From positions 29,539-93,538 of the forward strand of contig CAJTPO010000004.1 in assembly GCA_910578115.1 (NCBI GenBank): 64,000 nucleotides of DNA, written 5' to 3'. The stretch is from an uncultured Lachnospiraceae bacterium (lineage in GTDB: Bacteria > Bacillota > Clostridia > Lachnospirales > Lachnospiraceae). The translations under genes were made by a program, and so were the position numbers. The stretch's first letter is position 1. The number at the start of each line of letters is the position of its first letter. This document shows, piece after piece, positions 1 through 64,000 of this stretch. Under the pieces are notes generated by a model, which was not told the DNA's origin, searched no databases, and was given only the letters and a program-made list of their open reading frames with translations.

Positions 1-1
1 T

Positions 2-310
2 AAGGCAAGCGGTAAGGTACAGTTTGTAGAGAATGAGTCAAGTGATGGGAAAATTACATCTATTAGTAAAGCAAGTACAGACGATACTTTTGAAATTTTC
101 TCTAAGATTCAGGTGAGTGGAACAACCGGTTGGGAATTGCCTGGAGCAGACGAGGGTAAAGTAGCAGCGGTTACCTACACTGTAAATAAGAAAGGTATTG
201 TTCAGCTGGTAGGTAATAAGGTTACTCCGATTAAGAAGGGTAACGTTAAGATTACTGCTACAACAGCAGATGGCAAGAAAGCAACACTGACAGTTAAGGT
301 TACAGACTAA
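2..310 (+). CDS. C-terminal end of a surface protein with a bacterial Ig-like (Big_2-type) domain; 5' end lies outside the window
   Basis: The frame is open from position 2. The tail VTYTVNKKGIVQL..GNVKITATTADGKKATLTVKVTD is typical of a Big_2 repeat. Confidence 0.6.
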   Translation, partial: KASGKVQFVENESSDGKITSISKASTDDTFEIFSKIQVSGTTGWELPGADEGKVAAVTYTVNKKGIVQLVGNKVTPIKKGNVKITATTADGKKATLTVKVTD

Positions 311-383
311 AGTTATGTTTTCGATGTCATGAAATGAATTAAGCTAAATCTATTAAAAATTAGATTATATTAATGCGGGTTAG

Positions 384-413
384 AACCCCTCCAGGCTTTT
401 GCTTGGAGGGGTT
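384..413 (+). terminator. Hairpin downstream of the Big_2 gene, terminator-like
   Basis: AACCCCTCCA (384-393) pairs perfectly with TGGAGGGGTT (404-413). No strong T-run follows. Confidence 0.45.
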
Positions 414-490
414 CAGCTTGTTGTCTGTTGTCCATTGATGAATTAAGCACCGCCCAAAACGGGTCAAACACTTGTAGGAAGAACGGGAAT

Positions 491-525
491 TATAGTAAAC
501 GAAATTTCTAATGTCGTTTACTATA
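491..525. repeat. Perfect 12-bp inverted repeat in an intergenic region
   Basis: TATAGTAAACGA (491-502) and TCGTTTACTATA (514-525), separated by an 11-nt spacer. Confidence 0.6.
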
Positions 526-727
526 GTTGTTGAAAAAAGGTCTAAAGAGATATATCATATCAGTAAAGAGATATTCAGCACACAGATTATCGTCATTCAG
601 AACGATTGCCAGTGCTCTTACAACAACATAGTATTTCTTATGAATAAATAATTTTAGTGGAAGATGTAACAGACATAATACATTCTGGAAGAAATCAAAG
701 TGCATCAGGGAAGGAATTGACAGTTAT

Positions 728-1855
728 ATGAAAAAGAAAATTATTATGATCGGGCCGGTTTATCCTTATAAGGGCGGAATTTCTCATTATACAGGACTGA
801 TGTATCGGGAATTAGTCAAGCATAATGATGTAGAGATGCTGACCTATAAGATGCAGTATCCGAAAATTTTATTTCACAAGGAACAGCGGGATTACAGTAA
901 TGACAGCTTTAAAATCGACGGGGCAAGTTATATGCTGCATACGGCCAATCCGTTTAATATTATCAGAACAGCGCGCTATATCAGGCATCAGAGGCCTGAT
1001 ATGGTGCTGATTCAGTGGTGGCATCCATATTTTGCGCCCTGTTATTTTCTGCTGGAGCGGTTTATAGGGAAGCAGAATCTTGTATTTGTATGTCATAATG
1101 TCTTTCCTCATGAAAGATTTCCGATGGACAAGCTGCTTACGCGTCTGGCGCTAAAGCATGGGAAACACTATATCGTGCATGCTAAAGAAGAGGGAAAGGA
1201 GTTGGAGAAAATAAAGGAGAGAGCTGATTATACGGTGACTCCGCATCCGACCTATAATGCCTTTCGGTTTGAGGGCCTCAGTAAGGAGCAGGCGCGTGAC
1301 AGGTTGGATATTGAATATGATAAGAAGGTATTGTTGTTTTTTGGTTATGTGAGGGAATATAAGGGGTTAAAGTATCTGTTGCAGGCACTGCCCAGAATTG
1401 TCAGGAATCTGGACGGACAGGTGCAGCTCTGGGTCGTGGGTGAGTTTGGAGCGGACAGAGAAGAGTATACGGAATTAATCAACGGACTGGAGATAGGGGA
1501 CTATGTTAATGTGGTGGATTCCTATACACCAGACCGGGAAGTGGAACAGTATTTCGCAGCAGCGGATCTGGTAGTATTGCCATATGTATCGGCGACGCAG
1601 AGCGGTATTGTACAGATTGCATACGGGTTTATAAAGCCTGTGATTGTGACGAATGTGGGCGGTCTGCCGGATGTGGTGGAGGACGGAAAGACCGGTTATG
1701 TGGTGGAGCCGGAGAAACCGGAAGAGATTGCTGAGGCAGTATGCAGATTTTATGAGGAAGATGTGGAGCGGCGTTTGATAGAGAATATCGAGAAGGCGGC
1801 ACAGAGATTCTCGTGGGAGAGAATGGGGGAAGTGATTGAAAGGTTTTATGAATAG
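728..1855 (+). CDS. Glycosyltransferase, GT4 (GT-B fold) family
   Basis: 375 aa. The C-terminal half carries the GT4-type E-x7-E region: VSATQSGIVQIAYGF.KPVIVTNVGGLPDVVEDGKTGYVVEP. Confidence 0.85.
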   Translation: MKKKIIMIGPVYPYKGGISHYTGLMYRELVKHNDVEMLTYKMQYPKILFHKEQRDYSNDSFKIDGASYMLHTANPFNIIRTARYIRHQRPDMVLIQWWHPYFAPCYFLLERFIGKQNLVFVCHNVFPHERFPMDKLLTRLALKHGKHYIVHAKEEGKELEKIKERADYTVTPHPTYNAFRFEGLSKEQARDRLDIEYDKKVLLFFGYVREYKGLKYLLQALPRIVRNLDGQVQLWVVGEFGADREEYTELINGLEIGDYVNVVDSYTPDREVEQYFAAADLVVLPYVSATQSGIVQIAYGFIKPVIVTNVGGLPDVVEDGKTGYVVEPEKPEEIAEAVCRFYEEDVERRLIENIEKAAQRFSWERMGEVIERFYE

Positions 1856-2005
1856 CAGGGAGGCGAAGGAGATTGGAGGGGATTGAATACAATTTTTTGT
1901 TGTGTAGATAGAAGTTTGGCTACTATTCGTGTGATTTTTATCTTACTTCTTTATGTTGTGTAATAATCTATTCAACAACGAAAGAGGAAGTGAAGGATAA
2001 GATAC

Positions 2006-2353
2006 ATGAAAGAACTACGCGAGGTAATAAGAGATTTACGAGATGATCATGATATGAAACAGAGGGAGGTCGCAGCTTATTTGAATGTTTCACCACAGTG
2101 CTATCAGAGCTACGAAAGCGGGCGGTGTGCTGTGCCTACAGCGGTATTGATTGCCCTGGCGAAGCTGTATCGTGTAAGTGTCGATTATCTTCTGGGGGTG
2201 GATACAAGTTATCTTGGCAGTACAAATCTTACGAATATCTATTATAATGGAACAACAATGCATAAGGTAGTGTACGATATACAGAGAGTTAAGAAGAATA
2301 AGAGGCAGGAACTACTGACCTTTATACAGTTTTTGATTGAGGATGATGAATGA
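2006..2353 (+). CDS. XRE-family helix-turn-helix transcriptional regulator
   Basis: MKQREVAAYLNVSPQCYQSYESGRCAVPTAVLIALAKLYRVSVDYLLG is a classic HTH_3 pattern. Confidence 0.8.
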   Translation: MKELREVIRDLRDDHDMKQREVAAYLNVSPQCYQSYESGRCAVPTAVLIALAKLYRVSVDYLLGVDTSYLGSTNLTNIYYNGTTMHKVVYDIQRVKKNKRQELLTFIQFLIEDDE

Positions 2354-2484
2354 AGGGAATCTGACAGGCGATTCTGATTCATTGCTTTTCAGGACAAAAG
2401 CAGGTATACTGATAATACAGGTAAATGAAAAGGGCGGATGGAGCATTCATGTGCCATTGTGTTATACAGAGAGAGTGACAGTCC

Positions 2485-4212
2485 ATGAAAAGAGTGATCG
2501 GTATTGGAAAACAGGATTTTGAGAAGATCCGGACAAATAATAATTTTTATATAGATAAGACAGATTTTATACGGGAATGGTGGGAGACAGACGATGAGGT
2601 GACTCTGATCACACGCCCGCGACGCTTTGGTAAAACTCTGAATATGAGTATGCTGGAGAAGTTTTTTTCTGTCAGATATGCTGGAAGGTGTGAGCTGTTT
2701 GAAGGCCTTTCCATATGGCAGATTGAAAAGTATCGGAGATTGCAGGGGACATATCCGGTCATTAACCTGTCTTTTGCTAATGTCAAGGAAGCCGATCCGG
2801 AAGGAATGAAGCGATCTGTTAAGCGTATCATTGAGGACATCTATAATAAGAGCACCTTTCTACTTGAAGGAGGTCTGTTGACAGAAAACGAAAAGGCTTA
2901 TTTCCACAGTGTAAACTGTGACATGGAAGATATTGAGGCAACGTGGACTTTGCATAAGATGTCGGATTTTCTGTCCCGCTATTATGGAAGAAAAGTCATT
3001 ATCCTTCTGGACGAATATGATACCCCGATGCAGGAGGCGTATGTAAACGGCTACTGGAAGGAAATGTCGGATTTTATAAGAAGCCTGTTCAATTCAACTT
3101 TTAAGACGAATCCTTATCTGGAACGAGCTGTTATGACGGGGGTCACGAGAGTCAGTAAAGAATCGATCTTTTCAGACCTGAATAATCTGGAAGTTGTAAC
3201 CACGACCTCCGGGAAGTATGCAGACAGTTTCGGATTTACGGAAGAAGAAGTTTTTGCGTCGCTTGAAGAGTATGGCCTGTCCGGACAGGAGGAGCTGATC
3301 AGGAAGTGGTATGATGGCTTTACTTTTGGAGAGACGGCAGATATCTATAATCCGTGGTCAGTGATCAATTTCCTTGATAAAAAGAAGGCAGGCACATACT
3401 GGGCGAATACCAGTTCCAACAGTCTTGTGAGCAAACTGATCCGAGAAGGAGATCTGGAAATCAAGAAAACGTTTGAGCGTTTGATGCAGGGCAAAACGAT
3501 TTGTATGGAGATAGATGAGCAGATCATTTATGATCAGCTGCCTGTGAAGAGAAATGCCATCTGGAGCCTTCTGCTTGCCAGTGGTTATCTGAAAGTAAAG
3601 AAACATCAGGCCTATGCGACGGAGTATGGCGACTGGAAAGAAGAATATGAACTGGAATTGACCAATTTTGAGACACGGGTTATGTTTATCGGTATGGTGA
3701 GAGGCTGGTTTGCCCCCGTACTGGGTGACTATAATGATTTCATCAGTGCACTGTTGGCAGCGGATGTAAAGGCAATGAATGTCTATATGAATAAGGTGTC
3801 TTCGGAGATATTCAGCAGCTTTGATACCGGGAACAGGCCATCAGAAAGGCAGCCAGAGCGATTTTATCATGGCTTTGTATTGGGTTTGATGGTGGAGCTT
3901 GCGGACCGGTATACGATCACGTCGAATCGTGAGAGCGGGTTTGGCAGATATGATATCATGCTGGAGCCGAGAAACACAGAATATGATGCAGTCATACTGG
4001 AATTTAAGGTACAGGATGAGGAGGAAAAGGAACTATCTGACACGGTACAGGATGCATTGCGGCAGATAGAGGAGAAGGGGTATCAGGCAAATCTGACGGC
4101 AAATGGAATCCCGAAAGAGCGTATACGGAAATACGGGTTTGCTTTTTGCGGGAAGAGGGTGCTGATTGGCGGTGGAAGTGCGAACACTGTGGATGATTGT
4201 AGAAGATGTTAA
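2485..4212 (+). CDS. Predicted AAA-ATPase (PF09820-like) with a C-terminal PD-(D/E)XK nuclease-like domain
   Basis: N-terminus IGKQDFEKIR..NFYIDKTDFIREWW...TRPRRFGKTLNMSML. C-terminus GRYDIMLEP...AVILEFKV (D...E.K motif). Confidence 0.8.
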   Translation: MKRVIGIGKQDFEKIRTNNNFYIDKTDFIREWWETDDEVTLITRPRRFGKTLNMSMLEKFFSVRYAGRCELFEGLSIWQIEKYRRLQGTYPVINLSFANVKEADPEGMKRSVKRIIEDIYNKSTFLLEGGLLTENEKAYFHSVNCDMEDIEATWTLHKMSDFLSRYYGRKVIILLDEYDTPMQEAYVNGYWKEMSDFIRSLFNSTFKTNPYLERAVMTGVTRVSKESIFSDLNNLEVVTTTSGKYADSFGFTEEEVFASLEEYGLSGQEELIRKWYDGFTFGETADIYNPWSVINFLDKKKAGTYWANTSSNSLVSKLIREGDLEIKKTFERLMQGKTICMEIDEQIIYDQLPVKRNAIWSLLLASGYLKVKKHQAYATEYGDWKEEYELELTNFETRVMFIGMVRGWFAPVLGDYNDFISALLAADVKAMNVYMNKVSSEIFSSFDTGNRPSERQPERFYHGFVLGLMVELADRYTITSNRESGFGRYDIMLEPRNTEYDAVILEFKVQDEEEKELSDTVQDALRQIEEKGYQANLTANGIPKERIRKYGFAFCGKRVLIGGGSANTVDDCRRC

Positions 4213-4293
4213 AGGAAGCAGGAGAAGAGCTTATAACGGTAATCGTTGTTGGTTCAAAAGATCAGGGGTATGGAATATTATAAAGAGGATGAA

Positions 4294-5175
4294 ATGAACA
4301 TGCTGCAGAATGAGAGAATACATGAGACAGAGATGCCGCTGATCTCTATTATTGTGCCGGTGTATCAGGTACGTGATTATGTTGGGGAATGTGTAGAATC
4401 GATACGGCAGCAGACTTATACGAATCTGGAGATTCTGTTGGTAGATGATGGCAGTACGGATGGTTCTGGTGAAATGTGTGATGAATATGCGCGTACGGAT
4501 GAACGGATCAGGGTGATTCATCAAGAGAACAGAGGGCAGGCTGGTGCTAGAAATACAGGTTTGGATAATGTGCAGGGTGAGTATATAGCCTTCGTGGACA
4601 GCGACGATTTGGTGTTGCCTGATTATATAGAAGTTTTATACATGCTTCTTACGAAGCATGCGGCGGATCTTGCGGCATGTGCGTATGTAAAGGGGACGAC
4701 GGAAGAATTGGCGGTTGCCAGAACTGTTAGCGGGAAACAAGAGTCTTCTGGGGATGTAGAGGAACTTTGCATATCGTCGGAGAAAATGTTGCGGCAGTGG
4801 CATGGGAAGTATAAGATGCAGGAGACGGTGGTGTGGAATAAGCTTTATCATAGAGACGTTTGGAATGGAAAAAGAAGAATGAGATTTCCGGAAGGAAGAA
4901 GCCTTGAGGATGTTCTGATAAGCCACCTGATCATTGAAAGCGTAGAGAGGATCGCATTGACAACGCAGGCACTTTATTTTTATCGTGTCAGGGACGGCAG
5001 TATTACTGTACAGACGAAATATGACCGTGAAAAGATCAGGAGGAATTTGGAGGCGCAGAGGGAGCGCATGGTTTTTTTTAGAGAAAGGAGATATTGGCGG
5101 GCGTATTTTAATCTTTTGGTGGGGTATTTACTGCATTGGGGGTGGTTTGTATGGTGGGCAGTGCGAAGATTTTGA
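4294..5175 (+). CDS. Glycosyltransferase family 2
   Basis: ISIIVPVYQV...LLVDDGSTDGS...FVDSDD. The ORF track starts at TTG 4246. ATG 4294 has the better RBS (AAGAGGATGAA). The exact start is uncertain. Confidence 0.85.
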   Translation: MNMLQNERIHETEMPLISIIVPVYQVRDYVGECVESIRQQTYTNLEILLVDDGSTDGSGEMCDEYARTDERIRVIHQENRGQAGARNTGLDNVQGEYIAFVDSDDLVLPDYIEVLYMLLTKHAADLAACAYVKGTTEELAVARTVSGKQESSGDVEELCISSEKMLRQWHGKYKMQETVVWNKLYHRDVWNGKRRMRFPEGRSLEDVLISHLIIESVERIALTTQALYFYRVRDGSITVQTKYDREKIRRNLEAQRERMVFFRERRYWRAYFNLLVGYLLHWGWFVWWAVRRF

Positions 5176-5355
5176 GACGAGGAAGCATGTTTGTTTACGG
5201 GAGATAAATTTGAAATTTTCAATACGGATAATTTGTTTTTAGGATCATGTTTCTGTGTTTATAGATGATCATAATTTAATCAAAAAAGTATTGTTATAGC
5301 AAATTTTTTATGCTGGTGGAAGAGACAGTATAAAAAGTTTAGAAGTTGAAAAAAT

Positions 5356-5400
5356 ATTCTTGTATAGTCCTTATTGGGGGCAATACAAGAATTTTTTGCT
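5356..5400 (+). terminator. Rho-independent terminator after the first gene block
   Basis: 10-bp stem ATTCTTGTAT (5356-5365) / ATACAAGAAT (5383-5392), followed by TTTTTTGCTTTT. Confidence 0.65.
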
Positions 5401-5457
5401 TTTATAATTGTAAATTAGATTCTAATATTTCCTATAGCATATGAAATGGAAAAATAT

Positions 5458-5545
5458 GTTTAGTGTTATTGACTCTAAAATGAGATATGGATATCAATTT
5501 GTTTTATAATCCTAAGTCGAGGGTACTTGTTGTTATTCTTGGAGA
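5458..5545 (+). promoter_or_regulatory. Conserved non-coding leader element, copy A (related copy at 33218-33300)
   Basis: GTTTAGTGTTATTGACTCTAAAAT...TTTGTTTTATAATC...TTGTTGTTATTCTTGG aligns with 33218-33300. It lies in the 530-bp gap upstream of the 5705 operon. Confidence 0.4.
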
Positions 5546-5704
5546 ATTAAGAATCAGAGCATATCCAGGCATGATAACAAAGGAATATAGTATTAATTTG
5601 ATAGAACGATACTTTTTAAACTAAACGGATGTCGGTAACTGAGTTAATAATACAAATTAGGATTAATAAGAATTTAAATACACTGCAGGGGAATATTTAG
5701 TAGT

Positions 5705-6637
5705 ATGATACAGACAAAATATGCGATTGTGGTCGTAACTTATAACAGGGAAATGCTCCTGCAGGAATGTATTGATAAAGCAGCTAATCAGACGATAAAA
5801 CCAGACTGCATTATTATTGTAAATAATGCTTCTACAGATAAAACGAAAATATATCTTAATAAGATAGATGATGGGAGCGGTTTTTTTGATATTATAAATC
5901 TTTCGCAAAATATAGGAGGAGCAGGTGGATTTGCAAAAGGAATAGAACATGCGGTAAAGAAAGACGTAGAATGTATACTGATCATAGATGATGATGCCAT
6001 GATCGAGAAGGATTATATGGAACGAATTCTTCAAGAGAGACAGAGAAGGTTTGAATATAAAGCATTTGCTGGAACGGTCAAGGTAAATGATAAGATTGAC
6101 ACGTTTCATAGAAGAAAAGTATCAGATATAGGAATGTTATTGAGAAATTGTAAGGAGGAAGAATACCTTTGTGCATGTTTTGAGTGTGATATCGCTTCAT
6201 TTTGCGGCATGGTATTAGATGTGGAGCTGATAAAGAGAATAGGACTTCCGCATTCCAGATATTTTATATGGCATGACGATGCAGAATACTCACTGCGAAT
6301 TAGGAAATATAGTAAGTTTTTGGTAGTTACAAAAGCAGTGTTAGCGCATAAGACAAAAATCAATGAAATATTTCGTCCAAGACGGTACGACTGGCGAGAG
6401 TATTATGCTATAAGGAATAGGATTCTGTTAGTAAAGGAGCATGGCACAATATTAGATAGAATTATAAATGCAATGCATTTGTTCGTTCATGTGATATTTA
6501 GAAATTGGGTGTTTAAGCTGATAAAAGTAGATCATTATGACTGGAAATACGAAAATGCTATTGTAAAAGAAGCGATTAGAGATGCGAAGGGTAACAAAAA
6601 ATATGTTGAAAACAGGACATGTAGAGTGAGAAGATAG
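5705..6637 (+). CDS. Glycosyltransferase family 2 (rhamnosyltransferase-like subgroup)
   Basis: AIVVVTYNREMLLQECI...IIVNNASTDKT...ILIIDDDA. Confidence 0.8.
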   Translation: MIQTKYAIVVVTYNREMLLQECIDKAANQTIKPDCIIIVNNASTDKTKIYLNKIDDGSGFFDIINLSQNIGGAGGFAKGIEHAVKKDVECILIIDDDAMIEKDYMERILQERQRRFEYKAFAGTVKVNDKIDTFHRRKVSDIGMLLRNCKEEEYLCACFECDIASFCGMVLDVELIKRIGLPHSRYFIWHDDAEYSLRIRKYSKFLVVTKAVLAHKTKINEIFRPRRYDWREYYAIRNRILLVKEHGTILDRIINAMHLFVHVIFRNWVFKLIKVDHYDWKYENAIVKEAIRDAKGNKKYVENRTCRVRR

Positions 6638-6786
6638 TTGTCTCGCTATTTATGGATTAGATTTGGCATGTATGATTGGAAATAAGAGAAAAGATTTGTT
6701 TGATAACATCTAAAAACATAAGAGAAGATCAGATTCGTAATGTAATACTTGAGAAATAAGTTGATAGTGCAAAAGGGGAATATGAT

Positions 6787-8772
6787 TTGAAGTGGAAGCA
6801 ATTAATTGAAATATTACATGAAAACAGTCCACACGACTATGAAAGATATATTGCCAAGTTAAATGATTTTGATGAATCTGAGTTTTTTAGAAAGATCAAA
6901 GCTTTTAAATTTGTAATTTCTAAAGTTTTCCAGCTTCGATTATATGCAAAAAAAACAGTACCTGAATCCCAATATTATGCAAGAATAGACAATCGGTTAT
7001 ATGGATCTAAATTAGCAGAATATGATGTGATTTCGCTTAACTTATTTGATACATTTCTAATTAAAAATGTAATGGATGACTCTGATGTTTATTCTTTGAT
7101 TGGAATGAAACTGGAAATAAACGGTTTTTGTGCGATTAGACAAAAAGCCGAGCAGGAAGCTATAAAAAGGATAAGAGATAAATATGGTAAAAAAGTGCCT
7201 GACCTTTATGCTATATATGAAATTATTCAAGAATGGTGTGACATAGAACCTGAAATAGGGATTTCAACGGAAATTGCAGTTGAAACAGCGATTTATGAAT
7301 TAAATCCATATTGGTTTGAAACTATATGTCAATTAATTCGATCTAAAAAAATAGTGTTGCTTATGTCGGATGCACCGCTACATGAGATGGAAATAAGAAA
7401 AATGCTGGAACAAATGGGGCTGGTATGGAAAGGGTATATTTTTACAGCATGTGACTGTGGTGTAACGAAGGAATCAGGAAAACTATTTGAGCATGTTAAA
7501 GGCTTGCTTGGAAATGAAAAGAGATATATTCATATAGGTGATAATCGTGTAGATGATGTGCATATGGCAAAGATTCATCGATGGGATTCCATATTCTATC
7601 AGGATGTTCATAAAGTTGGACGTCCTTACAGAAGAATTGGAAAAAGTGTAATAGTGGAGTCAATTACTGGAGGGATTATTAATACGACATTGCATAATGG
7701 TATAAGGGAATTATCTGCATTGGAAGAGTTTGGGTTTAATTATTTTGGCAGATTGCATATAGGATATTGTCAATGGCTTAATCACTTAGTCAAGAGTGAA
7801 CGAATAGATAAGTTGCTGTTTGTATCGCGTGATGGATATTTGATAAAGAAAATATATGACAAATATTTTGGAGAAATACCATCGGAGTATATATATGTAT
7901 CTCGATATGCTTTAAGTCAGATTACCGTGGATGAGAACATGGAGTCTTTTATAAGACAAAATTTGAGTCCGGTGGCATCAGAAAGTAAGATGACTGTAGC
8001 AGCAGTTTTTGAAAAATTACAACTTGAAATGTTTGTCCCAGAGCTTGAAGATGCTGGAATCAAAACTGATTCTTTACTATGTAAAAGAAACTTGAAAACG
8101 ATCAAATCCTTTCTATATTATAATAAAAAGAGAATTGCGAAAATATATGGGACGCAGTGTGATGCGGCAGTCAAATATTTTAAAGAGATGTTGTCAGATA
8201 GCAATAGAGTATGTGTGGTTGATATCGGCTGGCATGGTACTTGTATTATGGGTGTAATGGACTTTATTAGTAAACATCTGAGATGGTCAGGTGAAGTGAT
8301 AGGAGCGCAAATTGGTCTGGAATGTGATGAGATTAATATTGGGCTAAATGCTTTATCTAAGATTCGTGTATATGCGTTTTCACCGACATTCAATGTTGAT
8401 CTGTACAAAAGACATGACTTTGGATTGATTAATGTGATTGACGAGATTGTTTTTTCAGCACCAGAACCGTCATTGTTGCAATATGCCATGACTGAAAATG
8501 GTGAGGTAAAAAATATATTTGCTGAGGAACCACAGAAAAATGTGGAAATTGTTAAAAATATACAAAATGGAGTTTTAAAATACGTTGAAAAATACAATAA
8601 AATTATACGAGACTTGGATATGCAATTATATATTCCAGCCCAAGTTGCGTATAGACCAGTCATTGAGGTCGTTCAAAAAAGAAAGTATATTAAAGATCTA
8701 CTTGGCAAATATAAGGTACAGCGTAACTGTGGAATTAGTGATGACAATTGGAAGGATGTCACAACTGTATAG
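6787..8772 (+). CDS. HAD-like domain protein with a large uncharacterised C-terminal domain; paralogue of the C-terminal two thirds of 12336..15440
   Basis: TTG start with RBS AAAGGGGA. HAD motif I is degenerate (LNLFDTF); motif IV is IHIGDNRVDD. The C-terminal region LLFVSRDGYLIKKIY...VVDIGWHGT parallels VHFLARDGYMPMRAF...TFDMGYSGR in the 1034-aa protein. Confidence 0.6.
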   Translation: MKWKQLIEILHENSPHDYERYIAKLNDFDESEFFRKIKAFKFVISKVFQLRLYAKKTVPESQYYARIDNRLYGSKLAEYDVISLNLFDTFLIKNVMDDSDVYSLIGMKLEINGFCAIRQKAEQEAIKRIRDKYGKKVPDLYAIYEIIQEWCDIEPEIGISTEIAVETAIYELNPYWFETICQLIRSKKIVLLMSDAPLHEMEIRKMLEQMGLVWKGYIFTACDCGVTKESGKLFEHVKGLLGNEKRYIHIGDNRVDDVHMAKIHRWDSIFYQDVHKVGRPYRRIGKSVIVESITGGIINTTLHNGIRELSALEEFGFNYFGRLHIGYCQWLNHLVKSERIDKLLFVSRDGYLIKKIYDKYFGEIPSEYIYVSRYALSQITVDENMESFIRQNLSPVASESKMTVAAVFEKLQLEMFVPELEDAGIKTDSLLCKRNLKTIKSFLYYNKKRIAKIYGTQCDAAVKYFKEMLSDSNRVCVVDIGWHGTCIMGVMDFISKHLRWSGEVIGAQIGLECDEINIGLNALSKIRVYAFSPTFNVDLYKRHDFGLINVIDEIVFSAPEPSLLQYAMTENGEVKNIFAEEPQKNVEIVKNIQNGVLKYVEKYNKIIRDLDMQLYIPAQVAYRPVIEVVQKRKYIKDLLGKYKVQRNCGISDDNWKDVTTV

Positions 8773-8791
8773 AATATAAGAGGTATATAGA

Positions 8792-9559
8792 ATGGAACAT
8801 TTAAGAATGATACTTCGTTTGGCAAAGAATGATTTTAAATCACGTTACGCAGCGTCGATGTTGGGAATAGTGTGGGCATTTATTATGCCTATTATTACAA
8901 TACTTGTTTTTTGGGTTGTTTTTCAACTTGGCTTTAAATCGGTACCAGTAGAAGATATGCCATATATTTTATGGTTTGTGGTAGCATATGTTCCATGGAT
9001 ATTTTTTAATGATATGCTTAGTTTTGGAGTAAATGCGCTGGCTGATTATAATTATTTGGTTAAAAAGGTCAAATTCAAAGTGGGTTATATTCCATTGATT
9101 CGTATTGTTTCTTCGTTATTTGTACACCTTTTTTTCTTTATATTTATATATTTTATGTTTTGGTGCTATAAAATGCCAGTGAAATTTATATCGGTTCAGG
9201 CGTTATATTACAGTTTTGCCTTGACATGTTTTTCTTGTGGATTAGTTTTTCTTTTGTCTTCTTTGGCTGTTTTTTTTCGGGATGTTGCACAACTGGTTAT
9301 GGTTATATTACAGATTGGTTTTTGGGTGACTCCCATTTTTTGGAATTCAAACGGAATGGATACTAATATTTTAAATTTTGTTAAAATTAATCCTCTTTAT
9401 TATATTGTAGAAGGATATAGAGAGAGTTTTATTTATTGTATTCCTTTTTGGAAGCATCCGGTTATGACAGGATATTTTTGGGTGATTACAGTGCTAATAG
9501 GTATGCTGGGATATTTTACATTTAAACGTCTAAGACCGCATTTTGCAGATGAGCTATAA
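8792..9559 (+). CDS. ABC-2 type polysaccharide/teichoic acid export permease (Wzm/TagG-like)
   Basis: 255 aa with about 6 TM segments. N-terminus LAKNDFKSRYAASMLGIVWAFIMP is typical of ABC-2 permeases. Confidence 0.85.
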   Translation: MEHLRMILRLAKNDFKSRYAASMLGIVWAFIMPIITILVFWVVFQLGFKSVPVEDMPYILWFVVAYVPWIFFNDMLSFGVNALADYNYLVKKVKFKVGYIPLIRIVSSLFVHLFFFIFIYFMFWCYKMPVKFISVQALYYSFALTCFSCGLVFLLSSLAVFFRDVAQLVMVILQIGFWVTPIFWNSNGMDTNILNFVKINPLYYIVEGYRESFIYCIPFWKHPVMTGYFWVITVLIGMLGYFTFKRLRPHFADEL

Positions 9560-10824
9560 TGAAAGGAAGTCATATGAAGGCCATTAAAGTAAAGAATGTT
9601 AAAAAGATTTATCCGTTGTATAGTGGCAAGGGAAGTAAGGTTAGAGAAGCGCTGTCGCTTTCAAGTAAAAGTTATCATAGCGATTTTTATGCATTAAGAG
9701 GTATAAGCTTTGAGGTTGAACAGGGGGAATGCGTCGGAATAATTGGATTAAACGGTTCCGGAAAATCAACGCTACTCAAAATATTAACGGAAGTCATTAC
9801 TCAAACAGAAGGGGAAATAGAGGTCAAAGGTAAAGTTTCGGCATTGTTGGAACTTGGGGCTGGATTTAATCCTGAGTATACTGGAATGGAAAATATTTAT
9901 TTAAATACTATGCTAATGGGGTATACTCGTAAAGAAACGGATGAAAAAATTTCGCAGATTGTAGAATTTGCAGAAATAGGGGATTTTATAAATCAGCCTG
10001 TTAAAGTATATTCTTCCGGTATGTTTGTTAGGTTGGCGTTCGCAATAGCTATTACAGTAGAACCGGATATTTTGATTATTGATGAAGCACTCAGTGTTGG
10101 CGATGTATTTTTTCAGCAAAAATGTTATAGAAAAATAAAAGAGTTTTCAGGGAGATCAACTGTTCTGATTGTATCACATGATTTGAATGCAATTACAAAA
10201 TTTTGCCAGAGAATTATTGTAATGAACCAAGGCGAAATCGTATATAGTGGAAATCCTAACGAAGCTATATCTTATTATTTTAAATTAAAGCAAGGCGGCT
10301 ATGAACAAAAAAAGATACAGAAAACAAACGATGATACAGTAGATTTTGCCTTATTCAAAGAACCGGCAAAAGAACAGTACAGTGGTCACATGGATGTTAT
10401 AATCAAACAATATTACTATGATATCAATAATCAGCCATATGCAGAATACTGTATGAGAGATGATGTGATTCATATTGCTATGCTGGTAGAAATACAACGT
10501 ATGATCGAGGATGTTATTGTAGGATACCAAGTGAGAGATAAATTTGGGAACGAAGTGTTTGGAGAAACATCATTGACATCTGATGTTGATAAATTTTCTT
10601 TGATAGAGGGGAAAAGTCTGATTTCATTTACGATAACTTGGCCAGAAGTAAGAGAAGGAGATTATTTTATAACTTTAGGGATTGGAGAAGGAAGTGAAGT
10701 GCTTAATCAGGTAGAACAGTGTTGGATTAATAATGCGATACATCTTATTGAAACAACACATGGAAAGACTATATTTGGTATTTTTAATCATGAAATAGAG
10801 AATTTCTCCATTAAGAATATTTAG
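9559..10824 (+). CDS. ABC exporter ATPase (Wzt/TagH-like) with an extra ~170-aa C-terminal domain
   Basis: Walker A GLNGSGKST, signature YSSGM, Walker B ILIIDEALSVGD. The long C-terminal extension is beta-rich and Wzt_C-like. An alternative start is ATG 9574. Confidence 0.9.
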   Translation: MKGSHMKAIKVKNVKKIYPLYSGKGSKVREALSLSSKSYHSDFYALRGISFEVEQGECVGIIGLNGSGKSTLLKILTEVITQTEGEIEVKGKVSALLELGAGFNPEYTGMENIYLNTMLMGYTRKETDEKISQIVEFAEIGDFINQPVKVYSSGMFVRLAFAIAITVEPDILIIDEALSVGDVFFQQKCYRKIKEFSGRSTVLIVSHDLNAITKFCQRIIVMNQGEIVYSGNPNEAISYYFKLKQGGYEQKKIQKTNDDTVDFALFKEPAKEQYSGHMDVIIKQYYYDINNQPYAEYCMRDDVIHIAMLVEIQRMIEDVIVGYQVRDKFGNEVFGETSLTSDVDKFSLIEGKSLISFTITWPEVREGDYFITLGIGEGSEVLNQVEQCWINNAIHLIETTHGKTIFGIFNHEIENFSIKNI

Positions 10825-10881
10825 ATTTAATTTGTATTTATATAGAGTTACAGAATATAAAGTTTGACTGAGAGGAATTAT

Positions 10882-12315
10882 ATGAAAAAATGGGAGTATT
10901 TTGACGGGAATTTTTTTGCAGATCAGTATAATGATACACTTCTAAAGTATTCTCCGTGGTCCGGGCATAGACGCTTTGGATATGATTTGGTTTCTTATTA
11001 TGAACCGGAAAATGTAGTGGAGCTGGGTAGTTTTTATGGATGTTCATCCTTTGCATTTATGCAGGCAGTTAAGACAAATCATTTGCAAACAAAAATATAT
11101 GCAATTGATTTGTGGGAGGCAGATGATGAGTTTACAATGCATGATTATGAGCAGGATGTTTTTGGGTTTTTTATGCAGGTATATGAAAGTGAGTTTTCAG
11201 ACATTACAGTTGAAATAATGAAAATGTCTTTCGATGATGCTCTTAGGTGTTTCGATGATTGCAGTATAGAAATTCTTCATATCGATGGTTCGCATGCGTA
11301 TGAAGATGTAAGGCATGATTTTGAGACATGGCTTCCTAAATTGAAGAGGGATGGTATTATTCTTTTTCATGATATAAGTGAACAACTGCTGTATGAAAAG
11401 ACATTAGGCTCGTGTGTTTTTTGGAAAGAATTGAAAGAGGAATATCCCTATACTGCTGAGATGCAGCAAAGCTGGGGATTGGGAATTTTGTTTCTTTCAG
11501 AAGCTAGGTACAAAGATTTTATCAGCAAGGTAAATTTGAATTATTATTTAAAAATGAGTACTTATGATGAGAATGAGGCAAAGGATCGAATCAGAATAGA
11601 TTATTTTAAACTTTTGGATGCTGGTAAATGGATCGAATCGCTCAAACAGGATAAGGAAAAAGCTGATCAAGGGAATACCAGGTTATTATATGAAATAGAA
11701 AGAATTAAGAAAAGTTATGAAACAACTGAAAAAGAAAAAGAAAAATATATAAATGAATTACTGAATACAATACAAAATTATGAGAAGATGGTTAAGGCCA
11801 AAGAGGTTTATGTACAGGAATTAGTTGGAACTATTGATTTATTCAAAAAGGAAAATAAAGGAATTAAATCAGCATATGACAAGACGATAGTAGCAAAGGA
11901 TATGTATATAGATGAGTTGGGAAATACTATTTCTGCGTATGAAGATACATTTATTGGAAAGGACAGATACATTAAAGAATTGTCAGCAACAATCGATGCG
12001 TATGAGCAGACAATTAAGACTAAAGATATTTATGTAGATGAATTAAAAAATGTAATTTGTGAATATGAAGAGACGGTTAATGGAAAAGAACGATATATTG
12101 AGGAGCTGTTATCGACGATTGATTCTTACAAAAAAAGTGTTAATGAAATCAAAAATGCATATGAGCAGACAATAGTAGGAAAAGATGAATACATTGAGGA
12201 GCTGTTATCGACGATTGATTCTTACAAAAAAAGTGTTGATGAAATCAAAAATGCATATGAGCAGACAATAGTAGGAAAAGATGAATACATTGAGGAACTG
12301 GAAAAGGAAAAATAG
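10882..12315 (+). CDS. Class I SAM-dependent methyltransferase (Methyltransf_24/CmcI-like) fused to a repetitive coiled-coil tail
   Basis: VVELGSFYGCSSFAF...ILHIDGSHAYEDVRHDFETWLPKLKRDGIILFHD. This is followed by ~240 aa of K[DE]xYIxEL..TI..YE.T heptad-like repeats. ATG 10882 with RBS GAGAGGA is preferred over TTG 10864. Confidence 0.75.
   Translation: MKKWEYFDGNFFADQYNDTLLKYSPWSGHRRFGYDLVSYYEPENVVELGSFYGCSSFAFMQAVKTNHLQTKIYAIDLWEADDEFTMHDYEQDVFGFFMQVYESEFSDITVEIMKMSFDDALRCFDDCSIEILHIDGSHAYEDVRHDFETWLPKLKRDGIILFHDISEQLLYEKTLGSCVFWKELKEEYPYTAEMQQSWGLGILFLSEARYKDFISKVNLNYYLKMSTYDENEAKDRIRIDYFKLLDAGKWIESLKQDKEKADQGNTRLLYEIERIKKSYETTEKEKEKYINELLNTIQNYEKMVKAKEVYVQELVGTIDLFKKENKGIKSAYDKTIVAKDMYIDELGNTISAYEDTFIGKDRYIKELSATIDAYEQTIKTKDIYVDELKNVICEYEETVNGKERYIEELLSTIDSYKKSVNEIKNAYEQTIVGKDEYIEELLSTIDSYKKSVDEIKNAYEQTIVGKDEYIEELEKEK
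12099..12290 (+). repeat. Near-perfect 96-bp tandem duplication (2 x 32 codons) inside the coiled-coil tail
   Basis: Unit 1 (12099-12194) and unit 2 (12195-12290) differ by only a couple of substitutions that I can see, including taat/tgat (N->D). Confidence 0.95.
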
Positions 12316-12335
12316 TCAGGAGATAAAAGTGGCGT

Positions 12336-15300
12336 ATGAATAAGTCAATATTGAATAATGAATATAAGATTTCAATTATCATGCCGGTTTATAATACAGA
12401 AGAATATTTTGATCGGTGTATTAGGAGCGTACTGAACCAGTCCTATATAAATCTTGAGCTTATTGTTGTTGACGACTGTTCACCTGGAAATATCAAAGAA
12501 AAGGTAACATTGTATGCGGAGAAAGATCAAAGAGTGAAAATGATTTCTCATGAGAAAAATGAGGGATTATTCAAAGCACGTCTTACAGGGGCAAAAGCAG
12601 CAACGGGTGATTATATTGCTTTTATCGACAGTGATGATTATGTTTCAATGGATTATTATCATACATTGTTAGATAAGGCAGTGACGGAACAGGTAGATAT
12701 AACAATCGGTCGTACAGTGCACCAGGATCAGAATGGAAATAAGTTCATTTATAATCTGCATGATGCCGGATTTCATTTTGACCGTTTAGAAGGCGACGAG
12801 GTAAGAAAAAGATTCTATTGTCAAAAGGGGCAGTGTTATGCCTGGCATACTATTTGGAATAAGTTGTATACAAAAAAGCTGTGGGATCAATGTACTCCTT
12901 ATTATGACAGGATCGATAGGCATGTAATCATGACGGAGGATATTGCCTTTTCATCAGTATTATTTTTCTTTGCCCATTCGGTTGCGACAACAGCTAATGA
13001 TGCTTATTTCTATTGCGCGAATGATAAAGCATCAACAAACGCAGATCATATTACCATGAAAAAATTTGTCAAGAATCTGGAAGATATAAGCACGGTTTTT
13101 GATTTTGTGAAACAGTTTTTGGAAGAGCAAAATGCTCCCGAAAGCATAAATACTGATTTCCTTGAATTTAGAAAGTTATATGCCCGTTTATGGAATAACA
13201 TACCTAAATACCAATTGTCAGCTGCTGATGCAATAAAAGGCAGTAAAATAATGAAGGAATTTTGTCCGGATGAAACATCATGTGCGCATAAAGATGATTA
13301 CTTCTTTTCCAGTATTCAGACGAAGTGGACAGGTGGGCTTGAAAATATAAAGGAAAGGATTTTAAAGTCACAAGATAAGTATATTAGTTTTGATATTTTT
13401 GATACTTTGATCAAGAGACCATTTTTGGATCCTGCAGATCTATTTGAATTGATTGACAGGGAATTTGAGCAGCTTATGCCTTCTTCTTTGAAATTTCGGA
13501 ATATTAGAACAGAAGCAGAAGTTATTGCAAGGCGAAAGTTCGGATCCACGAATCCTGAATGGGAAGATATAACAATTTATGAGATTTATCAGGTAATGGG
13601 TGAGATGTATCATATTCCAGCAGATCTTATAAAAAGATTATTGGAGAGAGAAAAGGAACTGGAAATAGAGTTTTGCGGTGTAAGAAACGCGGGACGGGAA
13701 CTTTATGAAACAGCATTACTGTCTGGGAAACAGATTCTTATAATTTCCGACATGTATTTGGATAAAGAAACAATTATAAAAATACTTGACAAAAATGGAT
13801 ATCGTGAATATTCATATCTATATGTTTCGTCTGAGGTAAGATTGACTAAGAACAGAGGTAATCTGTATAAATATGTCTGTCAAGAATTGAAGATTGATCA
13901 GACAATGCATGTGTACCATATAGGTGATGCATGGCAAAATGATTATATTAATTCTGAAAAGAATGGATTTGAACCTATTTTACTTCCCAAAGCCAGGGAA
14001 ATATTTGAAAACAGAATTCAGGGCGTTAATACTAATCAATGTGGAACTATAGGTATTAATTCTAATGGAAATATAGTAGATAAGCAAAAACAATACAGGT
14101 CTATTGGCCTTAGTTGTATGTACTCAGTTGTTTGTAACATGTATTTTGATAATCCGTACAGAGCATTCAACCCGGAGAGTGATTTTAATGCTGATCCGTA
14201 TTTTATAGGATTATATGCTTTAGGTATGCATCTTATAGGACTTAGCAAATGGATTTCTGGTGTATGTAAAGATAAAGAAGTCAAGAGGGTTCATTTTCTG
14301 GCTAGAGACGGTTATATGCCGATGAGGGCGTTTGAAATTCTCAATTCAAATGCAGATTGTATTTCTGAATTTGATTATATGTATGCATCAAGAAAATCTG
14401 TTATGCCAGGTATGATTAAATCAACAACTGATTTTTACAATCTTCCAGTTGAGTATAGGAATCATTCGCCCAAGACGCTATTAAAGGTTTTGGAATTTGC
14501 ATCTGCTGATTTGAGCGAGGAAATAAAAGAAGATATTTGTAAGAGTAAAAAAATTTCATATCAAAAAACATTTGCGCAAAGAGAAGATTATCTAAGATTT
14601 ATCGATATTTTTTTAGATAAAATATATGATGAAGAAAGGTATAAAGAAAGTTATTCACTGGCAAAAGAATATTATTCTCAGATTTCAGAAAAAGATCTGA
14701 CATTTGATATGGGATATAGCGGACGTATTCAAAATGCAATTTCTGAATTATGTGGCAGGAGCGTTGATGCCTTGTTCGTACACAGTGATAATGATATGTC
14801 AGCCAAAATGTCTCGAATGGGCAAGTTTGATATTATTAATTATTATGATTTTATTCCATGTGTTTCAGGACTTTTAAGGGAACATATGTTGTCGGACTAT
14901 CATGATGGTTGCGTTGGCTTCCAACGTGTTAGAGGGAAAGTTGAACCAATCTTAAAAAGCGAAGAGAAATCTAGTCAGGATATTATTGTTATAGACATGA
15001 TTCAAAAAGGTGCGCTGGATTTTGTTACATATATGCGTAATTATTTTGGGGAGTATTGGGATTATATACCTTTTCGATATACAGAAACTTCGATGCCGTT
15101 TGAAGGTTATCTGAAGAATGCAAAAGATATAGATCGTAAAATTTTTGCGGCATCTTATTTTGAAGATTTTGTGTATGGAGCATCAGAAAAAATAAACATT
15201 GAGCAATTTATTCGGGATTATTATGGAAACGCAAATGTAATAAATGAAAAAGATGAAAACACCGAGCTTTTTTTTACACAGTGTATAAAAAATAAGGGAA

Positions 15301-15440
15301 AAATTTCCCGGGCATTAATTTTCTTTATATTAAATAAGGATGTATTTAGTAAAAAGATGGCGAATGAGCTTAGAGGTAGGCCGATATTGTATCGATTTGG
15401 GAAGTGGGCTTGGAATTTACTGAAAAAGAAGGAAAAATGA
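12336..15440 (+). CDS. Three-part protein: GT2 glycosyltransferase + HAD-family hydrolase domain + uncharacterised C-terminal domain
   Basis: GT2: ISIIMPVYNTEEYF...VVDDCS...FIDSDD. HAD: motif I SFDIFDTLIKRP, ILIISDMY, motif IV HIGDAWQND. The C-terminal ~450 aa are paralogous to 6787..8772. Confidence 0.8.
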   Translation: MNKSILNNEYKISIIMPVYNTEEYFDRCIRSVLNQSYINLELIVVDDCSPGNIKEKVTLYAEKDQRVKMISHEKNEGLFKARLTGAKAATGDYIAFIDSDDYVSMDYYHTLLDKAVTEQVDITIGRTVHQDQNGNKFIYNLHDAGFHFDRLEGDEVRKRFYCQKGQCYAWHTIWNKLYTKKLWDQCTPYYDRIDRHVIMTEDIAFSSVLFFFAHSVATTANDAYFYCANDKASTNADHITMKKFVKNLEDISTVFDFVKQFLEEQNAPESINTDFLEFRKLYARLWNNIPKYQLSAADAIKGSKIMKEFCPDETSCAHKDDYFFSSIQTKWTGGLENIKERILKSQDKYISFDIFDTLIKRPFLDPADLFELIDREFEQLMPSSLKFRNIRTEAEVIARRKFGSTNPEWEDITIYEIYQVMGEMYHIPADLIKRLLEREKELEIEFCGVRNAGRELYETALLSGKQILIISDMYLDKETIIKILDKNGYREYSYLYVSSEVRLTKNRGNLYKYVCQELKIDQTMHVYHIGDAWQNDYINSEKNGFEPILLPKAREIFENRIQGVNTNQCGTIGINSNGNIVDKQKQYRSIGLSCMYSVVCNMYFDNPYRAFNPESDFNADPYFIGLYALGMHLIGLSKWISGVCKDKEVKRVHFLARDGYMPMRAFEILNSNADCISEFDYMYASRKSVMPGMIKSTTDFYNLPVEYRNHSPKTLLKVLEFASADLSEEIKEDICKSKKISYQKTFAQREDYLRFIDIFLDKIYDEERYKESYSLAKEYYSQISEKDLTFDMGYSGRIQNAISELCGRSVDALFVHSDNDMSAKMSRMGKFDIINYYDFIPCVSGLLREHMLSDYHDGCVGFQRVRGKVEPILKSEEKSSQDIIVIDMIQKGALDFVTYMRNYFGEYWDYIPFRYTETSMPFEGYLKNAKDIDRKIFAASYFEDFVYGASEKINIEQFIRDYYGNANVINEKDENTELFFTQCIKNKGKISRALIFFILNKDVFSKKMANELRGRPILYRFGKWAWNLLKKKEK

Positions 15441-16969
15441 TGATAAAGAGAATACTATTAAAAGAAAAAAGCATGAAAGTATTCGTGCTATTTGTATTTA
15501 ATTTGTTTTGGTGTATTTTGTCTTTGGGAATATTTGTATTTAACAAGCATTTTTCAGTGGATGATTATTCGCTGCTTTATCAACAAAAAGCAGCAAGTTT
15601 TACTGATATACAGCAAAATATGCGAATAGTTTCGGGAAGTCTGTATTATCTATTGGATATGTGGGGAATTAATATTGTTGAGTGGCAGATTTTTTTCGGG
15701 ACAATTCTGATTATAACTTTTGCATGGATAATTACCCGAATCACTATGGAAATAGAAGAAGCTGCAAAGGCTAAAGTGGATGCTGGTAAGATTATACTTC
15801 TAAATGGAGGAACTCTGGTACTCTTTCTAAATGCCGCGATTAGTGAATATTTATATTATTCGGGAGTATACGCTCAATGGATTATAGGAATTCTTGGAAT
15901 AACCTATGGAGCTATTTGTATTGGTCGAGAGAAGAAAATTGCCATAAATTGGCTGGCCGGGTTGGCGGCGCTTATTGTTACAGCCGGAAGTTATCAGACT
16001 TTCATGGCGCAGTACGCTTATGTTGTTATGACATTAATTTTTTTGCGCAATGAAGGGAAAATAAACCGCAAATCAGTTATGGCGAGCATTAGGGCTGCTA
16101 TTGCTGCTGTTGTGGCAATGGGCATTAATATACTGGGAGTCAAAGCGCTGGTACAATGTGGAATTATCGGTAATGACAGCAGAATGAAATTTGATTTGAT
16201 GAAAATACCAGAATTGTTAAGAAGTATCAGTCATGAACAGAAATCAATATGGATTGATGGCATGGGCATTTATCCGAAGGGAATTTTGGCATTTCTGATA
16301 GTATTTTTTGTTGGTATTCTGTTCTTTGTCATGTATAAGAGAAGAGCAAAAATTGGTGAATGGATATATTTGGCAATTGTTTTGAGCTCGGGTTTTTGTG
16401 TGATGTATGGTGCGCAGATTTTGCAAGGGTTTATACGTGTTACAAATCGAGGAATGTATGCTGTATTTGGAATATATGCCGTTAGCGTATGGATAATAGG
16501 AATTTATATAAAAGAATGTGATTGGAAAATAGTTAAGCAGTTTATCGTATGTGTAATTAGTGTGTTTTTGTTTTATAGCAGTAGTAAAATTAATGGTATT
16601 GCTGTAGACGTTTTAAAGACAAATATTGTGAGCAGATGCTATATGGAGGAAATTAATCGTAGAATTTGCAATTATGAAAATCTGAATAGTGTTCACATTA
16701 CGAAGGTGGGATTTTTCAGGGACGCTTTTGTCAGTTACCGATATTATGATTTTATTGATACAGGAGCATATGGTGACATGTGTGCAAATCCTTTTTTGGC
16801 GGAATGGTCGAGTGTCAATTCATTAAATTATTATACAAATCGCCAATTGGAACTGGTGAGTGTACCGGAGGATATCATACAAGAATATGAAGGGAAAAAC
16901 TGGGATGAACCAGAATGGAATGATCAATTGATTTTTGATTATGATACAGTATATATTTGTGTGTTTTAA
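15437..16969 (+). CDS. Polytopic membrane protein, candidate GT-C-type (GtrII/glucosyltransferase-like) glycosyltransferase
   Basis: At least 10 predicted TM segments. Acidic motif SVDDYS sits in the first external loop, and there is a soluble C-terminal domain. ATG 15437 overlaps the upstream stop. Confidence 0.5.
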   Translation: MMIKRILLKEKSMKVFVLFVFNLFWCILSLGIFVFNKHFSVDDYSLLYQQKAASFTDIQQNMRIVSGSLYYLLDMWGINIVEWQIFFGTILIITFAWIITRITMEIEEAAKAKVDAGKIILLNGGTLVLFLNAAISEYLYYSGVYAQWIIGILGITYGAICIGREKKIAINWLAGLAALIVTAGSYQTFMAQYAYVVMTLIFLRNEGKINRKSVMASIRAAIAAVVAMGINILGVKALVQCGIIGNDSRMKFDLMKIPELLRSISHEQKSIWIDGMGIYPKGILAFLIVFFVGILFFVMYKRRAKIGEWIYLAIVLSSGFCVMYGAQILQGFIRVTNRGMYAVFGIYAVSVWIIGIYIKECDWKIVKQFIVCVISVFLFYSSSKINGIAVDVLKTNIVSRCYMEEINRRICNYENLNSVHITKVGFFRDAFVSYRYYDFIDTGAYGDMCANPFLAEWSSVNSLNYYTNRQLELVSVPEDIIQEYEGKNWDEPEWNDQLIFDYDTVYICVF

Positions 16970-17020
16970 AATGTGGAAGAAAATTAAGTATAGAAGATTA
17001 ATTTAGGGAGAAATTGGAGT

Positions 17021-18700
17021 ATGTATGAAAAAGATGATAAAAAAAAGAATTCAAAAACATTAAAAGAATTTTCATATGGTTGCATTATGTCTATTGCATT
17101 GTGTTTTATGTTGTTTCTATATGCTCCCTTAGAAATTTTTTTTTCTAACAAAAATGAATTTTGGTTTGATGTATATAAACTATTTCCGGTTATGTTCGTA
17201 ACATTTATAATCTTAACGGCAGTATGTGTTGGTGTTTTAGCGGTATGTTATATTATTGCCAGAAGATTATATCAGGGTATGCTTGTAGTTGGCTTTGTTG
17301 TCTTTATTTCGTCATATGTTCAGGGTAATTTCTTTATTTCAAATTTACCACCGTTAGATGGGACGGTAGTGGACTGGAGTCAATATACGAAAGATACAGT
17401 CGAAAGTTTTATCTTGTGGATTGTAGTTACATTGTTTGTAATTGGATTAATAAAATATATTCATATAGAAAAGTTTTATAAAGTAGTCAGTATTGTGTGT
17501 ACCTGTATGACACTTGTTCTATTTATTACATTGATAAGTATATGTTTAAGTAATGAAGGTTACAAGAAAAAAACGAATTTGTCTGTTACAAATGAAAATA
17601 AATTTGTTATGTCAACAGATACTAATTTTATTATATTATTACTGGATGCAGTAGATGCAAGAAATATGACAGAATTATTTGAAATGAGACCTGAATATAA
17701 AAAAATATTTTCGGATTTTACATATTATCCGAATTTGGTTGGATCTTATCCTTGGACACAGTGTTCAGTACCATTTATTCTTTCGGGTGACTGGTATGAA
17801 AATGAAGAGCCATTTGAGGAATATAATGTTAACGCATATAAAAATTCTCCTTTATTTTCTAAACTTGAAAGTATGAACTATAAAATAGGAATGTATGCAA
17901 ATGACATTCCGTTATATGATGAAGTAGTTTGTCGTTTTGAAAATATAAAAAATGATTCCGGTAAGTTTCAGTCATTATCTACATTGTCAATACTTGAAAT
18001 TAAATTGGCAGGCATTAAATACGCACCGTATAGCATAAAAAAATACTGCTTATTCGATATGAACCGATTGAATGATTTAAAAGTAGAAAATGATTTTTCT
18101 TTATTTAATTCATCAGACGTAGGATTTTATAATGAACTTAACAGTATAGGAATAACGTACACAGAAGATAAGAGTTTTAAGTTTATACATTTGGAGGGGG
18201 CACATGTACCTTTTCAGCTGGATAAGGACATGAATAGAATTGAAGATGCTAGCGGCACATATGAAGAGAAAATAGAAGCATGCATGACACTTACAGATTT
18301 ATATTTTCAAAAATTGATGGATGCTGGAGTATATGATAATTCTGTGATTATTGTAATGGCTGATCATGGGTTTGCTGGTGAACATGGCGATAGGGACAAA
18401 GATACAATTGGAAGACATAATCCCATATTCATGGCTAAAGGAATTAATGAGAAACATGACATGTATATTTCACAAGCTCCGATTTCTCAGGTAGACTTAC
18501 AGGAAGCTTTTTCTCGTCTTATGAGTGGGAGTGATAGCACAGAGATATTTGACTGGAAGGAAGGGGACGAACGCGAACGCCGTTACTTATTCCATTATTA
18601 TTTGGAAGATAATCATTTAATTGAGTATTTACAAACAGGCGATGTAAATAATATGGAAACTATGTTACGTACGGGAAAAGAGTTTTATCGCGAAAAGTAG
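17021..18700 (+). CDS. Membrane-anchored alkaline-phosphatase-superfamily enzyme (LtaS/sulfatase/phosphotransferase-like)
   Basis: About 5 N-terminal TM segments, then NFIILLLDAVDARNM...IIVMADHGF, typical of sulfatase/LtaS-type catalytic domains. Confidence 0.7.
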   Translation: MYEKDDKKKNSKTLKEFSYGCIMSIALCFMLFLYAPLEIFFSNKNEFWFDVYKLFPVMFVTFIILTAVCVGVLAVCYIIARRLYQGMLVVGFVVFISSYVQGNFFISNLPPLDGTVVDWSQYTKDTVESFILWIVVTLFVIGLIKYIHIEKFYKVVSIVCTCMTLVLFITLISICLSNEGYKKKTNLSVTNENKFVMSTDTNFIILLLDAVDARNMTELFEMRPEYKKIFSDFTYYPNLVGSYPWTQCSVPFILSGDWYENEEPFEEYNVNAYKNSPLFSKLESMNYKIGMYANDIPLYDEVVCRFENIKNDSGKFQSLSTLSILEIKLAGIKYAPYSIKKYCLFDMNRLNDLKVENDFSLFNSSDVGFYNELNSIGITYTEDKSFKFIHLEGAHVPFQLDKDMNRIEDASGTYEEKIEACMTLTDLYFQKLMDAGVYDNSVIIVMADHGFAGEHGDRDKDTIGRHNPIFMAKGINEKHDMYISQAPISQVDLQEAFSRLMSGSDSTEIFDWKEGDERERRYLFHYYLEDNHLIEYLQTGDVNNMETMLRTGKEFYREK

Positions 18701-18739
18701 GAGGAAAATTGATAATAGGATATTTATACGGTTTTTGAC

Positions 18740-18835
18740 ATGGATTATGGAAGGATGTTTCAGTATATGCCGTTTGCAATCATATTGTTTACGCTTCTTA
18801 GCAAAGCCATATTATTGTCTGCTTTGTTTAGGTAA
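18740..18835 (+). pseudogene. 31-codon relic of the N-terminus of a YidC-like::TagF-like gene
   Basis: MDYGRMFQYMPFAIILFTLLSKAILLSALFR* matches FAIILFTLLSKIVLLPISLW of the 24861 copy. Confidence 0.4.
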
Positions 18836-18947
18836 AAAAGGAAGCCAAGATCGGATCATAATAGACTTGAGTGAATGGTATATCAATACATCATGACAAT
18901 GTTTTTCTGCGTGGGCATGTATAAATGATAGAAGATTGGGGTAAGCA

Positions 18948-20015
18948 GTGGTGAAAAGAATAGGATGGATTGATTGTGCTAAATTTGTGGCTGTAATAGC
19001 AGTGGTAGTAGACCATTGCTATGGATTAATGTACATATCGCCCTTTATAGCCTATGCAAGTTATTTTTCAGTAAGTTTATTTATATTGTTGTCAGGTATT
19101 TCTACATGGACGGCATTTGAACGTGGAAAAGATACATCATTTTTATATCAATTTAGTAAGGTGAAAAGATTATTGGTTTTATATGCTGTTGCCGTATTAG
19201 TAGTGTTATGTATAGAACAAAAAAAGTTTGACATGAAGATATATTTGAGAAGCTTAGTGGAATTTAATATACAAGGACCTTACTACTATTTAGTCTTCTT
19301 TATTCAGCTTCTAATGATTGCGCCAATATTAGTAACATGGTGTAGGAATGTGAATAATAGAAAACATAAATGGATTATACATGCTGGTGCATTAGGAGCA
19401 TTTGGGTGGTTTGCATATATAAGTATTAATTATACATATATTCTTCCAGTGCATGGCGGTGGACAATTCTTGGGGGGGGGGACATATGTAATTCTATATT
19501 ATATGGGTATGCTTTTAGCAAGTAATGGTGTATTTGAACAAAGCATAAATAAAAGAGTATTGATAGCAGTTATATGCTGTGGAACATCTATTGTGTGGAT
19601 TCTCCTAATGGCAGAAGAAATACTTCCCTTTGATAGATGGATGAGTCCATATTGGGGAGCTGGATTTAATCCACCCAGTATAAATTTAATGATTTATTCT
19701 TTGCTGGTGTTATTCGTGTGTTATAGCGTATTTTCTTTATTGTGCAAGGTACAGAATAAATTAGTGAGAAGAATAGTTTTTATAGTGAGCTTTTTTGGAA
19801 AAAATACCTTATATATATGGTTATATCATTTGATAGTAAAGTCTTTCTTTTTAAAGCAGTTTCCAGATTTGTTTTATCAAAATTTAATTTTTAAAGCAGT
19901 TATATTTTGTGCAATTGTTGCTATACCAGCTATAGTTAAGCAGGTTATTTATATGTTCGGTGAGTTTTGCTATGATCATCTAGTTTGTCGTGAAGATGAA
20001 TATAAAAAGTTATAA
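18948..20015 (+). CDS. Acyltransferase family 3 (membrane O-acyl/acetyltransferase)
   Basis: GWIDCAKFVAVIAVVVDH... followed by ~10 TM segments. Confidence 0.8.
   Translation: MVKRIGWIDCAKFVAVIAVVVDHCYGLMYISPFIAYASYFSVSLFILLSGISTWTAFERGKDTSFLYQFSKVKRLLVLYAVAVLVVLCIEQKKFDMKIYLRSLVEFNIQGPYYYLVFFIQLLMIAPILVTWCRNVNNRKHKWIIHAGALGAFGWFAYISINYTYILPVHGGGQFLGGGTYVILYYMGMLLASNGVFEQSINKRVLIAVICCGTSIVWILLMAEEILPFDRWMSPYWGAGFNPPSINLMIYSLLVLFVCYSVFSLLCKVQNKLVRRIVFIVSFFGKNTLYIWLYHLIVKSFFLKQFPDLFYQNLIFKAVIFCAIVAIPAIVKQVIYMFGEFCYDHLVCREDEYKKL
19472..19481 (+). repeat. Homopolymeric G10 tract inside the acyltransferase-3 gene
   Basis: ttcttGGGGGGGGGGacatat encodes FLGGGT at about codon 175 of 355. It is currently in frame. 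Confidence 0.95.
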
Positions 20016-20034
20016 TTAAAATTAAGGAGGAAGT

Positions 20035-20454
20035 ATGAAATATTTAGGACCGCAGATGTTGGAATTTCCCCAGAACGGTGATGAGAGAGGTCACTTGGTT
20101 GTTGTAGAAGGACAAAAGGACATCCCATTTGATATTAAAAGGATATTTTATATATATGGTTCGGATGATGATGTTATCAGAGGACAACATGCGAACCAGA
20201 AAACAGAATTTGTTTTGATTAATGTTGCTGGGCAATGTAGGGTAAAGGTACGGGATGGGAAAGGAAATGAAGCGATATTTTTCTTGAATCGTCCTCATAC
20301 AGGTATATATCTACCTAAAATGGTATGGAAGGATATGTATGACTTCAGTGCAGATTCGGTATTACTTTGCTTGGCCAGTGAACATTATGATGCCACTGAA
20401 TATATAAGGGAATATGATGAATATCTTAAATTAGTGACGGATGAGGATAAATAA
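20035..20454 (+). CDS. WxcM/FdtA-like cupin, dTDP-4-keto-6-deoxyhexose 3,4-ketoisomerase family
   Basis: 139 aa. F.QNGDERGHLVVVEG..DIPFDIKRIFYIYG...RGQHANQK matches the FdtA/QdtA pattern. Confidence 0.8.
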   Translation: MKYLGPQMLEFPQNGDERGHLVVVEGQKDIPFDIKRIFYIYGSDDDVIRGQHANQKTEFVLINVAGQCRVKVRDGKGNEAIFFLNRPHTGIYLPKMVWKDMYDFSADSVLLCLASEHYDATEYIREYDEYLKLVTDEDK

Positions 20455-21378
20455 ATGAAGATATCAGTAGTTATTCCAGTATATTATAATCAGAACAATT
20501 TAAGACCGCTATATGCAGATATATCTGCAAAACTTTTAGATCAAGACAAATATGAATGGGAAATCGTCATGGTGGATGACGGTTCTAAAGACAAAAGCTA
20601 TGACATAATGAAGGAATTGTCTGAAAAAGATGAAAGAATTAAGATATATGGTTTGTCAAGAAATTTTGGCTCACATGCGGCGATCCTTTGCGGGCTGTCA
20701 AAGTGCACAGGTGATTGTGCAGTGGTCAAAGCAGCTGATCTTCAGGAACCGACGGAGATGATTCTGGAAATGGTAGACAGTTGGAAAAAAGGGAATAATG
20801 TTGTTTTGGCAGTAAGAAAAGACCGGCAGGAGGGGAAAGGACAGACGCTTTTTGCAAATTTGTATTACTGGCTGGTCAGGAAAGCAGCATTGCCGAATAT
20901 GCCGCGTGGCGGTTTTGATGTATATTTGCTGGATAGAAAAGTCATTAATGTAATGATGCAGCTTGATGAGAAAAACAGCGCACTGACCGGACAGATTTTA
21001 TGGAGTGGTTTCAGAACTGAGAAAATTTATTATACAAGGCTGCAGAGAGAAATCGGTGAGAGCAGGTGGACTTTGAGGAAAAAGATTAGGCTGGTAACAG
21101 ATACGTTATTCAGTTTCTCAACATTACCGATTACGATTGTTTCGGTTATAGGAACATTATCCTGCTTTGGTGCGACAATGTGGGCTGTACTAGTGTTTGT
21201 TTTCAAAATAATGGGGTTAATAGATGTGAGCGGCTGGACAACCTTATTTATTTTTAATTTGCTCAGTTTTGGAATCATTATGTTGACACTTGGAATTCTT
21301 GGTGGATATTTATGGAGAGCATTTGATGCCTCCAGAAACAGACCACCCTATATTATAGAGGAGGAACATGAACAATGA
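20455..21378 (+). CDS. GT2 polyprenyl-phosphate sugar synthase (GtrB/ArnC/DPM1-like)
   Basis: ISVVIPVYYNQ...IVMVDDGSKDKS...GLSRNFGSHAA, plus two C-terminal TM helices. Confidence 0.8.
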   Translation: MKISVVIPVYYNQNNLRPLYADISAKLLDQDKYEWEIVMVDDGSKDKSYDIMKELSEKDERIKIYGLSRNFGSHAAILCGLSKCTGDCAVVKAADLQEPTEMILEMVDSWKKGNNVVLAVRKDRQEGKGQTLFANLYYWLVRKAALPNMPRGGFDVYLLDRKVINVMMQLDEKNSALTGQILWSGFRTEKIYYTRLQREIGESRWTLRKKIRLVTDTLFSFSTLPITIVSVIGTLSCFGATMWAVLVFVFKIMGLIDVSGWTTLFIFNLLSFGIIMLTLGILGGYLWRAFDASRNRPPYIIEEEHEQ

Positions 21379-21986
21379 CTGTGCGGTTAAGGAAGCTCCA
21401 AAGTAAAGACCGTATAGGAATGCTCGAATGGATGCATGATATAGATACGGCAAAATATTTTCGCGATGACATGTTAGCCAAAACAGAGCAAGATGTTCTA
21501 AAATTCATAGAGCAGGCAGATCTTGCCCCGCAGAATGGTAAGAGTGTGCATTATGCAATTGTTGAAGAAACGGATATGTATTTGGGGACGATCAGCTTGA
21601 AATCAATCAATTTTCAAGACAGAAATGCTGAATATGCAATTAGTTTGAGACGTGCGGCACAAGGTAAAAAGATTGCGTATGTTGCAACAAAAGAGTTGTT
21701 GGACATAGCATTTAATCAATTTGACTTGGAAAGGGTTTATTTGAATGTCTTATCAAAGAATGAGAGAGCAATACGGTTATATGAGAAATGTGGATTTGTT
21801 CTGGAAGGTGAATTTCGAAATCATTTGTGCCTAAATGGGCAATATCAGAATTTGAGGTGGTATGCTATGTTAAAAACCGAATATCAAAAGTTAGGATATA
21901 TGTGTGTGGGGGGGGGTAACACCTTCTTGATTGATTCTATATACAGCCTCTTTGAACAGTGGGCAGAAAGGAGGCTGGCAGCATAG
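21375..21986 (+). CDS. GNAT-family N-acyltransferase (RimJ/RimL-like)
   Basis: ISLKSINFQDRNAEYAISL...GKKIAYVATKELLDIAF..LERVYLNVLSKNERAIRLYEKCGF. Confidence 0.8.
   Translation: MTVRLRKLQSKDRIGMLEWMHDIDTAKYFRDDMLAKTEQDVLKFIEQADLAPQNGKSVHYAIVEETDMYLGTISLKSINFQDRNAEYAISLRRAAQGKKIAYVATKELLDIAFNQFDLERVYLNVLSKNERAIRLYEKCGFVLEGEFRNHLCLNGQYQNLRWYAMLKTEYQKLGYMCVGGGNTFLIDSIYSLFEQWAERRLAA
21908..21916 (+). repeat. Homopolymeric G9 tract near the 3' end of the GNAT gene
   Basis: tgtgtGGGGGGGGGtaacacc, at codons ~178-181 of 203. Confidence 0.95.
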
Positions 21987-22439
21987 ATGTATAACAGTGA
22001 GAAATGTTTCAGAAGCGTGAAATGCAATGTGGGTGATAAAGCTGAGTTTTGCAAAACGATTTCAGAAAGTGATGTTTATATGTTCGCAGGGATTACGGGA
22101 GATATGAATCCGGTACACATCAATGAAATAGAGGCAACCCGAAGTTTTGTGAAAAAAAGAATTGCACATGGAGCACTTGTAAATGGGATGGTCTCGACAG
22201 TTATTGGAATGAAGCTTCCGGGTCCTGGAACAATCTATATGGAGCAGAATTCCAAGTTTGTTAAGCCGGTTTATATGGGAGATACGATTAAGGCGGTAGT
22301 GGAAGTACAAGAAATTCTGAATGAAGCTAAAGGAGTCATGAAATTGAGTACTATCGTATTTAACCAGAATGATGAGATTGTGATGAATGGATTTGCTGTC
22401 GTAATGGTACCGAAGGAGAACATGCATGAAAAAGATTAG
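21987..22439 (+). CDS. MaoC-like (R)-specific enoyl-CoA hydratase, hot-dog fold
   Basis: FAGITGDMNPVHINE..A......KRIAHGAL matches the MaoC dehydratase motif region. 150 aa. Confidence 0.8.
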   Translation: MYNSEKCFRSVKCNVGDKAEFCKTISESDVYMFAGITGDMNPVHINEIEATRSFVKKRIAHGALVNGMVSTVIGMKLPGPGTIYMEQNSKFVKPVYMGDTIKAVVEVQEILNEAKGVMKLSTIVFNQNDEIVMNGFAVVMVPKENMHEKD

Positions 22440-23124
22440 TAAACAGGCATATATTGCAGACACAGCGATCATCTATGATGATGTGGAAATTGGAGAAGAT
22501 GTTATTATACATGATTATGTAGTGATATATCCTAATACAGTCATTGAAAATGGTTGTGAAATTTATGATCATTGTGTGTTGGGAAAATTGCCGACATCAC
22601 CAGGGGTTACGTCAAGAAAAATTAAGGTAGAGTTTTCAAAGCTGATAATAGGTGAGAATTCGATTTTATGTCCCGGGGTGGTGTTATATGCAGGAAGCAA
22701 AATCGGATGTAATAATTTATTGGGTGACTTTTGTTCGATCAGAGAAGAGTGCATGGTGGGCAATAATTGCATTATCAGCAGAAATGTGAGTGTTAACTAT
22801 AATACCAGCATTGGTGATTATACAAAGATCATGGATAACACACATATTACAGGTAATATGAAAATTGGAAATCATGTATTTATCAGTGTCTTAGTGGCAA
22901 CTACCAATGATAATACGATGGGAAGAATAGAGTATAATGAGGATCATGTCCAAGGAGCGACGATAGGTGATTATGTAACGATCGGAGCAGCAGCAAATAT
23001 TTTGCCGTGTGTAAATATTGGTAAGAATGCAATCATAGGAGCAAGTGCACTTGTTACAAGAGATGTGCCTGATAATAAGGTGGTTATGGGAGTGCCGGCA
23101 AAAGTGATAAGAGATGTAGAATAA
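22426..23124 (+). CDS. Left-handed beta-helix (hexapeptide-repeat) acyltransferase, FdtC/QdtC-like candidate sugar N-acyltransferase
   Basis: Hexapeptide periodicity runs throughout: IGEDVIIHDYVVIYPNTVIENGCEIYDHCVLG... Confidence 0.8.
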   Translation: MKKISKQAYIADTAIIYDDVEIGEDVIIHDYVVIYPNTVIENGCEIYDHCVLGKLPTSPGVTSRKIKVEFSKLIIGENSILCPGVVLYAGSKIGCNNLLGDFCSIREECMVGNNCIISRNVSVNYNTSIGDYTKIMDNTHITGNMKIGNHVFISVLVATTNDNTMGRIEYNEDHVQGATIGDYVTIGAAANILPCVNIGKNAIIGASALVTRDVPDNKVVMGVPAKVIRDVE

Positions 23125-23137
23125 GGGAGAGCTTCGT

Positions 23138-24232
23138 ATGGATAAAATAATGCCAAATAGACTTGACCGGGGTTTTTATCAGTATCAGAAAGAATTCGAA
23201 GCAAAAGCAATCGAAGTCCTTCGGTCAGGCTGGTATGTTCTGGGGAAAGAAGTAGAGAGTTTTGAGGAGGAATTTGCTTCTTATTTGGGTGTGAAGCATT
23301 GTGTGGGAGTTGCAAGCGGCCTTGATGCTTTGTGGATCGCGTTCCGCATTTTGGGAATAGGAAGTGGAGATGAAGTGATCGTACAGGGCAACACTTATAT
23401 CGCCAGTGTGATGGGAATTACAATCAATGGTGCTACGCCGGTATTTGTGGAACCGGACGAATATTATAACATTGATACATCGAAGATTGAAGAAAAGATT
23501 ACGGAGAAAACAAAAGCTGTCTTAGTGGTGCATCTATATGGACAAGCTTCTTATATGAAACCTGTTGTTGATATATGTAAAAGGTATAATCTGCGACTTG
23601 TGGAGGATTGCGCGCAGTCACATGGGGCAAAGTTTGACGGTCAGACAACGGGTACATTCGGAGATATTGGCTGCTTTTCATTTTATCCGTCCAAAAATCT
23701 TGGTGCATTTGGAGATGCAGGGGCAATTGTGACCAATGATGACCAGATTGCAGTGGAAACACGTATTTTTCGTAACTATGGTAGCGAAAAACGGTATTAT
23801 AATAAGGTGGTTGGAACGAATTCCAGACTTGACGAAATGCAGGCCGGATTCTTACGGATACGGCTTAAGTATTTGGATGAACTTGCGCGGGAAAAAAGAG
23901 ATATTTGTGAGAAATATCTGAATCGAATGTATAACGAAAGAATCATTCTTCCGATGATTCGTGAAGGGGCTACACATATCTGGCATCAGTTTGTCGTTCG
24001 TACAGAGGTGCGGGATGAGTTGATCAGGTATTTAGATGAGAAGGGAATTGGGACGATCATTCATTATCCTATTCCACCGCATTTGTCAGAAGCATACCAG
24101 TATTTGAACTTACGGGAAGGGAGTCTTCCGGTTACCGAGAAATACGCGAATAGGGTTTTGTCGTTGCCGCTTTACAATGGTATGACGGATGAGGAGCAGG
24201 AATATGTTATTGATGTAGTCAATCATTTTTAG
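23138..24232 (+). CDS. DegT/DnrJ/EryC1/StrS-family PLP sugar aminotransferase (FdtB/QdtB-like)
   Basis: CVGVASGLDAL...DCAQSHGA...FSFYPSKNLGAFGDAGAIVTND. The K in SKNLG is the PLP lysine. Confidence 0.9.
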   Translation: MDKIMPNRLDRGFYQYQKEFEAKAIEVLRSGWYVLGKEVESFEEEFASYLGVKHCVGVASGLDALWIAFRILGIGSGDEVIVQGNTYIASVMGITINGATPVFVEPDEYYNIDTSKIEEKITEKTKAVLVVHLYGQASYMKPVVDICKRYNLRLVEDCAQSHGAKFDGQTTGTFGDIGCFSFYPSKNLGAFGDAGAIVTNDDQIAVETRIFRNYGSEKRYYNKVVGTNSRLDEMQAGFLRIRLKYLDELAREKRDICEKYLNRMYNERIILPMIREGATHIWHQFVVRTEVRDELIRYLDEKGIGTIIHYPIPPHLSEAYQYLNLREGSLPVTEKYANRVLSLPLYNGMTDEEQEYVIDVVNHF

Positions 24233-24244
24233 GATTATGTAATT

Positions 24245-24754
24245 ATGAAGAAAACAGGAAGTATTGTATGGTCTGCTTTTGAAGGTGTATTAAGATTTGT
24301 GGTATTTAGAGTATTACATATAAAGTTACAAGAAGATATATTTGATAAATTTCTTCAATTTGTCAAATTTGCAGTGGTCGGTTTTAGCAATGTTATGGTG
24401 TCTTATTTTTTTTATCTTATTTTTTTTGGTTTGTTTCAGATCGCAGATATTTTACCGAATGTGGACTATTTGATTGCCCAACTGATTGGATATGTGCTTA
24501 GCATTTTTTGGTCATTTTATTGGAACCGGAAGTATGTGTTTGCTCAAAGTGCGGATAGTGTACTATGGTATCAGGCACTGATTAAGTCATTTGTTGCATA
24601 TTCGTTTACAGGGGTGTTTTTGAATAGTATCCTGTCATTTTTGTGGGTAGAACTTATGGGCATGTCTAAAGTAATTGCTCCGATAATTAATTTAGTTATC
24701 AATGTGCCGATTAATTTCGTGATGAATAAATTTTGGGCGTTTAGAAGAAGATAG
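24245..24754 (+). CDS. GtrA-family small membrane protein (lipid-linked sugar translocation associated)
   Basis: 169 aa, 4 TM segments. FVKFAVVGFSN.......NRKYVF....NFVMNKFWAF. Confidence 0.8.
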   Translation: MKKTGSIVWSAFEGVLRFVVFRVLHIKLQEDIFDKFLQFVKFAVVGFSNVMVSYFFYLIFFGLFQIADILPNVDYLIAQLIGYVLSIFWSFYWNRKYVFAQSADSVLWYQALIKSFVAYSFTGVFLNSILSFLWVELMGMSKVIAPIINLVINVPINFVMNKFWAFRRR

Positions 24755-24860
24755 AAAAGTTTTTTCGAAAATAAAGGTTAAAGATACGTATAATATATCG
24801 GCCAAAGACAAAAAAGAATGAGCTTCTTTTAGACTTCGTTATTTGAGGAGAGGGGAACAG

Positions 24861-25241
24861 ATGCTAATGAATTATTTGTATTCATTTCTTGATTGGGTTA
24901 TGAACAGGTGTTACGAGTTTTGCGGAAGTTATGGATTTGCAATCATACTGTTTACTTTACTGAGTAAAATAGTTTTATTACCAATTTCGTTATGGACATA
25001 TATGAATTCCATAACAATGATCAAGATTCAGCCTGACATAAATTTTCTCAAAGTAAAGTATTATGGGCTGAAGGATACTATAGCAGAAGAACAGGCGAAG
25101 CTGTTTAAGGAGAAGAAATATCATCCGTTGACATCTACTATTCTACCGATTATTCAGTTAGTGATATTTATAGGAGTAGTAGGGGCTGACCGTGCTGGAA
25201 TTGATAATCCTGTAATTGATATGTCTTTTGTAACGGTTGAT
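24861..25241 (+). pseudogene. 5' fragment (~127 codons) of a YidC-like::TagF-like fusion gene, truncated by IS insertion
   Basis: High identity to the first ~125 aa of 33777..35681. DNA homology stops exactly after TTGAT (25237-25241). The remaining ~500 codons are absent. Confidence 0.75.
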
Positions 25242-25405
25242 TGAAACAATCCCACCCCTCCCCAGCAGAGCTGGGGAGAATCGTGTACGCAAGTGGCTAT
25301 GAACGAAGTCCCATAAAAAAGCCTCCGTTGTATAATAAGTGTAGGTCTGACAAACCACACAAAATACAACGGAGGCATCCATGGATAATCAAAGTTTATC
25401 ACATA

Positions 25406-27293
25406 GTGCGCCACGAAACAAGGGTGCATTGTTATGCGGGTGGAAATCCCGTCCAGTAAGGTATCAGTCATACCACTGAAAGCGAGTCTTGGTCCGGCAT
25501 TGGTAATAGTGCAGGTTAAGCGTAGACAGTAAGGCAGTAGGGTAGCCATTGAGTACCGAAATAAACTTAATTCCAGCAGGCCGACGCTGTTATGTGGGCG
25601 GAAGGCAAAATACCAGTTTATGGATATGGCGAGATTTCGGGTGTTGCTGCGGTATCGGAGAACCTATCATGCTGCACAAGAGCAATGCGTCAACTTGGGA
25701 GAGCCAACACCTCCCGGCAGAGAAAACTGCCGGGATGCCGTACAACCGCAAGGGAGAAAAGCAAATAGGGCGAGGGCAGTCGGACAGTACCAGAGAAAGC
25801 GGCGAAAGCCGCCGGAGGGAAGCTGAGAGGGGACAATTCCTCAAAGTCCCTGCTGTGCAAGGCAATATCGAAAAGGAAACATTGGCCATACACAGAGGTG
25901 GAATAGGCAATGGGAACGAAATTGAAGAGAATATCGCAATTATCAAGAGAGAACCTGGACATGGTATTTACATCCATAGAGCATTTGATTAACAAAGAAC
26001 TTCTAAGAGAATGTCATGAAAAGATGGATGAGAAGAAAGCTGTAGGAATCGATGGAATAACGAAGGAGGAATACAGTGCACACCTGGAGGAAAATCTGAA
26101 ATTGCTGGAAGGACGGATAAAGAACAAATCCTATAAGCCTAGGCCGGCAAGGAAGGTGGAGATACCAAAAGAGGATGGGAAGACAAGACCGCTGAGTATC
26201 TACTGTTATGAGGACAAACTGGTACAGGAGGCGCTCCGACGAATATTGGAGGCAGTATTCGAACCGTATTTCTATGAAAAGATGATGGGGTTCCGGCCGG
26301 GAAGGGGATGCCATCAGGCGCTCCGGCTGTTGAACACATATATCGAGAAAAGATATATTGGGTACGTAGTGGATGCGGACATCAGGTCATTCTTCAATAA
26401 CCTCGACCATGAATAGGCAGTGAAGTTCATTGAGTCGAAAATCAAAGACCCAAACATCATACAGTTAGTCAGACGGATGCTGAAAGCCGGAATTATGGAA
26501 GACTATCAGTTTGCGGCAACGGAGTCCGGTCCAGGGAAGCGTCTGTTCGCCAGTCATCGCAAACATATACATGCATTATGTGTTGGTGTGGTGGTTTAAG
26601 GAAAAGCTACAGCCGAAAGCGAAAGGATTCAGCGGACTGGTGGTGTATGCGGATGATTTTGTGGCCTGCTTTCAGTATAAATGGGAAGCGGAACGATTCT
26701 ACGAACGTCTGAAAAGGAGAATGGGATACTTTGGACTGGAATTACAAGAAGACAAGAGCAGGCTAATCAAGTTTGGGAGGTTCGCCCAGCAGGATGCATC
26801 GGAAAAGGGAACCAAAGCTGCAACATTTGACTTTCTGGGTTTTACACATTACTGATCCACAAACAAGAGTGGTAAGTTCAGGGTAAAGAGGAAAACCAGC
26901 AGGAAGAAATCCAAGAAGAAGTGCAAGGAAATGTGGAGATATATACGGGAAAACCGTCATATCCCGACAGATATGCTCATCAGGAAGTTGAATGAAGTGC
27001 TCATCGGATATGACCATTACTATGGCATTACAGACAATTATGCCAGTCTGCAAAAGTTTCACTTTAACATAAGGAAATTCCTGTTCTACTGGCTGAACCG
27101 CAGGAGCCAGCGCGAAAGCTATATATGGGAAGGCTTCAGAGATTTCATGAAAACGAAGCCATTGGTGGCACCTAAGATATATGTCAGTATTTGTGCTTGA
27201 TAAGGGCTGAATAATCAGTCCTGCAAAGAGCCGGATGCGGTAACGCCGCACGTCCAGTTCCAGGAGGGGGATGTCGCGTAAGGGGCATATCTA
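25406..27293 (+). mobile_element. Bacterial group II intron (~1.9 kb) with an ORF in domain IV
   Basis: The 5' end is GTGCG at 25406. Canonical domain V GAGCCGGAUGCGGUAACGCCGC-AC-GUCCAGUUC lies at 27228-27260 (AGC triad, AC bulge), followed by a domain VI-like stem. RT/maturase ORF fragments lie in between. The 3' boundary is uncertain by ~3 nt. Confidence 0.8.
25910..27200 (+). pseudogene. Group II intron-encoded reverse transcriptase/maturase, disrupted
   Basis: RT blocks (KKAVGIDGIT..., RPLSI...DKLVQEAL, FRPGRGCHQA, VVYADDFV) and the maturase X region are split by an in-frame TAG (26414-26416), a frameshift near 26520-26530, and an in-frame TGA (26853-26855). Confidence 0.85.
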
Positions 27294-27694
27294 CTCGACG
27301 TAGATATAATTGCACGTACCATATAGTATTTATCCCAAAATACAGGGTAAGGTGATGTTTGGGAATTTGAGAAAGGAGATAGGCGAGGCGATCAGTAAAG
27401 AGTGCAAGATGGAAGGAGTAACGATAATAAAGGCAGCGACGTAAACAGATCACGTGCATATGTATGTGTCAATTCCACCAAAAGAAAGTGTGTCAAAAGT
27501 AATGGGAAGAATAAAGGGAAAACAGCAGTCTAATTCTATTCGACAGACATCCAGAGTACAGGGAGAGATATAACCGGCATTTCTGGGCAAGAGGATATTA
27601 TTGCGAAACGATCGGTAATGTAGATGAGGCAACGATAACGAAGTATATTGCGGAACAATATGAGAGGGATCGACTGGAAGGAGAGACCTCGTAA
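27294..27694 (+). pseudogene. tnpA: IS200-type Y1 (HUH) transposase tnpA, exon 2, decayed; exon 1 is 25381..25405
   Basis: Joining MDNQSLSH (25381-25405) to TRRRYNCTYHIVFIPKYR reconstitutes the IS200 TnpA N-terminus. The HUH motif DHVHMYVSIPP is present. Several frameshifts and stops follow. Confidence 0.7.
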
Positions 27695-27878
27695 TGATTA
27701 AAGAGAAACCGCTTTTAAGTGGTTACCAGTAACAAAAAGGAACGGTTTGTCAGACCGTCTTTAGGCGGAAACACAAAAGACCTCGGAGGGGTTATAGCAA
27801 ACCACCAGCAGAGCTGGTGGCACTGACTTGGAGCCTTCAGAGCCTGAATATGATCATCATGAATGGAAGGAAATAATT

Positions 27879-29456
27879 ATGAGTGGGAATTTGGATGGAA
27901 TGCGTTTTTTTGAGTACATTCGTTCAAGAAGAATAGAAATGATATTGCTAAGTATTTGGATAACCATATTAAATACATATAGGGTCTTTTTTCATGTAAT
28001 CGGTGTGGATACGGAGCAGGCTCTTTTGGATTTAGATTCTAATTTAAATTGGACTTTGGGTTGTGGGCGGTTTGTATCCGCTTTTTTTAGAAAAATTTTA
28101 ATGCCTGATGGTTTTGGCTATGATATTGCGATGCTTTTAATAATCATTGGATGGGTAGCTGTATGTATGGCATATATATATATATTTGAAAGAATGGGTA
28201 TTTCTAATAGATTGTGCAGATTATTTTTTTCTATGTTGTTTGTAGCTTGTCCGCTTTGGGCTGAACAAAACTATTTTGTGTGCTCTGTTTTTATAAATGT
28301 TTATGGAATGCTATTTACAGTAATTGCGGCGTGCTTATTGGTTAGTGCCATACAGTGTAAGGCCAGATTGGCCAGAATTGGAATTTCGATGTTTTTAGGA
28401 GTGCTGGCGATAGGAATATATCAAGCACTTTTATATTTGTGGGTGGCGAATTTTGTACTTTTTTTATCTTTAAGTATGTATAAAAAAAATTGCAGCATAA
28501 GTAATTATATTGTGTCAGGAATAAAGGGGATAGCTATTATTGCCGCCGCGGTAGTAATATATTTTTGCTGTTCAAATGTAATCGTTTCTCTTTTATATGA
28601 TGCTTCTTTTGATTATGCAGGATATACAAATGCTGGCCTATATGTTGCAGGTCGTATGAGATGGCTGGATGGAGATATAAGGGGATGTATTGAGGCAATA
28701 AAATATTATATTAGCAATAGTTATAATGCAGAGTATACATATGGAATACCTTTTTATCCGATACTTTTTGCTTTGGTTCAGATATTTTTTGGAATCCGGA
28801 TTATAATGAAAAGGAACGGACGGGATGTGATTATGTTTGTTGGAAATGCATTGCTTCTTATATGCGTATTTATGGGATGCTTGTTGTTAGGCGGAACGAT
28901 AACTGTAAGGGAACAGGTTGTTTTGCCGCTGCTGGTTGCTTCAGATGGAATGTTCCTGGTTGGTGGGATTACTGATTTTGTTTTCAGAAGAGAGAATAAT
29001 AAAAGAATTAATCAGATTTTCTTTGTGGCTGTATGTTCTTATATTGTTATGTGCTGGGGAAGCAGGCAGCTGCGGATAAATAGTTCAGATTATGTAAGAT
29101 ATAGAGCTGATGTACTATGTGCGGAACGGGTAATGAGTGAAATAGGGCTTCAGTTTGGAAATTATTCTGATAGAAAAGTGGTGTTTGTAGGACAGAATGG
29201 ATGGGAGTTACCAGAATCTTATTACAAAGGAGAAGTAATTGGATATAGTATGTTTTCTTGGGATACTGGCGGCCCTGTTGGTGTTAATTACAGAGTTTAC
29301 GGATTTTTGCAGGTTTGTGGATATAAGTATGTGAAGCCAGCGATAGAAGAAGTGAAAGAAGTTCAGGACATATGTGCAGCAGGGACTCTGTTCAGTGACA
29401 ATAATCATGTGGCTTTGTGGAATGAATTCATAGTAGTCAACTTAAATAATTTTTAG
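27879..29456 (+). CDS. Polytopic membrane protein, second candidate GT-C-type glycosyltransferase
   Basis: About 11 TM segments plus a soluble C-terminal domain. Acidic motif GVDTEQ sits in the first loop. ATG 27879 with RBS GGAAGGAAA is preferred over TTG 27828. Confidence 0.5.
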   Translation: MSGNLDGMRFFEYIRSRRIEMILLSIWITILNTYRVFFHVIGVDTEQALLDLDSNLNWTLGCGRFVSAFFRKILMPDGFGYDIAMLLIIIGWVAVCMAYIYIFERMGISNRLCRLFFSMLFVACPLWAEQNYFVCSVFINVYGMLFTVIAACLLVSAIQCKARLARIGISMFLGVLAIGIYQALLYLWVANFVLFLSLSMYKKNCSISNYIVSGIKGIAIIAAAVVIYFCCSNVIVSLLYDASFDYAGYTNAGLYVAGRMRWLDGDIRGCIEAIKYYISNSYNAEYTYGIPFYPILFALVQIFFGIRIIMKRNGRDVIMFVGNALLLICVFMGCLLLGGTITVREQVVLPLLVASDGMFLVGGITDFVFRRENNKRINQIFFVAVCSYIVMCWGSRQLRINSSDYVRYRADVLCAERVMSEIGLQFGNYSDRKVVFVGQNGWELPESYYKGEVIGYSMFSWDTGGPVGVNYRVYGFLQVCGYKYVKPAIEEVKEVQDICAAGTLFSDNNHVALWNEFIVVNLNNF

Positions 29457-29586
29457 ATTATAGTATGTGATGTTTTTGGATTCGTAGTAATATATGTTGC
29501 TTTGTCCGGCATACCGAAAAACAACCGGATAATAGGATGAAAACAACTATTAAGTTATGAACCAATGATGGAGTGAAGGGCGGGCA

Positions 29587-30711
29587 ATGCAAGTCGATAT
29601 CATAACATTTCATTTTGTGAATAATTTCGGAGGTGCGTTACAGGCATATGCTCTGCAGAAAACAATTTCGGAATGTTTTAATGCAGAATGTGAGATAATT
29701 GATTATAAGAATCGCTTTATATCTCTTACGGATTACGTGAGACTATTTCCGATTACCTCAAATTTGAAAGAAATTAAAGCAGGACTAAGGACGATGGGAT
29801 TACGTTTTGAGAGAATTCACATGTTCCATGATTTTATTTTAAGCAATTGCAGGCTTACCAAATTATATAGAAATTACAGAGCGTTAAAAACTGATCCGCC
29901 CGTGGCGGATAAATACATATGTGGAAGCGACCAAATATGGAATCCAATGCTCACAATGGGAGTATCAAGAGGATATTTTTTAAGATTTGTTGCAGATACA
30001 AATAGTAGAATTGCATATGCCCCCAGTTTCGGAACAGACAAAATTCCTGATATTTTTAAAAAGGTAATAAGAAAGTATCTGGATGGAATGGGTCATCTGT
30101 CGGTTAGAGAAAGGGGGGGGGTGAAATTGATTAAACATTTAACGGGCAAATCGGCAGAGCAATTGATAGATCCTACGTTTTTAGTGAGTAAATGCGACTG
30201 GGAGAAGCTGGGGAATAATCCCAGAGACGATGAAGAGTATATTTTGTTATACATTATGCAGAGAGATATGCAAGTATATAAGTATGCGCGTAAAATTAAG
30301 GAACAGATGGGTATAAGACTGATAGAAATAAGCAGATATGGGTATAATCCGGGATTTGTAGATGAATGTTTAATCAACATTGGACCGGCAGAATTTTTAG
30401 GATTATTTCGAGATGCAAAATATGTATGTACAAACTCTTATCACGGACTGGTATATTCTATTATTTTTGAAAAAGATTTTTGTCTTATACCTTGCAAGAG
30501 ATTTAGAGCCAGAATTAATAATTTACTCAAATTATTACATATAGAGACAGTGGATGACTGTGTATACAAGGGCAGACTCACAGCTTCATATGATAAAGAA
30601 TTTGTTAGAAATACGATAGCTGCCGAGAGGCGTAAGGCACTCAATTATTTGGGAGTCAGTTTTAAAGACGAAAAGACAGAAAAGGACGAAAACCATGATA
30701 GAGATTGCTGA
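29587..30711 (+). CDS. Polysaccharide pyruvyl transferase family protein (copy 1)
   Basis: ITFHFVNNFGGALQAYALQ...ICGSDQIWNP...IAYAPSFG...TNSYHG are PS_pyruv_trans hallmarks. Confidence 0.8.
   Translation: MQVDIITFHFVNNFGGALQAYALQKTISECFNAECEIIDYKNRFISLTDYVRLFPITSNLKEIKAGLRTMGLRFERIHMFHDFILSNCRLTKLYRNYRALKTDPPVADKYICGSDQIWNPMLTMGVSRGYFLRFVADTNSRIAYAPSFGTDKIPDIFKKVIRKYLDGMGHLSVRERGGVKLIKHLTGKSAEQLIDPTFLVSKCDWEKLGNNPRDDEEYILLYIMQRDMQVYKYARKIKEQMGIRLIEISRYGYNPGFVDECLINIGPAEFLGLFRDAKYVCTNSYHGLVYSIIFEKDFCLIPCKRFRARINNLLKLLHIETVDDCVYKGRLTASYDKEFVRNTIAAERRKALNYLGVSFKDEKTEKDENHDRDC
30113..30121 (+). repeat. Homopolymeric G9 tract inside pyruvyl transferase copy 1
   Basis: gagaaaGGGGGGGGGtgaaa encodes RERGGVK at about codon 176 of 374. 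It is currently in frame. Confidence 0.95.
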
Positions 30712-31876
30712 TAAAAATGAATGTTGCGGATGTGGAGCGTGTGAACAGATATGTCCCGCACAATGTATTAGTTTAAAAGAGGATAGCGAAGGTTTCCTGT
30801 ATCCCGAGACAAACCGGATGGCATGTGTATCTTGTAGTTTGTGCGAACAGGTATGTCCCATAAAAATTAAGAAAAGTAGAGTGGGGAGGAGGGCCGTAAA
30901 GCCTTATGCATATGCTGGATGGCATAAAAAGGACGATATCAGAGCGGACAGTTCTTCGGGAGGTGCCTTTACGGCAATCGCAGAGTATGTAATAAAGTGT
31001 GGCGGAGTGGTGTATGGCTGCGCATTGAACGAGGATATGGAAGCCGTACATGTTGGGGTAGAAGCGATAGATGAACTTGTGGCTCTCAGAGGGTCGAAAT
31101 ATGTTCAAAGTAAAACAGGGTCTGTATATCAGAATATAAAAATATGCCTGGAAAAGGGCAGGGAAGTGCTATTTGTTGGAGCACCCTGTCAGGCAGCGGG
31201 ATTGCATGAATTTTTGGGCAGGAACTACGAAAATCTCTATGTGATAGATTTTATATGCCACGGGGTGCCGTCGCCTAAGTTGTTTCATAGTTATATCACG
31301 GATTTTGAGCAGAAGTATCATAAGAAAATAAATGCATATAGATTCAGAAATAAGGATTACGGATGGAAACAGTCTGGAATGCAGATGGGATCAAAGATAG
31401 AATTTGTGGATGGAACAGACATCAGAAAATATCCCGCATTTATGGATCATTATATGAATGCATTTCTGGATGATGTATGCCTTAGACCCTCCTGTTATGC
31501 GTGTCAGTTTAAGGAGGCAGAAAAGGAGTATGCTGATTTTACGATAGCGGATTTCTGGGGAGTTAATAGAATTTCAAAAGAATTGAATGATAGAAAAGGA
31601 ACTTCCTTGCTGTTGGTTCACAATGGTCATGCGAAGGAACTATTGGAGAAAATCAGTGATAGATTTGAGTATGTGCAAGTGGACTATGAGCAGGCGGTTC
31701 GGCGCAATAAGAGCTTGCTGCAGTCGGCAAGATGGAATCCCAATAGAATAAAATTCTATGAAGAACTGGAGGCAAAGGGATATCGATATGTAGAACGAAA
31801 ATACATGCTTGCATCTACATGGGGATTCCATAAAATTATTAATATATTAAAGAATATGTATAAAACTGGAACTTGA
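30695..31876 (+). CDS. FrhB/FdhB-like (coenzyme F420 hydrogenase beta-subunit family) flavoprotein with an N-terminal 2x[4Fe-4S] ferredoxin domain (copy 1)
   Basis: CCGCGACEQICP...CVSCSLCEQVCP, then SSSGGAFTA...GAPCQ...ICHGVPS...CYAC.F....ADFTIADFWG. Confidence 0.8.
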   Translation: MIEIADKNECCGCGACEQICPAQCISLKEDSEGFLYPETNRMACVSCSLCEQVCPIKIKKSRVGRRAVKPYAYAGWHKKDDIRADSSSGGAFTAIAEYVIKCGGVVYGCALNEDMEAVHVGVEAIDELVALRGSKYVQSKTGSVYQNIKICLEKGREVLFVGAPCQAAGLHEFLGRNYENLYVIDFICHGVPSPKLFHSYITDFEQKYHKKINAYRFRNKDYGWKQSGMQMGSKIEFVDGTDIRKYPAFMDHYMNAFLDDVCLRPSCYACQFKEAEKEYADFTIADFWGVNRISKELNDRKGTSLLLVHNGHAKELLEKISDRFEYVQVDYEQAVRRNKSLLQSARWNPNRIKFYEELEAKGYRYVERKYMLASTWGFHKIINILKNMYKTGT

Positions 31877-31902
31877 TGTGATTCCTGAAACACGGAGGAT
31901 AT

Positions 31903-32331
31903 ATGTCAAAATTCGACTATTTACGGGCGAAATTCGGGCAGTTTATTAAGTTTGCTGTTGTTGGATGCTCAAATACCATAGTTAATTTAGCGGTTTACTA
32001 TTTTTGTATTTTTCTTGGTGCTCATTATTTGCTGGCATATACATCAGGGTTTCTGATCAGTGTCTGCAATGCTTTTTTCTGGAATAGTAAATATGTATTT
32101 GTTAATAAACAGGAGACAAGTACTTATAAAGCATTTATTAAGGTTTTTGCATCGTATGGATTTAGTTTTTTGTTATCAGTTGCTTTAATGAGTTTATTAG
32201 TTGAAATTTGCGATGTATCTTCCTTTATTGCACCTGTCTTGAAGATGATGATTACAATACCTCTTAATTTTATCCTAAATAAGATTTGGGCTTTTAAAGA
32301 CAGGAAGGTTAAGTGCGCAAAGGAAACATGA
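31903..32331 (+). CDS. GtrA-family small membrane protein (second copy)
   Basis: FIKFAVVGCSNT...NSKYVF...NFILNKIWAF. 142 aa, 4 TM segments. Confidence 0.8.
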   Translation: MSKFDYLRAKFGQFIKFAVVGCSNTIVNLAVYYFCIFLGAHYLLAYTSGFLISVCNAFFWNSKYVFVNKQETSTYKAFIKVFASYGFSFLLSVALMSLLVEICDVSSFIAPVLKMMITIPLNFILNKIWAFKDRKVKCAKET

Positions 32332-32716
32332 TCATATTATCAATTACTGTACCCTGTTATGGGAGAAGATGCGAATGTGAGATTGAAGTAAAGATTCTAT
32401 ATACAAACTGGTAATACAGTAGGGATGGATGAGAGATGGATAAGATATGTAATCTGAATAAGTTTCTAAAGATGCTGTGTAGAGTGGTCTTTGCTTGTTT
32501 TTTTACAATTATGTTCTTTGGGACTGATTTTCAAAATAAGTATAATGCCTACGTGCTTGTTTTTTGTATTTATATCGCTCATAGGATGAATGTAAAGGAT
32601 AAAAGAAAAACTTATAGGGTGCACACTTTAGGCTGCTTTAGCAGCAAACCGAACCTACCGGCTTTAGCCGGTAGTGGTTGAGTTCATTGTTTTTAACAGG
32701 AATTTTTTTCAAAACT

Positions 32717-33166
32717 ATGCGGAAGTATTTGATGATAGTGATTGCAGCAGTGATTTTGGTCTATGTAGTGTTATTCAGCAATATATTAGTGCCTGCCTTA
32801 AAGATTGCGCCGGGAGGGAAACAGGAAGCTCTAAGCCTGCCTTTTCAACAAACAGCTTTGTATGTGAAGGAGTATGGAAATGAACTTACTCAGGAAGAGC
32901 ATGGAATTATCAATGCTGTATTACCGGTAGATGAAATTGCAGGTCTTTATGTGGCGGATAGAGCAGATAATGTTAAATTTAAGTATAAACAATCGGCTAC
33001 AGGAGAAGAACTTACAGATTATTTTTTGCTGTGGCTGAGGCAGTTTTTCAAGCATCCGGATGTTTATTTAAAAGCGTTCTTTGCAATCACAGACGGCTAC
33101 TATTATGTTGGTAGCGAAAGAGCAGCCTTGGACTTATATACGGGAATAGAAGTTGCCGAGCTATAG
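32717..33166 (+). CDS. Hypothetical N-terminally anchored protein, possibly a gene fragment
   Basis: MRKYLMIVIAAVILVYVVLF (TM) followed by a soluble region. It sits in a zone of short broken ORFs. Confidence 0.3.
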   Translation: MRKYLMIVIAAVILVYVVLFSNILVPALKIAPGGKQEALSLPFQQTALYVKEYGNELTQEEHGIINAVLPVDEIAGLYVADRADNVKFKYKQSATGEELTDYFLLWLRQFFKHPDVYLKAFFAITDGYYYVGSERAALDLYTGIEVAEL

Positions 33167-33217
33167 CATTTGTTTTGAAATATAAAATGGATGTATAAGG
33201 AAAAGATGGTTAAATGC

Positions 33218-33300
33218 GTTTAGTGTAATTAACTCTAAAATTTAATGTGCAAATTGATTTGTTTTATAATCTTATTTTGAGAGTATTTGTTATTTTGGGG
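33218..33300 (+). promoter_or_regulatory. Conserved non-coding leader element, copy B
   Basis: GTTTAGTGTAATTAACTCTAAAAT...TTTGTTTTATAATC...TTGTTATTTTGGG aligns with 5458-5545. It lies in a 610-bp non-coding gap upstream of 33777. Confidence 0.4.
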
Positions 33301-33776
33301 GAAAAGATTAAAATTTATCGATACCATGACGTCTGGATTGTGACATTTTCTTATTGATTCCAACAAACATTAAATAGTAAGTTGACATCTCAGAATCAAG
33401 TCCTTCGATTGGCTGCCAACCAGCTACCTCAACACGCTCTCTATATTATAGAAAGGATATCTATCCATTTATAAGTGTTTTTGAGAGTTGATGTAGATGT
33501 GAAGTTAGTGAATATTGGGGTAATGGTATTCAAAATGCCTGTGGTTAATGCAAAAGATGAATGTAATTCAATAAGATGGTTTTTTATATCATAAGAGTGA
33601 GGTAGTAATGACTGGTATTTATAGTAAACGACATAACAATTTGCTGGTTCCGGTTTTTATTAAAGCTATTATATACCGTAGCTTTTGCAGATGTGAAATG
33701 AAAATTCCAATGTCATAACTATAAATTTTTAAGATTTTACATTTACAGGATTAAGTATTGAGAGGAATGGCAAATT

Positions 33777-35681
33777 ATGGAACATCTATATAGTGCCTTA
33801 ACATGGGTTATGAATGGCTGCTATAGTCTTTGTAATAATTATGGACTGGCAATCGTACTGTTTACATTTCTAAGTAAAATCGTATTATTACCAGTGTCTC
33901 TTTGGACTTACATGAATTCCATAACGATGATTAAGATTCAGCCGGATATTAATTTATTGAAAATAAAGTATTATGGGCAGAAAGATATCATAGCAGAGGA
34001 ACAGGCAAAATTGTTTAAGGAAAAGAAGTATCATCCTTTGGCGTCAACCATTCCGTTGATTATTCAGTTAGTATTGTTAATGGGCGTAGTAAGCGCTGTA
34101 CGGGCTGGAATAGATAACCCTGTGATTGATATGACTTTTGGACCAATTGATCTGGGATTGATACCGAGCCAGACGGGGGTAGAGTTGATCTGGTCTCCGA
34201 TTGTTGCCGGTGTAGCGGCATGGATATTATGTATTGCACAGAATGCAAGTAACATATTACAGTCTGAACAATCCAAGTATAATAAATATGGTACTATGAT
34301 TCTTTCAGTTGTTTTGTCGTTGTATTTAGGATGGTATGTTCCGATAGGGACTGCTTTTTACTGGGTCTGTAGTAACCTTATGGCAGTTTTGCAGTTATAT
34401 ATTCTTAATTGGATTATTAAGCCAAGAAAATATGTAGACTATGAGAAACTGAATAAGAGCCGTAAGACCTTGGTGGAATTACAGAATATAGGAAAAAAGA
34501 AAAAGGAAAGTTTTTTTTCTGAGAATAAGAAAAGAGAAAGAAGAGATTATAAGAGATTTTTTTCGATAGTTAATAAGCATTTGGTATTTTACTCTGAGAG
34601 TAACGGATTTTATAAGTATTTTAAGGGATTTATAGAATATTTATTAGAGCATACAAATATTACAATTCATTATATTACCAGTGATGCAAATGATGATATT
34701 TTTAAAAAGGAAAAAGAGAATCCACAGATTAAAGCATATTATATAGGCGAGAATAGATTAATCACGCTTATGATGAAAATGGATGCGGATATAGTTGTAA
34801 TGACGATGCCGGATCTTGATAATTTTCATATAAAGCGAAGCTATATAAGGGATGATATTGAGTATATTTATGTTCAGCATGATATGGGTGGAACTAACAT
34901 GGGAATGAGAAAGGGAAGCTTGAATCATTTTGATACGATTTTTTGTTCTGGGCCGCATCAAATATCAGAGATCAGGGAAACGGAAGAAGTATACGATCTG
35001 CCTGCAAAAGAGTTAGTTAAAGTAGGGTACCCGCTTATTGATGAAATTAAAGAAAAATATGATTCTGTAGAACATGGTGAAAATGCGATAAAGAAGATAT
35101 TAATTGCACCATCGTGGCAGGAAGATAATATTCTTGATACTTGTCTGGAGGAGCTTTTGGATGCACTTAAAGACAGAAACTACAATATTATTGTGCGGCC
35201 GCATCCGCAGGAAGTGCGTCTGAAAAGAGAATATATGGAATCTGTTAGACAAAAATATGAATCAGAACATGTAATAGTTCAAACGGACTTTACATCAAAT
35301 AATCCGGTGATGGAAGCTGACATGGTAATCACTGATTGGTCTGGAATAAGCTGGGAATATTCTTTTACAACGAAAAGGCCGGTGTTATTTATTGACACAC
35401 CGATGAAAGTGCTCAATCCTGAATACCAGAGAATAAAAACCGTTCCTTTAAGTGTTCAGTTAAGAGATAAAATTGGTAAAAGCATTAAATTAGATCAACT
35501 AGGAAAAGCAGCAGAATATGTTGAATTTTTGATGAATCATAAAGAAGAATATCAGGAGCAGATTACTAGACTGGCTGAAACGTATATTTTTAATCTTGGG
35601 AGTTCAGCAGAAGCTGGCGCAGATTATATTATCAAAAGTTTACAAGAGAAATTGAGCAGAAAAGGGGAAGGTGAAAAATGA
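33777..35681 (+). CDS. Fusion protein: YidC/Oxa1-like membrane domain + TagB/TagF-type CDP-glycerol glycerophosphotransferase-like domain (copy 2, intact)
   Basis: N-terminus GLAIVLFTFLSKIVLLPVSLW...QPDINLLK...EEQAKLFKEKKYHPL..IPLIIQLVLLMGVV. C-terminus ILIAPSWQEDNILD...IVRPHPQ...MVITDWSGISWEYSF..KRPVLFIDTP. Confidence 0.8.
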   Translation: MEHLYSALTWVMNGCYSLCNNYGLAIVLFTFLSKIVLLPVSLWTYMNSITMIKIQPDINLLKIKYYGQKDIIAEEQAKLFKEKKYHPLASTIPLIIQLVLLMGVVSAVRAGIDNPVIDMTFGPIDLGLIPSQTGVELIWSPIVAGVAAWILCIAQNASNILQSEQSKYNKYGTMILSVVLSLYLGWYVPIGTAFYWVCSNLMAVLQLYILNWIIKPRKYVDYEKLNKSRKTLVELQNIGKKKKESFFSENKKRERRDYKRFFSIVNKHLVFYSESNGFYKYFKGFIEYLLEHTNITIHYITSDANDDIFKKEKENPQIKAYYIGENRLITLMMKMDADIVVMTMPDLDNFHIKRSYIRDDIEYIYVQHDMGGTNMGMRKGSLNHFDTIFCSGPHQISEIRETEEVYDLPAKELVKVGYPLIDEIKEKYDSVEHGENAIKKILIAPSWQEDNILDTCLEELLDALKDRNYNIIVRPHPQEVRLKREYMESVRQKYESEHVIVQTDFTSNNPVMEADMVITDWSGISWEYSFTTKRPVLFIDTPMKVLNPEYQRIKTVPLSVQLRDKIGKSIKLDQLGKAAEYVEFLMNHKEEYQEQITRLAETYIFNLGSSAEAGADYIIKSLQEKLSRKGEGEK

Positions 35682-35941
35682 AAAAAATATCAAAAATGTT
35701 ATTTGTTGTCGGCTTTACATATGGTTGCAGTATGCTGTTGTTTGGACAGGATGTACAGGCATATATTGATCCTTCCGTTATGACTTATGTAATACAGGCA
35801 GTGGCAGGGGTTGTTATTGCAGTTGGCGCAGTGGTAGGTATTTATTTCAGAAGGGCAAAGAAAAAACTAAATGAAAAGCTTGGAATTGATGAAAATAGGA
35901 ACAAAGAAGTAGAGTCAGATGAAATTATTATTAACAAATAA
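35678..35941 (+). CDS. Procoat-like mini membrane protein (87 aa), paralogue of 46321..46578
   Basis: Signal-peptide-like N-terminus ending VQA, then YIDPSVMTYVIQAVAGVVIAVGAVVGIYF (TM) and RRAKKK. ATGA overlap with the upstream gene. Confidence 0.6.
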   Translation: MKKISKMLFVVGFTYGCSMLLFGQDVQAYIDPSVMTYVIQAVAGVVIAVGAVVGIYFRRAKKKLNEKLGIDENRNKEVESDEIIINK

Positions 35942-35971
35942 TGTAGCTTATAGCTGGAAAAGGAATCTAAA

Positions 35972-36697
35972 TTGAAAATATTGATTATGTCTGATATCCA
36001 TGGTAATGAAGAGGCTCTTAATGCTGTACTGAATAAAGCAGCAGACTATGAAATTGATGCTTGTTTTTTACTGGGAGATGTCATAGATTATGGAATGCAT
36101 TCTAATGAAGTAATTGTTAGGTTGAAATCTCTCCCGTACCCGATTATTTGTAACATTCGTGGAAATCATGAGGATGCTGTAATAGCAGATCATTACGATG
36201 CATTTTCATCGGAGCGGGGCAGGCAGAGTGCTAAATATACAAAAAGTATACTGAATGCGGACTCATGGAAGTATATACAAAATAAAATGGCTGCAACTGG
36301 TATGATTGAATTTGAGTGTGCCAATAAAAAGTGTCTGGCAATACATGGGAGTCTTAGAGATCAATATTGGAAAAGTATAGATACTGACAATGACTTTTAT
36401 GATTACTGCGCTTATGATTATGTATTTTCCGGACATTCTCATATGCCGCATTTTGTGGAAAAGTACTATCCGTATGAGGATACCAGAAGAAGAAATAAAA
36501 AGAAGATTATTTTCATCAATCCGGGTTCAGTGGGGCAGCCAAGAAATCATAATCCTATGGCACAATTTGCTGTATTGGATATGCATACAGAGGCTATTTT
36601 GTTTGACAAAGCAGAGTATGATATAGCAAAAGAACAATTGGCTTTTGCTGGGCAGATCGACAAATTTTATAGAGATAGATTGGAGGCAGGTGTGTAA
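35972..36697 (+). CDS. Metallophosphoesterase (YfcE/MJ0936-like)
   Basis: ILIMSDIHGN...LGDVIDYG...GNHE...GHSH. TTG start with RBS AAAAGGAA. Confidence 0.8.
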   Translation: MKILIMSDIHGNEEALNAVLNKAADYEIDACFLLGDVIDYGMHSNEVIVRLKSLPYPIICNIRGNHEDAVIADHYDAFSSERGRQSAKYTKSILNADSWKYIQNKMAATGMIEFECANKKCLAIHGSLRDQYWKSIDTDNDFYDYCAYDYVFSGHSHMPHFVEKYYPYEDTRRRNKKKIIFINPGSVGQPRNHNPMAQFAVLDMHTEAILFDKAEYDIAKEQLAFAGQIDKFYRDRLEAGV

Positions 36698-37686
36698 TGA
36701 ATTTATATGTTATCAGTGGAGTTGCTGGAATGACGGGAAATGAACTTGCCAGGAGGCTGACTGCATCAGGGGATAGAGTAATTGGATTTGATAATTTTTT
36801 TGCTTCTTCCGTAAGGACGATTGAGGATGTTCTATCTAACACAAATTTTGTGTTTTATGAATATGATTTAAATAACGAAGCGCAGATGGAAAGTTTGAAA
36901 CAGGAGATCTTTAAACATAAGAAAAGCTGTGAAAAGCTTATTTATATAAATTGTGCGGCAGTTGTACACACTGAACATTTCTATTATGTAAATCGTACTT
37001 TTGAAACGAATGTGATTGGTATGAAAAAATTTTTGGAACAGGCAATAGAAGTAGAAGCTAATGTTTATATTAATTGTTCTACATCAGAAGTGTATTCTAT
37101 GAATTCATGGAATAGTGACGGTGGAGTGTCCGAATCTGATTATATTACAATGGCTAATGCAGAACACAGTCAGAGGACAAGTTACGCTACTGGTAAATTA
37201 CTTACAGAGTTTTTTATGAAGGATGCGGTGGCAGAACATAAGATTAAGGGATGTTCTATTCGCTTTGCTAATGTTTACAGCAAGAATGAATTGTATCCGA
37301 AACATATTATTCCGCATATCATTAATGAATTAAGAAATAAAGGGTGTGTGGAGTTGTTGGAAAATTCCAAAGTAAATAAAAGGACTTTTTTGCATAACGA
37401 GGATAGTTGTGCCGCGGTGATAGCCTTAGCGGAAACAGACTCGGCGTTAGATGGGTCGGTATATAATGTGGCAACTGACGAGGAGATATCGATTATTGAT
37501 CTGGTAAAGCTTTGTGGTGAAAAATTAGGTATTACTGATCCGGAGATTATGTTTGAGGGATATCGGGAATCAGATCCGGAGAGAAGAGTGTTGAGTACTC
37601 AAAAGATCAGAACCAGAACAAACTGGATACCAAAGATAACCCTGAGTCAGGGAATAGAAATGTGTGTTAAGGAGTTAGAACATTGA
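36697..37686 (+). CDS. NAD-dependent epimerase/dehydratase (extended SDR)
   Basis: GVAGMTGNELARRL (GxxGxxG), SYATGK (YxxxK). Confidence 0.85.
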   Translation: MNLYVISGVAGMTGNELARRLTASGDRVIGFDNFFASSVRTIEDVLSNTNFVFYEYDLNNEAQMESLKQEIFKHKKSCEKLIYINCAAVVHTEHFYYVNRTFETNVIGMKKFLEQAIEVEANVYINCSTSEVYSMNSWNSDGGVSESDYITMANAEHSQRTSYATGKLLTEFFMKDAVAEHKIKGCSIRFANVYSKNELYPKHIIPHIINELRNKGCVELLENSKVNKRTFLHNEDSCAAVIALAETDSALDGSVYNVATDEEISIIDLVKLCGEKLGITDPEIMFEGYRESDPERRVLSTQKIRTRTNWIPKITLSQGIEMCVKELEH

Positions 37687-38429
37687 GAATTATGATTATT
37701 ACAGTTGCAGGGGTGGCAAGTAGATTCAGTCAGTCTATAGGTTGTCCCTGCTTGAAGTGTCTATACTATAAAAATGATATAAAAGAGTCTTTATTGTACC
37801 ACATACTCAGCCAGAATTCAGAGATTGATAAATATGTGATTGTTGGGGGATTTAAATTTGAGGAACTGGAAAGGAGCATTCATCAGTATTTCTCCCAGTT
37901 TTATGATCGCATCATTTTAGTGAAAAATGAAATGTATGAAAAATATGGATCAGGGTACAGTCTATATTTGGGATTGAATGCGATCAAGGATTTAAATTAT
38001 GATGAGCTGGTTTTTGCAGAGGGAGATTTGTGGGTTGATGAAGAGAGCTTTAGACGTGTATGGGAGACCCCCGGAAATGTGATTACATGTAACAATGAGG
38101 CGATTTTAGCAAGTAAGTCCGTTGCATTTTATTATGATCGTGAGTATAGAATTCACTATATATTTGATACTACTCATTCTCTACTGGAAATCAGAGAACC
38201 CTTTCAGGGAATTTTTAATTCGGGACAAATTTGGAAGTTTTCTCAAAAGGATTGTGTTCAAAAAGCTATGGCTGGGCTTACGCAGGAAGAATGGCAGCAG
38301 ACCAATCTTGGTTTTATTCAGAGATATTTTGGATGTCTTAATCAGGAAGGTTATAAAATTGTTAATTTTCAGAAGTGGTTAAATTGTAATACGAAATTTG
38401 ATTTTGATAAAATTGAAGGAATGAAATAG
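37683..38429 (+). CDS. Nucleotidyltransferase-fold protein (MobA/LicC-like NTP transferase), candidate cytidylyl/nucleotidylyl transferase
   Basis: N-terminal MIITVAGVASRF resembles the GxGxR(F/L) NTP-transferase loop. The rest is not recognisable by eye. Confidence 0.5.
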   Translation: MRIMIITVAGVASRFSQSIGCPCLKCLYYKNDIKESLLYHILSQNSEIDKYVIVGGFKFEELERSIHQYFSQFYDRIILVKNEMYEKYGSGYSLYLGLNAIKDLNYDELVFAEGDLWVDEESFRRVWETPGNVITCNNEAILASKSVAFYYDREYRIHYIFDTTHSLLEIREPFQGIFNSGQIWKFSQKDCVQKAMAGLTQEEWQQTNLGFIQRYFGCLNQEGYKIVNFQKWLNCNTKFDFDKIEGMK

Positions 38430-38433
38430 TCAA

Positions 38434-39555
38434 ATGAAAATCGGAATTATTACGTACGAAAGCTTATATTGTAATTTTACAAATTATGGAACTGTATTGC
38501 AGGCATGGGCACTTTTTAAAGTGGTATCCGGTCTTGACATTCTGTATGAGCCGGTTTTGATTGATTATTGTCCTGATATTATGCATGATAAAGATCCACT
38601 TAATCCAATGAAGAATATGTGGGATATGGATTATGAAACGAGAAAAATGTGTGAGCTGTCATTGCCATCTATTAAAATAAATTTTGAAAAGATTAGAAAA
38701 TTCTATTTTGAAAAAATCAGGATGTCAGATCGAAGTTATACATCAGCTACAATTAACAAGGTGGTGGATGAAGGGATTTCTAAATTTATTTGTGGAAGTG
38801 ATTCGATATGGGATATTACGGAGTTTGGAATGGATAGAGGTTTTTTTGCAGATTATCCGATAATGCAGGGAAATTCTATTGCCTATGCGCCAAGCTTTCA
38901 AGATTCTTTTTCGGAGTATTCTCAGGAGGAAAGGAGTCGACTCATCAAATTATTAAATAATTTTTCGGCTGTTGGTATACGTGATGAGGAACCTGTTAGT
39001 GTTCTGTGTAATTATGTGAACAGCGAAGTAAAAAGGGTGGTCGATCCTACATTATTATTGAAGAACAGTGATTTTGATGAGATTGTTGCAGAGAAACAGG
39101 AAAGTGAACGGTATCTGCTATATTATTCTCGAAGATATAATGAAGCGATGGAGCGTTTTGCAGTTGAGACTGCAAAGGCCAGAGGACTGAAAGTAATAGA
39201 GATTAGTTTGCGTCATGAGAATTATGAAAGACACAGAATGTTTTATGAAGCAGGAGTAGAGGAATTTTTATCACTTGTCAAATATGCGGATTGTGTAATC
39301 ACGAATTCATTTCATTGTTTGATTTTTGCCCTTCATTTTGAAAAAGATTTTTATGCTTTTACAAGAGAGCACTGTAACAATAAGATTTGTGAATTGCTTG
39401 CCAGATTAAATTTGGAAGGGAGACTGCTCAAAGATGGCTGTGAAAAAACAAAAAGTAAAATTGACTATTTGGATATAAAAGACCGTTTAGAAAAGGAACG
39501 TTTAGAGTCTTTGGAGTTTTTGGAGAGACAACTTAAAGATATTTGTAGAGGGTGA
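38434..39555 (+). CDS. Polysaccharide pyruvyl transferase family protein (copy 2)
   Basis: IITYESLYCNFTNYGTVLQAWAL...ICGSDSIWD...IAYAPSF...TNSFH. Confidence 0.8.
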   Translation: MKIGIITYESLYCNFTNYGTVLQAWALFKVVSGLDILYEPVLIDYCPDIMHDKDPLNPMKNMWDMDYETRKMCELSLPSIKINFEKIRKFYFEKIRMSDRSYTSATINKVVDEGISKFICGSDSIWDITEFGMDRGFFADYPIMQGNSIAYAPSFQDSFSEYSQEERSRLIKLLNNFSAVGIRDEEPVSVLCNYVNSEVKRVVDPTLLLKNSDFDEIVAEKQESERYLLYYSRRYNEAMERFAVETAKARGLKVIEISLRHENYERHRMFYEAGVEEFLSLVKYADCVITNSFHCLIFALHFEKDFYAFTREHCNNKICELLARLNLEGRLLKDGCEKTKSKIDYLDIKDRLEKERLESLEFLERQLKDICRG

Positions 39556-39559
39556 TAAA

Positions 39560-40772
39560 ATGAAGTCTGTGTACAATGATATTAAGAAACAATGTTTTGG
39601 ATGTGAAATATGTGTGGGGGGGTGTATGTCCCCATAAAGCAATCACTATGGTCGAAGATGAGGAAGGATTTAGATATCCGGAAATTGATCAGGAATTGTG
39701 CATAGATTGCGGTGCATGCAGGCGGATTTGTCCATATATTAATATACCAGAGAAAAATCAGCATAAACCATATGTGTTTGGTGGATATCATAAAAGTTCA
39801 GGGATTAAAGATCAAAGTACTTCGGGTGGAGCATTTTCAGCGATAGCTGAGGTGTTTTGTAATGAAAATTATGTTGTTTTTGGAGCGGCTGTTGAAGGTC
39901 TGAGAGTTTACCACACATATACTGAGGATAAAAAAGAGCTTTATAGGTTTAGAAGATCTAAGTATGTCCAAAGTTTTATGGGAGATTCCTATAAAAGAGC
40001 GATGCAGTTTTTGAAAGACGGAAAGAAGGTTCTTTTTTCAGGAACACCATGTCAAATTGCAGCATTAAATAATTATATTGTCCCCGCGGCGTTAAAAGAA
40101 AATTTATACACAATAGAAGTAGTATGTGAGGGGTTTCCGTCCCCACTTCTAATGAGAAAGTATTTTACGCTACTCAAGGAGCGTCACCATTCATCGGTTA
40201 GAGAAGTAGATTACAGATATAAAGACAGAAACCGGTGGGATTTCGAAGTTATGAAAATAACGTTTGAGAATGGTAAAGTTATGAAAAAGGATAGGTGGTT
40301 TAATCCTTTTTGGATTTTCTGGTCGGAACGTGTTATGGGAAGACCCTCATGTGACGAGTGTCCGTTTAGAACGACAGACAGGGTGGCAGATATTACGTTA
40401 GGTGATTTATGGGGAGTGCATAAATATTGTCCGGAATTATATGGAAATAATGGTGGCAGTTCTTTGGTCGTATGTAACAGTGAGAAGGGAGAAAAACTAT
40501 TTAAACAGGCAGAAAAGCTATTATACGGGCATGAACTGGCATATGAGGATGCATTAAAATATCAAAGACCTATGAGAGTGATCGTTCCGGCAAATGAAAA
40601 AAGAGAAATGTTCATGCATGATCTTAAGGCGTTGGATTATACGTCATTATGTAAGAAATGGAAGCCAAGAACGTCCTTGAAGGTATTGTTCTCTAAATAT
40701 ATATGGGGAAGTAATCGACAGGTTGTTAATTTTTGGAAAGTGAAGTCATATTTTATTAAGCCTAAGACTTAA
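39560..40772 (+). pseudogene. FrhB-like Fe-S flavoprotein (copy 2), frameshifted at a G7 tract near codon 20 (phase-OFF or a sequencing error)
   Basis: ATG 39560 gives MKSVYNDIKKQCFGCEICVGGCMSP*. After the G7 tract the paralogous sequence (VCPHKAITMVEDEEGFRYP...) continues in the +2 frame to 40772. Confidence 0.75.
39616..39622 (+). repeat. Homopolymeric G7 tract at the frameshift point
   Basis: tgtgtGGGGGGGtgtatg. Confidence 0.95.
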
Positions 40773-40870
40773 TTCTCCGGATAGAGTATTAAAAGGATGC
40801 GGTAAGTATTTCAATGACCCAAAGTATAAAGTGCTTTTCTCGTCTATCTTTTTAGGTGAGAGGTGACAAA

Positions 40871-42079
40871 ATGAATTCTGTTTATGATAATACCAAAAGT
40901 CAGTGCTTTGGGTGTGAAATTTGTGTAAAGGTGTGCCCTTATTCAGCAATATTGATGCAGGAAGATGAGGAAGGATTCAGATATCCTCAAATTAATGAAG
41001 AAAAATGTAAAGATTGTGGAGCATGTAAACGTATTTGTCCGTATATCAATCCACCGCAGAAAAATCAAAGAAAACCTTATGTATATGGTGGATATCATAA
41101 AAATAGTGTAATCAGAGATGAGAGTACTTCCGGTGGAGCATTTTCTGCAATAGTGGATGTATTTTGTGATAAAAATTATGTTATTTTCGGAGCAACAGCG
41201 AAAGGATTAGAAATCCATCATGAGTATATTGAAGATAAGAAAGAATTGGGGATATTTAGAAAATCCAAATATGCGCAAAGTTCCATGGGTAATTCTTATT
41301 TGTATGCAGCCAAGTTTTTGGAATCAGGGAAGAAAGTACTTTTTTCAGGTACACCCTGCCAAATTGCGGCTTTGAAAAATTACATTAAGCTGGAGAAGCT
41401 GAAAGAAAATTTGTTGACGGTTGAGGTTGTATGTGAGGGTTTTCCGTCTCCGCTATTGTTAAGAAAGTATTGTGCAATGCTCAAAGAACGTTATCATTCG
41501 TCGGTGAAAGAATTGGATTACAGGTATAAAGATAAGAAGCGCTGGGATTTTCAGGTCATGAAAATTTCATTTGAAAATTGCAGGACAATAAAGGAGGACA
41601 GGTGGTTTAGCCCCTTTTGGATATTCTGGTCGGAGCGCTTAATGAGTAGACCGGCATGTATTGAATGTCCATTTAGAACAACAGATCGGTTAGCGGATAT
41701 TACATTAGGTGATTTGTGGGGAGTGCATAAATATTGTCCGGAATTATATGGAAATAATGGTGGCAGTTCTTTGGTCGTATGTAACAGTGAGAAGGGAGAA
41801 AAACTATTTAAGCAGGCAGAAAAGTTATTATACGGACATGAACTGGCATATGAAGATGCATTAAAATATCAAAGACCTATGAGGGTGATCGTTCCGGCTA
41901 ATGAAAAAAGAGATATGTTCATGGATGATCTTCGTACATTAGATTATAAGGCGCTCTGTAGGAAGTGGAAGCCGAAGACATCCTGGAAGGTATTGTTCTC
42001 AAAATATATAGTGGGAAGTAATCGTCAGATTGTAAATTTGTGGAAACTAAAAACCATTTTTAAAAGGAGAAAAAGATGA
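40871..42079 (+). CDS. FrhB-like Fe-S flavoprotein with a 2x[4Fe-4S] domain (copy 3, intact)
   Basis: CFGCEICVKVCP...CKDCGACKRICP...STSGGAFSA...GTPCQ...ADITLGDLWG. ATG 40871. Confidence 0.8.
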   Translation: MNSVYDNTKSQCFGCEICVKVCPYSAILMQEDEEGFRYPQINEEKCKDCGACKRICPYINPPQKNQRKPYVYGGYHKNSVIRDESTSGGAFSAIVDVFCDKNYVIFGATAKGLEIHHEYIEDKKELGIFRKSKYAQSSMGNSYLYAAKFLESGKKVLFSGTPCQIAALKNYIKLEKLKENLLTVEVVCEGFPSPLLLRKYCAMLKERYHSSVKELDYRYKDKKRWDFQVMKISFENCRTIKEDRWFSPFWIFWSERLMSRPACIECPFRTTDRLADITLGDLWGVHKYCPELYGNNGGSSLVVCNSEKGEKLFKQAEKLLYGHELAYEDALKYQRPMRVIVPANEKRDMFMDDLRTLDYKALCRKWKPKTSWKVLFSKYIVGSNRQIVNLWKLKTIFKRRKR

Positions 42080-43254
42080 CAACATTAAATGAGAAACTGA
42101 ATATTCTGAGAGAAGAATTAAAGAATCGAAAAGCCAGAATTATGATCATTGGGCTGGGCAGTGTGGGCAATTATCTGCTGGATTATCTCATGTCTGCAAG
42201 AGATGAGGAAGTAGAAATCTGTGTAGTTGGACGTAATGGAATAAAGATGCAGTCTGATGTGAATATCGTGAGAGTTGCGTCAATGATCCGGGGGCAGAAT
42301 CGGAGCAGGGTTACAGTCATAGATGGGGTGGATTTGAATCACGTATCAGACATAGAATCAGCAATCAGAGCGTATGGGCCGGATATTATTGTGAACAGCA
42401 GTCGTGCATATTCCGGACTGAAATACGGAAGTATTTCCTGGAAAAATATCCGAGCATATGGAATTTGGACACCATTGTCGATCAAGTATACCAAAAATAT
42501 CATGGAAGCATATGAACAGGTTGGCTCTAAAGCAATCGTGATCAATACGTCCTATTCCGATGCCGTGATCCCATGGCTGAAATCTGCTGGAAAGGCCTAT
42601 CCGGATTTCGGAAGCGGCAATATCAATCATTTGATTCCGAGATTTCAATTTGCGATTGCAGAGAAGATGGGAGTTGATGATTACTGGAATATTGATATTA
42701 CATTTGCTGTGGCTCATTTCCATGATGTAGTGATCAGCAAAGAAGGACAGACCGAAGGGGTGGACATGCTGATGGATGTTCGCTATAAGGGACAGAAGGT
42801 TAATGTAGATGTTAACGCTATAGCTGCTGGCTGCTGTATTCCGATGCCGGTGGATGCAAAGCGTAACATGATGAATGCGTCCAGCAATTTTGAGATAATT
42901 CAGGCAATTCTTACTGCTGTGCGGGATCATAAGAAAGTCAAACTGCATTGTCCGGGTGTTTTTGGCGAGATTGGCGGTTATCCCATAGTGATTGATGGTT
43001 CACAGGAGTTGGTTGAGGCGGCAATTTGCGAGGATTACTTTGACCTTGATACGATGAGAAGGAAAAATCGGGAGTCTATCTATTTAGATGGGATTGAGAA
43101 CGTAGCGGATGGTGTTCTTACATATACTGATGAATTACTTGAGAAAGTCAGAAAGGCATTTGGAGTTGATCTGGTGAAAAACATTGCTTTTAGTGAAATA
43201 GACCAGGTTGCTGAATTTATTGTGAAAGAGATCATTGATAAAAATGCAGGCTGA
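42076..43254 (+). CDS. Rossmann-fold oxidoreductase of uncertain family (saccharopine-dehydrogenase-like N-terminus)
   Basis: RIMIIGLGSVGNYLLDYL (GxGxxG)...EICVVGRN...PDIIVNSS. Overlaps the upstream stop and lies 10 nt upstream of the PEP mutase gene. Confidence 0.45.
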   Translation: MTTLNEKLNILREELKNRKARIMIIGLGSVGNYLLDYLMSARDEEVEICVVGRNGIKMQSDVNIVRVASMIRGQNRSRVTVIDGVDLNHVSDIESAIRAYGPDIIVNSSRAYSGLKYGSISWKNIRAYGIWTPLSIKYTKNIMEAYEQVGSKAIVINTSYSDAVIPWLKSAGKAYPDFGSGNINHLIPRFQFAIAEKMGVDDYWNIDITFAVAHFHDVVISKEGQTEGVDMLMDVRYKGQKVNVDVNAIAAGCCIPMPVDAKRNMMNASSNFEIIQAILTAVRDHKKVKLHCPGVFGEIGGYPIVIDGSQELVEAAICEDYFDLDTMRRKNRESIYLDGIENVADGVLTYTDELLEKVRKAFGVDLVKNIAFSEIDQVAEFIVKEIIDKNAG

Positions 43255-43263
43255 GAGAAAGGC

Positions 43264-44571
43264 ATGGTTATTAAAATGAAAAAAGTATATACATGTTTCT
43301 GTACCAGTGTGATCCATGAAGGACATCTGAATATTATTAAAGAGGCGGAAAAATATGGGGAAGTGATCGTTGGTGTGCTTAGTGACGAGTCTATGGTGCG
43401 CTTTAATAAATTTCCCGCAGTTTCGTTAGAAGAACGTATGGAAATGGTACAGAATATCGAGGGAGTTAAACGTGTTATTGTCCAGAAGGATATTATGTAT
43501 GACGCAGTGATCAGGGAACTGCAGCCGGATTATGTGATTCACGGAGATAATTGGAAAAATGGTCCGATGCAGGCAATCAGGAACAATGTGGCATTGCTGC
43601 TGAGTCAATATGGAGGACAGATCATTGAAGTACCATATACCTATAATGAGCGCGTTAAGCATGCCGATGCATGCATAAAAGAAAAACTGGCTATGCCGGA
43701 ATACAGAAGGAAGAGGCTTAAACAGCTTTTGGGGCTGTGCCCGATTGTTAAAGCAATGGAAGTGCATAGTGGCCTGACCGGATTAATCGTTGAGAAAACG
43801 ATAATTGAGAACAATGGCGCGCTTGACCAGTTTGATGCTATGTGGATAAGCTCCCTGTGTGATTCAACAGCTAAGGGGAAACCTGACATTGAACTGGTTG
43901 ATATGACATCTCGGTTTCGGACGATTGATGATGTTATGGAGGTAACGACAAAACCGATTATTTTTGATGGAGATACAGGCGGGTTAACGGAGCATTTTGT
44001 ATATACGGTTCGTTCTTTAGAGCGAATGGGGGTGTCGGCCGTCATTATAGAAGATAAAACGGGCCTGAAAAAGAATTCTCTTTTTGGTAATGAGGTAGTG
44101 CAGGAATTGGATTCGATTGAACATTTTAGCGAGAAGATCAGAGCGGCGAAGCAGGTTCAGCTGACGGATGACTTTATGATTATTGCGCGTTTGGAAGCAT
44201 TAATTCTTGAGAAGGGACAGGAAGAGGCATTAAGGCGTGCGTGCGCATTTGTGGAAGCGGGTGCGGATGGAATTATGATCCACAGCAGAAAGAAAGCACC
44301 GGATGAGATATTTGAATTTTGTGATGCGTTCCGCAGTATGGATAAGGAGACGCCGATTGTTGTCGTGCCGACGTCCTATAATTCTGTGACGGAACAGGAG
44401 TTGATAAGGCATGGTATTAATATTGTCATTTATGCGAATCAGCTTACCAGAAGTGCATTTCCGGCAATGGAGCAGACTGCCAAGGACATTTTGAGACATC
44501 ATCGTGCGAAGGAAGTAGATGAAAAGCTTATGCCGATCAAGGATATTATATCGTTGATTGATGAATTGTAA
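43264..44571 (+). CDS. aepX: Bifunctional cytidylyltransferase-like domain :: phosphoenolpyruvate phosphomutase
   Basis: N-terminus VYTCFCTSVIHEGHLNIIKEA is an HxGH cytidylyltransferase motif. C-terminus MEVHSGL...IIFDGDTG...SAVIIEDKTGLKKNSL...IIARLEA...GADGIMIHS is PEP mutase/isocitrate-lyase superfamily with the EDK..KKNS signature. Confidence 0.9.
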   Translation: MVIKMKKVYTCFCTSVIHEGHLNIIKEAEKYGEVIVGVLSDESMVRFNKFPAVSLEERMEMVQNIEGVKRVIVQKDIMYDAVIRELQPDYVIHGDNWKNGPMQAIRNNVALLLSQYGGQIIEVPYTYNERVKHADACIKEKLAMPEYRRKRLKQLLGLCPIVKAMEVHSGLTGLIVEKTIIENNGALDQFDAMWISSLCDSTAKGKPDIELVDMTSRFRTIDDVMEVTTKPIIFDGDTGGLTEHFVYTVRSLERMGVSAVIIEDKTGLKKNSLFGNEVVQELDSIEHFSEKIRAAKQVQLTDDFMIIARLEALILEKGQEEALRRACAFVEAGADGIMIHSRKKAPDEIFEFCDAFRSMDKETPIVVVPTSYNSVTEQELIRHGINIVIYANQLTRSAFPAMEQTAKDILRHHRAKEVDEKLMPIKDIISLIDEL

Positions 44572-44621
44572 CATGTCGATGATTGCTATGTGGCAGTTTT
44601 GACTATGAGGGAGATAAAAGA

Positions 44622-45746
44622 ATGAAAGTAGAGAAGCTTTTAGAAATCATTGATTCGGATTTTTATACGGGAGTTCCAGATTCTCAGCTTAAAGCATTGT
44701 GCGATTATCTGATGCAGCACTATGGTATAGATTCAAAAAGGCATTTAATTGCGGCAAACGAAGGTAACTGCACAGCGATTGCAGCAGGGTACCATCTGGC
44801 CACCGGAAAAGTACCTGTAGTTTATATGCAAAACAGCGGGGAAGGAAATATTATTAATCCTGTTACTTCTTTGCTGAATGATAAAGTATACGCAATCCCG
44901 TGTGTTTTTATTATTGGATGGCGCGGAGAACCGGGAATACATGACGAGCCGCAACATATTTATCAAGGGGAAATAACGGTTAAACTTTTGAATGATTTGG
45001 ATATCCAGGCCTTTGTGGTTGGAAAGGAAACAACGGACGAAGAAGTTATAGATGCGATGAATACATTTCGTGTGGCACTCGAAACAGGCAAAAGTGTTGC
45101 TTTCGTAATTCGCAAAGGTGCACTCTCTTATGATGGTAAGGTTGTATATAAGAATGAGAACAGGATGTTAAGAGAGGATATTATTAAGCATATTACAAAG
45201 GTAACGGATCATGATCCTGTCATATCCACGACAGGAAAAGCAAGTCGTGAATTGTATGAGATACGTGAATCAGCCGGTCAGGGGCATCAGTATGATTTTT
45301 TGACAGTTGGTTCCATGGGACATAGTTCTTCTATCGCTCTGGGGATTGCGGTCAATAAGCCGGAAACAAAAATCTGGTGTATAGATGGAGATGGAGCCGC
45401 TCTGATGCATATGGGGGCGATGGCGGTGATTGGGGCGAATACTCCCGATAATCTGGTGCATATCATTATCAACAATGGTTCCCATGAGACAGTTGGTGGA
45501 ATGCCCACTGTAGCAGGAAGTGTGGATTTAACTGGGATTGCCAAAGCATGCGGATATCCTTATGCTGTAAGCGTTGATAGTTTTGAAGAGTTGGACAGAG
45601 AATTGAAAGATGCAAAACAAAGAAACAGACTTAGTATGATTGAGGTGAAATGTGCTATTGGTGCACGTGAAAATTTGGGTAGACCAAAATCTACAGCTGG
45701 AGAGAATAAACGGAATTTCATGGAATATGTAGAAAAGTTACATTAG
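44622..45746 (+). CDS. aepY: Phosphonopyruvate decarboxylase (ThDP-dependent)
   Basis: FYTGVPDSQLKALCDYL...GNCTAIAAGY...IDGDGAALMHMG...NNGSHETVGG. ATG 44622 with RBS GAGGGAG. Confidence 0.9.
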   Translation: MKVEKLLEIIDSDFYTGVPDSQLKALCDYLMQHYGIDSKRHLIAANEGNCTAIAAGYHLATGKVPVVYMQNSGEGNIINPVTSLLNDKVYAIPCVFIIGWRGEPGIHDEPQHIYQGEITVKLLNDLDIQAFVVGKETTDEEVIDAMNTFRVALETGKSVAFVIRKGALSYDGKVVYKNENRMLREDIIKHITKVTDHDPVISTTGKASRELYEIRESAGQGHQYDFLTVGSMGHSSSIALGIAVNKPETKIWCIDGDGAALMHMGAMAVIGANTPDNLVHIIINNGSHETVGGMPTVAGSVDLTGIAKACGYPYAVSVDSFEELDRELKDAKQRNRLSMIEVKCAIGARENLGRPKSTAGENKRNFMEYVEKLH

Positions 45747-45770
45747 CAAGTGATTTAAAGAGGTTATGTG

Positions 45771-46286
45771 ATGCGGCATTTTGACGGAGTAGAATGGAAA
45801 TATAGAATTGTAAAAGTTGTTTGGATTTCGTTGATTGTTGCGTTTGCTTACTATATTTCCAGAAACTGGTATCAAATTTCATTAATTCGTGGTGATTCCA
45901 TGAGTCCATCGTATCACAATATGCAGTTTGTCATGCTTGACAGACATACAAGGGATTATAGTTATGGTGATGTAATTACTTTTCAATGTGAAAATCTGAA
46001 TACTGTATTAGTAAAACGTATTGTTGCATGTCCCGAGGATCAGGTGGTTATCAAAAATGGGATACTGTATGTAAACGATGCGGTCAGTGTAGTTTTTCCG
46101 GAAAAGTTCATTTTTACATATGCTGGAGTTGCGAAGGAGTATGTGAATTTGGAAGAAAACCAGTATTTTGTGATTGGTGATAATCTGGAAAAGAGCAAAG
46201 ATAGCCGATATGCGGAAGTTGGGATTGTATATGGAGATGACATTTTAGGAAGGATACTTCCGTGGAAATCGGTATGTAGTTTGTAA
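45771..46286 (+). CDS. Type I signal peptidase (S26, Ser/Lys dyad)
   Basis: TM anchor, then RGDSMSPSY (Ser box), LVKRIVACPED (Lys box), GDNLEKSKDSRY. Confidence 0.85.
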   Translation: MRHFDGVEWKYRIVKVVWISLIVAFAYYISRNWYQISLIRGDSMSPSYHNMQFVMLDRHTRDYSYGDVITFQCENLNTVLVKRIVACPEDQVVIKNGILYVNDAVSVVFPEKFIFTYAGVAKEYVNLEENQYFVIGDNLEKSKDSRYAEVGIVYGDDILGRILPWKSVCSL

Positions 46287-46320
46287 ATTCGGAGTCTTAT
46301 TTGTAAAGGAGATTAAAGAT

Positions 46321-46578
46321 ATGAAGAGATTAACATTACAGGCACTCAAATTTACTTATTTTGCCGGATGTTTCTGGTACTTATTTACTATACCGGTGCA
46401 GGCGTATATTGATCCGTCGGCAGTTACGTACGTTGTTCAGATGGTAGCGGGCGTTTTAATTGCACTTGGCGCGGTCCTTGCGGTTTTCAGACATAAAATA
46501 TTTGCATTCTTTCGAAAGAACAAAAGTACAAAAGAAGGGCAGGGAACTACAATTGAGTTTAAGGATGTAGATGATTAA
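46321..46578 (+). CDS. Procoat-like mini membrane protein (85 aa), paralogue of 35678..35941
   Basis: ...FTIPVQA then YIDPSAVTYVVQMVAGVLIALGAVLAVF (TM) and RHKIFAFFRKNK. Confidence 0.6.
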   Translation: MKRLTLQALKFTYFAGCFWYLFTIPVQAYIDPSAVTYVVQMVAGVLIALGAVLAVFRHKIFAFFRKNKSTKEGQGTTIEFKDVDD

Positions 46579-46588
46579 GGAGTGATTT

Positions 46589-48454
46589 ATGAATATCGTG
46601 ATAGACACTGTGGTTAATGGATTGCTTTGGCTCATCAATTTATGTTATGGATTTTGTAATAATTACTGGGTGGCAATTTTGTTATTCACATTTTTGACTA
46701 AGGTAATTTTGCTGCCTTTGTCAGTATGGGTTCAGAAGAATTCTATTAAAACTGTGAAGATGGCACCTGAGATGAATCGTATTAAAACAGTTTATTTTGG
46801 AAATCAGGAGGTCATTTCGGAAGAGCAGTATAAATTATTCAAAAAAGAAAAGTATAGTCCTTTTGCGGATTTAATTCCTTTGTTTGTTCAGCTTGCTTTG
46901 TTGATGGGAGTGGTAGAAGCTGTTAAGCAGGGCACTGACCTGACAGATATTCCGGTCAAGACTGGCGGAGTTACTTTGTTGATTCCGCTACTTGCAGCGT
47001 TATCTGCCTTTTTCATGTGTTTTGTGCAGAATAAAATTAATGTACTGCAGTCAGAGCAGGGGCATTTAAATCAGTATGGTACAATGATTTTTTCTGTTAC
47101 GCTTTCTCTCTATTTAGGTTTTTTTGTGTCGATTGGAGTTGGTTTCTATTGGATCTGCAGTAATCTTTTTTCTATTATTCAATTGGTTTTATTGAATATA
47201 TGGATTAATCCAAAGGATTATATAGATTATGAGGCCTTAAAGAGGAGTAAAGAAGAATTAAATAAAGTGCAGAAGATGATGTCAGTCAGGCGGAAGGCGG
47301 ATAAGAGGAATCCATATCGTTCTAAAGGCAAGGCTGATTATAAGCGTTTTCTCAGAACTTCGGACAAGAAGATTGTTTTCTATTCTGAGAAAAACGGGTT
47401 CTATAAATATTATAAGGACATTATTGAAGAGATAATTCGCAGGACGAATATTGTGATTCATTATATTACAAGTGATCCGGAAGATGAAGTCTTTCAGATG
47501 GAGAGTGATCAGTTTAAGCCGTATTATATTAATGAGACTCGATTGATCGTTTTAATGATGAAACTGGAGACGGAAATTATGGTCATGACTACTCCGGATT
47601 TGGAAAATTATCAACTTAAACGGTCTTATGTACAGAAGGATATAGAGTATATTTATGTGCCACATGATGTTAACAGTGTAAACTTGGCATTCCATAAAGA
47701 GGCATTGGATCATTTTGACACAATTTTTACTTCGGGACCGAAGAACACTGCTGAAATAATGGAGCGTGAGAAAAAATATGGACTGCCTGCTAAGAACTTA
47801 GTAGAATGGGGATCATCTATTATTGATGACATGACAGTTGCATATGAACAAATGGCAGGAGATCATGCACAAGAGAGACAGTGTGCAATTATGATTGCCC
47901 CTTCGTGGCAGAAGGATAATATTTTAGATTCGTGTATAGAGGAGATGCTTGATCAACTGGTACAAACTTCATATCATATTATAGTGCGGCCACATCCTCA
48001 GTATGTACGTCATTTTGAAGCTAAAATTGATGCATTGGCAGCAAAATATAAAGGGTATGATGTTGTTTTTCAGAAAGATTTTTCATCTACTGAATCAGTA
48101 TATATGTCGGATTTGTTGATTACGGATTGGTCAAGTATTTCATTTGAATATGCTTTTTCTACATTGAAGCCGGTATTATTTATAGATACGCCAATGAAGA
48201 TTTTGAATCCCGACTATCAGGAATTGGAAACTGTTCCGATTGATTTAGAACTTCGCAATAAAGTGGGTATTTCAATTGCACAGGATAGTGTTGGTGACTT
48301 GATTGTGGAGACTGTTGATAAACTTTTAAATGAAATACAGTTTGCACCGGAGTCAATGCAGAAATTAAAAGAAAAATATAGTTATAATATTGGAGAAAGC
48401 GGTAAGGCAGGAGCGAAGTATATTATTGAACGTCTTGTACAGCGTAAAAGATAG
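46589..48454 (+). CDS. Fusion protein: YidC/Oxa1-like membrane domain + TagB/TagF-like transferase domain (copy 3, intact)
   Basis: VAILLFTFLTKVILLPLSVW...EEQYKLFKKEKYSP...LFVQLALLMGVV. IMIAPSWQKDNILD...IVRPHPQ...LLITDWSSISFEYAF..KPVLFIDTP. Confidence 0.8.
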   Translation: MNIVIDTVVNGLLWLINLCYGFCNNYWVAILLFTFLTKVILLPLSVWVQKNSIKTVKMAPEMNRIKTVYFGNQEVISEEQYKLFKKEKYSPFADLIPLFVQLALLMGVVEAVKQGTDLTDIPVKTGGVTLLIPLLAALSAFFMCFVQNKINVLQSEQGHLNQYGTMIFSVTLSLYLGFFVSIGVGFYWICSNLFSIIQLVLLNIWINPKDYIDYEALKRSKEELNKVQKMMSVRRKADKRNPYRSKGKADYKRFLRTSDKKIVFYSEKNGFYKYYKDIIEEIIRRTNIVIHYITSDPEDEVFQMESDQFKPYYINETRLIVLMMKLETEIMVMTTPDLENYQLKRSYVQKDIEYIYVPHDVNSVNLAFHKEALDHFDTIFTSGPKNTAEIMEREKKYGLPAKNLVEWGSSIIDDMTVAYEQMAGDHAQERQCAIMIAPSWQKDNILDSCIEEMLDQLVQTSYHIIVRPHPQYVRHFEAKIDALAAKYKGYDVVFQKDFSSTESVYMSDLLITDWSSISFEYAFSTLKPVLFIDTPMKILNPDYQELETVPIDLELRNKVGISIAQDSVGDLIVETVDKLLNEIQFAPESMQKLKEKYSYNIGESGKAGAKYIIERLVQRKR

Positions 48455-48668
48455 ATTATTGCGTGCATCTATGTAGAACAGGAACAACAGAATAAACAGC
48501 TGAAACACGCATAGATGCGGTATTTTAATCAAATATTGCTTTTCAGTTTTTAGGTGAATAGAAAAAGACCTTTATCTGTGGTAAAATTTAAGTGGCAAAT
48601 CCAAACAACAGATTTGCTCCAGCCTTTGCTCCGCTTCTTCTTTAATGGGTTTGCGGCAGCACCTTTCG

Positions 48669-48874
48669 GGCTTCCGGCAAATGCCATAATCTACAGTCTT
48701 ACCGAAACTGCTCGTGCGAATGATCTAAATTTTTATTATTATGTGTGACATCTATTGACAGAGCTACCCCAACTCATCTATGCATATGGAAAGATAGAAG
48801 AATCAAGACTGGAACCGCTCATGCCGTGGTCAAAGACATTTCCAGCTGATTGCTATAGTAAGCGCCGCAAATAA
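48669..48874 (+). pseudogene. 3'-terminal remnant of an IS66-family transposase gene
   Basis: ANAIIYSLTETARANDLNFYYYV*HLLTELPQL....LEPLMPWS matches the characteristic IS66 TnpC C-terminus, with an in-frame stop. No upstream catalytic part is present. Confidence 0.55.
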
Positions 48875-48892
48875 GCGGCGTTTCAATTTATA

Positions 48893-49087
48893 GGAAGCGA
48901 AGGAGTTGACGCTTACAGTGCTGTAGTCTATATCATGGTTGAGATGACAAAGGCGCACGATCTGAACATTTACGGATATCTGGAATTTTTGCTGTATCGT
49001 CGGCCAACGAAAGAGATGACCGATGATCAACTCGCAGAGCTTGCACCCTGGAGTGAAAAACTTCAATCTATCAAAAATCGCATGTGA
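48893..49087 (+). pseudogene. Second, different 3'-terminal remnant of an IS66-family transposase gene
   Basis: AYSAVVYIMVEMTKAHDLNIYGYLEFLLYRRP...DDQLAELAPWSEKLQ. Confidence 0.6.
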
Positions 49088-49329
49088 ATTATAGTGAAAT
49101 ACTTCAACTCGCAAAAGGCTGAGGTAATTTTATATTTGACTGCATTATTATTTTCGAAAATTTGACGAAAAAATAAAACCTGATTGGCTTAAATAAAGGA
49201 TTCTTGCGATATGATGTTAAAAAGAAGTGTAAAACACCTGTTTATTACCCATTCGGACATGTTTTCCTTTCGTCTATCAATAAAATATGATATAATCAAT
49301 ACACTTCATGAGTTGAAGAGGAGCGATAG

Positions 49330-50676
49330 ATGAGGAGGAAGAAAGGAAAACAAAAATCTTTTTTATATCAATTAAGAAATCAGAAAAAGATATTTAGAAA
49401 TCGGCAAAAGTGTATTAAAGAAAATTATGGTAGAAAAGGGAAGAATAGCTGTCAGGAGAATGATTTTCTAGGAAGTGATTATATTAATGTCATCAATCTA
49501 CTGGATCGAAAGAAATTTGCCATAAGATATCGCGTATCCAGGCATCAGGAAAAAATTTATATACCTGAGGTTTTTTCCATATCGGAAAATGCAGAACAGG
49601 TCATCAGATTATTAAGGGAAACATATACGATATTGCGCTGTAAGGGAACGCAGAAAATTATTTTTGATCATTCGGCATGTCTTGACCTTGAACTGTCGGC
49701 CAGCACTATCATGGATATTATTGTGCTGGCGGGGAGAAAATATCGGGAAGGGCAGGGAGCGCATCTTGATATTGAAGGACATTTGCCGCACAATAAATTT
49801 GTCAGGGATATTTTATTAGCAAGTGGGTTGCCATATCATTTAAAGGCGGAAAGCTTGTCGCACTTTGACGAGAAGCGCGTTCAGCGTTTTGAAACTATAA
49901 GGGGACATCATGATATAAGGGCAAATAGAGCGGATGAAGTATCAACAAAATTAGTTTTATATTTTAATAAATGTTTGAAGACACAGTATCTGGAATTAAA
50001 TGAAGAAGGACGGCGTCTATTGAGCAGGATTTTAGGGGAGGTTATAAGTAACTGCGAGATTCATGGAGGTGAGAATGCCACATGGTATACACAAGGGCAC
50101 TATCAGATTAAGGACGACTATTCGTTTGGTGAAATGCAGATGTTGTTTTTAAATCTTGGAGAAACGATTTACGAAGGATTGAAAAATGACGTAAGTGATG
50201 AGACAAAAAACAAGGTACAGCATATACTAAATCGGCAGAGTGAAAATAGGAATCCGGATTGGGACGAGGAAATGATCCTGACAGTATTTGCCCTTCAGGA
50301 AGGAATCAGCAGATTAAGGGATAGAAATATAGAAGGATATGAAGCTCGAGGTTCCGGAACGGTAAGCATGATCGAAATGTTTAATGACATTGGTAAATGC
50401 GAGAGTGGTTTGAAGCCTCAAATGACAATAGTTTCCGGAAAAACACAAATTAAATTCACGGATGCCTATAAGATGAAGCGTGTCAGATTTGTACAGGATG
50501 CTGCTTTTGGTACCGGAAATAAAAGAATCATTGCTTTTAATGAAGAGAACGATATCTATGCACCTCCAAATAGAGATAATGTCATTAAGATGTCTGAATA
50601 TTTTCCTGGAACAGTAATATCATTAAAGTTTTATCTTGATAATCGATATATTAGCAGTAAGAAAGGGAAAAGGTGA
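49330..50676 (+). CDS. 448-aa protein with a C-terminal GHKL (Bergerat-fold, RsbW/SpoIIAB-like) ATPase-like region and a possibly STAS-like N-terminal half
   Basis: N-box-like LGEVISNCEIHGG, G1-like FLNLGETI, G2-like ARGSGTVSMIE. The N-terminal half carries IIFDHSACLDLELSASTIMDIIVL. Confidence 0.45.
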   Translation: MRRKKGKQKSFLYQLRNQKKIFRNRQKCIKENYGRKGKNSCQENDFLGSDYINVINLLDRKKFAIRYRVSRHQEKIYIPEVFSISENAEQVIRLLRETYTILRCKGTQKIIFDHSACLDLELSASTIMDIIVLAGRKYREGQGAHLDIEGHLPHNKFVRDILLASGLPYHLKAESLSHFDEKRVQRFETIRGHHDIRANRADEVSTKLVLYFNKCLKTQYLELNEEGRRLLSRILGEVISNCEIHGGENATWYTQGHYQIKDDYSFGEMQMLFLNLGETIYEGLKNDVSDETKNKVQHILNRQSENRNPDWDEEMILTVFALQEGISRLRDRNIEGYEARGSGTVSMIEMFNDIGKCESGLKPQMTIVSGKTQIKFTDAYKMKRVRFVQDAAFGTGNKRIIAFNEENDIYAPPNRDNVIKMSEYFPGTVISLKFYLDNRYISSKKGKR

Positions 50677-50680
50677 AAAT

Positions 50681-51022
50681 ATGAGCAGCACTATAGATAT
50701 TAAGATTTCGAAATATCGTGCCAATGGCGCTAAAATTTTTACCGGAAGAGATAATGGAGTAAAGGCACGGGAAGAACTTAATTTAAACAGAATTGATGAG
50801 GAAGACGCGCGTGTACGGATTTTAGTGCCAAGAGATACCTGGGGAATTAATCCTTCCTTTTTTGGTGGTATGTTTGAGGGTAGTATCAAGAAACTTGGCA
50901 GGAAATTTGAGGATAAATATTGCTTTTGCTATGCGAAGGGCGAGAGCTTAAATGATAGTTTGTTCAAAGATATACAAGATGATATTGATTATATTATTGA
51001 GAATATCAGGGTGGAAGAATGA
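50681..51022 (+). CDS. Small STAS-like (DUF4325-type) protein
   Basis: 113 aa. FTGRDNGVKAREEL.L......VRILVP.D..GINPSFFGGMF resembles the DUF4325 pattern. ATG 50681 lies 4 nt after the upstream stop. Confidence 0.4.
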   Translation: MSSTIDIKISKYRANGAKIFTGRDNGVKAREELNLNRIDEEDARVRILVPRDTWGINPSFFGGMFEGSIKKLGRKFEDKYCFCYAKGESLNDSLFKDIQDDIDYIIENIRVEE

Positions 51023-51546
51023 ATGGTTGGACGATTATAGGAAATCTGTCAAATGTTGTTGCGGCAGGAATGGCAGTTTTCAGTATTTGTATAACAATTA
51101 AAGAGCAAAAGAATATCAGAAAAAACTACAGAATTAAAACGATGGAAGAACAGGATTTAAATTGGTATAATACAGTGGTATTGGAAGATTTTGTCAAGCA
51201 ATTGGTCATTTTTATGGATGAATCAGAGTTGATATTGGAACACTGTAAGCGGACGGGCGATAAAGATTCATTGGAGAGAGAACTTGAAATGACTTATAAT
51301 TGTATCAAAGAGAAATTTAAAGCTTTATCGGCAAGGGCGCTGCTGTTAAAAATTTTTTCTGATTCTTTATATCGAAGCTGCGATGAGTCTCTGCAGAAAA
51401 TACTTGATCTGTATTGTGAGATCATAAATGAAGTGACTGCTAAGAAGTATTGGCAGAATAGAAGGGAACGTGACATACAGGATGAACGCGTTAAGATGAT
51501 CAGGGAGCTGTATTTGTTTAAAAGCAGTTTTATTCATGAAGCATAA
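51019..51546 (+). CDS. 175-aa protein with one N-terminal TM helix and a helical cytoplasmic region, unknown function
   Basis: NLSNVVAAGMAVFSICITI (TM). ATGA overlap with the upstream gene. Confidence 0.5.
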   Translation: MNGWTIIGNLSNVVAAGMAVFSICITIKEQKNIRKNYRIKTMEEQDLNWYNTVVLEDFVKQLVIFMDESELILEHCKRTGDKDSLERELEMTYNCIKEKFKALSARALLLKIFSDSLYRSCDESLQKILDLYCEIINEVTAKKYWQNRRERDIQDERVKMIRELYLFKSSFIHEA

Positions 51547-51740
51547 ATTTTTACCGTTAATATCGGGAAGTAAAGCACAATGCAGAGTCTTACAAAGAAT
51601 GGAAGTATTTATCTGTTATTATCGATTCTTTGGCATATCTAAATCTATTTAAGAATCTAATCTGGCAATTTGATTTATGGAAATTCCTGTTTAGAATAAT
51701 AGTTTGAAAGGTTGCTGTTTGCCGCAGATTTGTCAGTGTA

Positions 51741-53247
51741 TTGTCTTCAATAGGTCGGGACAAAAGCAGTGAAGAAATGGAGTACATTTCCGGAACTCCT
51801 AAAATTTTTTACCCGGGAGTGTATGAAAATACTCTGGCGGTTTCTGCGGTTGGACGGGAAGGCGCTTCTATGGTTTTTGCATCTTCTTATAGTAATTATG
51901 GAAGTTGGATCGATATCAGCGCGCCGGACACTGCGATCATGAGTACGATTCCTGGCGGATATGGTGGTAAAACCGGGACAAGTATGGCTTGTTCGATCGT
52001 ATCCGGTGCGGTTGCATTGTTGTTTTCTATGGATCAAACGATAAGCTTTGACGATGTGAAAACACTGCTGTCTGATTCGGCAACGGATTTTGGGGAGGCA
52101 GGATACGATGAGAAGTATGGTCATGGGGTGATCAATGTCAAAGCACTTATCGACAATTATCTGGTAGATAAGGAACTGCCGATGCCGACAGCTGCAGTAC
52201 CGGATGGCAGTGTGGTGGGAGCAGGGTATTATGAGCTTAAAGAGCTTTCATGATATGAAAGGGACGGTGGTCAGTGCGGAGAATGGGGAGGCATTGCCGA
52301 AGGCCAGCATCACGCTGACGAAAACCGGAGACGCTTCAGCGACGAAATACGCAAACGTTAATACTGACGGCAGGTTTACGATGGGGGCGAAGGGAGACGA
52401 GTCAAAAGGGCTTACCCCCGGGATCTATCAATTGACAGTTAAGTGCCGGGGTTACAAAACGGTGACACAAGAGGTGATCGTTCCTTCCGGCAATGAGGAT
52501 ACGGTAGAGATCGGAACGATAAAGATGGTTCGGGGTGTCTATGGTAATTGTGCACTGAAGGGCTATGTTTACGATATTGCAACAGGGCGGACTACAGGAG
52601 TTGATCTGTATGTTACATTGAGAAATGGTATTAATAACACTTCATCAGCACCCATAGATTCCTGTAATCTGGAAAGTGATGGACAGTATCTGTTTAATGT
52701 ACCGGTAGGCACTTATACGATTACAGTGGAGGATAAGAGAGCGCTGGTCAGCGACAGTGAGCGGTATCAGCCGACAAGCGTTACCGCCGTAGTGGAAGAT
52801 GGCAGCAGCCGGTTCCATACCTATTATTCGAACAAAACGTACCTGTATAATGGGAAAAAATATGCAGATCTTGATTTGGATGATACATCGAGTTACGGAC
52901 CGGAGACAACGACGATTTATTATAAGAACGGAAGCGGTGTTTACAGTTTCTATGTGCATGATTTCACTAACAGATCGTGGACGAACAGTAGTGCGCTGGC
53001 GGAATCGGGAGCTACGGTCAAAGTTTATGAAGGAAGTGCGTTGAAGGAAACCTATAAAGTGCCGAGTGATATAGGTACCGTATGGCATGTATTCGATTAT
53101 GATGCGGGGACGGGCGCCCTCATTCCGATCAACACAATGTCAAACCAGTCTTCTCCGGGTGATGTAGGGACGATGTCCATAGAAGACGGCATATCCCAGG
53201 AGGAGAGAGATCTGGAAATTATTTTTAATGATCTGGAGGAAAAATAA
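51741..53247 (+). pseudogene. Subtilisin-like (S8) serine protease, 5'-truncated and apparently frameshifted, with a C-terminal CarboxypepD_reg-like beta-sandwich region
   Basis: Only the Ser box remains (GTSMACSIVSGAVALL). No Asp/His boxes are seen upstream. The frame changes around 52204-52253 into ...KGTVVSAENGEALPKASITL...NTDGRF. Confidence 0.5.
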
Positions 53248-53249
53248 TT

Positions 53250-54071
53250 TTGAAAGGCATGGAATCGAAGAAGCTGTTAAAAAGGGTAAAGGTCTGCCTT
53301 GTTCTCTTTGTAATTTGGTTTATTCCGCTTGTAGCAGACCGTTTACTGCTTCATACAGACATATTGGCAAATATCTCCGGTGTGGGGATATTTGCCACCA
53401 TGGCCGTTCTGCTTGTCAGTGCGGTAAAGACTTCGAACGCCTGGCACATGGAGGCGGAAGAAAGCATTGAGAAGGTAAACGGGTTTTTACAGGAGGTATA
53501 TGGCGGCAGGCTGTATTGTTGCAGCGGGGAAATATCTGAGGAGGAAAAGAAGAGGAATCCTTTATTTACGGGACATACTGTATACAGCGGGATGCAGATC
53601 GATGGAATTCTATCCAATAGAAAAGTCCGGTACAGGGAACTTACGATTGAAGATCGGGAATTTCAGAGTAATGACCATAATGTACAGAAGGTAATACGGC
53701 GTTTCTCAGGATGTTCCTTTGCAGGCAGCGCACCAAAGATGCAGTCGCAGGCAGATCTTTTAATCTACTCTGCGGGTTTTTATAAGATAACGAGACTGCG
53801 TGCGGAAAGAAGAGGATATACAATTGCGCAAAAAATGCCGAACGGAATAGAGATATATGCAAAAGGCGTTTCGACGGCGCAGGATACAGCGCAGATAGTC
53901 TCTTTATGGGACAGGGTGGTGAAGGAACTGCAGACGCTGATACAGGCTTATGAAACCTGTTTTTGGTATCATAGCGGCAGCGTTGAGGTATATTTGTTGG
54001 AGGCGGCACAAAATAAGACGGATATCGCATGCAGGATGAGCTGCCTGGAAACATTTGCAAAGTACTTATAG
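53250..54071 (+). CDS. Hypothetical membrane protein (2 N-terminal TM segments)
   Basis: VCLVLFVIWFIPLV and VGIFATMAVLLVSAV. No recognisable motif. Confidence 0.45.
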   Translation: MKGMESKKLLKRVKVCLVLFVIWFIPLVADRLLLHTDILANISGVGIFATMAVLLVSAVKTSNAWHMEAEESIEKVNGFLQEVYGGRLYCCSGEISEEEKKRNPLFTGHTVYSGMQIDGILSNRKVRYRELTIEDREFQSNDHNVQKVIRRFSGCSFAGSAPKMQSQADLLIYSAGFYKITRLRAERRGYTIAQKMPNGIEIYAKGVSTAQDTAQIVSLWDRVVKELQTLIQAYETCFWYHSGSVEVYLLEAAQNKTDIACRMSCLETFAKYL

Positions 54072-54321
54072 ATTTTTATCAGGTAACGACATAAAAAATT
54101 TCGTTTTTTCTTCCTGCGAAAGCTTCCGTATATGGCTTTGGCGGAAAACGGAAACAGGAATTTGTTATGTCGTTTACTATGTCCGCAGTGAATAAAAGCA
54201 GTAAGAAGAGTGCGTTTGTATGAATTGCACAATTCCTGTTCCTCCAATCTGTGAAAAACACCGAACTTTCAAATTCCCTCTTGTCAAATATTCGTCAAGG
54301 TTATATACTTAACCCATGAAG

Positions 54322-54382
54322 CGGAAACGTTACCGAGAACGATGCCGATACCGTTACCGACATCGTTACCGAAAACGTTGCC
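54322..54382. promoter_or_regulatory. Candidate LacI-type operator pair upstream of the sugar ABC operon
   Basis: CGGAAACGTTACCG (54322-54335; 12 of 14 positions palindromic around AACGTT) and CGAAAACGTTGCCG (54369-54382), with CGTTACCG-type repeats between them. Confidence 0.35.
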
Positions 54383-54419
54383 GCACACAACAAACACTCA
54401 TGAAAGAGAGGGAAATAGT

Positions 54420-55850
54420 ATGAAAAAGAAACTGGTAAGCACATTATTGTGCGCAGCAATGGTTTCCTCCCTGCTTGCAGGCTGCGGTGGTTCTGATGCA
54501 CCGGCTGCAGACTCCGGATCGGACGCAGGAACAGAGGCGGCAGGTGATGATGCAGGGGCTGGAGATTCCGGCGCGGCAGCATCCGGCGATTACAGCGGAA
54601 CAGTCCGCATGTTGAACTTCAAACCCGAGATCTCCGATGCAATGCAGGAAGTAGCGGCAGCTTACACTGCTGAGACAGGTATTGACGTGCAGATTGAGAC
54701 AGCGGCTTCCGGTCAGTATGAATCCACACTGACGGCAAGAATGGACAGTTCTGAGGCTCCTGGTATTTTTGTAGTAGAGAATGTAACGGCACTGGGCAAC
54801 TGGAAAGAGTACTGCCGTGACTGGTCTGATACAGAGCTTTACTCCTATGTGACAGACCAGAAGTACACGATGCAGGAAGACGGCAAGGTTCTGGCACTGT
54901 GCTACGTGCTGGAAGGCTGGGGCATCATCGTAAACAGCGAGATTACAGATGCATACTTTGCATCTCCCAATAAGTCTACAGAGTACACTTCTCTGGACGA
55001 GCTGTATACCTTCGACGCATTGAAGGCAGTGGTAGAGGATATGACGGCACTGAAGGACGAGCTGGGAATCCAGGGCGTATTCGGTTCCACATCTTTGAAG
55101 CAGGGTGATGACTGGAGATACCAGACGCATCTGATGAACATTCCGCTTTACTGGGAGTGGGGAGCAGACGTTGACATCAACGGTGCTGTACCGGAGTTTT
55201 CTTTCGCAAATGCAGAGAACTTCAAGAATATTCTTGACCTGTACTTAAACAACTCCGTGATCGAGCCCAGCCTTGTTGGTACGAGAACAGTTGATGACTC
55301 CATGGCTGAGTTCGCGCTGGGACAGTGTGCTATGATCCAGAATGGTGACTGGGCATGGAATACAATCCTGAACACGGAAGGCAAGGTTGTAAAGGATGAC
55401 AAGGTTCGCTTCATCCCGATCACATCCGGCGCAGCTGGTGAGGAGAACATGGGTCTTTGCGTAGGCGGTTCCCAGTCCTTCTGCATCAACTCCCAGCTTC
55501 CTGAGGAAGATCAGCTGGCAGCGATCGATTTCCTGACATGGCTGTTCTCTTCCGACACAGGTAAGAATCTGGTAGCGCAGAAGCTGCAGCTTGTGACACC
55601 GTTCTCCTGTATGGAAGGCGCAGAGTACACCAATCCGCTGTTCGGCAGTGAGGCTGCGATCTCCGCAGCAGGCAAGACTGCATACAGCACAGCCTGTAAC
55701 CTGATTCCTGACCAGACATGGAAAGACAGCTTCGGTGCAAGCCTGCTTATGTATGCGCAGGGTCAGAAGACATGGGAAGACGTTGTTGCAGACGCTGTTT
55801 CCGAGTGGGCTGTTGAGAGAGATATTACCAACACGGCTAACGGTAACTAA
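54420..55850 (+). CDS. Sugar ABC transporter substrate-binding lipoprotein (family 1 SBP)
   Basis: MKKKLVSTLLCAAMVSSLLAGCGG lipobox. ATG 54420 with RBS GAGAGGGAAA. Confidence 0.9.
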   Translation: MKKKLVSTLLCAAMVSSLLAGCGGSDAPAADSGSDAGTEAAGDDAGAGDSGAAASGDYSGTVRMLNFKPEISDAMQEVAAAYTAETGIDVQIETAASGQYESTLTARMDSSEAPGIFVVENVTALGNWKEYCRDWSDTELYSYVTDQKYTMQEDGKVLALCYVLEGWGIIVNSEITDAYFASPNKSTEYTSLDELYTFDALKAVVEDMTALKDELGIQGVFGSTSLKQGDDWRYQTHLMNIPLYWEWGADVDINGAVPEFSFANAENFKNILDLYLNNSVIEPSLVGTRTVDDSMAEFALGQCAMIQNGDWAWNTILNTEGKVVKDDKVRFIPITSGAAGEENMGLCVGGSQSFCINSQLPEEDQLAAIDFLTWLFSSDTGKNLVAQKLQLVTPFSCMEGAEYTNPLFGSEAAISAAGKTAYSTACNLIPDQTWKDSFGASLLMYAQGQKTWEDVVADAVSEWAVERDITNTANGN

Positions 55851-56145
55851 GTAACGACAACATGGGATATCCACAGGCTGTCTGTCTAAGGACAGGCAGC
55901 GGGGTATTCTTAAGATCAGCTTTTGTATGACGAGAGCGCTTTGTTTTATGGTCCGCCAGCATAATAGCAGCCATTTTAATAAGGCGCTCTTTTTGTGAAA
56001 TTCTGCATCTGATTATCAGATCCTGAACATGCAAAGTGACGGCCTGATATGGGTGGTCGAGCGGCGGCCGGCAGATATTGGCGGGCAGGCATCCGGCAGA
56101 TAATCTGAAAGCAGAGTATAGAATATATGGGGAAAGGAGAGAATC

Positions 56146-56991
56146 ATGCAAAAGAATTATAAGAAGTATTTTCCGATTTTTGTACTTCCAACTTTGTTGG
56201 CATTTATCATTGCATTTGTGATTCCTTTTTTTATGGGACTGTATCTGTCCTTCTGTAATTTCAAGACGATCGGTTCCGCAAAATGGGTGGGGTTATCCAA
56301 TTATCTGTATGTGTTCCGTGACAGCGCGGGATTCCTTTCGGCGCTGTGGTTTACCGTTAAGGTAGCTATTGTGGGCGTTGTCTCCACGAATGTGCTGGCA
56401 TTTGCGTTGGCGCTGCTTTTGACAAAGGGGCTTAAGGGTACGAATGTATATCGTACGATCTTTTTCATGCCGAACCTGATCGGCGGTATTATCCTCGGTT
56501 ATATCTGGCAGCTCTTATTAAACGGTATCCTGATCAGAGTAGCAGGTGTGGATCTGACATTCAATTCCACCTTTGGTTACTGGGGTATCATTATTCTGTA
56601 CAACTGGCAGAAGATCGGTTATCTGATGATCATTTACATCGCAGGGATCCAGTCTATTTCCGGGGATATCCTGGAGGCAGCCAAGATTGACGGCGCAAAC
56701 TATGTGCAGACTTTGAAAAAGATCATTATTCCGCTGGTTATGACATCCATCACGACCTGTACGTTCCTGGCTTTGACAGACTGTTTCAAGATGTACGACC
56801 AGAACCTGGCTCTGACAGGCGGTGCTCCTGCAAACCAGACGGCGATGTTGGCGATGGATATTTTCAATACGTATTACAACCGGACAGGATTTGCCGGTGT
56901 CGGCCAGGCCAAGGCAGTGGTATTTACGGTTCTGGTACTTGTTATCTCATTGATACAGCTTCGAATCACACAGTCCAGGGAGGTGGAGTAA
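56146..56991 (+). CDS. Carbohydrate ABC transporter permease (MalF/UgpA-like)
   Basis: 6 TM segments. EAA loop EAAKIDGANYVQTLKKIIIPL. Confidence 0.9.
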   Translation: MQKNYKKYFPIFVLPTLLAFIIAFVIPFFMGLYLSFCNFKTIGSAKWVGLSNYLYVFRDSAGFLSALWFTVKVAIVGVVSTNVLAFALALLLTKGLKGTNVYRTIFFMPNLIGGIILGYIWQLLLNGILIRVAGVDLTFNSTFGYWGIIILYNWQKIGYLMIIYIAGIQSISGDILEAAKIDGANYVQTLKKIIIPLVMTSITTCTFLALTDCFKMYDQNLALTGGAPANQTAMLAMDIFNTYYNRTGFAGVGQAKAVVFTVLVLVISLIQLRITQSREVE

Positions 56992-56992
56992 G

Positions 56993-57829
56993 ATGCAGGA
57001 AAAGAGAAAAGCAGCAAATATACTCATTTATAGTATCCTTACGATTTTGTCAGTGATCTTCATTATTCCGATCGCCCTGGTGATCATGAACTCTCTGAAG
57101 AATAAGCTGTATATTTCGACTTCCCCTTTTGCGCTGCCCAACAACGAGAGCTTTCGGGGACTGAAGAACTATATTGAAGGTCTGACCAAGATCCATTTCA
57201 TGGACAGTATCGGTTACTCTCTGTTTATTACGGTAGTATCCGTTATCATGATCATCGTATTCTGTTCCATGACGGCATGGTATATCACGAGGGTGAAGAA
57301 TAAACTTACTTCTTTTATTTATTTTCTGTTTATAGCAAGTATGGTAGTGCCTTTCCAGATGGTAATGTATACGATGACCAAGGTGGCGAACATGACGCAT
57401 CTGGACAATTTCATCGGAATCAACGTTCTGTATCTGGGCTTTGGTTCCAGTATGGCGGTGTTCATGTTTACCGGATTTGTGAAGGGCATTCCGATTGAGC
57501 TGGAGGAAGCCGGTCTGATTGACGGATGTAATCCGCTTACCATGTTCGTGAAGGTGGTGTTCCCGGTTTTGAAGCCGATCTCCATCACCATCGCGATCTT
57601 GAATGCAATGTGGATCTGGAACGACTTCCTGCTCCCGTATCTGATCATCGGTACGAAGTACAGGACCATACCGGTTGCGATCCAGTATCTGAGAAGCGGT
57701 TACGGTTCTATTGACTATGGCCATCTGATGGCGACTATCGTGATCGCGTTGATTCCGATTGTTATCTTCTATTTTATGTGCCAGAAATACATCATTGAGG
57801 GTATTGTGGCCGGAGCCGTAAAGGGATAA
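56993..57829 (+). CDS. Carbohydrate ABC transporter permease (MalG/UgpE-like)
   Basis: EAA loop EEAGLIDGCNPLTMFVKVVFPVLKP. Confidence 0.9.
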   Translation: MQEKRKAANILIYSILTILSVIFIIPIALVIMNSLKNKLYISTSPFALPNNESFRGLKNYIEGLTKIHFMDSIGYSLFITVVSVIMIIVFCSMTAWYITRVKNKLTSFIYFLFIASMVVPFQMVMYTMTKVANMTHLDNFIGINVLYLGFGSSMAVFMFTGFVKGIPIELEEAGLIDGCNPLTMFVKVVFPVLKPISITIAILNAMWIWNDFLLPYLIIGTKYRTIPVAIQYLRSGYGSIDYGHLMATIVIALIPIVIFYFMCQKYIIEGIVAGAVKG

Positions 57830-58096
57830 TGATAAAAGTTACCGCGGCAGGTATTTGATGAAAGTAAGCAGGAGAGGATTGCCTGAGCTGATCAGGTAAT
57901 GGTTGGCAGGATACCAGGAAGGGTATTCTGCCAGTTTCTCATAAGAAGGATGCACCCTGTTCCCCTTTTAAAGATCGCACCTGTCGAATATATAGAAAAT
58001 TTGTCATTTTTAGCTTGCAGGAATAAGGGGAAAAGTGTAGAATGGAAACGATACCGAAATCGATACCGAAACTGCGGAGAAAGGATTGTTGCAGTC

Positions 58097-59572
58097 ATGA
58101 GAAAAAGCGGAGTTTTATTGCCTGTATCGAGTATTCCGTCCAAATATGGGATCGGTACATTTTCCAGACAGGCATATGAGTTTATAGATTTATTGGAGAA
58201 GGCAGGACAGTCCTATTGGCAGATCCTTCCGCTGGGACCGACGGGATACGGCGATTCGCCCTATCAGTCTTTCTCCACTTTTGCGGGGAATCCTTACTAT
58301 ATCGATCTGGAAACATTGATCGAGGAAGGGTGTCTGACAGAAGAAGATTGTGTAAAATGTGATTTTGGGGATAATGATAGATATATTGATTATGAGAAGA
58401 TCTACCTGTCCAGATTTAATGTGTTGAAGACGGCTTTTCGCAACAGCCATCCGGAGCAGGAGACGGCTTTCCTGGATTTTGTGGAAGAGAACAGCTACTG
58501 GCTCGATGATTATGCACTATATATGGCGGTGAAGAATTCTTTTGACGGCATAAGCTGGAGCGAGTGGGACGAAGATATCAAGCTCCGCAGGCCGGAAGCC
58601 ATGAAGAAATACCGGGAAGAGTATGCGGAAGAAGTAGAATTTTATAAGTTTCAGCAGTATCTGTTCGCAAAACAGTGGTTTGCACTGAAAGATTATGCGA
58701 ATAAGAAAAAGATAGAGATTATTGGGGATATTCCGATTTATGTGGCTTTTGACAGCGCAGATACCTGGGCGAATCCGGAGTTGTTCCAGTTGGATGATAC
58801 ATTGACGCCTACTGCGGTGGCCGGATGTCCGCCGGATGCGTTCTCGGCTACGGGACAGCTGTGGGGTAACCCGTTGTACCGCTGGGAATATCACAGCGAG
58901 ACGGAATATGCGTGGTGGATGAAGCGGATCGCCTACTGTTATAAGCTCTATGATGTGGTGCGGATCGATCACTTCCGCGGCTTCGATGAATATTATTCGA
59001 TTCCTTATGGTGATGAGACGGCGGAGTTCGGACATTGGGAGAAGGGTCCCGGTTACGATATCTTCAAGACGATGAAGGCGCAGCTGGGGAATAAGGCCGT
59101 GATTGCGGAGGATCTGGGATTTTTGACCGATACGGTCATCAAACTTGTGAAGAAGACCGGCTATCCGGGTATGAAGATTCTGCAGTTTGCTTTTGACTCC
59201 AGAGAGGAGAGCGATTATCTGCCGCACAATTATGTTAAGAACAGTATCGTATATACGGGGACACATGACAATGACACGACAGTCGGCTGGTACACGCAGT
59301 TGAATCGTAAGGACAAGGCGTTTGCCAGGAAGTATCTGCATATTCGCGGCAGTAAGGATGCTCATTGGGCGTTTATCCGCGCGGCAATGTCCAGCGTTTC
59401 CGACACTTGTGTGATTCCGATGCAGGATTATCTGGGACTTGGGACGGAGGCGAGGATCAATATGCCTTCCACGCTGGGGACGAACTGGAAGTGGAGGATG
59501 CTGCCGGGAGAGTTTACACAGGAACTGGCGGAACGCATTTATGACATGACCAGATTATACAGCAGGATATAG
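58097..59572 (+). CDS. malQ: 4-alpha-glucanotransferase (amylomaltase, GH77)
   Basis: RKSGVLLPVSSIPSKYGIGTF...YWQILPLGPTGYGDSPYQSFSTFAGNPYYID...VRIDHFRGF. ATG 58097. Confidence 0.9.
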   Translation: MRKSGVLLPVSSIPSKYGIGTFSRQAYEFIDLLEKAGQSYWQILPLGPTGYGDSPYQSFSTFAGNPYYIDLETLIEEGCLTEEDCVKCDFGDNDRYIDYEKIYLSRFNVLKTAFRNSHPEQETAFLDFVEENSYWLDDYALYMAVKNSFDGISWSEWDEDIKLRRPEAMKKYREEYAEEVEFYKFQQYLFAKQWFALKDYANKKKIEIIGDIPIYVAFDSADTWANPELFQLDDTLTPTAVAGCPPDAFSATGQLWGNPLYRWEYHSETEYAWWMKRIAYCYKLYDVVRIDHFRGFDEYYSIPYGDETAEFGHWEKGPGYDIFKTMKAQLGNKAVIAEDLGFLTDTVIKLVKKTGYPGMKILQFAFDSREESDYLPHNYVKNSIVYTGTHDNDTTVGWYTQLNRKDKAFARKYLHIRGSKDAHWAFIRAAMSSVSDTCVIPMQDYLGLGTEARINMPSTLGTNWKWRMLPGEFTQELAERIYDMTRLYSRI

Positions 59573-59584
59573 ACTGCAAAGAGC

Positions 59585-59622
59585 GGCTGACAGTCACAGA
59601 AACATAGACTGTCAGCCATTTT
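59585..59622 (+). terminator. Rho-independent terminator after malQ
   Basis: GGCTGACAGTC (59585-59595) / GACTGTCAGCC (59607-59617), followed by ATTTTG. Confidence 0.7.
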
Positions 59623-59626
59623 GCTG

Positions 59627-59863
59627 TGAAAGTCTTCGACTTTCACAGCAGGGATGGCCATGCGGCCCGCCAGGCGGCAGGCTGAGCAAGATGAGGGTTT
59701 TATTATGAAAGTCTTCGACATTCACAGCAGGGATGGCCATGCGGCCCGCCAGGCAGCAGGCTGAGCAAGATGAGGGTTTTATTATGAAAGTCTTCGACAT
59801 TCACAGCAGGGATGGCCATGCGGCCGCCGGGCGGCAGGCTGAGCATGACGGAGGTTTACTAAT
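59627..59863 (+). repeat. Three tandem copies of a 79-bp palindrome-containing intergenic repeat
   Basis: Copies start at 59627, 59706 and 59785. Each contains the hairpin GTGAAAGTC-TTC-GACTTTCAC (or a 1-mismatch variant) and GGCCATGCGGCC. Confidence 0.9.
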
Positions 59864-59921
59864 TTGTGTAAAAGGAAGATTCAAGTGAGAATTTGCTAAA
59901 AAGAATGGGAAGTGATGACGT

Positions 59922-60962
59922 ATGGCAGAGATAACGATCAAGGATATTGCAAAAGAGTGTGGTGTGGGAGTCAGTACCGTGTCGCGGGCGCTGAACAATC
60001 ATCCGGATATCAATCCGGAGACCCGCAGGAAGATTATGGAAGTGATCGAACGGACCGGCTTTATTCCCAATAACAGTGCGCGCAATTTAAAACGCACGGA
60101 TGCCAAATGTATCGCCATGCTGGTGAAAGGCATCACGAACCCTTTTTTCAGTAAGATGATAGAGATCATAGAGGATGAAACGAAGCGCAAGCGGTACGCG
60201 CTGGTGCTGCGGCATGTGGAAGCACAGGAGGACGAACTGGATGTGGCGCTGGAGCTGGAGAAGGAGAAGCGGCTGCGGGGAATCGTATTTCTGGGCGGTA
60301 TGTTCCGGCATTCTCAGGAAAAGCTGGACAAATTGAAGGTGCCGTATATTTTCTGTGCCATCAGCGTCGAGGCTTTTGCACAGGCGGGAGAGGCGAGATT
60401 TTCCAATATCGCGGTGGATGACTGTCTGGAAAGCAGGAAGATGACGGAATATCTGCTGGATCTGGGACACAGGCGGATTGCCTTTATCACGGAGAATATG
60501 GATGAATCCATCGGGCGCAGCCGTCTGGAAGGTTACCGGAGCGCTTATGTTGGAAGAGGGCTGGAGGTGCCGGAGGACCTGATCTGTTATGTACAGGAAG
60601 ATGTGGATCATTATGGTATGGAAAACGGCTATCTGACAACGATAAAACTGCTTCAATCAGGGCGTGAGGTGACGGCAATCTATGCGGCGGCGGACTCGCT
60701 GGCGATTGGGGCCTGCAGGGCAGTGCTGGAGGCGGGACTGCGGATTCCGGAGGATATCTCGGTGGCGGGTTATGACGGTATGGAAATCGGGGAATACTAT
60801 AATCCGAAGCTGACTACGATTAAACAGCCCGTAGAGGAGATGGCAAGAGAAGCCATCCATCTGCTGTTTGATGTGATCGCCGGACGCAAAGAACATCAGC
60901 AGATTATCTTCTCCGCGGAACTGGTGGAGAGAGAATCTGCTGCAAGGATAAACGATAATTGA
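59922..60962 (+). CDS. LacI-family transcriptional regulator
   Basis: ITIKDIAKECGVGVSTVSRALNNHPDINPETRRKIMEVIERTGFIPNNSARNLK, plus a periplasmic-binding-fold C-terminal domain. Confidence 0.9.
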   Translation: MAEITIKDIAKECGVGVSTVSRALNNHPDINPETRRKIMEVIERTGFIPNNSARNLKRTDAKCIAMLVKGITNPFFSKMIEIIEDETKRKRYALVLRHVEAQEDELDVALELEKEKRLRGIVFLGGMFRHSQEKLDKLKVPYIFCAISVEAFAQAGEARFSNIAVDDCLESRKMTEYLLDLGHRRIAFITENMDESIGRSRLEGYRSAYVGRGLEVPEDLICYVQEDVDHYGMENGYLTTIKLLQSGREVTAIYAAADSLAIGACRAVLEAGLRIPEDISVAGYDGMEIGEYYNPKLTTIKQPVEEMAREAIHLLFDVIAGRKEHQQIIFSAELVERESAARINDN

Positions 60963-60999
60963 TTCTGGCTTTGGGCAGATGCAGATTGGAACGGTGTAT

Positions 61000-61055
61000 C
61001 TGCCGCCTGGCGGGCCGCATGGCCATCCATGCTGTGAAAGTCGAAGACTTTCATA
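61000..61055 (-). repeat. Inverted partial copy of the 79-bp repeat between the convergent lacI-family and CYTH genes
   Basis: CTGCCGCCTGGCGGGCCGCATGGCCATCCATGCTGTGAAAGTCGAAGACTTTCAT is the reverse complement of the core of the 59627 unit, with 2 mismatches. Confidence 0.85.
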
Positions 61056-61063
61056 GTAAACAG

Positions 61064-61555
61064 TTAGAAAGTCTGCCGGCTGAGCACGGAATTGTGGTAG
61101 GCCGGATCCTGCGTTACGTCTTGATCAAACCAGTCAAGAGGCAGGAAAGCATTGGCCATGGCCTCATCCGGAAACTCCACCTCCGCGATGACGAGAGGGG
61201 CAAAGGGCGGCTCAAAAAGATCCAGTTCTACAAAGAGACTGATTTGGTCAATGTTTTCGTCGTAATCTGACGCAAATGTCGGCTGCTCGATCGGAATGAC
61301 ATAACGCCTCTTTGATATCACATTTCCATCTGCCTTATCACGCAGATGATAGTAAGAATCTCGGTTTAACGGGAGATTATACTCTTCTCGGGCAAGCAGG
61401 CCCTTACCCTTATAGGTCAGGTAATATTCGTCGTCCTGACGACGGATCCTGACAACCGGGTCAGTGTTGAGGTAGGCCTGCTCGATCATATGGCAGGGAT
61501 AGTCAGCCAGATTTTCCGGCAGGTTTTTGACGGTAAATTTTCGTTCGATTTCCAT
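61064..61555 (-). CDS. CYTH-domain protein (triphosphate tunnel metalloenzyme)
   Basis: MEIERKFTVKNLP is the CYTH EIERKF signature. 163 aa. This is the only convincing minus-strand gene. Confidence 0.85.
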   Translation of the reverse strand: MEIERKFTVKNLPENLADYPCHMIEQAYLNTDPVVRIRRQDDEYYLTYKGKGLLAREEYNLPLNRDSYYHLRDKADGNVISKRRYVIPIEQPTFASDYDENIDQISLFVELDLFEPPFAPLVIAEVEFPDEAMANAFLPLDWFDQDVTQDPAYHNSVLSRQTF

Positions 61556-61718
61556 AATAATTCCTTTTTGGCAAAATGTGAGCGTGTCAGTACACTAGAT
61601 TATAACAAGGGAATGGAAAGGTGTAAAGTCTTGCTATTTCAAAGATTGTTGGGTATGATTATTTTAAAGCCAATCGTTACAGATTAATATTAAGAAGTAG
61701 GAAGAACGGAGGAAATGA

Positions 61719-62273
61719 ATGATGAGCAGAGTGGCGGTTTTTTTTGCAACGGGATATGAGGAGATCGAGGCGTTGACTGTAGTGGATATCCTGCGTCGGG
61801 CGGATGTGGATACACCGATGGTTTCCATTACGAAAGAGCGCAGCGTGACGGGTTCACATGGGATCTCGGTGGCGATGGATGCGGTACTTGCAGATATAAA
61901 TTTTGAAGAGGTGGATATGATCGTACTGCCGGGTGGCGGTCTGGGCACACAGAATCTGGAGGCGTGTGAGGCGCTGATGGCGCAGGTGGATGCTTTCGTG
62001 GAGCAGGGTAAGCCGGTGGCGGCTATCTGTGCGGCGCCCAGTATTCTGGGACACAGAGGATTCTTAAAAGGACGGAAGGCATGTTCTTATCCTTCCTTTG
62101 AAAGTCATCTGGAGGGCGCGGAAGTGATGCACCAGCCTGCAGTCATCGACGGCAATATCGTTACTGGACGCGGTATGGGTGCGGCGGTGCCGTTTGCACT
62201 GGCGGTGCTGGAGAAGCTGCAGGGTGCGGATGCGGCGCGGAAGATGGCGGCGCAGATCGTGTATGAGGCGTAA
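61719..62273 (+). CDS. DJ-1/PfpI family protein
   Basis: VLPGG...KPVAAICAAPSILG, with the nucleophile-elbow Cys. 184 aa. Confidence 0.85.
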   Translation: MMSRVAVFFATGYEEIEALTVVDILRRADVDTPMVSITKERSVTGSHGISVAMDAVLADINFEEVDMIVLPGGGLGTQNLEACEALMAQVDAFVEQGKPVAAICAAPSILGHRGFLKGRKACSYPSFESHLEGAEVMHQPAVIDGNIVTGRGMGAAVPFALAVLEKLQGADAARKMAAQIVYEA

Positions 62274-62594
62274 TGTGTATTTCCAGGGTGATTTGGCAGA
62301 GGGCTGACCGTCCTGCCGCCTGTTGCAAATAATGGCAAATGTTACCATAATATTTTCAATCGATCCGAACATACTAACATCAAGATAAGCGATAAAGTGA
62401 ACGCTTTAACAGACGACGAGATTCCAATTCGAATCGCAGCGCCGGAAAGATTTCACGGATTCCAGAAGGATCTGAGATCTGAAAGGGGCATAAGCATCTG
62501 GGATAAGCGTATAAACGGCAGCGCTTATCTCAATAATATAGATTATGGATGGAATTTGAAGATTTCATTCAAAAGTATTTCGGAGGTGAAAGAA

Positions 62595-62795
62595 ATGGCA
62601 AGCAACAAGACGAATAGAGTAGAAGTTCCTGAAGCTAAGGCAGCAATGGATCGTTTCAAGACTGAGGTTGCATCTGAGCTGGGTGTAAACCTGAAGGAGG
62701 GTTACAACGGTGACCTGACATCCAAAGAGGCTGGTTCTATCGGCGGTGAGATGGTTCGTAGAATGATCAAGAGCCAGGAAGAGCAGATGAAATAA
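62595..62795 (+). CDS. Small acid-soluble spore protein, alpha/beta type
   Basis: MASNKTNRVEVPEAKAAMDRFKTEVASELGV...EAGSIGGEMVRRMI. ATG 62595 with RBS GGAGGTGAAAGAA. Confidence 0.85.
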   Translation: MASNKTNRVEVPEAKAAMDRFKTEVASELGVNLKEGYNGDLTSKEAGSIGGEMVRRMIKSQEEQMK

Positions 62796-62817
62796 GCTAA
62801 GCAGGAAACAGAGAATG

Positions 62818-62850
62818 ACCCGTCTGAGTGATCAGGCGGGTTGTTTTTTT
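62818..62850 (+). terminator. Rho-independent terminator after the SASP gene
   Basis: ACCCGTCTGA-GTGA-TCAGGCGGGT, followed by TGTTTTTTT. Confidence 0.8.
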
Positions 62851-62903
62851 GCGGAAAATCAGCTATACTTAATGCAGTTTAAAGTGTAATGAGGAGTGAG
62901 GTT

Positions 62904-64000
62904 ATGAAGAAGAGAACGACAGCCATATGGATGAGCATGGTATTGTGTGCGGCAATGCTGGCAGGATGTGGAGCGGGCCGGAAGGTAGATGCCGATACGG
63001 AGACCGGAGCGGTGAGCAGCGAAGCGGAAGAAGGACCGGAGACAGATACGGCGTTGAAGGCAGGTGCAGGAAACAATGACGCGGATACGGCGCTGAGGGC
63101 AGGAGCTGACAGTAAAGATGCAGAGCCGGGCACGGCAGGCGGTGACGGAGCCGGGCAGGAGGAGACAGTGGGAGGACAGGAGGATCCGGTGGAGCGTGAT
63201 GGGCAGGCTGCGGGAGAAGGGACGGCAGATGACACAGAGAGCGGGGACGCCGCGGCGCTCAGAGTCGGCTCCCTTAAGGGACCCACGTCCATGGGGCTGG
63301 TCTATCTGATGGATCAGGCACAACAGGGCGGGACGCAGAACCGCTATGAATTTACCATGACAGCGGCGGCGGATGAACTGCTTCCGGCTATGCTTTCCGG
63401 GGATCTGGACATTGTCCTGATTCCTGCCAATATGGCCAGCGTGCTGTATAACAAGGCGGAAGGCGACGTGTCGGTGATCGATATTAACACGCTGGGCGTG
63501 CTGTATGCAGTATCCGGGAATCAGGAAATAAAAGAAATGAAGGATCTGAAGGGAAAGACGGTATACATGACGGGCAAGGGAACTACCCCGGATCATGTGA
63601 TGCAGTATTTATTAAGGGAAAACGGCCTTACGGCGGCGGACGTGACGCTGGAATACAAATCGGAGGCGGCGGAAGTGGCGGCGGTGCTGGCGGAAATGCC
63701 GGAAGCTGTGGGAGTGTTGCCGCAGCCCTTTGTGACGGCGGCCTGTGCGCAGAATGAGCAGCTGGCAGTGGTGCTTGACCTGACCGGGCAGTGGGAAGCC
63801 GTGCAGGGAGAAGGGGGAAGCAGACTTGTGACCGGTGTGACTGTCGTGCGGAATGCCCTTTTGACCGAGAATCAGGCGGCGGTGGATGTATTCCTGGAAG
63901 AACATGCGGCCAGTGCGGCTTACGCCAACGAGCATGTGGAGGAGACTGCGCAGCTGGTGGCGGAAGCGGGTATCATCGATAAGGCGCAGGTGGCGGCGAA
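62904..64000 (+). CDS. ABC transporter substrate-binding lipoprotein (NMT1/aliphatic-sulfonate-like SBP); 3' end lies outside the window
   Basis: Not in the ORF track because it has no stop in the window. ATG 62904 gives MKKRTTAIWMSMVLCAAMLAGCG (lipobox), a low-complexity acidic linker, then LRVGSLKGPTSMGLVYL...DIVLIPANMASVLYNK. Confidence 0.7.
   Translation, partial: MKKRTTAIWMSMVLCAAMLAGCGAGRKVDADTETGAVSSEAEEGPETDTALKAGAGNNDADTALRAGADSKDAEPGTAGGDGAGQEETVGGQEDPVERDGQAAGEGTADDTESGDAAALRVGSLKGPTSMGLVYLMDQAQQGGTQNRYEFTMTAAADELLPAMLSGDLDIVLIPANMASVLYNKAEGDVSVIDINTLGVLYAVSGNQEIKEMKDLKGKTVYMTGKGTTPDHVMQYLLRENGLTAADVTLEYKSEAAEVAAVLAEMPEAVGVLPQPFVTAACAQNEQLAVVLDLTGQWEAVQGEGGSRLVTGVTVVRNALLTENQAAVDVFLEEHAASAAYANEHVEETAQLVAEAGIIDKAQVAA

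Follow-up and report, generated by a model that had tools for sequence, protein, structure and literature searches.

The DNA analysed here, called the window, is a 64-kb stretch from an uncultured Lachnospiraceae bacterium of the mouse gut (contig CAJTPO010000004.1, assembly GCA_910578115.1). It contains a cell-wall glycopolymer locus of the ABC-transporter type (~48 kb, positions 728-48454), in which every gene lies on the + strand. As judged from Pfam scans, the locus encodes GT1/GT2 glycosyltransferases, an ABC-2/Wzt exporter, GtrA/GtrB-like/GtrII-like modules, an FdtA-DegT-hexapeptide amino-sugar set and pyruvyl transferases with FrhB-like partners; it further encodes a PEP mutase, a phosphonopyruvate decarboxylase and YidC-Glyphos_transf fusions. 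The window also holds a DUF6020 gene remnant, and an IS200-like gene is interrupted by a group II intron. The host is a bacterium of the Gram-positive type, and a SASP gene indicates that it forms spores.

Poly-G tracts are over-represented and lie in surface genes

The locus carries four runs of at least seven G, at exactly the coordinates given by an earlier reading of the DNA made from the letters alone (the sequence-only reading): 19472-19481, 21908-21916, 30113-30121 and 39616-39622. As also proposed there, all four (G10, G9, G9 and G7, respectively) lie within + strand ORFs of tailoring enzymes, and Pfam upheld the gene assignments. In the whole 64-kb window, G4 occurs 118 times, G5 16 times, G7 once, G9 twice and G10 once, and there is no G6 or G8; the longest C run is 5, in agreement with the claimed absence of C runs of seven or more.

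Runs of this length are not expected by chance. The sequence-only reading had put G at about one fifth of the bases and the expectation for runs of at least nine at 0.02 per 45 kb. Since G actually accounts for 25.0% of the bases, an i.i.d. model predicts 0.18 such runs in 64 kb and 0.13 in 45 kb, which makes the earlier figure ~7-fold too low; Markov simulations of order 2-3 gave ~0.05. The strong non-randomness itself stands: three runs were observed against 0.05-0.18 expected (Poisson P, about 1e-3 to 2e-5). Moreover, the run-length distribution is bimodal, with an excess of G9-10 and fewer G5 (16 versus 35 expected) and G6 (0 versus 8.8 expected), and no Gly-Gly pair outside the tracts is encoded by GGG-GGG.

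A fifth variable tract, a G10 in a solute-binding surface lipoprotein gene, was found ~5 kb past the window, so that the association with glycan-tailoring genes holds for the four tracts but is not exclusive. In the ~81 kb of this genome that were scanned, all other genes proved free of such tracts: the tracts occupy four wall-glycan tailoring genes and one lipoprotein gene, all with surface functions.

Tract length determines the reading frame of AT3, Pyr1 and FrhB2

The G10 tract (19472-19481, +) lies in the middle of a gene for a membrane acyltransferase of the Acyl_transf_3 family (AT3; 18948-20015, +, 355 aa; PF01757, 2e-24), where it forms codons 175-178 (TTG GGG GGG GGG, encoding L G G G). 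The gene is ON in the window. By translation, G9 and G11 reduce the product from 355 aa to 180 and 192 aa, respectively. Another Gly-Gly-Gly of this protein, 17 nt upstream of the tract, is encoded by GGC GGT GGA.

Similarly, a G9 tract (30113-30121, +; AGG GGG GGG GTG, encoding R G G V) lies in the middle of the gene for polysaccharide pyruvyl transferase 1 (Pyr1; 29587-30711, +, 374 aa; PS_pyruv_trans, PF04230). Pyr1 is ON in the window, and translation of the slipped forms yields 181 aa for G7, 178 aa for G8 and 182 aa for G10 instead of 374 aa.

The G7 tract (39616-39622, +) belongs to the FrhB-like 2 gene (FrhB2; FrhB_FdhB_C and Fer4 domains). The mechanically called ORF (39576-40772) begins at an ATG without RBS and leaves out three of the Cys that belong to the first 4Fe-4S motif; we therefore corrected the start to the ATG at 39560, which is preceded by the RBS GAGGG (39548-39552), giving a gene that spans 39560-40772 (+). 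The tract then falls at codons 19-21, within the CxxCxxC...CP motif. In the window, G7 shifts the frame and leaves a 25-aa peptide, which means that FrhB2 is OFF and that this is the tract the sequence-only reading had recognized as out of frame. The frame is open with G9 and G12 (CVGGGVCP); the ON form has 404 aa, as against 25 or 48 aa after slips, and regains the CxxCxxC...CP motif as in the paralogue FrhB3, with which FrhB2 shares 75.5% identity, MxSVY..QCFGCEICV included. It has two Gly more than FrhB3 in the Cys-motif spacer.

No such toggling was found for the fourth gene, which encodes a GNAT protein (Acetyltransf_3 by Pfam; 21375-21986, +, 203 aa in the G9 frame). Its G9 tract (21908-21916, +) covers codons 178-180, 3' of the GNAT fold, the homology to the SpeG and PseH structures stopping at residue ~170-172. 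Slips exchange the C-terminal tail only (203 aa becoming 184 or 181 aa) and, as read from the sequence, probably leave the enzyme on. Because the tract sits after the catalytic fold, it is not a clean switch. Direct reading of the sequence at the 3' end of GNAT places the translation signals of the downstream MaoC-like gene at 21966-21989 (+), with the Shine-Dalgarno GAAAGGAGG at 21966-21974 and the ATG at 21987. In the G9 frame, translation of GNAT crosses this RBS, and its TAG (21984-21986) abuts the ATG. The tract may set whether upstream translation overruns the RBS of the next gene.

Tract lengths vary among near-identical public assemblies

Tract lengths were scored by exact look-up of the predicted slip products on NCBI, ENA and Logan contigs. 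The exact products predicted for slips of +/-1-3 nt are on record, each on 1-40 public contigs, and the tract lengths as a whole on 1-65 contigs each, some of them longer than 170 kb. In terms of contigs, which are not equivalent to independent samples since one run may be represented twice, in ENA and in Logan, the AT3 tract was found as G8 (4), G9 (23), G10 (38), G11 (11) and G12 (2), the GNAT tract as G8 (~12), G9 (~86), G10 (~17), G11 (5) and G12 (3), the Pyr1 tract as G7 (24), G8 (13), G9 (39) and G10 (15), and the FrhB2 tract as G7 (~44), G8 (9), G9 (18), G10 (4), G11 (1) and G12 (1). AT3 is thus in frame (G10) on about 38 of 78 contigs, Pyr1 (G9) on about 39 of 91 and FrhB2 (G9 or G12) on about 19 of 78, the latter being out of frame on ~75%. 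By contrast, six control genes without a tract (GT2, Pyr2, FrhB1, FrhB3, MaoC and DegT) are full-length on ~90% or more of 83-113 contigs per gene, with a single identical sequence on 67-110 contigs per gene. The cross-strain comparison that the sequence-only reading had called for therefore reveals four to six lengths per tract against essentially monomorphic controls.

This polymorphism exceeds the background mutation of very close genomes. Independent assemblies of mouse-gut DNA supplied eleven contigs with 99.7-100% identity to the window, and such contigs differ from it almost solely at the G tracts. Nine near-identical contigs display G9 or G10 in AT3, G8, G9 or G10 in GNAT, and G7, G8, G9 or G10 in Pyr1, and four contigs show no difference other than the tract over 13-15 kb. 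Five contigs (L003, L004, L006, L008 and L009) show 0 mismatches in ~85 kb, yet 4 of 14 tract comparisons differ in length. ON and OFF states occur on the same haplotypes: all four combinations of AT3 and Pyr1 states are present in near-identical backgrounds, and two FrhB2 haplotypes were each found with G7 and with G9. Alignments of related contigs to the window revealed co-linear matches only and no inverted segment. The differences from one assembly to another could in principle be fixed differences of sub-lineages.

Tracts are conserved and turned over among related lineages

In a lineage that is ~88% identical, a G9 is found at the same FrhB2 site and codon despite altered flanks, and a G8 lies in a different, split AT3 gene. 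Another lineage, with 86% identity in Pyr1, has AGA TCA GGC CGG in place of the tract of that gene; its variable tracts, G9/G6 and G9/G7, lie instead in an AT3 gene and in a DUF6020-region gene. In 60 homologues of Pyr1, the position of the tract corresponds to the motif SVRE(K/R)SGQ; since just one Gly is conserved, the Pyr1 tract is lineage-specific. Contigs L016 and L019 contain inactivating indels of 1 nt and 11 nt outside the tracts.

An alternative that we consider unlikely is that the tracts, though truly unstable, are mutational hotspots of no adaptive value: accidents in dispensable tailoring genes that are turning into pseudogenes, with neutral or mildly deleterious polymorphism rather than a maintained switch. 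Several observations would fit it. The Pyr1 tract is young and missing from the closest relatives; slips in the GNAT tract entail no obvious loss of function; and FrhB2, OFF on about three quarters of the contigs and having two extra spacer Gly in its in-frame form, could for these reasons be partly decayed. Ordinary decay also acts in these loci, as non-tract frameshifts in related loci, the DUF6020 remnant and the intron-split IS200-like gene show. However, depletion of G5-G6 together with an excess of G9-10 is the signature of general avoidance and local retention, the FrhB2 tract has kept its codon position in a lineage ~12% diverged at the protein level, and several related lineages have multiple tracts each, always in tailoring or surface genes. 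Furthermore, OFF alleles are devoid of secondary lesions, and the same haplotypes retain ON alleles at 25-50%; this implies change in both directions.

We find it much less probable still that the length differences, as opposed to the tracts themselves, which are real, arose from Illumina or PCR stutter and from consensus errors in homopolymers at low coverage. G-tract lengths in databases are known to be unreliable (PMC9187656), the coverage of some contigs is low according to their record names (about 3.5x for L001, about 6.4x for L014), and what looked like an indel of L004 at 15487 proved to be a stretch of Ns filling a scaffold gap. Yet lengths range from -3 to +3 about the mode (for instance G7 on 24 and G9 on 39 contigs for Pyr1), a span that exceeds the minor +/-1 stutter a consensus can absorb. 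The variants are also found in NCBI MAGs and in contigs of 110-175 kb, and identical lengths come back in independent projects. Finally, in the same contigs, A/T runs of 8-9 nt (n=6) displayed no length change in 49 comparisons, and these data also show the paralogues without a tract to be monomorphic.

That the G runs are programmed sites of transcriptional slippage or ribosomal frameshifting, ensuring full-length protein regardless of tract length and hence no true OFF state, is scarcely credible: long homopolymers can sustain transcriptional slippage in bacteria and the present analysis is at the DNA level, but productive slippage is best documented at A/T runs of 9 or more, the DNA-level variation is sufficient by itself, and recoding would at most make OFF states leaky.

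A model for the switching of wall-glycopolymer decorations

Taken together, the length polymorphism and the predicted truncations make it quite likely that all four poly-G runs belong to the hypermutable simple-sequence repeats and that slipped-strand mispairing switches AT3, Pyr1 and FrhB2 ON and OFF. The contingency-locus interpretation advanced in the sequence-only reading is accordingly supported for these three genes, but not for GNAT as a clean switch. The tracts would gain or lose G, presumably at replication. A +/-1 step in AT3, Pyr1 or FrhB2 would cost the frame and truncate the enzyme, and a further step would regain it, so that the three genes would flip independently of one another and reversibly, including within a clone. 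The GNAT tract, as unstable as the other three, would alter the tail of the protein and translation over the RBS of the next gene, with an output that is at most modulatory. Populations of this species would accordingly mix several wall-glycopolymer states, with or without the acyl group, one pyruvyl ketal and the FrhB2-dependent step, among which phages (through their receptors), IgA or other host recognition may select.

A broader proposal, which we regard as conceivable but somewhat doubtful, is that a poly-G 'phasome' constitutes the main surface-variation device of this gut Lachnospiraceae clade. Non-conserved codons would give rise to tracts de novo, and different lineages would come to have them in different tailoring genes; each clonal population would mix 8-16 states of wall-glycan decoration, to which lipoprotein states would be added; and selection among them would come from phages and IgA, doing the same job as invertible promoters in Bacteroides and C. 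difficile. In this scheme, the FrhB2 and GNAT tracts may go beyond ON/OFF: since the FrhB2 tract lies in the spacer of the 4Fe-4S Cys motif, G9 and G12 might differ in cluster-binding geometry.

Relation to known phase-variable systems

Slipped-strand phase variation at poly-G tracts is known from Campylobacter and Neisseria. In Campylobacter jejuni, the contingency genes belong to the capsule, LOS and flagellin-glycan loci (MeOPN transferases, cgtA, Cj1295). The present locus resembles them in having intragenic G8-G11 homopolymers in an AT-rich genome, gathered in glycan-modifying rather than backbone genes; in the truncation of the enzyme by +/-1 slips, with lengths varying among otherwise identical isolates (here, assemblies); and in the several independent tracts per locus, which generate combinatorial surface glycoforms (here predicted from the genes). 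It differs in its host, a spore-forming commensal Lachnospiraceae of the Gram-positive type instead of an epsilonproteobacterial pathogen, and in its target, an ABC-transporter wall glycopolymer instead of CPS or LOS.

Neisseria and Haemophilus provide further examples, the former with poly-G/poly-C phase-variable genes for LOS, capsule, pilin glycans and O-acetylation (lgtA/C/D/G, siaD, the pgl and oat genes), the latter with oafA of Haemophilus influenzae. There too, intragenic repeat tracts switch AT3-type or other O-acetyltransferases and glycan-tailoring enzymes and create microheterogeneity of the surface sugars (summarized in the introduction of PMC9187656). Phylum and envelope type differ, however, the Haemophilus repeats are tetranucleotides, and switching rates and phenotypes have been measured in those organisms. 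In Bifidobacterium breve and other bifidobacteria, sortase-pilus genes contain G10-G12 tracts near the 5' end whose length decides between ON and OFF, which are kept across species of the genus and whose within-clone heterogeneity was measured by maximum-depth sequencing (PMC9187656). These are likewise intragenic G tracts of heterogeneous length in a surface-structure gene of a Gram-positive gut commensal; unlike here, the organisms are GC-rich Actinobacteria with pilins as targets and one tract per operon, rather than several tracts per locus in glycan-tailoring enzymes.

In Clostridia and Bacteroidia, the established route is the invertible promoter (Bacteroides capsules; cwpV, flgB and cmrRST of Clostridioides difficile). 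Both devices yield reversible, stochastic ON/OFF states of gut-bacterial surface structures (as we infer for the present one), but site-specific recombination switches whole loci, while repeat slippage would switch single decorations. To our knowledge, neither pyruvyl transferases nor FrhB-like Fe-S proteins are known as phase-variable enzyme classes, and a literature search for phase-variable members of either found none. We conclude that the locus is a real new addition to the class of contingency loci.

Repeat-slippage switches are textbook in mucosal pathogens. For gut commensals such as Bacteroides and C. difficile, most of what is understood of phase variation concerns invertible promoters; among Gram-positive gut commensals, repeat slippage is documented for bifidobacterial pili. 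The locus would bring a prevalent mouse-gut Lachnospiraceae species into this mode of variation, with AT3 or Pyr1 of a wall glycopolymer turned off by a one-base slip in about half of natural populations, and it highlights pairs of pyruvyl transferases and FrhB-like proteins as candidate phase-variable decorations. What MAG annotations list as 'frameshifted pseudogenes' at these loci probably represents switch states. The locus also supplies a hypothesis, readable from sequence, for strain-level surface heterogeneity in Clostridia, of relevance to lectin recognition, coating by IgA and the receptors of phages. Existing metagenomes, as well as fractions sorted for IgA or challenged with phage, lend themselves to direct scoring of tract length.

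Gene content of the glycopolymer locus

All annotated genes of the window lie on the + strand, and one co-directional glycopolymer locus spans ~728-48454. Pfam agrees with the gene calls of the sequence-only reading. The locus encodes GT1 and GT2 glycosyltransferases, an ABC-2 permease with a Wzt-type ATPase, a methyltransferase, two GtrII-like and two GtrA-like proteins with a GtrB-like GT2, an FdtA/DegT/hexapeptide-transferase/GNAT/MaoC amino-sugar module, two polysaccharide pyruvyl transferases (Pyr1 and Pyr2), three FrhB-like Fe-S proteins (FrhB1, FrhB2 and FrhB3), a PEP mutase, a phosphonopyruvate decarboxylase and YidC-Glyphos_transf fusions. The four genes that contain a long G tract, namely the Acyl_transf_3 gene (AT3, 18948-20015), GNAT (21375-21986), Pyr1 (29587-30711) and FrhB2, specify decorating enzymes and none is a backbone or export gene. 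Homologues of Pyr1 bear the names Lachnospiraceae, Pseudobutyrivibrio and Blautia, and a SASP gene lies directly downstream of the window. With the mouse-gut origin of the matching contigs, this identifies the source as a Lachnospiraceae bacterium of the mouse gut.

The PEP mutase, fused to a cytidylyltransferase, and the phosphonopyruvate decarboxylase lie inside the locus at 43264-45746, and the glycopolymer probably carries a phosphonate decoration (e.g. 2-aminoethylphosphonate). A YidC/Oxa1 (60KD_IMP) domain is found at the N terminus of three locus proteins (24843-25244, 33777-35681 and 46589-48454), one being truncated, one 634 aa long and one fused to a CDP-glycerol glycerophosphotransferase domain, which is an unusual architecture in a glycopolymer locus. 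The Methyltransf_24 gene (10864-12315) overlaps a 96-nt in-frame tandem repeat (12082-12331; 2.1-2.3 copies, 83-95% matches) whose copy number varies among otherwise identical assemblies, giving products of 445 vs 477 aa; three public contigs (L001, L002 and L007) have one unit fewer. A 79-nt tandem repeat (59627-59845; 2.8 copies, 96% matches) is intergenic, between the genes for a 4-alpha-glucanotransferase and a LacI-family regulator. A group II intron (RF02005, 25443-25664) lies within an IS200-like Y1 transposase gene (~25380-27700); the insert covers ~25407-27309 and its reverse-transcriptase ORFs are fragmented. The transposase gene is frameshifted in the window, is intact and without intron in L001, and adjoins a 211-nt deletion in contig L005. 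Scanned with Rfam and for tRNAs, the window yielded nothing besides this intron.

Long G runs exceed chance expectation

The run count of the window matched exactly the four positions reported by the sequence-only reading: G10 in AT3 (19472-19481), G9 in GNAT (21908-21916), G9 in Pyr1 (30113-30121) and G7 in FrhB2 (39616-39622). Its statement that no C run reaches 7 also stands, the longest being 5. It had put G at roughly 20%; the measured composition is A 31.6%, T 29.2%, G 25.0% and C 14.2%, with a strong G>C skew across the whole window, which raises the expected number of runs of at least 9. This expectation is 0.18 per 64 kb for independent bases at 25% G and ~0.05 in Markov simulations of order 2-3, so that the three runs observed are still very unlikely by chance (roughly 1e-3 to 2e-5), and the claim of non-randomness holds.

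The run-length distribution is bimodal: the 64-kb window contains 118 G4, 16 G5, one G7, two G9 and one G10, and neither G6 nor G8. G5 and G6 are thus depleted (16 and 0 observed vs 35 and 8.8 expected), with G9-10 in excess. Only 19% of Gly codons are written GGG and, in the 45 stretches where Gly codons follow one another, GGG-GGG is restricted to the tracts; a Gly-Gly-Gly located 17 nt 5' of the AT3 tract is encoded GGC GGT GGA.

Consequences of tract length for the reading frame

We call a gene ON or OFF when its tract length keeps or breaks the frame. AT3 is in frame with G10 (355 aa), and its out-of-frame products are 180/181 aa long for G9/G12 and 191/192 aa for G8/G11. Pyr1 encodes 374 aa with G9, and 181, 178 and 182 aa with G7, G8 and G10. 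For FrhB2, the ATG at 39576 proposed by mechanical ORF calling is misleading: the ATG at 39560 is preceded by GAGGG and matches the start of the paralogue FrhB3 (MKSVYNDIKKQCFGCEICVG... in FrhB2, MNSVYDNTKSQCFGCEICVKVCP in FrhB3; 75.5% identity overall). From this start, the G7 frame ends after 25 aa, and FrhB2 is therefore OFF in the window, which bears out the earlier suspicion that one tract is out of frame. G9 and G12 restore the frame and yield CVGGGVCP, with two Gly more than FrhB3. Recoding, by transcriptional or translational slippage, may make OFF states leaky but is not needed as an explanation.

The GNAT tract behaves differently. Homology to the solved SpeG and PseH structures stops at residue ~170-172 and the tract forms codons 178-180, so that slips swap the tail only (203 aa vs 184 or 181 aa). 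The G9 tail is translated over the strong Shine-Dalgarno sequence (GAAAGGAGG) of the MaoC-like gene, and its TAG stop abuts the MaoC-like ATG. A GNAT-MaoC-like fusion is ruled out, since a stop precedes ATG 21987 in each of the three frames. Because the fold ends before the tract, the latter is no clean ON/OFF switch; it is equally unstable, and its output is uncertain.

Tract lengths differ between near-identical contigs

Matching public contigs, from independent mouse-gut metagenome assemblies, were found by exact protein look-up of tract-free neighbours. Their identity to the window is 99.7-100%, and their tracts are nevertheless unequal: G9 or G10 in AT3, G8, G9 or G10 in GNAT, G7, G8, G9 or G10 in Pyr1, and G7 or G8 in FrhB2. 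In L004, L006, L008 and L009, a tract is the sole difference over 13-15 kb. When these four and L003 are pooled, 4 of 14 tract comparisons show a change vs no substitution in ~85 kb. A/T runs of 8-9 nt (n=6) were variable in 0 of 49 comparisons. An apparent 20-nt insertion in a GtrII-like gene of L004 (~5424-5438; window 15487) proved to be a run of N, i.e. a scaffold gap; it had altered the gene calls to 470 + 580 aa and is no real variant.

We also matched the predicted proteins of slipped lengths exactly against a collection of 15 billion proteins, summing alternative start calls. For AT3 (G7-G13 looked up), contig counts were G7 0, G8 4, G9 23, G10 38 (ON), G11 11, G12 2 and G13 0; for Pyr1 (G6-G12), G6 0, G7 24, G8 13, G9 39 (ON), G10 15, G11 0 and G12 0; for GNAT (G7-G12), G7 0, G8 ~12, G9 ~86, G10 ~17, G11 5 and G12 3; and for FrhB2 (G6-G12), G6 0, G7 ~44, G8 9, G9 18 (ON), G10 4, G11 1 and G12 1 (ON). 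Since the other in-frame lengths (G7/G13 for AT3, G6/G12 for Pyr1, G6 for FrhB2) have no match in this collection, in-frame states cluster at one length per gene, except for the single FrhB2 G12. A minus-strand ORF (62859-63596) had no exact match in the collection either.

Control genes of the same locus are mostly represented by one main sequence (GT2 87 contigs, Pyr2 83, FrhB1 69, FrhB3 67, MaoC 110, DegT 101), the remainder being mostly full-length point variants and a few fragments; the cleanest control is the contrast between paralogues, Pyr2 vs Pyr1 and FrhB1/FrhB3 vs FrhB2. The comparison of tract lengths across strains proposed by the sequence-only reading thus revealed differences on near-identical DNA. 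That these differences are a sequencing or assembly artefact is unlikely, given the wide range of tract lengths, the stability of A/T runs and tract-free paralogues, and the finding of ON as well as OFF forms in NCBI MAGs and on long, high-quality contigs (110-202 kb).

Length changes are recurrent and all AT3 and Pyr1 states are combined

All four combinations of AT3 and Pyr1 states occur in near-identical backgrounds: ON/ON (L001, L003), OFF/OFF (L002), ON/OFF (L004, L009) and OFF/ON (L008). FrhB2 exists as two haplotypes with distinct C-terminal regions, and both are found with G7 and with G9 (protein variants P0044/P0045 and P0048/P0058), which shows that length changes were repeated and independent. 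No OFF allele carries a second lesion.

Tracts in related lineages

In the related lineage represented by L014 and L015, the tract of FrhB2 (~88% identical) is a G9 in the same codon position, with different flanks (tgtGGGGGGGGGtat vs tgtgtGGGGGGGtgt). Two more tracts occur in this lineage (L014 1774-1781 and 11559-11565): a G8 within another AT3 gene, which is split, and a G7 that keeps the frame in the orthologue of FrhB3. The region of the Pyr1 tract reads SVRE(K/R)SGQ in 60 homologues, and the closest of these (86% identical) encodes R-S-G-R as AGA TCA GGC CGG; the Pyr1 tract is therefore specific to its lineage, and the protein does not require it.

Contigs L016-L019, of the 86% Pyr1 lineage, have no mutual mismatch over 11-17 kb. 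Their AT3 tract is G9 vs G6 (L016 5213-5221), and a gene of the DUF6020 region, which is intact in this lineage, has G9 vs G7 (L016 14195-14203 vs L017), with unlike gene calls. The DUF6020 gene of the window (32375-33166) is an internal-deletion remnant with ~870 nt fewer than in L016. The L016-L019 lineage has two non-tract frameshifts in tailoring genes, a 1-nt insertion at L016 11525 that splits an FrhB1-like gene and, at L019 ~5031, the loss of 11 nt from an AT3 gene, both on a zero-substitution background and without repeat; loss of tailoring functions may also be selected by non-tract routes. A search of genome collections with the GT2 protein retrieved two distant Lachnospiraceae loci only (33% and 25% identity; 36 kb), which contain no G or C run of at least 6. 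From this comparison, tracts have been gained, kept and lost among the tailoring genes of the clade, their positions turning over from lineage to lineage.

These data bear on whether the tracts are neutral hotspots in decaying genes. We give this view some weight, as most contigs have FrhB2 in the OFF state, the GNAT tract seems inconsequential and there is other decay at these loci; yet it accounts poorly for the surplus of tracts against a depleted run background, the conservation of the FrhB2 tract, the persistence of intact ON alleles and the repeated appearance of tracts in tailoring genes of sister lineages.

A fifth tract downstream of the window

With ~17 kb beyond the window, the sequence of the source genome scanned amounts to ~81 kb. 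The 10 kb upstream (contig L020) contain further GT genes and no tract. Downstream, contig L021 has a G10 (19078-19087, ~5 kb past the 3' end of the window) in a solute-binding lipoprotein gene (19001-20422), in the linker right behind the lipobox Cys (LTACGGSGGGNN). This tract is also length-variable: in-frame forms are found on 2 (G7), 47 (G10) and 9 (G13) contigs, and out-of-frame forms on 32 (G9), 3 (G12) and 17 (G8 or G11), and dozens of contigs have out-of-frame gene calls (498, 499, 496 and 391 aa). All five tracts of at least 7 in the ~81 kb lie in surface-related genes, although a stretch of this size is too short to generalise to the whole genome.

A candidate contingency system

The best explanation is slipped-strand mispairing at the poly-G tracts, with reversible ON/OFF states; it is the sequence-level steps that have been observed here. 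We infer that slippage is the mutational process and that switching takes place within clones. AT3, Pyr1, FrhB2 and the lipoprotein gene would then flip independently and reversibly, and such independent states would result in combinatorial decoration of the wall glycopolymer, with an altered glycan as the predicted chemical phenotype. In Gram-positive bacteria, the selective agents are plausibly host IgA and those phages for which wall glycopolymers serve as receptors.

Mechanism and logic are like those of the poly-G contingency genes of Campylobacter (capsule, LOS, flagellin glycan) and Neisseria (LOS, capsule, O-acetylation), and of the pilus G-tracts of bifidobacteria (PMC9187656), which are also gut Gram-positive commensals. 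The mechanism differs from that documented for Bacteroides and C. difficile, which use invertible-promoter switches. In the open-access literature, we found neither a repeat-switched pyruvyl transferase or FrhB-like protein nor SSR or poly-G phase variation in glycan loci of Lachnospiraceae/Clostridia, an absence that is not proof; an Akkermansia 'phase-variable capsule' paper does not mention homopolymer, slipped, poly-G or frameshift. The candidate poly-G switches of this locus are well supported at the level of sequence and populations, with a glycan phenotype predicted, and the case, new for such glycan loci as far as open-access papers go, joins the known kind of poly-G contingency loci.

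Follow-up and report, generated by a model that had tools for sequence, protein, structure and literature searches.

The window, that is, the whole stretch of 64,000 nt that was analysed, is a gut Lachnospiraceae wall-polysaccharide locus carrying Wzt, GtrII-like and GtrA-like genes (other extracytoplasmic decoration systems). All features described below lie on its forward strand. Two intact genes, fusion A (33777..35681, 634 aa) and fusion B (46589..48454, 621 aa), each abut a small open reading frame: mini A (35678..35941, 87 aa), which overlaps its fusion by ATGA, and mini B (46321..46578, 85 aa), which ends 10 nt upstream of its fusion. Between the two pairs lie genes for a metallophosphoesterase (35972..36697), a DUF6564 protein (37683..38429; PF20202, 5.8e-91), a saccharopine-dehydrogenase-like NAD(P) protein (42076..43254), a cytidylyltransferase::PEP mutase fusion of the PntC-Ppm type (43264..44571; PF01467 and PF13714), the phosphonopyruvate decarboxylase Ppd, a TPP enzyme (44583..45746; PF02775 and PF02776), and a signal peptidase I, or SPase (45768/45771..46286). 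The ORF calls bear out the coordinates that a sequence-only reading had given for the fusions, the minis and the SPase, and the motifs it had picked out (IAPSWQ.DNILD, IVRPHPQ, ITDWS., PVLFIDTP and VQA|YIDPS) are all found in the translations.

Several of these genes recur in related loci. The metallophosphoesterase is conserved directly 3' of mini A in two relatives (L085 and L139), which also carry the DUF6564 gene, a member of the conserved A-type phosphonate operon. The saccharopine-dehydrogenase-like protein, which probably tailors the phosphonate, is conserved before Ppm in L085, and the sequence of L139 ends inside its copy. Ppd lies immediately 3' of Ppm in L085 and L172 and one gene further on in B-type loci; the PntC-Ppm-type cytidylyltransferase::PEP mutase family itself has been described (PMC6697681).

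Further upstream, the gene at 17021..18700 encodes an LtaS-like membrane protein of the sulfatase family, which probably acts as the extracellular transferase in the module described below. It matches PF00884 at 26.8 bits (cut-off 25), and among solved structures the LTA primase 4UOP comes closest (E = 0.004). This transferase, absent from the earlier reading, is the most informative partner of the fusions. Directly 3' of it, at 18735..18817, lies the relic of a fusion-gene N-terminus, consisting of two short frameshifted segments in two frames, ..FLTWIMEGC.. and ..AIILFTLLSKAILL.., found by tblastn with E = 0.007. The relic copy proposed before is real, then, if tiny (about 80 nt), and its place agrees with the sulfatase-then-fusion order of the relatives. 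A truncated A-type copy also exists as proposed, a pseudogene holding YidC-like residues 1-125 with 77% identity to fusion A over 125 aa, its position being corrected to 24867..25241, within an ORF at 24843..25244. Its truncation had been ascribed to an insertion sequence, a cause that we reject: what lies about 200 nt downstream is a group II intron (25443..27200), with ribozyme domains (RF02005 at 25443..25664, 134.8 bits) and decayed RT/maturase ORFs (RVT_1 and GIIM fragments at 25910..27200).

Fusions A and B are real, uncharacterised genes in which a YidC-type insertase domain is joined to a teichoic-acid-type phosphotransferase, and a literature search found no paper describing such a fusion, as the sequence-only reading had supposed. 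The two proteins are 48% identical over their full length; fusion A consists of a YidC-like core (about residues 20-215), a basic linker and a TagF-like GT-B domain (about 255-625). PF02096 (60KD_IMP) covers the whole model in both, at 93.9 and 98.2 bits (cut-off 35), and in the AF2 model of fusion B (pLDDT 82.8) Foldseek matches the N-terminal domain to the YidC structures 3WO6, 3WO7 and 6AL2, with target-normalised TM-scores of 0.66-0.70 against 3WO6/3WO7, so that the proposed YidC fold is upheld. The C-terminal part is TagF-like, as proposed. Foldseek matches it to TagF, TarL and a Cps multienzyme, the top entries being 8QOY, TagF (3L7K) and TarL (8VA1), the RPHPQ motif of the fusion aligns with the KMHPF motif of TarL, and PF04464 (Glyphos_transf) matches fusion B at 43.5 bits (cut-off 22.1), but fusion A gives no PF04464 match at E<=1. 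In a precomputed table, the listed relatives of fusion A do carry PF04464, except its own cluster representative.

The proposed exchange of the groove arginine for lysine holds: where B. halodurans YidC2 (3WO7) has its groove Arg, the alignment shows Lys in fusion B, and this residue, K38, is invariant across 17 aligned fusions. Among 74 fusions the pairwise identity is 0.605 in the YidC part and 0.572 in the TagF part. The polar transmembrane residues K38, Q101, Q147/N148, Q154, E156/Q157 and S191/N192 are invariant. With conservation at least equal to that of the catalytic part, the YidC part is evidently no decayed anchor. Groove chemistry is nevertheless not constant, since at the place of the positive residue the split homologue L172 has Asn and L173 has Ser.

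Both minis carry an invariant YIDPS motif directly after a leader. Mini A reads ..GQDVQA | YIDPSVMTYVIQAVAGVVIAVGAVV (TM), followed by a basic stretch and the conserved tail KLGIDENRNKEVESDEII, while mini B reads ..FTIPVQA | YIDPSAVTYVVQMVAGVLIALGAVLAV (TM), then FRHKIFAFFRK...IEFKDVDD, its acidic end and upstream position being the B-type arrangement. We compared about 100 related loci, of which 65 have enough flank for the counts of minis and sulfatases, and found a mini in 64 of the 65, where it takes one of three places with respect to the fusion; it is downstream in 36 of the 64, one gene away in 16 of these. The mini of L168, a locus described below, is encoded on the opposite strand. 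An A-type tail accompanies an A-clade fusion in 43 of 44 pairs and a B-type tail a B-clade fusion in 37 of 38, the tail following the clade of the fusion and not the head-group pathway. Judged by this linkage and matching, the mini is an obligate partner of the fusion, and its conservation in relatives is borne out. In the collected minis the outer motif is Y-[ILM]-D-P-[SGN], with Tyr, Asp and Pro invariant and the last position Ser, Gly or Asn; the invariant parts are the transmembrane helix and this motif. The procoat-like design first suggested fits only minis with a leader. Many relatives have none (e.g. MLLYIDPS...), their YIDPS then lying at the outer face, and these resemble the Pf3 coat instead. 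Since so many minis lack a leader, the mature mini would be an N-out single-pass protein. Moreover, minis occur beside stand-alone TagF-like enzymes in loci without a YidC-like Pfam match (L168, L174/175), and the role of the mini thus goes beyond that of a substrate for the YidC domain of the fusion.

The SPase (PF10502, 1.3e-24; also TIGR02227) looks active, with intact Ser (GDSMSP) and Lys (VKRI) boxes. It had been read as a dedicated companion of minis and fusions, lying directly upstream of mini B, and a general link of this kind did not survive the comparison. Among the related loci an SPase is co-encoded only where the mini has an A-type leader; B-type and leaderless relatives show none within about 5-8 kb; and the operon of L085, a relative with a single fusion, has ...Ppm-Ppd-SPase at its end. 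The SPase of the window is therefore probably the last gene of operon A rather than a companion of mini B, and it most likely serves that operon and the leader of mini A.

The fusions belong to a widespread four-part module, composed of the fusion, the single-pass mini, an LtaS-like outer transferase and genes for head-group activation. A sulfatase gene or domain flanks the fusion, or is fused to YidC::TagF, in 50 of the 65 loci, and none is found within the sequence available in the other 15. The parts can be joined in one protein, as YidC-TagF-Sulfatase (L111, 1236 aa), Sulfatase-YidC-TagF (P0379, 1545 aa) or Sulfatase-YidC (L129, 1190 aa, where the TagF-like part is a tblastn similarity to the fusion only, with no Pfam match), or split into separate adjacent genes, as in L172 (Sulfatase-Ppm-Ppd-FeADH-TagF-like-mini-YidC-like). 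The adjoining genes (PhnW-Ppm-LicC-Ppd, NTP_transferase::aminotransferase or choline-kinase::NTP_transferase) are predicted to make CMP/CDP-activated head groups.

Most likely, the module serves to attach phosphonate or phospho-alcohol groups to the cell surface. As to how, we propose a relay, a tentative reading that we hold with somewhat less than even confidence. The activated head group here would be a phosphonate made via PntC-Ppm and Ppd, and in relatives AEP, a phosphocholine-like group or an amino-alcohol phosphate. The TagF-like domain would transfer it from the nucleotide donor to the hydroxyl of a membrane lipid, likely diacylglycerol or a glycolipid, in the inner leaflet; the YidC-like domain with its conserved hydrophilic groove, together with the mini and its polar outer half (YIDPS..TY..Q), would carry this charged group across to the outer leaflet; and the LtaS-like enzyme would pass it to a wall glycopolymer, regenerating the lipid. 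The mini would be inserted N-out, like the Pf3 coat, and in A-type operons it would be made with a procoat-like leader that the co-encoded SPase cuts at A|Y. The domain identities, the make-up of the module, its split and triple-fused forms, the match between leader and SPase and the co-evolution of mini and fusion are observed; both acceptors, the translocating role and the inserter of the mini are what we infer here. Several observations count against the relay: minis beside stand-alone TagF-like enzymes imply that a dedicated YidC-like part is not universal, the groove residue varies, 15 of the 65 loci show no sulfatase in the sequence at hand, and fusion A escapes PF04464. The usual substrates of TagF-family enzymes, moreover, are cytoplasmic polymers on a polyprenyl carrier, and the Wzm/Wzt-type exporter in the window could carry such a product.

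Could the YidC-like part do something simpler? It might only insert the mini, which would then join the TagF-like/LtaS-like machinery as a subunit, structural or regulatory, with no lipid or head group passing the groove. The mini indeed has the classical design of a YidC-only substrate (short acidic N-out tail, one transmembrane helix, basic C-tail), with a leader ending in A-x-A or leaderless; the SPase co-occurs with leader-bearing A-type minis, mini and fusion are closely linked and co-evolving, and the YidC core is well conserved. We nevertheless consider this unlikely. Housekeeping YidC must suffice for minis at the stand-alone TagF-like loci, since no YidC-like gene is near them; an insertase reserved for a single 60-aa protein and covalently joined to an enzyme would be costly and without precedent; and the triple fusions with an extracellular transferase are left unexplained. 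Insertion of the mini and the relay are in any case compatible. Alternatively, the YidC-like part may merely tether to the membrane a TagF-type transferase of the conventional, cytoplasmic kind, whose task would be to cap or prime a wall polymer on a polyprenyl carrier before Wzm/Wzt exports it, with mini and sulfatase acting elsewhere. TagF, TarL and TagB work on the cytoplasmic side, on polymers attached to lipids, and the first two are the structural neighbours found by Foldseek; a Wzt-type ABC transporter lies within the window, and L170 has ABC2_membrane and ABC_tran genes. Both the tethering and the separate action seem quite unlikely to us given the conserved YidC part with its invariant intramembrane residues, the separate YidC-like gene beside TagF-like gene and mini in L172, the near-constant presence of the mini and the fusions to an extracellular sulfatase domain.

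The mini might instead be a shuttle, the invariant Tyr or the Ser of its extracytoplasmic YIDPS covalently carrying the phospho(no) head group from YidC::TagF to the catalytic nucleophile of the LtaS-like enzyme. There is a precedent in DltX, a membrane microprotein whose extracellular end bears an invariant Tyr and which, as part of a heterotrimeric complex, shuttles D-Ala between DltB and DltD, in that direction (PMC12148441). The invariant Tyr, Asp and Pro of the collected minis, and their presence beside both cytoplasmic and extracellular transferases, would fit. This is very unlikely, however: the TagF-like (GT-B) active site is cytoplasmic whereas the motif is outside, the loss of Ser in distant minis leaves Tyr as the sole candidate carrier, and the YidC groove is closed to the outside (3WO6), with no tunnel known in YidC that would compare with the MBOAT funnel. 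As for a regulatory leader, MifM precedes yidC2 in B. subtilis, and a B-type mini with its acidic end just upstream of the fusion could similarly act as a monitoring substrate, its insertion setting how far the YidC-like gene downstream is translated. That reading, extremely improbable in our view, is already contradicted by the variable gene order, with most minis downstream of the fusion and one on the opposite strand, and the invariant parts do not include the C-terminal end.

Several precedents bear on the relay. The proposed transfer would be TagF chemistry on a glycerol hydroxyl, with CMP leaving, and LtaS, GacH and EptA-type enzymes use lipids as donors of phospho-head-groups. Scrambling of glycerophospholipids has been seen in vitro for E. 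coli YidC and in simulations for other members of the Oxa1 family (PMC11047089). Finally, earlier work placed Ppm clusters that contain sulfatases under 'Group 4 phosphonolipids' (PMC8942020).

Fusion A (33777..35681, 634 aa) and fusion B (46589..48454, 621 aa), both on the + strand, are the two intact YidC-like::TagF-like ORFs of the window and are 48% identical over their full length; the ORFs named in the sequence-only reading are all found where it had placed them. That reading had taken the N-terminal part for a YidC/Oxa1 core, and PF02096 (60KD_IMP) bears this out, with 93.9 bits for fusion A and 98.2 bits for fusion B against a cut-off of 35 and model positions 1-162 of 163 covered. For TIGR03592, where the cut-off is 84.3 bits, fusion A scores 85.2 bits and fusion B 78.1, just below. 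A phmmer search of the PDB aligns residues 12-211 of fusion B to B. halodurans YidC2 (3WO7). Modeled with AF2 (pLDDT 82.8, pTM 0.63), fusion B has helices at 26-40, 42-68/73-86 (a hairpin), 91-115, 127-150, 159-179 and 182-206, and Foldseek matches its N-terminal part to 3WO6 (target TM-score 0.70, rmsd 4.0), 3WO7 (0.66, rmsd 3.2) and 6AL2 (rmsd 3.4). The predicted structure of fusion B thus reproduces the five-TM core and cytoplasmic helical hairpin of YidC/Oxa1.

The conserved Arg of the hydrophilic groove, which we take to be R72 of BhYidC2, had been read as Lys in the fusions, and correctly so: the 3WO7 Arg aligns with a Lys of fusion B, and K38 is invariant among 17 diverse fusions (alignment A2). 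The groove position keeps its positive charge in 17/17 of these; it is Asn in L172, a related locus with a split homologue, and Ser in L173, which suggests that canonical electrostatic capture is not a constant feature among distant members. Other invariant intramembrane polar positions in the 17 fusions, besides K38, are Q101, Q147/N148, Q154, E156/Q157, S191/N192 and Q198. Across 74 distinct fusions the mean pairwise identity is 0.605 for the YidC core versus 0.572 for the TagF-like domain, and 25% versus 22% of the columns are at least 95% conserved. Variants of 821 aa (P0333 / L086 8001-10466) have an extra N-terminal TM and, in front of the YidC core, a domain of ~185 aa with a predicted extracytoplasmic location. 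This domain recalls the P1 domain of Gram-negative YidC, and a core starting N-out would be consistent with it.

The C-terminal part had been assigned to the TagB/TagF family. PF04464 (Glyphos_transf) supports this for fusion B (43.5 bits, cut-off 22.1), whereas fusion A has no match at E<=1; among the matches listed, the relatives of fusion A (65-86% identical) have PF04464 in the precomputed table, A's own cluster representative excepted. In Foldseek the C-terminal part of fusion B finds 8QOY (3.8e-10), TagF 3L7K (7.4e-10) and TarL 8VA1 (1.5e-8) ahead of generic GT-B enzymes, so that the modeled part has a GT-B fold with TagF/TarL as its nearest neighbors. Searched against the PDB, a C-domain profile matches TarL alone (E = 1.7e-4), while the whole fusion B sequence matches only YidC entries in the PDB and nothing TagF-like. 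In the profile alignment the invariant RPHPQ falls on KMHPF of TarL. We take the catalytic or donor-binding His residues to be H444 and H584 in TagF and H300 in TarL; in fusion B a second invariant His besides H469, namely H359 (Y.Y.PH), precedes RPHPQ by 110 residues, and no tool aligned it to TarL H300.

What does this transferase transfer? Between fusions A and B, on the + strand, lie PntC-Ppm (43264..44571; Ppm, PEP mutase) and Ppd (phosphonopyruvate decarboxylase, 44583..45746). The fusions fall into two clades with matching mini-proteins, which we call A-type and B-type. The AEP route PhnW - PntC/Ppm - LicC-like - Ppd occurs in all B-type relatives; the window's own head-group set is without PhnW. 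Other head-group neighbors in relatives are an NTP_transferase::aminotransferase (603 aa) and a choline-kinase::NTP_transferase. No CDP-glycerol (TagD-only) or CDP-ribitol genes stand beside the fusions in the window and related loci, and the gene context (PntC-Ppm/Ppd, LicA/LicC-like, NTP_transferase::aminotransferase) argues for a donor other than CDP-glycerol or CDP-ribitol. A classical poly(glycerol-phosphate) polymerase is unlikely, since AEP, phosphocholine-like and other donors are the products of the pathways encoded next to the fusions; several of these cannot polymerize, which makes a single-transfer enzyme likely.

Two further loci extend the range of neighbors. In L081-L084 (12498-14575), the A-type locus of greatest abundance, the NTP_transferase::aminotransferase gene is followed by an ornithine-cyclodeaminase-like and an octopine-dehydrogenase-like gene, hinting at an opine-like (N-carboxyalkyl) head group. 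On a Gram-negative contig (L168, 2384-12784), genes for a PPDK-like kinase, a C26 amidotransferase and an NTP_transferase precede a stand-alone TagF-like gene, with a mini-protein gene and a sulfatase nearby; presumably this set resembles the phosphoramidate (MeOPN) donor pathway of C. jejuni.

Beside fusions A and B lie the small single-pass ORFs mini A (35678..35941) and mini B (46321..46578). We fetched ~100 related loci and took synteny counts on the 65 with enough flank. A mini is present in 64 of the 65, so the ORFs noticed by the sequence-only reading are conserved, and the mini-ORF is an obligate partner of the fusion. Its position varies: it directly precedes the fusion in 28 loci, directly follows it in 20 and is separated from it by one gene in 16; it is downstream of the fusion in 36/64, these 16 included, and on the opposite strand in L168. 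A MifM-like leader peptide upstream of a yidC paralogue was ruled out because order and strand vary. Alignment of 66 distinct minis gives the invariant core Y-I-D-P-S-(A/V)-x-T-Y-x-I-Q-x-x-A-G-x-x-I-A-x-G-A with a basic stretch behind it, and confirms the procoat-like design seen earlier: a short acidic N-out segment, one TM, a basic C-tail and an optional A-x-A leader. Leaders end in VQA, AHA, ANA, GRA and similar, immediately before YIDPS. Leaderless minis are common, with the ORF starting 3-11 residues ahead of YIDPS (MLLYIDPS, MNLYIDPS, MLIYIDPS); such starts and the highly basic region behind the TM fix an N-out/C-in topology.

Two tail types, ..KLGIDENRNKEVESDDII and ..FRHKIFAFFKK..IEFKDVDD, match the fusion clade in 43/44 and 37/38 pairs, and each clade is found beside either head-group pathway; this is a sign that the mini co-evolves with its fusion. 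Minis also occur away from any YidC-like neighbor, in L168 and L174/175, where they adjoin stand-alone TagF-like genes and sulfatases (..AHA/YLDPGNGG.., ..AYA/YIDPGT.., ..AHA/YMDPGTG..; slashes mark leader ends) and where no YidC-like Pfam match is found. Pfam and NCBIfam scans of the minis gave nothing significant, and a motif scan of all ORFs of the fetched loci found no long protein with a YxDPG/S-TM segment. At 90% identity the microprotein family has at least 3764 clusters, and 'hypothetical' is the name given to all of them.

The signal peptidase I (SPase) gene at 45768..46286 (+ strand) encodes an S26 enzyme (PF10502 1.3e-24; TIGR02227 93.8 bits against a cut-off of 47) with the GDSMSP, VKRI and GDN...S.DS boxes, which are also present in 12 other full-length co-encoded SPases. 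A local SPase occurs in 20 places, the window and 19 fetched loci, always with a mini that has an A-type leader (..LLFGANAxA/Y); none lies within ~5-8 kb in ~35 loci with B-type leaders or in ~33 leaderless loci. The SPase as a general member of the module is ruled out by this confinement. L085, a locus with a single fusion, has the order fusion - mini - Metallophos - ... - DUF6564 - Sacchrp_dh-like - PntC/Ppm - Ppd - SPase, with the same ends as window 33777..46286 (operon A) and conserved genes in common, the window having extra genes between. Given this gene order and the restriction to A-type leaders, the window SPase is best read as the final gene of operon A, with the B pair appended after it. 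The earlier link of SPase and mini therefore stands in part: processing of a mini is supported by the correlation, but the mini concerned is now best taken to be mini A rather than mini B. In place of a PhnW-type AEP transaminase, the A-type operon (window 35972-43254; L085, L139) has a conserved Metallophos, DUF6564 and saccharopine-dehydrogenase-like set, implying a phosphonate head group other than plain AEP.

Another partner, missed at first, is a sulfatase-family membrane protein, encoded in the window at 17021..18700 (+ strand; PF00884 26.8 bits, cut-off 25) and present as gene or domain in 50/65 loci. Its nearest solved relatives, weakly, are LtaP (4UOP, E = 0.004) and, for the L081 partner, LtaS (2W5R, E = 0.002). 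The YidC-like, TagF-like and sulfatase parts also occur fused and split. L111 has the order YidC-TagF-Sulfatase (1236 aa); the related fusion protein P0379 is Sulfatase-YidC-TagF (1545 aa), with a leaderless mini after it; L129 is Sulfatase-YidC (1190 aa), where the TagF-like part is recognized by similarity to the fusion alone, with no TagF-like Pfam match. In L172 adjacent genes encode Sulfatase - PntC/Ppm - Ppd - Fe-ADH - TagF-like (374 aa) - mini - YidC-like (224 aa), the mini having 70 aa (..GNANA/YLDPNSGG..).

The window holds two remnants of further copies. Directly after the sulfatase-family gene, which is the usual neighbor of fusions elsewhere, lies the relic already suspected (18735..18817, ~80 nt, two frames, E = 0.007). 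The truncated copy is also real (24867..25241, residues 1-125, 77% identical to fusion A), but the neighboring element, ~200 nt downstream, is a group II intron and not an IS, which rules out IS-mediated truncation. The intron (25443-27200) has RF02005 at 134.8 bits at 25443..25664, then decayed frameshifted RT and maturase ORFs; no domain V/VI match reached the gathering score. Located ~600 nt before fusion A, a 162-aa ORF (32678-33166) has its only match to positions 330-474 of a DUF6020 model with 604 positions and is probably a gene fragment.

More broadly, the window represents a wall-polysaccharide locus that includes a Wzt-type exporter, GtrII-like genes and GtrA-like ORFs (the latter recognized from sequence only, with no HMM), these Gtr-like genes presumably representing other decoration systems outside the membrane. 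A 483-aa protein (10864-12315), flanked by the gene of the Wzt ABC transporter and by a GT2 protein of 1034 aa, has a C-terminal half built from tandem coiled-coil-like repeats (..K(D/E)xYIxEL..TI..Y..). Three FrhB/FdhB-like Fe-S proteins are present: a pair (39576-40772 and 40856-42079) after the polysaccharide pyruvyl transferase 38434-39555, and a third (30695-31876) after another such transferase, 29587-30711. The adjacent copies (39576-42079) share an identical C-terminal stretch of ~70 aa, suggesting recent duplication or gene conversion. All long ORFs of the window (1-64000) are on the + strand; GC skew is ~+0.3 over most of it and dips to ~0.1 at 54-58 kb, and G+C rises from ~0.33-0.41 in the glycan locus to 0.45-0.54 past 52 kb.

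The family is large. When clusters at 90% identity are counted, relatives number more than 6800 for either fusion, with top matches of 620-640 aa; named relatives are Lachnospiraceae MAGs (one Huintestinicola), whose sole annotation is 'YidC/Oxa1 family membrane protein insertase'. Among 1.84 billion representatives, a profile search gave 944 clusters (50% identity, E<=1e-30), including proteins of 1190-1545 aa and many ~380-aa stand-alones matching the TagF-like half only, and one fusion variant, P0305, occurs on ~1000 contigs. Full-text literature searches, which covered YidC in connection with glycerophosphotransferases or TagF as well as phosphonates in Lachnospiraceae, brought up no account of a YidC::TagF fusion, in keeping with the first impression that none is characterized. 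The parts are known families; for their combination, and for the microprotein family, we found no described counterpart. The original observation therefore holds, and its interpretation holds in part; the LtaS-like partner, minis that have no leader, and forms that are split or triple-fused now extend it.

How might these parts work together? The loci establish the composition of the module; from it we infer a lipid acceptor and a translocation role of the YidC-like domain, and we rate the module with the extracytoplasmic decoration of wall polymers. The parts form three layers, cytoplasmic donor synthesis with a GT-B enzyme, a grooved membrane domain with a microprotein, and an extracellular LtaS-like enzyme, which suggests a relay in which a lipid-linked head group is made inside, carried across and transferred outside; taken as a whole, we consider this a real possibility, if somewhat short of an even chance. 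The TagF-like domain would release CMP and pass the phospho(no) head group on to a lipid acceptor, either diacylglycerol or a glycolipid, a step that fits TagF chemistry, since this releases CMP and uses an alcohol acceptor, often a glycerol OH. The hydrophilic groove of the YidC-like domain and the microprotein with its polar outer half would make up the membrane layer, and the LtaS-like enzyme the extracellular one. LtaS, GacH and EptA-type enzymes draw phospho-head groups from lipids. Moreover, E. coli YidC scrambles glycerophospholipids in vitro (PMC11047089), and Ppm clusters with sulfatases were earlier guessed to make 'Group 4 phosphonolipids' (PMC8942020).

For the membrane step we tentatively propose, with more doubt than for the relay, that the YidC-like domain and its obligate Pf3-coat-like microprotein may be a dedicated conduit across the bilayer for a lipid- or microprotein-linked phospho(no) head group, i.e. 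a new non-protein translocation role; that the YidC-like domain might physically couple the cytoplasmic TagF-like to the extracellular LtaS-like transferase is to us just as doubtful. The domain could instead be a dedicated insertase for the mini, which the Pf3/procoat design and the SPase correlation would fit, yet the triple fusions and the minis without a YidC-like neighbor would then be left unexplained, and we think this fairly improbable. More improbable still is a YidC-like part that serves as anchor only, with a conventional polyprenyl-linked acceptor and ABC export: the slightly better conservation of the YidC core than of the TagF-like domain, the invariant polar TM residues, the split form of L172 and the triple fusions all argue against a passive tether. 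A covalent shuttle via the invariant Tyr of the mini, as in DltX, has a documented precedent (PMC12148441); however, the TagF-like site is cytoplasmic and the Tyr motif outside, and we give it a slim chance. A mini acting as a MifM-like regulator is contradicted by gene order and extremely unlikely.

If the conduit proposal is true, it would be an unrecognized export route for small anionic or zwitterionic decorations of Gram-positive wall polymers and, for the first time, a biosynthetic pathway would put insertase 'scramblase' activity to physiological use. Members of the YidC family count as protein insertases, and lipid scrambling by the family is so far known in vitro and from simulations only (PMC11047089); the large fusion family, whose well-conserved YidC core is joined to or neighbors a head-group transferase and frequently an LtaS-like outer enzyme as well, offers a natural system in which to ask if lipids or head groups use the groove in vivo. 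The database name 'YidC/Oxa1 family membrane protein insertase' is misleading for the fusions, and the microprotein family would gain a function. Moreover, it is a recognized gap in knowledge how bacteria bring phosphonates such as AEP to their surface once these are CMP-activated (PMC6697681, PMC8942020); the module offers a candidate solution in the abundant Lachnospiraceae of the human gut.

Several known systems invite comparison. Gram-positive YidC (SpoIIIJ/YidC2; 3WO6/3WO7) shares with the fusions a full-length PF02096 match, the 5-TM core with hairpin, the YW..SN motif of the last TM and, in the 17 aligned fusions, a positive groove charge. Unlike it, the fusions are without lipoprotein signal or N-terminal TM (821-aa variants excepted), have Lys rather than Arg in the groove (Asn/Ser in split and high-GC relatives), carry a 370-aa GT-B enzyme in place of the ribosome-binding C-tail, and lie in glycopolymer loci instead of rnpA-yidC-jag. 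TagF/TarL/TagB and the TagF-like capsule polymerases (3L7K, 8VA1, 8QOY) are the best structural neighbors of the C-terminal half, with the GT-B fold in common, an HP motif that aligns with that of TarL, and CMP-releasing chemistry to be expected. However, sequence similarity to them is very low, the fusion domain is attached to an integral membrane domain, and the genes beside the fusions make AEP, other phosphonates, phosphocholine-like or amino-alcohol-phosphate donors.

Leader-bearing minis, ending A-x-A and co-occurring with SPase, are likened to M13 procoat with leader peptidase, and leaderless ones mimic Pf3 coat. In contrast to both phage proteins, the mini is cellular, shows conservation of its cytoplasmic tail and an invariant motif, YxDP, and is always linked to a TagF-like enzyme, also where no YidC-like gene is nearby. 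From MifM arrest peptides it differs in not standing consistently upstream of the yidC-like gene (downstream in 36/64). The sulfatase partner appears to resemble LtaS/LtaP/GacH in its N-terminal TMs and sulfatase-family ectodomain, and GacH too is encoded in a wall-polysaccharide locus; but the similarity is weak (E ~0.002-0.004), the partner is sometimes fused to YidC::TagF, and its donor would be a dedicated lipid from the TagF-like domain rather than bulk phosphatidylglycerol.

In overall layout the module recalls DltB-DltX-DltD, where the donor in the cytoplasm, the membrane protein, the microprotein (its invariant Tyr on the outside) and the extracellular transferase act as one unit on teichoic acids (PMC12148441). 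There the families are MBOAT/SGNH and the reaction acyl transfer, whereas here they are YidC-like/TagF-like/LtaS-like and the transfer would be phosphoryl or phosphonyl; moreover, the mature mini bears its Tyr motif at the N-terminus and not, as DltX does, at the C-terminus. GtrA/GtrB/GtrII glycosylation follows the same logic of cytoplasmic lipid loading, a small membrane flipping component and an outer decorating enzyme, with the difference that the protein families are unrelated and that our module would move a phospho(no) head group instead of a sugar.

Follow-up and report, generated by a model that had tools for sequence, protein, structure and literature searches.

A conserved six-gene cassette predicted to make a cell-surface phosphonate without the known post-phosphonoacetaldehyde enzymes

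In Streptomyces, the early steps of fosfomycin biosynthesis are carried out by Fom1, a cytidylyltransferase (CyTase) fused to PEP mutase (Ppm), the phosphonopyruvate decarboxylase (Ppd) Fom2, and the iron alcohol dehydrogenase (Fe-ADH) FomC, with a transient CMP-2-hydroxyethylphosphonate (CMP-HEP) later released by FomD. The Pnt (phosphonyl-tailoring) pathway comprises Ppm, Ppd, an AEP transaminase (AEPT), the LicC-like CMP-AEP synthase PntC, and LicD-type transfer (Rice et al. 2019, PMC6697681). AEPT normally clusters with ppm and ppd, and 56% of ppm neighborhoods lead to AEP, far more than to any other outcome (PMC8942020). The known phosphonoacetaldehyde (PnAA) reductases, or HEP dehydrogenases, are PhpC, FomC, and DhpG of the Fe-ADH family (PF00465) and PbfG, a Zn-MDR enzyme (PF00107; PMC13576164). 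The neighborhoods left unassigned as "post-Ppd other" by Li and Horsman (2022) include GCF 60 from Fibrobacter succinogenes and archaeal GCFs 869 and 685; in F. succinogenes, an N-(2-hydroxyethyl)-AEP head group has been reported and the ppm neighborhood has no AEPT (PMC8942020).

We analyzed a 64-kb stretch of Lachnospiraceae DNA (the window), in which the first-pass annotation had marked a three-gene phosphonate module at 42076-45746. The three genes are real, but the conserved unit comprises six, with the other three (35972-38429) lying upstream of a 3.6-kb insertion. We conclude with high confidence that the marked genes make up one half of a phosphonate cassette of six genes, conserved and horizontally mobile, which encodes a metallophosphoesterase (MPE), an extended SDR, a DUF6564 cytidylyltransferase, a Rossmann oxidoreductase (ROSS), CyTase::Ppm, and Ppd (Table 1). 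The fusion and the Ppd had both been recognized from the letters alone and were confirmed. The fusion matched CTP_transf_like (PF01467, aa 17-109, E 5.6e-15), PEP_mutase (PF13714, aa 162-410, E 1.9e-55), and TIGR02320 (408 bits vs a cutoff of 319.6), with a cytidylyltransferase domain at aa 8-129 carrying HEGH (aa 18-21) and a PEP mutase domain at aa 150-433 carrying EDKTGLKKNS (EDKX5NS motif, aa 263-272). The top solved match of its N-terminal domain was the Fom1 cytidylyltransferase domain (5x3d, E 3.6e-27). Ppd scored 465.8 bits against TIGR03297 (cutoff 312.5), and an alternative TTG start is present at 44583.

Among the upstream genes, MPE, whose top solved match was 3rqz (E 1e-19), opens the block in 72/80 related loci. 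Solved relatives of the SDR were GalE, RmlB, and UXS1 (E 3e-15 to 1e-12), and it carries the motifs GVAGMTG, STSEVY, and YATGK and an Asp after beta-2 (GFDNF), which suggests NAD+ as the cofactor. DUF6564 retains the invariant nucleotidyltransferase residues A9, G10, R14, K25, E113, and D115, with its family profile matching LicC best (1jyk, E 2e-11) and the PntC-AEPT fusion next (6pd1, E 2e-5). The signal peptidase I gene is absent beside the cassette in related loci, and we treat it as a mere neighbor with an unrelated or unknown role.

Table 1. Genes of the cassette and its surroundings in the window
Feature	Position	Strand	Evidence
DegT/DnrJ/EryC1 sugar aminotransferase	23138-24232		
Second YidC::TagF-like fusion, directly upstream of cassette	33777..35681	+	YidC PF02096 E 1.4e-26
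Cassette gene 1, MPE, YfcE/ApaH-like phosphodiesterase type	35972..36697	+	PF12850 E 9e-22
Cassette gene 2, extended SDR, NDP-sugar epimerase/dehydratase/decarboxylase type	36697..37686	+	PF01370 E 2.6e-27, PF16363 E 1e-24
Cassette gene 3, DUF6564, LicC/PntC-like nucleotidyltransferase	37683..38429	+	PF20202 E 5.8e-91
Insertion outside conserved unit, 3.6 kb	38434..42079	+	Pfam assignments
Polysaccharide pyruvyl transferase (insertion)	38434-39555	+	Pfam
Two FrhB-like Fe-S proteins (insertion)	39576-40772, 40856-42079	+	Pfam
Cassette gene 4, ROSS, 392-aa NADP(H)-type oxidoreductase, uncharacterized family	42076..43254	+	Motifs, profile, predicted structure
Cassette gene 5, Fom1-type cytidylyltransferase::PEP mutase fusion, 435 aa	43264..44571	+	Pfam, TIGR02320
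Cassette gene 6, Ppd	44622..45746	+	TIGR03297
Signal peptidase I, between Ppd and TagF-like gene	45768..46286	+	PF10502 E 1.3e-24
Candidate CMP-phosphonate transferase, YidC-like membrane domain::TagF-like (CDP-glycerol glycerophosphotransferase family)	46589..48454	+	PF02096 E 6e-28, PF04464 Glyphos_transf E 2.6e-11

For the cassette counts we used 80 genome loci in which the ROSS protein is 58-81% identical; SDR orthologues in related loci showed 63-82% identity. The four-gene block MPE-SDR-DUF6564-ROSS was found in 72 loci, all six genes together in 60, and the six in the same order as in the window in 42; the order is fixed inside the block, and Ppm and Ppd permute around it. The pyruvyl-transferase/FrhB insertion splits the window's cassette between DUF6564 and ROSS, whereas this gap is at most 137 bp in 70 of the 80 loci and none of them has the pyruvyl transferase and two FrhB-like genes there. 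Compact operons (CyPpm-Ppd-MPE-SDR-DUF6564-ROSS) were identified in F. succinogenes MAGs, and the cassette was also present in many Methanobrevibacter, Bacteroidales, Treponema, and other genomes, with all six families co-occurring as dispersed genes in the cultured Vibrio phage Va2. Carriers thus span gut and rumen bacteria, methanogens, and one phage. The proposed functional tie of the Rossmann gene to Ppm and Ppd was borne out by homologues beside Ppm/Ppd in 60/80 genomes, in distant variants, and in a phage, including a bare CyTase::Ppm-Ppd-ROSS trio around a 38%-identical homologue, with the other three cassette genes missing, and further distant homologues placed directly after Ppd.

The first-pass annotation saw no PhnW-type transaminase or Fe-ADH in the window, and this holds by Pfam, which was run on the whole cluster and on all window ORFs of 330 aa or longer and gave no match to Aminotran_5 (PhnW-type), Fe-ADH, Aldedh, HMGL-like, or 2-Hacid_dh. 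None of seven known branch-point families occurs within the window or recurs as a cluster beside the cassette in related loci, where no aminotransferase belongs to the six-gene cassette either. The sole window aminotransferase, of the DegT/DnrJ/EryC1 type, lies 19 kb off in an amino-sugar sub-cluster and shows no conservation next to the cassette elsewhere. Judged from gene content, the cassette is predicted to make a carbon-phosphorus compound for the cell surface without the known post-PnAA enzymes.

ROSS is translationally coupled to the gene before it, whose stop codon shares the tetranucleotide ATGA with the ATG of ROSS. The GxGxxG motif noted earlier is GLGSVG at aa 26-31, followed by GRN (52-54), an invariant loop SSRAYSGLKYGSISW at 108-122, GSGNINHLIPR (179-189), and HFHD (214-217). 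Across 82 cassette orthologues, 101 positions show an invariance of 97% or more. The only Pfam match was PF03435 (Sacchrp_dh_NADP, aa 22-114) at 22.8 bits, below the gathering score of 25.1, and this family was matched by 44/65 ROSS relatives. The family profile aligned with carboxyspermidine and saccharopine dehydrogenases (E 2e-7) over only ~90 N-terminal residues, with Arg53 of GRN at the Arg of ASRT in carboxyspermidine dehydrogenase, which suggests NADPH as the cofactor. The resemblance to saccharopine/carboxynorspermidine dehydrogenases that had been read from the N-terminus thus stands for the NADP-binding domain and not for the rest. The AF2 model (pLDDT 95.6, with a low-confidence loop at residues 111-120 that is invariant among orthologues) places the whole protein closest to LDH/MDH rather than to the saccharopine type, all but one of the top 50 Foldseek PDB matches being LDH/MDH (E about 1e-9, TM 0.44-0.64) and none a saccharopine reductase or CANSDH. 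The structures of ROSS and LDH agree moderately (rmsd 5-9 A), and in the profile alignment H214 falls on the catalytic His195 of LDH, R189 on its substrate Arg171, and D162 on its Asp143. Neither a Sacchrp_dh_C nor an Ldh_1 domain was detected in ROSS. Because the likeness does not extend beyond the NADP-binding domain, the case for reductive condensation as typical family chemistry loses its basis.

Our best reading of the whole, to which we give a probability of about 0.38, is that ROSS consumes PnAA within the six-gene cassette, narrowly as a reductase to HEP. By their established families, Ppm converts PEP to phosphonopyruvate and Ppd decarboxylates this to PnAA, pulling the equilibrium. 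Action of ROSS at the PnAA level is suggested by the missing branch-point families, the bare trio, and the homologues after Ppd; it would be an oxidoreductase of the NADPH type, combining an LDH/MDH-like catalytic domain with an invariant basic loop, and would stand in place of the Fe-ADH (PhpC/FomC) and Zn-MDR (PbfG) reductases and the AEP transaminase. Carbonyl/alcohol chemistry, reducing PnAA to HEP, is narrowly favored over reductive amination by the LDH/MDH-like model, by the H214/R189 alignment, and by distant relatives in amine-forming contexts, which have a separate aminotransferase encoded alongside. HEP is the substrate of Fom1 (PMC6697681), and the CyTase domain's closeness to Fom1 suggests HEP as the product, which the Ppm-fused domain may convert to CMP-HEP. 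The SDR, DUF6564, and MPE, co-inherited with ROSS, most likely act on a nucleotide-linked intermediate, tailoring or re-activating it by a transient-cytidylylation logic like that of Fom1/Fom3/FomD, and may lead to an N-(2-hydroxyethyl)-AEP-type head group as reported from Fibrobacter.

The flanking YidC::TagF-like proteins would then transfer the CMP-activated phosphonate onto a glycopolymer of the wall or surface, a role that LicD-family transferases would take in most other genomes. The flanking TagF-like domains of the first-pass annotation were recovered as YidC and Glyphos_transf domains in the downstream protein, which has a paralogue upstream (48% identity over the full length), and the proposed CMP activation followed by TagF-like transfer is backed by synteny. 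The YidC::TagF fusion comes directly after Ppd in Ruminococcus loci; by locus, orthologous fusions take this position in L069, L071, L073, L074, and L079 and lie near the cassette in L076 and L138, and LicD takes its place in 37/80 loci. Overall, the earlier interpretation is supported in part: for the tie of ROSS to Ppm/Ppd, for CMP activation with TagF-like transfer, and for a non-AEP head group, plausible given the same cassette in F. succinogenes, and not for saccharopine-family chemistry or a three-gene unit.

Several observations count against reduction to HEP. The Fibrobacter head group contains nitrogen, which a pure HEP route does not supply. One locus (L087, which holds gene fragments and may be a mosaic) has an Fe-ADH adjoining Ppd alongside SDR-DUF6564-ROSS, so ROSS would be redundant there as a PnAA reductase. 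Type II cassettes (L184 and L210) keep MPE, a ROSS paralogue, two nucleotidyltransferases, Ppm, and Ppd with an AEPT-like transaminase replacing the SDR, and the ROSS paralogue is therefore not the sole PnAA user there. The Ppm-fused nucleotidyltransferase is interchangeable (PF12804 in L035, L036, L048, and L049), which weakens the step from Fom1-likeness to HEP. The LDH match is moderate, with no Ldh Pfam domain, and the roles of SDR, DUF6564, and MPE are proposed only. A possible but less favored explanation is that ROSS is an opine/carboxynorspermidine-dehydrogenase-type reductive aminase, joining PnAA to an amine (such as ethanolamine) or amino acid (such as L-serine) by NADPH-dependent imine reduction to give N-substituted AEP and finally CMP-N-(2-hydroxyethyl)-AEP. 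Reductive amination with ethanolamine was already proposed by Li and Horsman (PMC8942020). It would suit the Fibrobacter glycans and AEPT-free neighborhood, the lack of an aminotransferase in the cassette, the NADP domain of ROSS, and the nearness of DUF6564 to LicC and PntC, activators of amine-bearing head groups; the hydroxyethyl product could also arise if a UXS/GMD-like NAD+ SDR decarboxylated CMP-linked N-(phosphonoethyl)serine. The LDH/MDH-like catalytic domain, the saccharopine-type features missing from ROSS, and the relatives with their own aminotransferase argue otherwise, the Fibrobacter link consists of MAG synteny and one literature statement, and we know of no imine reductase with an LDH fold.

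We consider it rather unlikely that ROSS leaves free PnAA alone, with the four-gene block building a separate nucleotide-activated unit (CDP-polyol or NDP-deoxysugar, analogous to TarI/TarJ beside licABC) or acting only on nucleotide-linked intermediates, and PnAA converted by the SDR or an enzyme elsewhere. The block is conserved more tightly than its link to Ppm/Ppd, which are absent inside 10 kb in five loci, and a 34%-identical ROSS homologue lies in a set of MPE, SDR, choline kinase, BCCT, LicC-like NTase, and second NTase without Ppm or Ppd, resembling tarIJ-licABC and also counting against the HEP reading. ROSS recurs with a phosphoesterase partner, which is MPE or, in L083, a weak DHH-like protein, and carbonyl intermediates linked to a nucleotide are hinted at by an NDP-ketosugar-type C-methyltransferase inserted into the cassette of two loci (L007 and L043). 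Against such a division of labor stand the bare trio lacking SDR, NTase, and MPE, the type II cassettes lacking the SDR, the greater closeness of DUF6564 to LicC/PntC than to transferases of the sugar-1-P or TarI/IspD type, and the lack of any other conserved PnAA-using enzyme near the cassette. It is improbable that the product is ordinary AEP, made by a canonical PhnW-type transaminase outside the window with the Rossmann protein an unrelated polysaccharide-locus enzyme: the window is only 64 kb of the genome and AEP is the commonest outcome, but AEPT usually clusters with ppm and ppd, and an unrelated gene would not be expected to accompany Ppm and Ppd in different bacterial phyla, in archaea, and in phage, as ROSS does. 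Least probable is a malate-dehydrogenase-like phosphonopyruvate reductase forming phosphonolactate (VlpB-type branch) in parallel to Ppd. The fold, the residues at LDH Arg171 (which binds the 2-oxo-acid carboxylate) and His195, and the analogy of phosphonopyruvate to oxaloacetate (PMC8942020) would fit, but Ppd is co-conserved and often directly beside ROSS, making a second phosphonopyruvate sink unnecessary, and downstream valinophos-like genes are not present.

Compared with the fosfomycin pathway, the cassette shares the CyTase::Ppm architecture followed by Ppd, and a nucleotide-linked phosphonate intermediate with a dedicated phosphodiesterase is plausible in both. It differs in lacking Fe-ADH, radical-SAM Fom3, FomD (DUF402), and Fom4, in drawing its reductase candidate from an unrelated LDH-like family, and in its setting, a cell-wall polysaccharide locus rather than an antibiotic cluster. 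With the Pnt pathway it has in common CMP activation before surface-glycan transfer, a LicC/PntC-like enzyme, a second nucleotidyltransferase fused to Ppm, and, in other loci, neighboring LicD, whereas the AEP transaminase is missing, three conserved enzymes (ROSS, extended SDR, and MPE) are added, and the window's transferases are YidC::TagF, not LicD. The Fibrobacter and Methanobrevibacter loci hold the same six genes, and we consider the GCF 60, 869, and 685 neighborhoods to be the same cassette; Li and Horsman (2022) did not identify or define ROSS, DUF6564, or the six-gene unit, left the enzyme for ethanolamine amination unnamed, and did not report the spread to Lachnospiraceae, other gut Clostridia, and phage (PMC8942020).

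ROSS itself resembles L-lactate/malate dehydrogenases in its top structural matches and three aligned positions, but is ~80 residues longer, has His185 at the Asp168 position, and has a Rossmann domain nearer saccharopine-dehydrogenase and SDR types. With carboxy(nor)spermidine dehydrogenase/saccharopine reductase (PF03435 + PF16653) it shares a similar NADP-binding domain, and aldehyde reductive amination would fit the missing transaminase, but their catalytic domain is unmatched among its top structural matches. The reaction that we propose for ROSS, PnAA + NAD(P)H to HEP, is that of PhpC/FomC/DhpG and PbfG, to which it is unrelated in sequence and fold and whose metal-ADH signature it does not carry; if ROSS reduces PnAA to HEP, it would be a third, convergent class of PnAA reductase.

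The oxidoreductase gene preceding the PEP mutase gene in the window was found to belong to a conserved cassette of 6 genes, encoding a metallophosphoesterase (MPE), an extended SDR, a DUF6564 protein, the 392-aa Rossmann oxidoreductase itself (ROSS), a CyTase::Ppm fusion (Ppm, PEP mutase), and phosphonopyruvate decarboxylase (Ppd). We fetched 80 genome loci carrying ROSS at 58-81% identity and analyzed them by tblastn and ORF clustering. The contiguous block MPE-extended SDR-DUF6564-ROSS was identified in 72 of the 80 loci, always in this order, and CyTase::Ppm and Ppd were also present within the fetched flanks in 60. Ppm and Ppd permute around the fixed 4-gene block: both follow it, both precede it, or one lies on each side, and the exact gene order of the window occurs in 42 of the 80 loci. 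The gap between DUF6564 and ROSS was at most 137 bp in 70 of 80 loci, and a single gene was inserted at this junction in 6; the window alone has 3 genes there, and its cassette therefore comprises 35972-38429 plus 42076-45746 (see table). The first-pass annotation had described a phosphonate module of 3 genes; the linkage of ROSS to Ppm and Ppd was borne out by the 60 loci, but the conserved unit is twice that size. A promoter and terminator scan of 33-49.5 kb gave background levels and was uninformative on operon structure.

Features of the phosphonate cassette and its flanks in the window
Feature	Position	Strand	Evidence
YidC::TagF-like fusion, paralogue	33777-35681	+	48% identical to 46589-48454
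Metallophosphoesterase (MPE)	35972-36697	+	
Extended SDR, redox-neutral NDP-sugar class	36697-37686	+	PF01370, PF16363, motifs
DUF6564, LicC/PntC-like nucleotidyltransferase	37683-38429	+	GT-A NTase signature, profile match
Insertion at DUF6564-ROSS junction	38434-42079	+	Pyruvyl transferase and two FrhB-like Fe-S proteins
ROSS	42076-43254	+	ATGA overlap with preceding gene; GLGSVG; sub-threshold PF03435
CyTase::Ppm fusion, 435 aa	43264-44571	+	PF01467 and PEP mutase domain, TIGR02320
Phosphonopyruvate decarboxylase (Ppd), TPP enzyme	44622-45746	+	TIGR03297 465.8 bits (cutoff 312.5)
YidC::TagF-like fusion	46589-48454	+	PF04464 43.5 bits (gathering score 22.1)

Within the insertion, the tandem FrhB-like 4Fe-4S proteins (39576-40772 and 40856-42079) follow the polysaccharide pyruvyl transferase and are almost identical in their C-terminal halves, suggestive of recent duplication; another pyruvyl-transferase/FrhB pair is found at 29587-31876. 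A different protein between DUF6564 and ROSS in 4 loci (cluster 11, 521 aa) was considered TagF-like from an RPHP motif seen by eye and was rejected, having neither BLASTP nor Pfam support.

The CyTase::Ppm protein scored 408 bits with TIGR02320 (equivalog cutoff 319.55) and has the Ppm-specific EDKX5NS motif as EDKTGLKKNS (aa 263-272). Its N-terminal PF01467 cytidylyltransferase domain (E 5.6e-15; HxGH as HEGH, aa 18-21) has the CyTase domain of Fom1 as its closest PDB match (5x3d, E 3.6e-27), with the second-best solved cytidylyltransferase far behind at E 8e-8. By these scores and motifs, the protein is a PEP mutase and a Fom1-type CyTase::Ppm fusion, and the next gene is Ppd, as the first-pass annotation had read both. 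The nucleotidyltransferase fused to Ppm is PF12804 and not PF01467 in L035, L036, L048, and L049, indicating that the fused type is interchangeable. Among window ORFs of at least 330 aa, Pfam detected no class-V aminotransferase, Fe-ADH, aldehyde dehydrogenase, HMGL-like, or D-2-hydroxyacid dehydrogenase protein, in agreement with the earlier statement that the window has no PhnW-type transaminase or iron alcohol dehydrogenase. The known branch-point families acting on phosphonoacetaldehyde (PnAA), namely PF00266 (2-aminoethylphosphonate transaminase, AEPT), PF00465 (Fe-ADH), PF00171 (Aldedh), PF00682 (HMGL), and PF00107 (PbfG), were absent from the window, and among the 80 loci neither a cluster of these families nor one of any aminotransferase or alcohol dehydrogenase recurred beside the cassette. 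The one aminotransferase among these window ORFs, a sugar aminotransferase of the DegT type encoded 19 kb upstream (at 23138), was considered for the missing amination step and rejected, as it is not conserved alongside the cassette.

ROSS has no NCBIfam model, and PF03435 matched its residues 22-114 at 22.8 bits, below the gathering score of 25.1, with 44 of 65 relatives matching at E<0.01. A profile of these 65 sequences matched carboxyspermidine (CANSDH 8deb) and saccharopine dehydrogenases at E 2e-7, across the N-terminal ~90 aa only, and Arg53 (GRN after beta-2) aligned with the NADP-binding Arg of carboxyspermidine dehydrogenase. Sacchrp_dh_C (PF16653) was absent from all 65 relatives. 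A direct search of ROSS against the PDB returned nothing (E>0.5), leaving the family profile and an AlphaFold2 model (pLDDT 95.6, pTM 0.94) as the informative sources. Foldseek gave 346 PDB matches to the model at E<=1e-3, the best 50 of which were LDH/MDH enzymes and one GH4 enzyme, which shares the LDH fold; the top MDH/LDH matches (E 8e-10, TM 0.44-0.64, rmsd 5-9 A) show a moderate, not close, likeness, and we assign an LDH/MDH superfamily-like overall fold from the model. In a weak profile-to-LDH alignment (14.4 bits), D162 (VINTSYSD) falls on Asp143, R189 (GSGNINHLIPR) on Arg171, and H214 (HFHD) on the catalytic His195, with His185 in place of Asp168; the Pfam domains Ldh_1_N and Ldh_1_C were found on neither ROSS nor its 65 relatives. 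Across 82 cassette orthologues (54-81% identity), 101 positions were at least 97% invariant, including the basic loop SSRAYSGLKYGSISW (aa 108-122) and DAKRNMMNASSN (aa 260-271). An exhaustive HMMER search of 1.84 billion representatives placed 437 clusters (50% identity level) in the family at E<=1e-3, and a word-indexed search returned 2969 proteins, the best 120 of which were all 70-90% identical, ~391 aa long, and from Lachnospiraceae/Eubacteriales metagenomes.

From the profile and the predicted structure, we conclude that ROSS would combine a saccharopine-dehydrogenase-type-like NADP(H) Rossmann domain with an LDH/MDH-like catalytic domain, and that it lies outside the saccharopine dehydrogenase family in the sense required for inferring reductive-condensation chemistry. 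The saccharopine-dehydrogenase-like N-terminus noted in the first-pass annotation thus holds for the GLGSVG motif and the first ~90 aa but not for the rest of the protein, and the proposal of reductive condensation as the typical chemistry of its family loses its basis.

The remaining cassette proteins suggest work on a nucleotide-linked intermediate. DUF6564 keeps the GT-A signature AGxxxR...K...ExD (invariant A9, G10, R14, K25, E113, and D115), and its profile is nearest to Streptococcus pneumoniae LicC (1jyk, E 2e-11), then to the Treponema denticola PntC-AEPT fusion (6pd1, E 2e-5); judged by signature and profile, it is a LicC/PntC-type cytidylyltransferase. The SDR has GVAGMTG for GxxGxxG, an Asp after beta-2 in GFDNF (NAD+ type), STSEVY, and YATGK, and could be an epimerase, dehydratase, or decarboxylase. 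Such STSEVY/YATGK and NAD+-Asp motifs are common to UXS-type decarboxylases and GMD-type 4,6-dehydratases, enzymes with tightly bound NAD+ that act on nucleotide-linked substrates. The MPE belongs to the YfcE/ApaH type of phosphodiesterases or nucleotide pyrophosphatases. Together, these 3 proteins may activate an intermediate, modify it by transient oxidation, and then hydrolyze or re-activate it.

Variant loci bear on the function of ROSS. A 38%-identical homologue occurs in a CyTase::Ppm-Ppd-ROSS trio without SDR, DUF6564, or MPE, and others lie immediately 3' of Ppd on phage-like contigs, both supporting action of ROSS on PnAA or a close derivative. A type II cassette (L184, from Lachnospiraceae MAG CANQNE010000032 at 540-7952, and L210) encodes LicD, MPE, a ROSS paralogue (33%), an AEPT-like class-V transaminase (TIGR03301 249 bits, below cutoff), a PF12804 nucleotidyltransferase, CyTase::Ppm (78% identical to that of the window), and Ppd, so that a transaminase stands in place of the SDR and ROSS, MPE, and 2 nucleotidyltransferases are retained. 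L087 has Ppd and Fe-ADH, then gene fragments, then SDR-DUF6564-ROSS. A 34% homologue was found with MPE, a phosphoglycerate-mutase-like protein, SDR, choline kinase, BCCT, and 2 nucleotidyltransferases and no Ppm or Ppd, and in 5 loci with the 4-gene block neither Ppm nor Ppd lies within 10 kb; one of them, L005, continues with a HIGH-type CTP_transf_like/citrate-lyase-ligase protein. The genes of more distant relatives (25-28%) show translational coupling to class-I/II aminotransferase genes, and an ATP-grasp enzyme or HAD phosphatase is encoded nearby; this dehydrogenase-plus-aminotransferase pairing suggests alcohol/carbonyl chemistry for the wider family.

Other features of these loci were also recorded. 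The protein adjoining the block in L005 (11267-13390), also seen in L001 and L026, is 707 aa long, with a weak sub-threshold CBS match and a C-terminal citrate-lyase-ligase/HIGH-nucleotidyltransferase domain. In L007 (10651-11850) and L043, a TylC3-type NDP-ketosugar C-methyltransferase (PF08484, PF08421) lies within the cassette, hinting at a nucleotide-linked carbonyl intermediate or a C-methylated head-group variant. The Fibrobacter succinogenes MAG RUG10152 has 2 ROSS loci (L103 and L165), and in L103 the SDR is directly beside ROSS, with no DUF6564 between them.

The steps predicted for Ppm and Ppd rest on confident family assignments. We predict, with a probability of about 0.65, that ROSS performs the PnAA-consuming step, because it is the only NADPH-type net reductase in the cassette and stays with Ppm and Ppd when the others are absent. 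What it would make of PnAA is a nearly balanced choice between 2-hydroxyethylphosphonate (HEP) and an N-substituted 2-aminoethylphosphonate (AEP). Our tentative preference is an NADPH-type reduction of PnAA to HEP, supported by the LDH-like catalytic domain, the transaminases that relatives carry themselves, and the Fom1-like domain. Reductive amination of PnAA by ROSS to an N-substituted AEP appears somewhat less likely; in its favor, the cassette has no transaminase, its second cytidylyltransferase is LicC/PntC-like, and the Fibrobacter product contains nitrogen: the F. succinogenes exopolysaccharide bears an N-hydroxyethyl AEP derivative, according to Vinogradov et al. 2001 as cited in PMC8942020, and Li and Horsman proposed reductive amination with ethanolamine for this species (PMC8942020).

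The same nitrogen could enter by a longer route, which we regard as improbable, in which the cassette makes a secondary-amine phosphonate by applying nucleotide-sugar logic to an acyclic molecule. LDH-fold ROSS would reductively condense PnAA and L-serine to N-(2-phosphonoethyl)serine, LicC/PntC-like DUF6564 would cytidylylate it, and the UXS-like NAD+ SDR would oxidatively decarboxylate CMP-N-(phosphonoethyl)serine, which would be an atom-for-atom open-chain mimic of an NDP-hexuronate, to CMP-N-(2-hydroxyethyl)-AEP. If true, this route would account for the Fibrobacter head group with no need for either a transaminase or free ethanolamine, and also for the portability of the cassette to archaea and phage. 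A classical deoxysugar route, with a nucleotidyltransferase, a 4,6-dehydratase, and ROSS as 4-ketoreductase, was rated low, since the ROSS-Ppm-Ppd trio and the type II cassette have no SDR. Final transfer to a wall polymer would fall to the YidC::TagF fusions here and LicD elsewhere, candidate transferases proposed from synteny.

The cluster, on the + strand, forms part of a large locus for cell-wall polysaccharide, whose other genes encode a Wzm/Wzt ABC exporter, GT2 and GT4 transferases, GtrII-like proteins, a sulfatase-like protein, and an acyltransferase. The flanking TagF-like domains reported from first inspection were confirmed by PF04464 above its gathering score and by the 48%-identical paralogue, and a Ruminococcus orthologue of the fusion matched PF04464 at E 7.8e-13. 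Recurrent neighbors of the cassette among the 80 loci were LicD-family transferases (37 loci; PF04991 E 8e-46), GT2 transferases (22 loci), and the YidC::TagF fusion, which directly follows Ppd in 5 Ruminococcus loci and lies close by in L076 and L138. Joining a YidC/Oxa1-type insertase domain to a TagF-like domain is an unusual architecture, present twice in the window and also beside the cassette in Ruminococcus, Huintestinicola, and Lachnospiraceae; the YidC-like part may be an anchor or something more.

The 5' end of YidC::TagF occurs a third time as a truncated copy (24843-25244) that closely resembles the beginning of 33777 and stops right in front of a group II intron (Rfam RF02005 at 25443-25664, 134.8 bits); a reverse-transcriptase ORF begins at 25910 in this region (24843-27800). 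The amino-sugar sub-cluster at 20035-24232, comprising a WxcM/FdtA-like small ORF (20035-20454) and a GT2 (both by eye only), the DegT aminotransferase (PF01041, 375 bits), and several small unannotated ORFs, probably supplies the same polymer with an acylated amino-dideoxy sugar. GC skew is uniformly and strongly positive across the window (~0.3 in most 2-kb windows), with nearly all genes on the + strand, and G+C rises from ~0.33-0.40 in the polysaccharide locus to 0.45-0.54 beyond ~52 kb, where genes for a sugar ABC transporter, amylomaltase, and LacI are found; in composition, the glycan locus may be foreign.

Scanning GTDB genomes with a degenerate motif yielded >100 further loci. The cassette was identified in Lachnospiraceae, Oscillospiraceae, Christensenellales, Ruminococcus, Acidaminococcaceae, Eggerthellaceae, Treponema, Gastranaerophilales, and Fibrobacter, in the Bacteroidales Prevotella, Odoribacter, Butyricimonas, Alistipes, and Muribaculum, and in archaea, including many Methanobrevibacter, Methanomethylophilaceae, and Thermoplasmata. 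The 55-80% identities seen across domains point to horizontal spread among organisms of the gut and rumen. Cultured carriers include Roseburia sp. 1XD42-69, Bianquea renquensis NSJ-32, Pilosibacter fragilis CSJ-4, Butyrivibrio sp. X503, Kineothrix sp. MSJ-39, and Odoribacter sp. AF15-53. All 6 families also occur in the cultured 128-kb Vibrio phage Va2 (MW073017), scattered over 33 kb (80916-114288; L208/L209/L213) as DUF6564, a ROSS-like protein (31% identity, E 2e-43), a Ppd-like TPP enzyme, Ppm, extended SDR, and MPE, and this co-occurrence independently supports their joint working. The Va2 genes would constitute a phage-borne phosphonate pathway, with the host surface, virion, or DNA as possible targets. 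They are interspersed with dUTPase, RNR, ligase, and exonuclease genes, and the SDR and MPE product labels of the record seem one gene out of step with the Pfam results. No ROSS relatives were found in IMG/VR by protein or degenerate motif. The phage-like metagenome contigs L082, L083/L084, and L085/L086 carry ROSS homologues amid DUF1848, Dam methylase, helicase, NrdD, and thymidine kinase genes, some together with Ppm, Ppd, DUF6564, MPE, or SDR; L085 and L086, without Ppm, have choline kinase, BCCT, 2 nucleotidyltransferases, SDR, MPE, and a phosphoglycerate-mutase-like gene.

Most bacterial C-P biosynthetic capacity is thought to serve cell-surface phosphonate decoration, and ~13% of ppm neighborhoods have no assignable branch-point enzyme (PMC8942020). 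One such neighborhood now becomes a discrete, horizontally mobile 6-gene cassette, common in gut and rumen Lachnospiraceae, Ruminococcus, Bacteroidales, Treponema, Fibrobacter, and Methanobrevibacter, with an LDH-fold NADPH oxidoreductase family that has no characterized member as the candidate for the missing post-PnAA step. It predicts phosphonate-bearing wall polymers in gut commensals that are abundant in humans and animals and in rumen methanogens. The authors of PMC13576164 speculate that large amounts of HEP come from unidentified members of fibre-degrading communities, and carriers of the cassette are candidate producers. With cultured strains and 6 clonable genes, both the making of N-(2-hydroxyethyl)-AEP and the source of the HEP or phosphonoglycans catabolized by plant-fibre-degrading communities, a question posed in PMC13576164, can now be addressed.

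Literature searched on saccharopine dehydrogenase with phosphonate, PnAA reductive amination, DUF6564, phage Ppm, and CMP-HEP glycans contained no description of the cassette beyond its flagging as unassigned. Li and Horsman listed F. succinogenes (GCF 60) among the ppm-ppd neighborhoods without any of the 7 known branch-point enzymes and noted PF12850 and PF16363 genes shared by archaeal ppm neighborhoods and Fibrobacter (PMC8942020). The window matches their 'post-Ppd other' type in having Ppm, Ppd, PF12850, and PF16363 and no branch-point enzyme. In F. succinogenes MAG L132, we identified a compact CyPpm-Ppd-MPE-SDR-DUF6564-ROSS operon with genes 41-65% identical to those of the window (ROSS 59%), and from this 6-gene synteny the window cassette is therefore of the same family as the GCF 60 type. 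ROSS belongs to neither class of known PnAA reductase, the Fe-ADH enzymes (PhpC/FomC) or the newly described Zn-MDR PbfG (PMC13576164). The cassette is a phosphonate tailoring pathway that lacks every characterized post-Ppd enzyme, not a new kind of system; it includes an oxidoreductase family and a DUF, both uncharacterized, and occurs widely in bacteria of the gut and rumen, in archaea, and in one phage.
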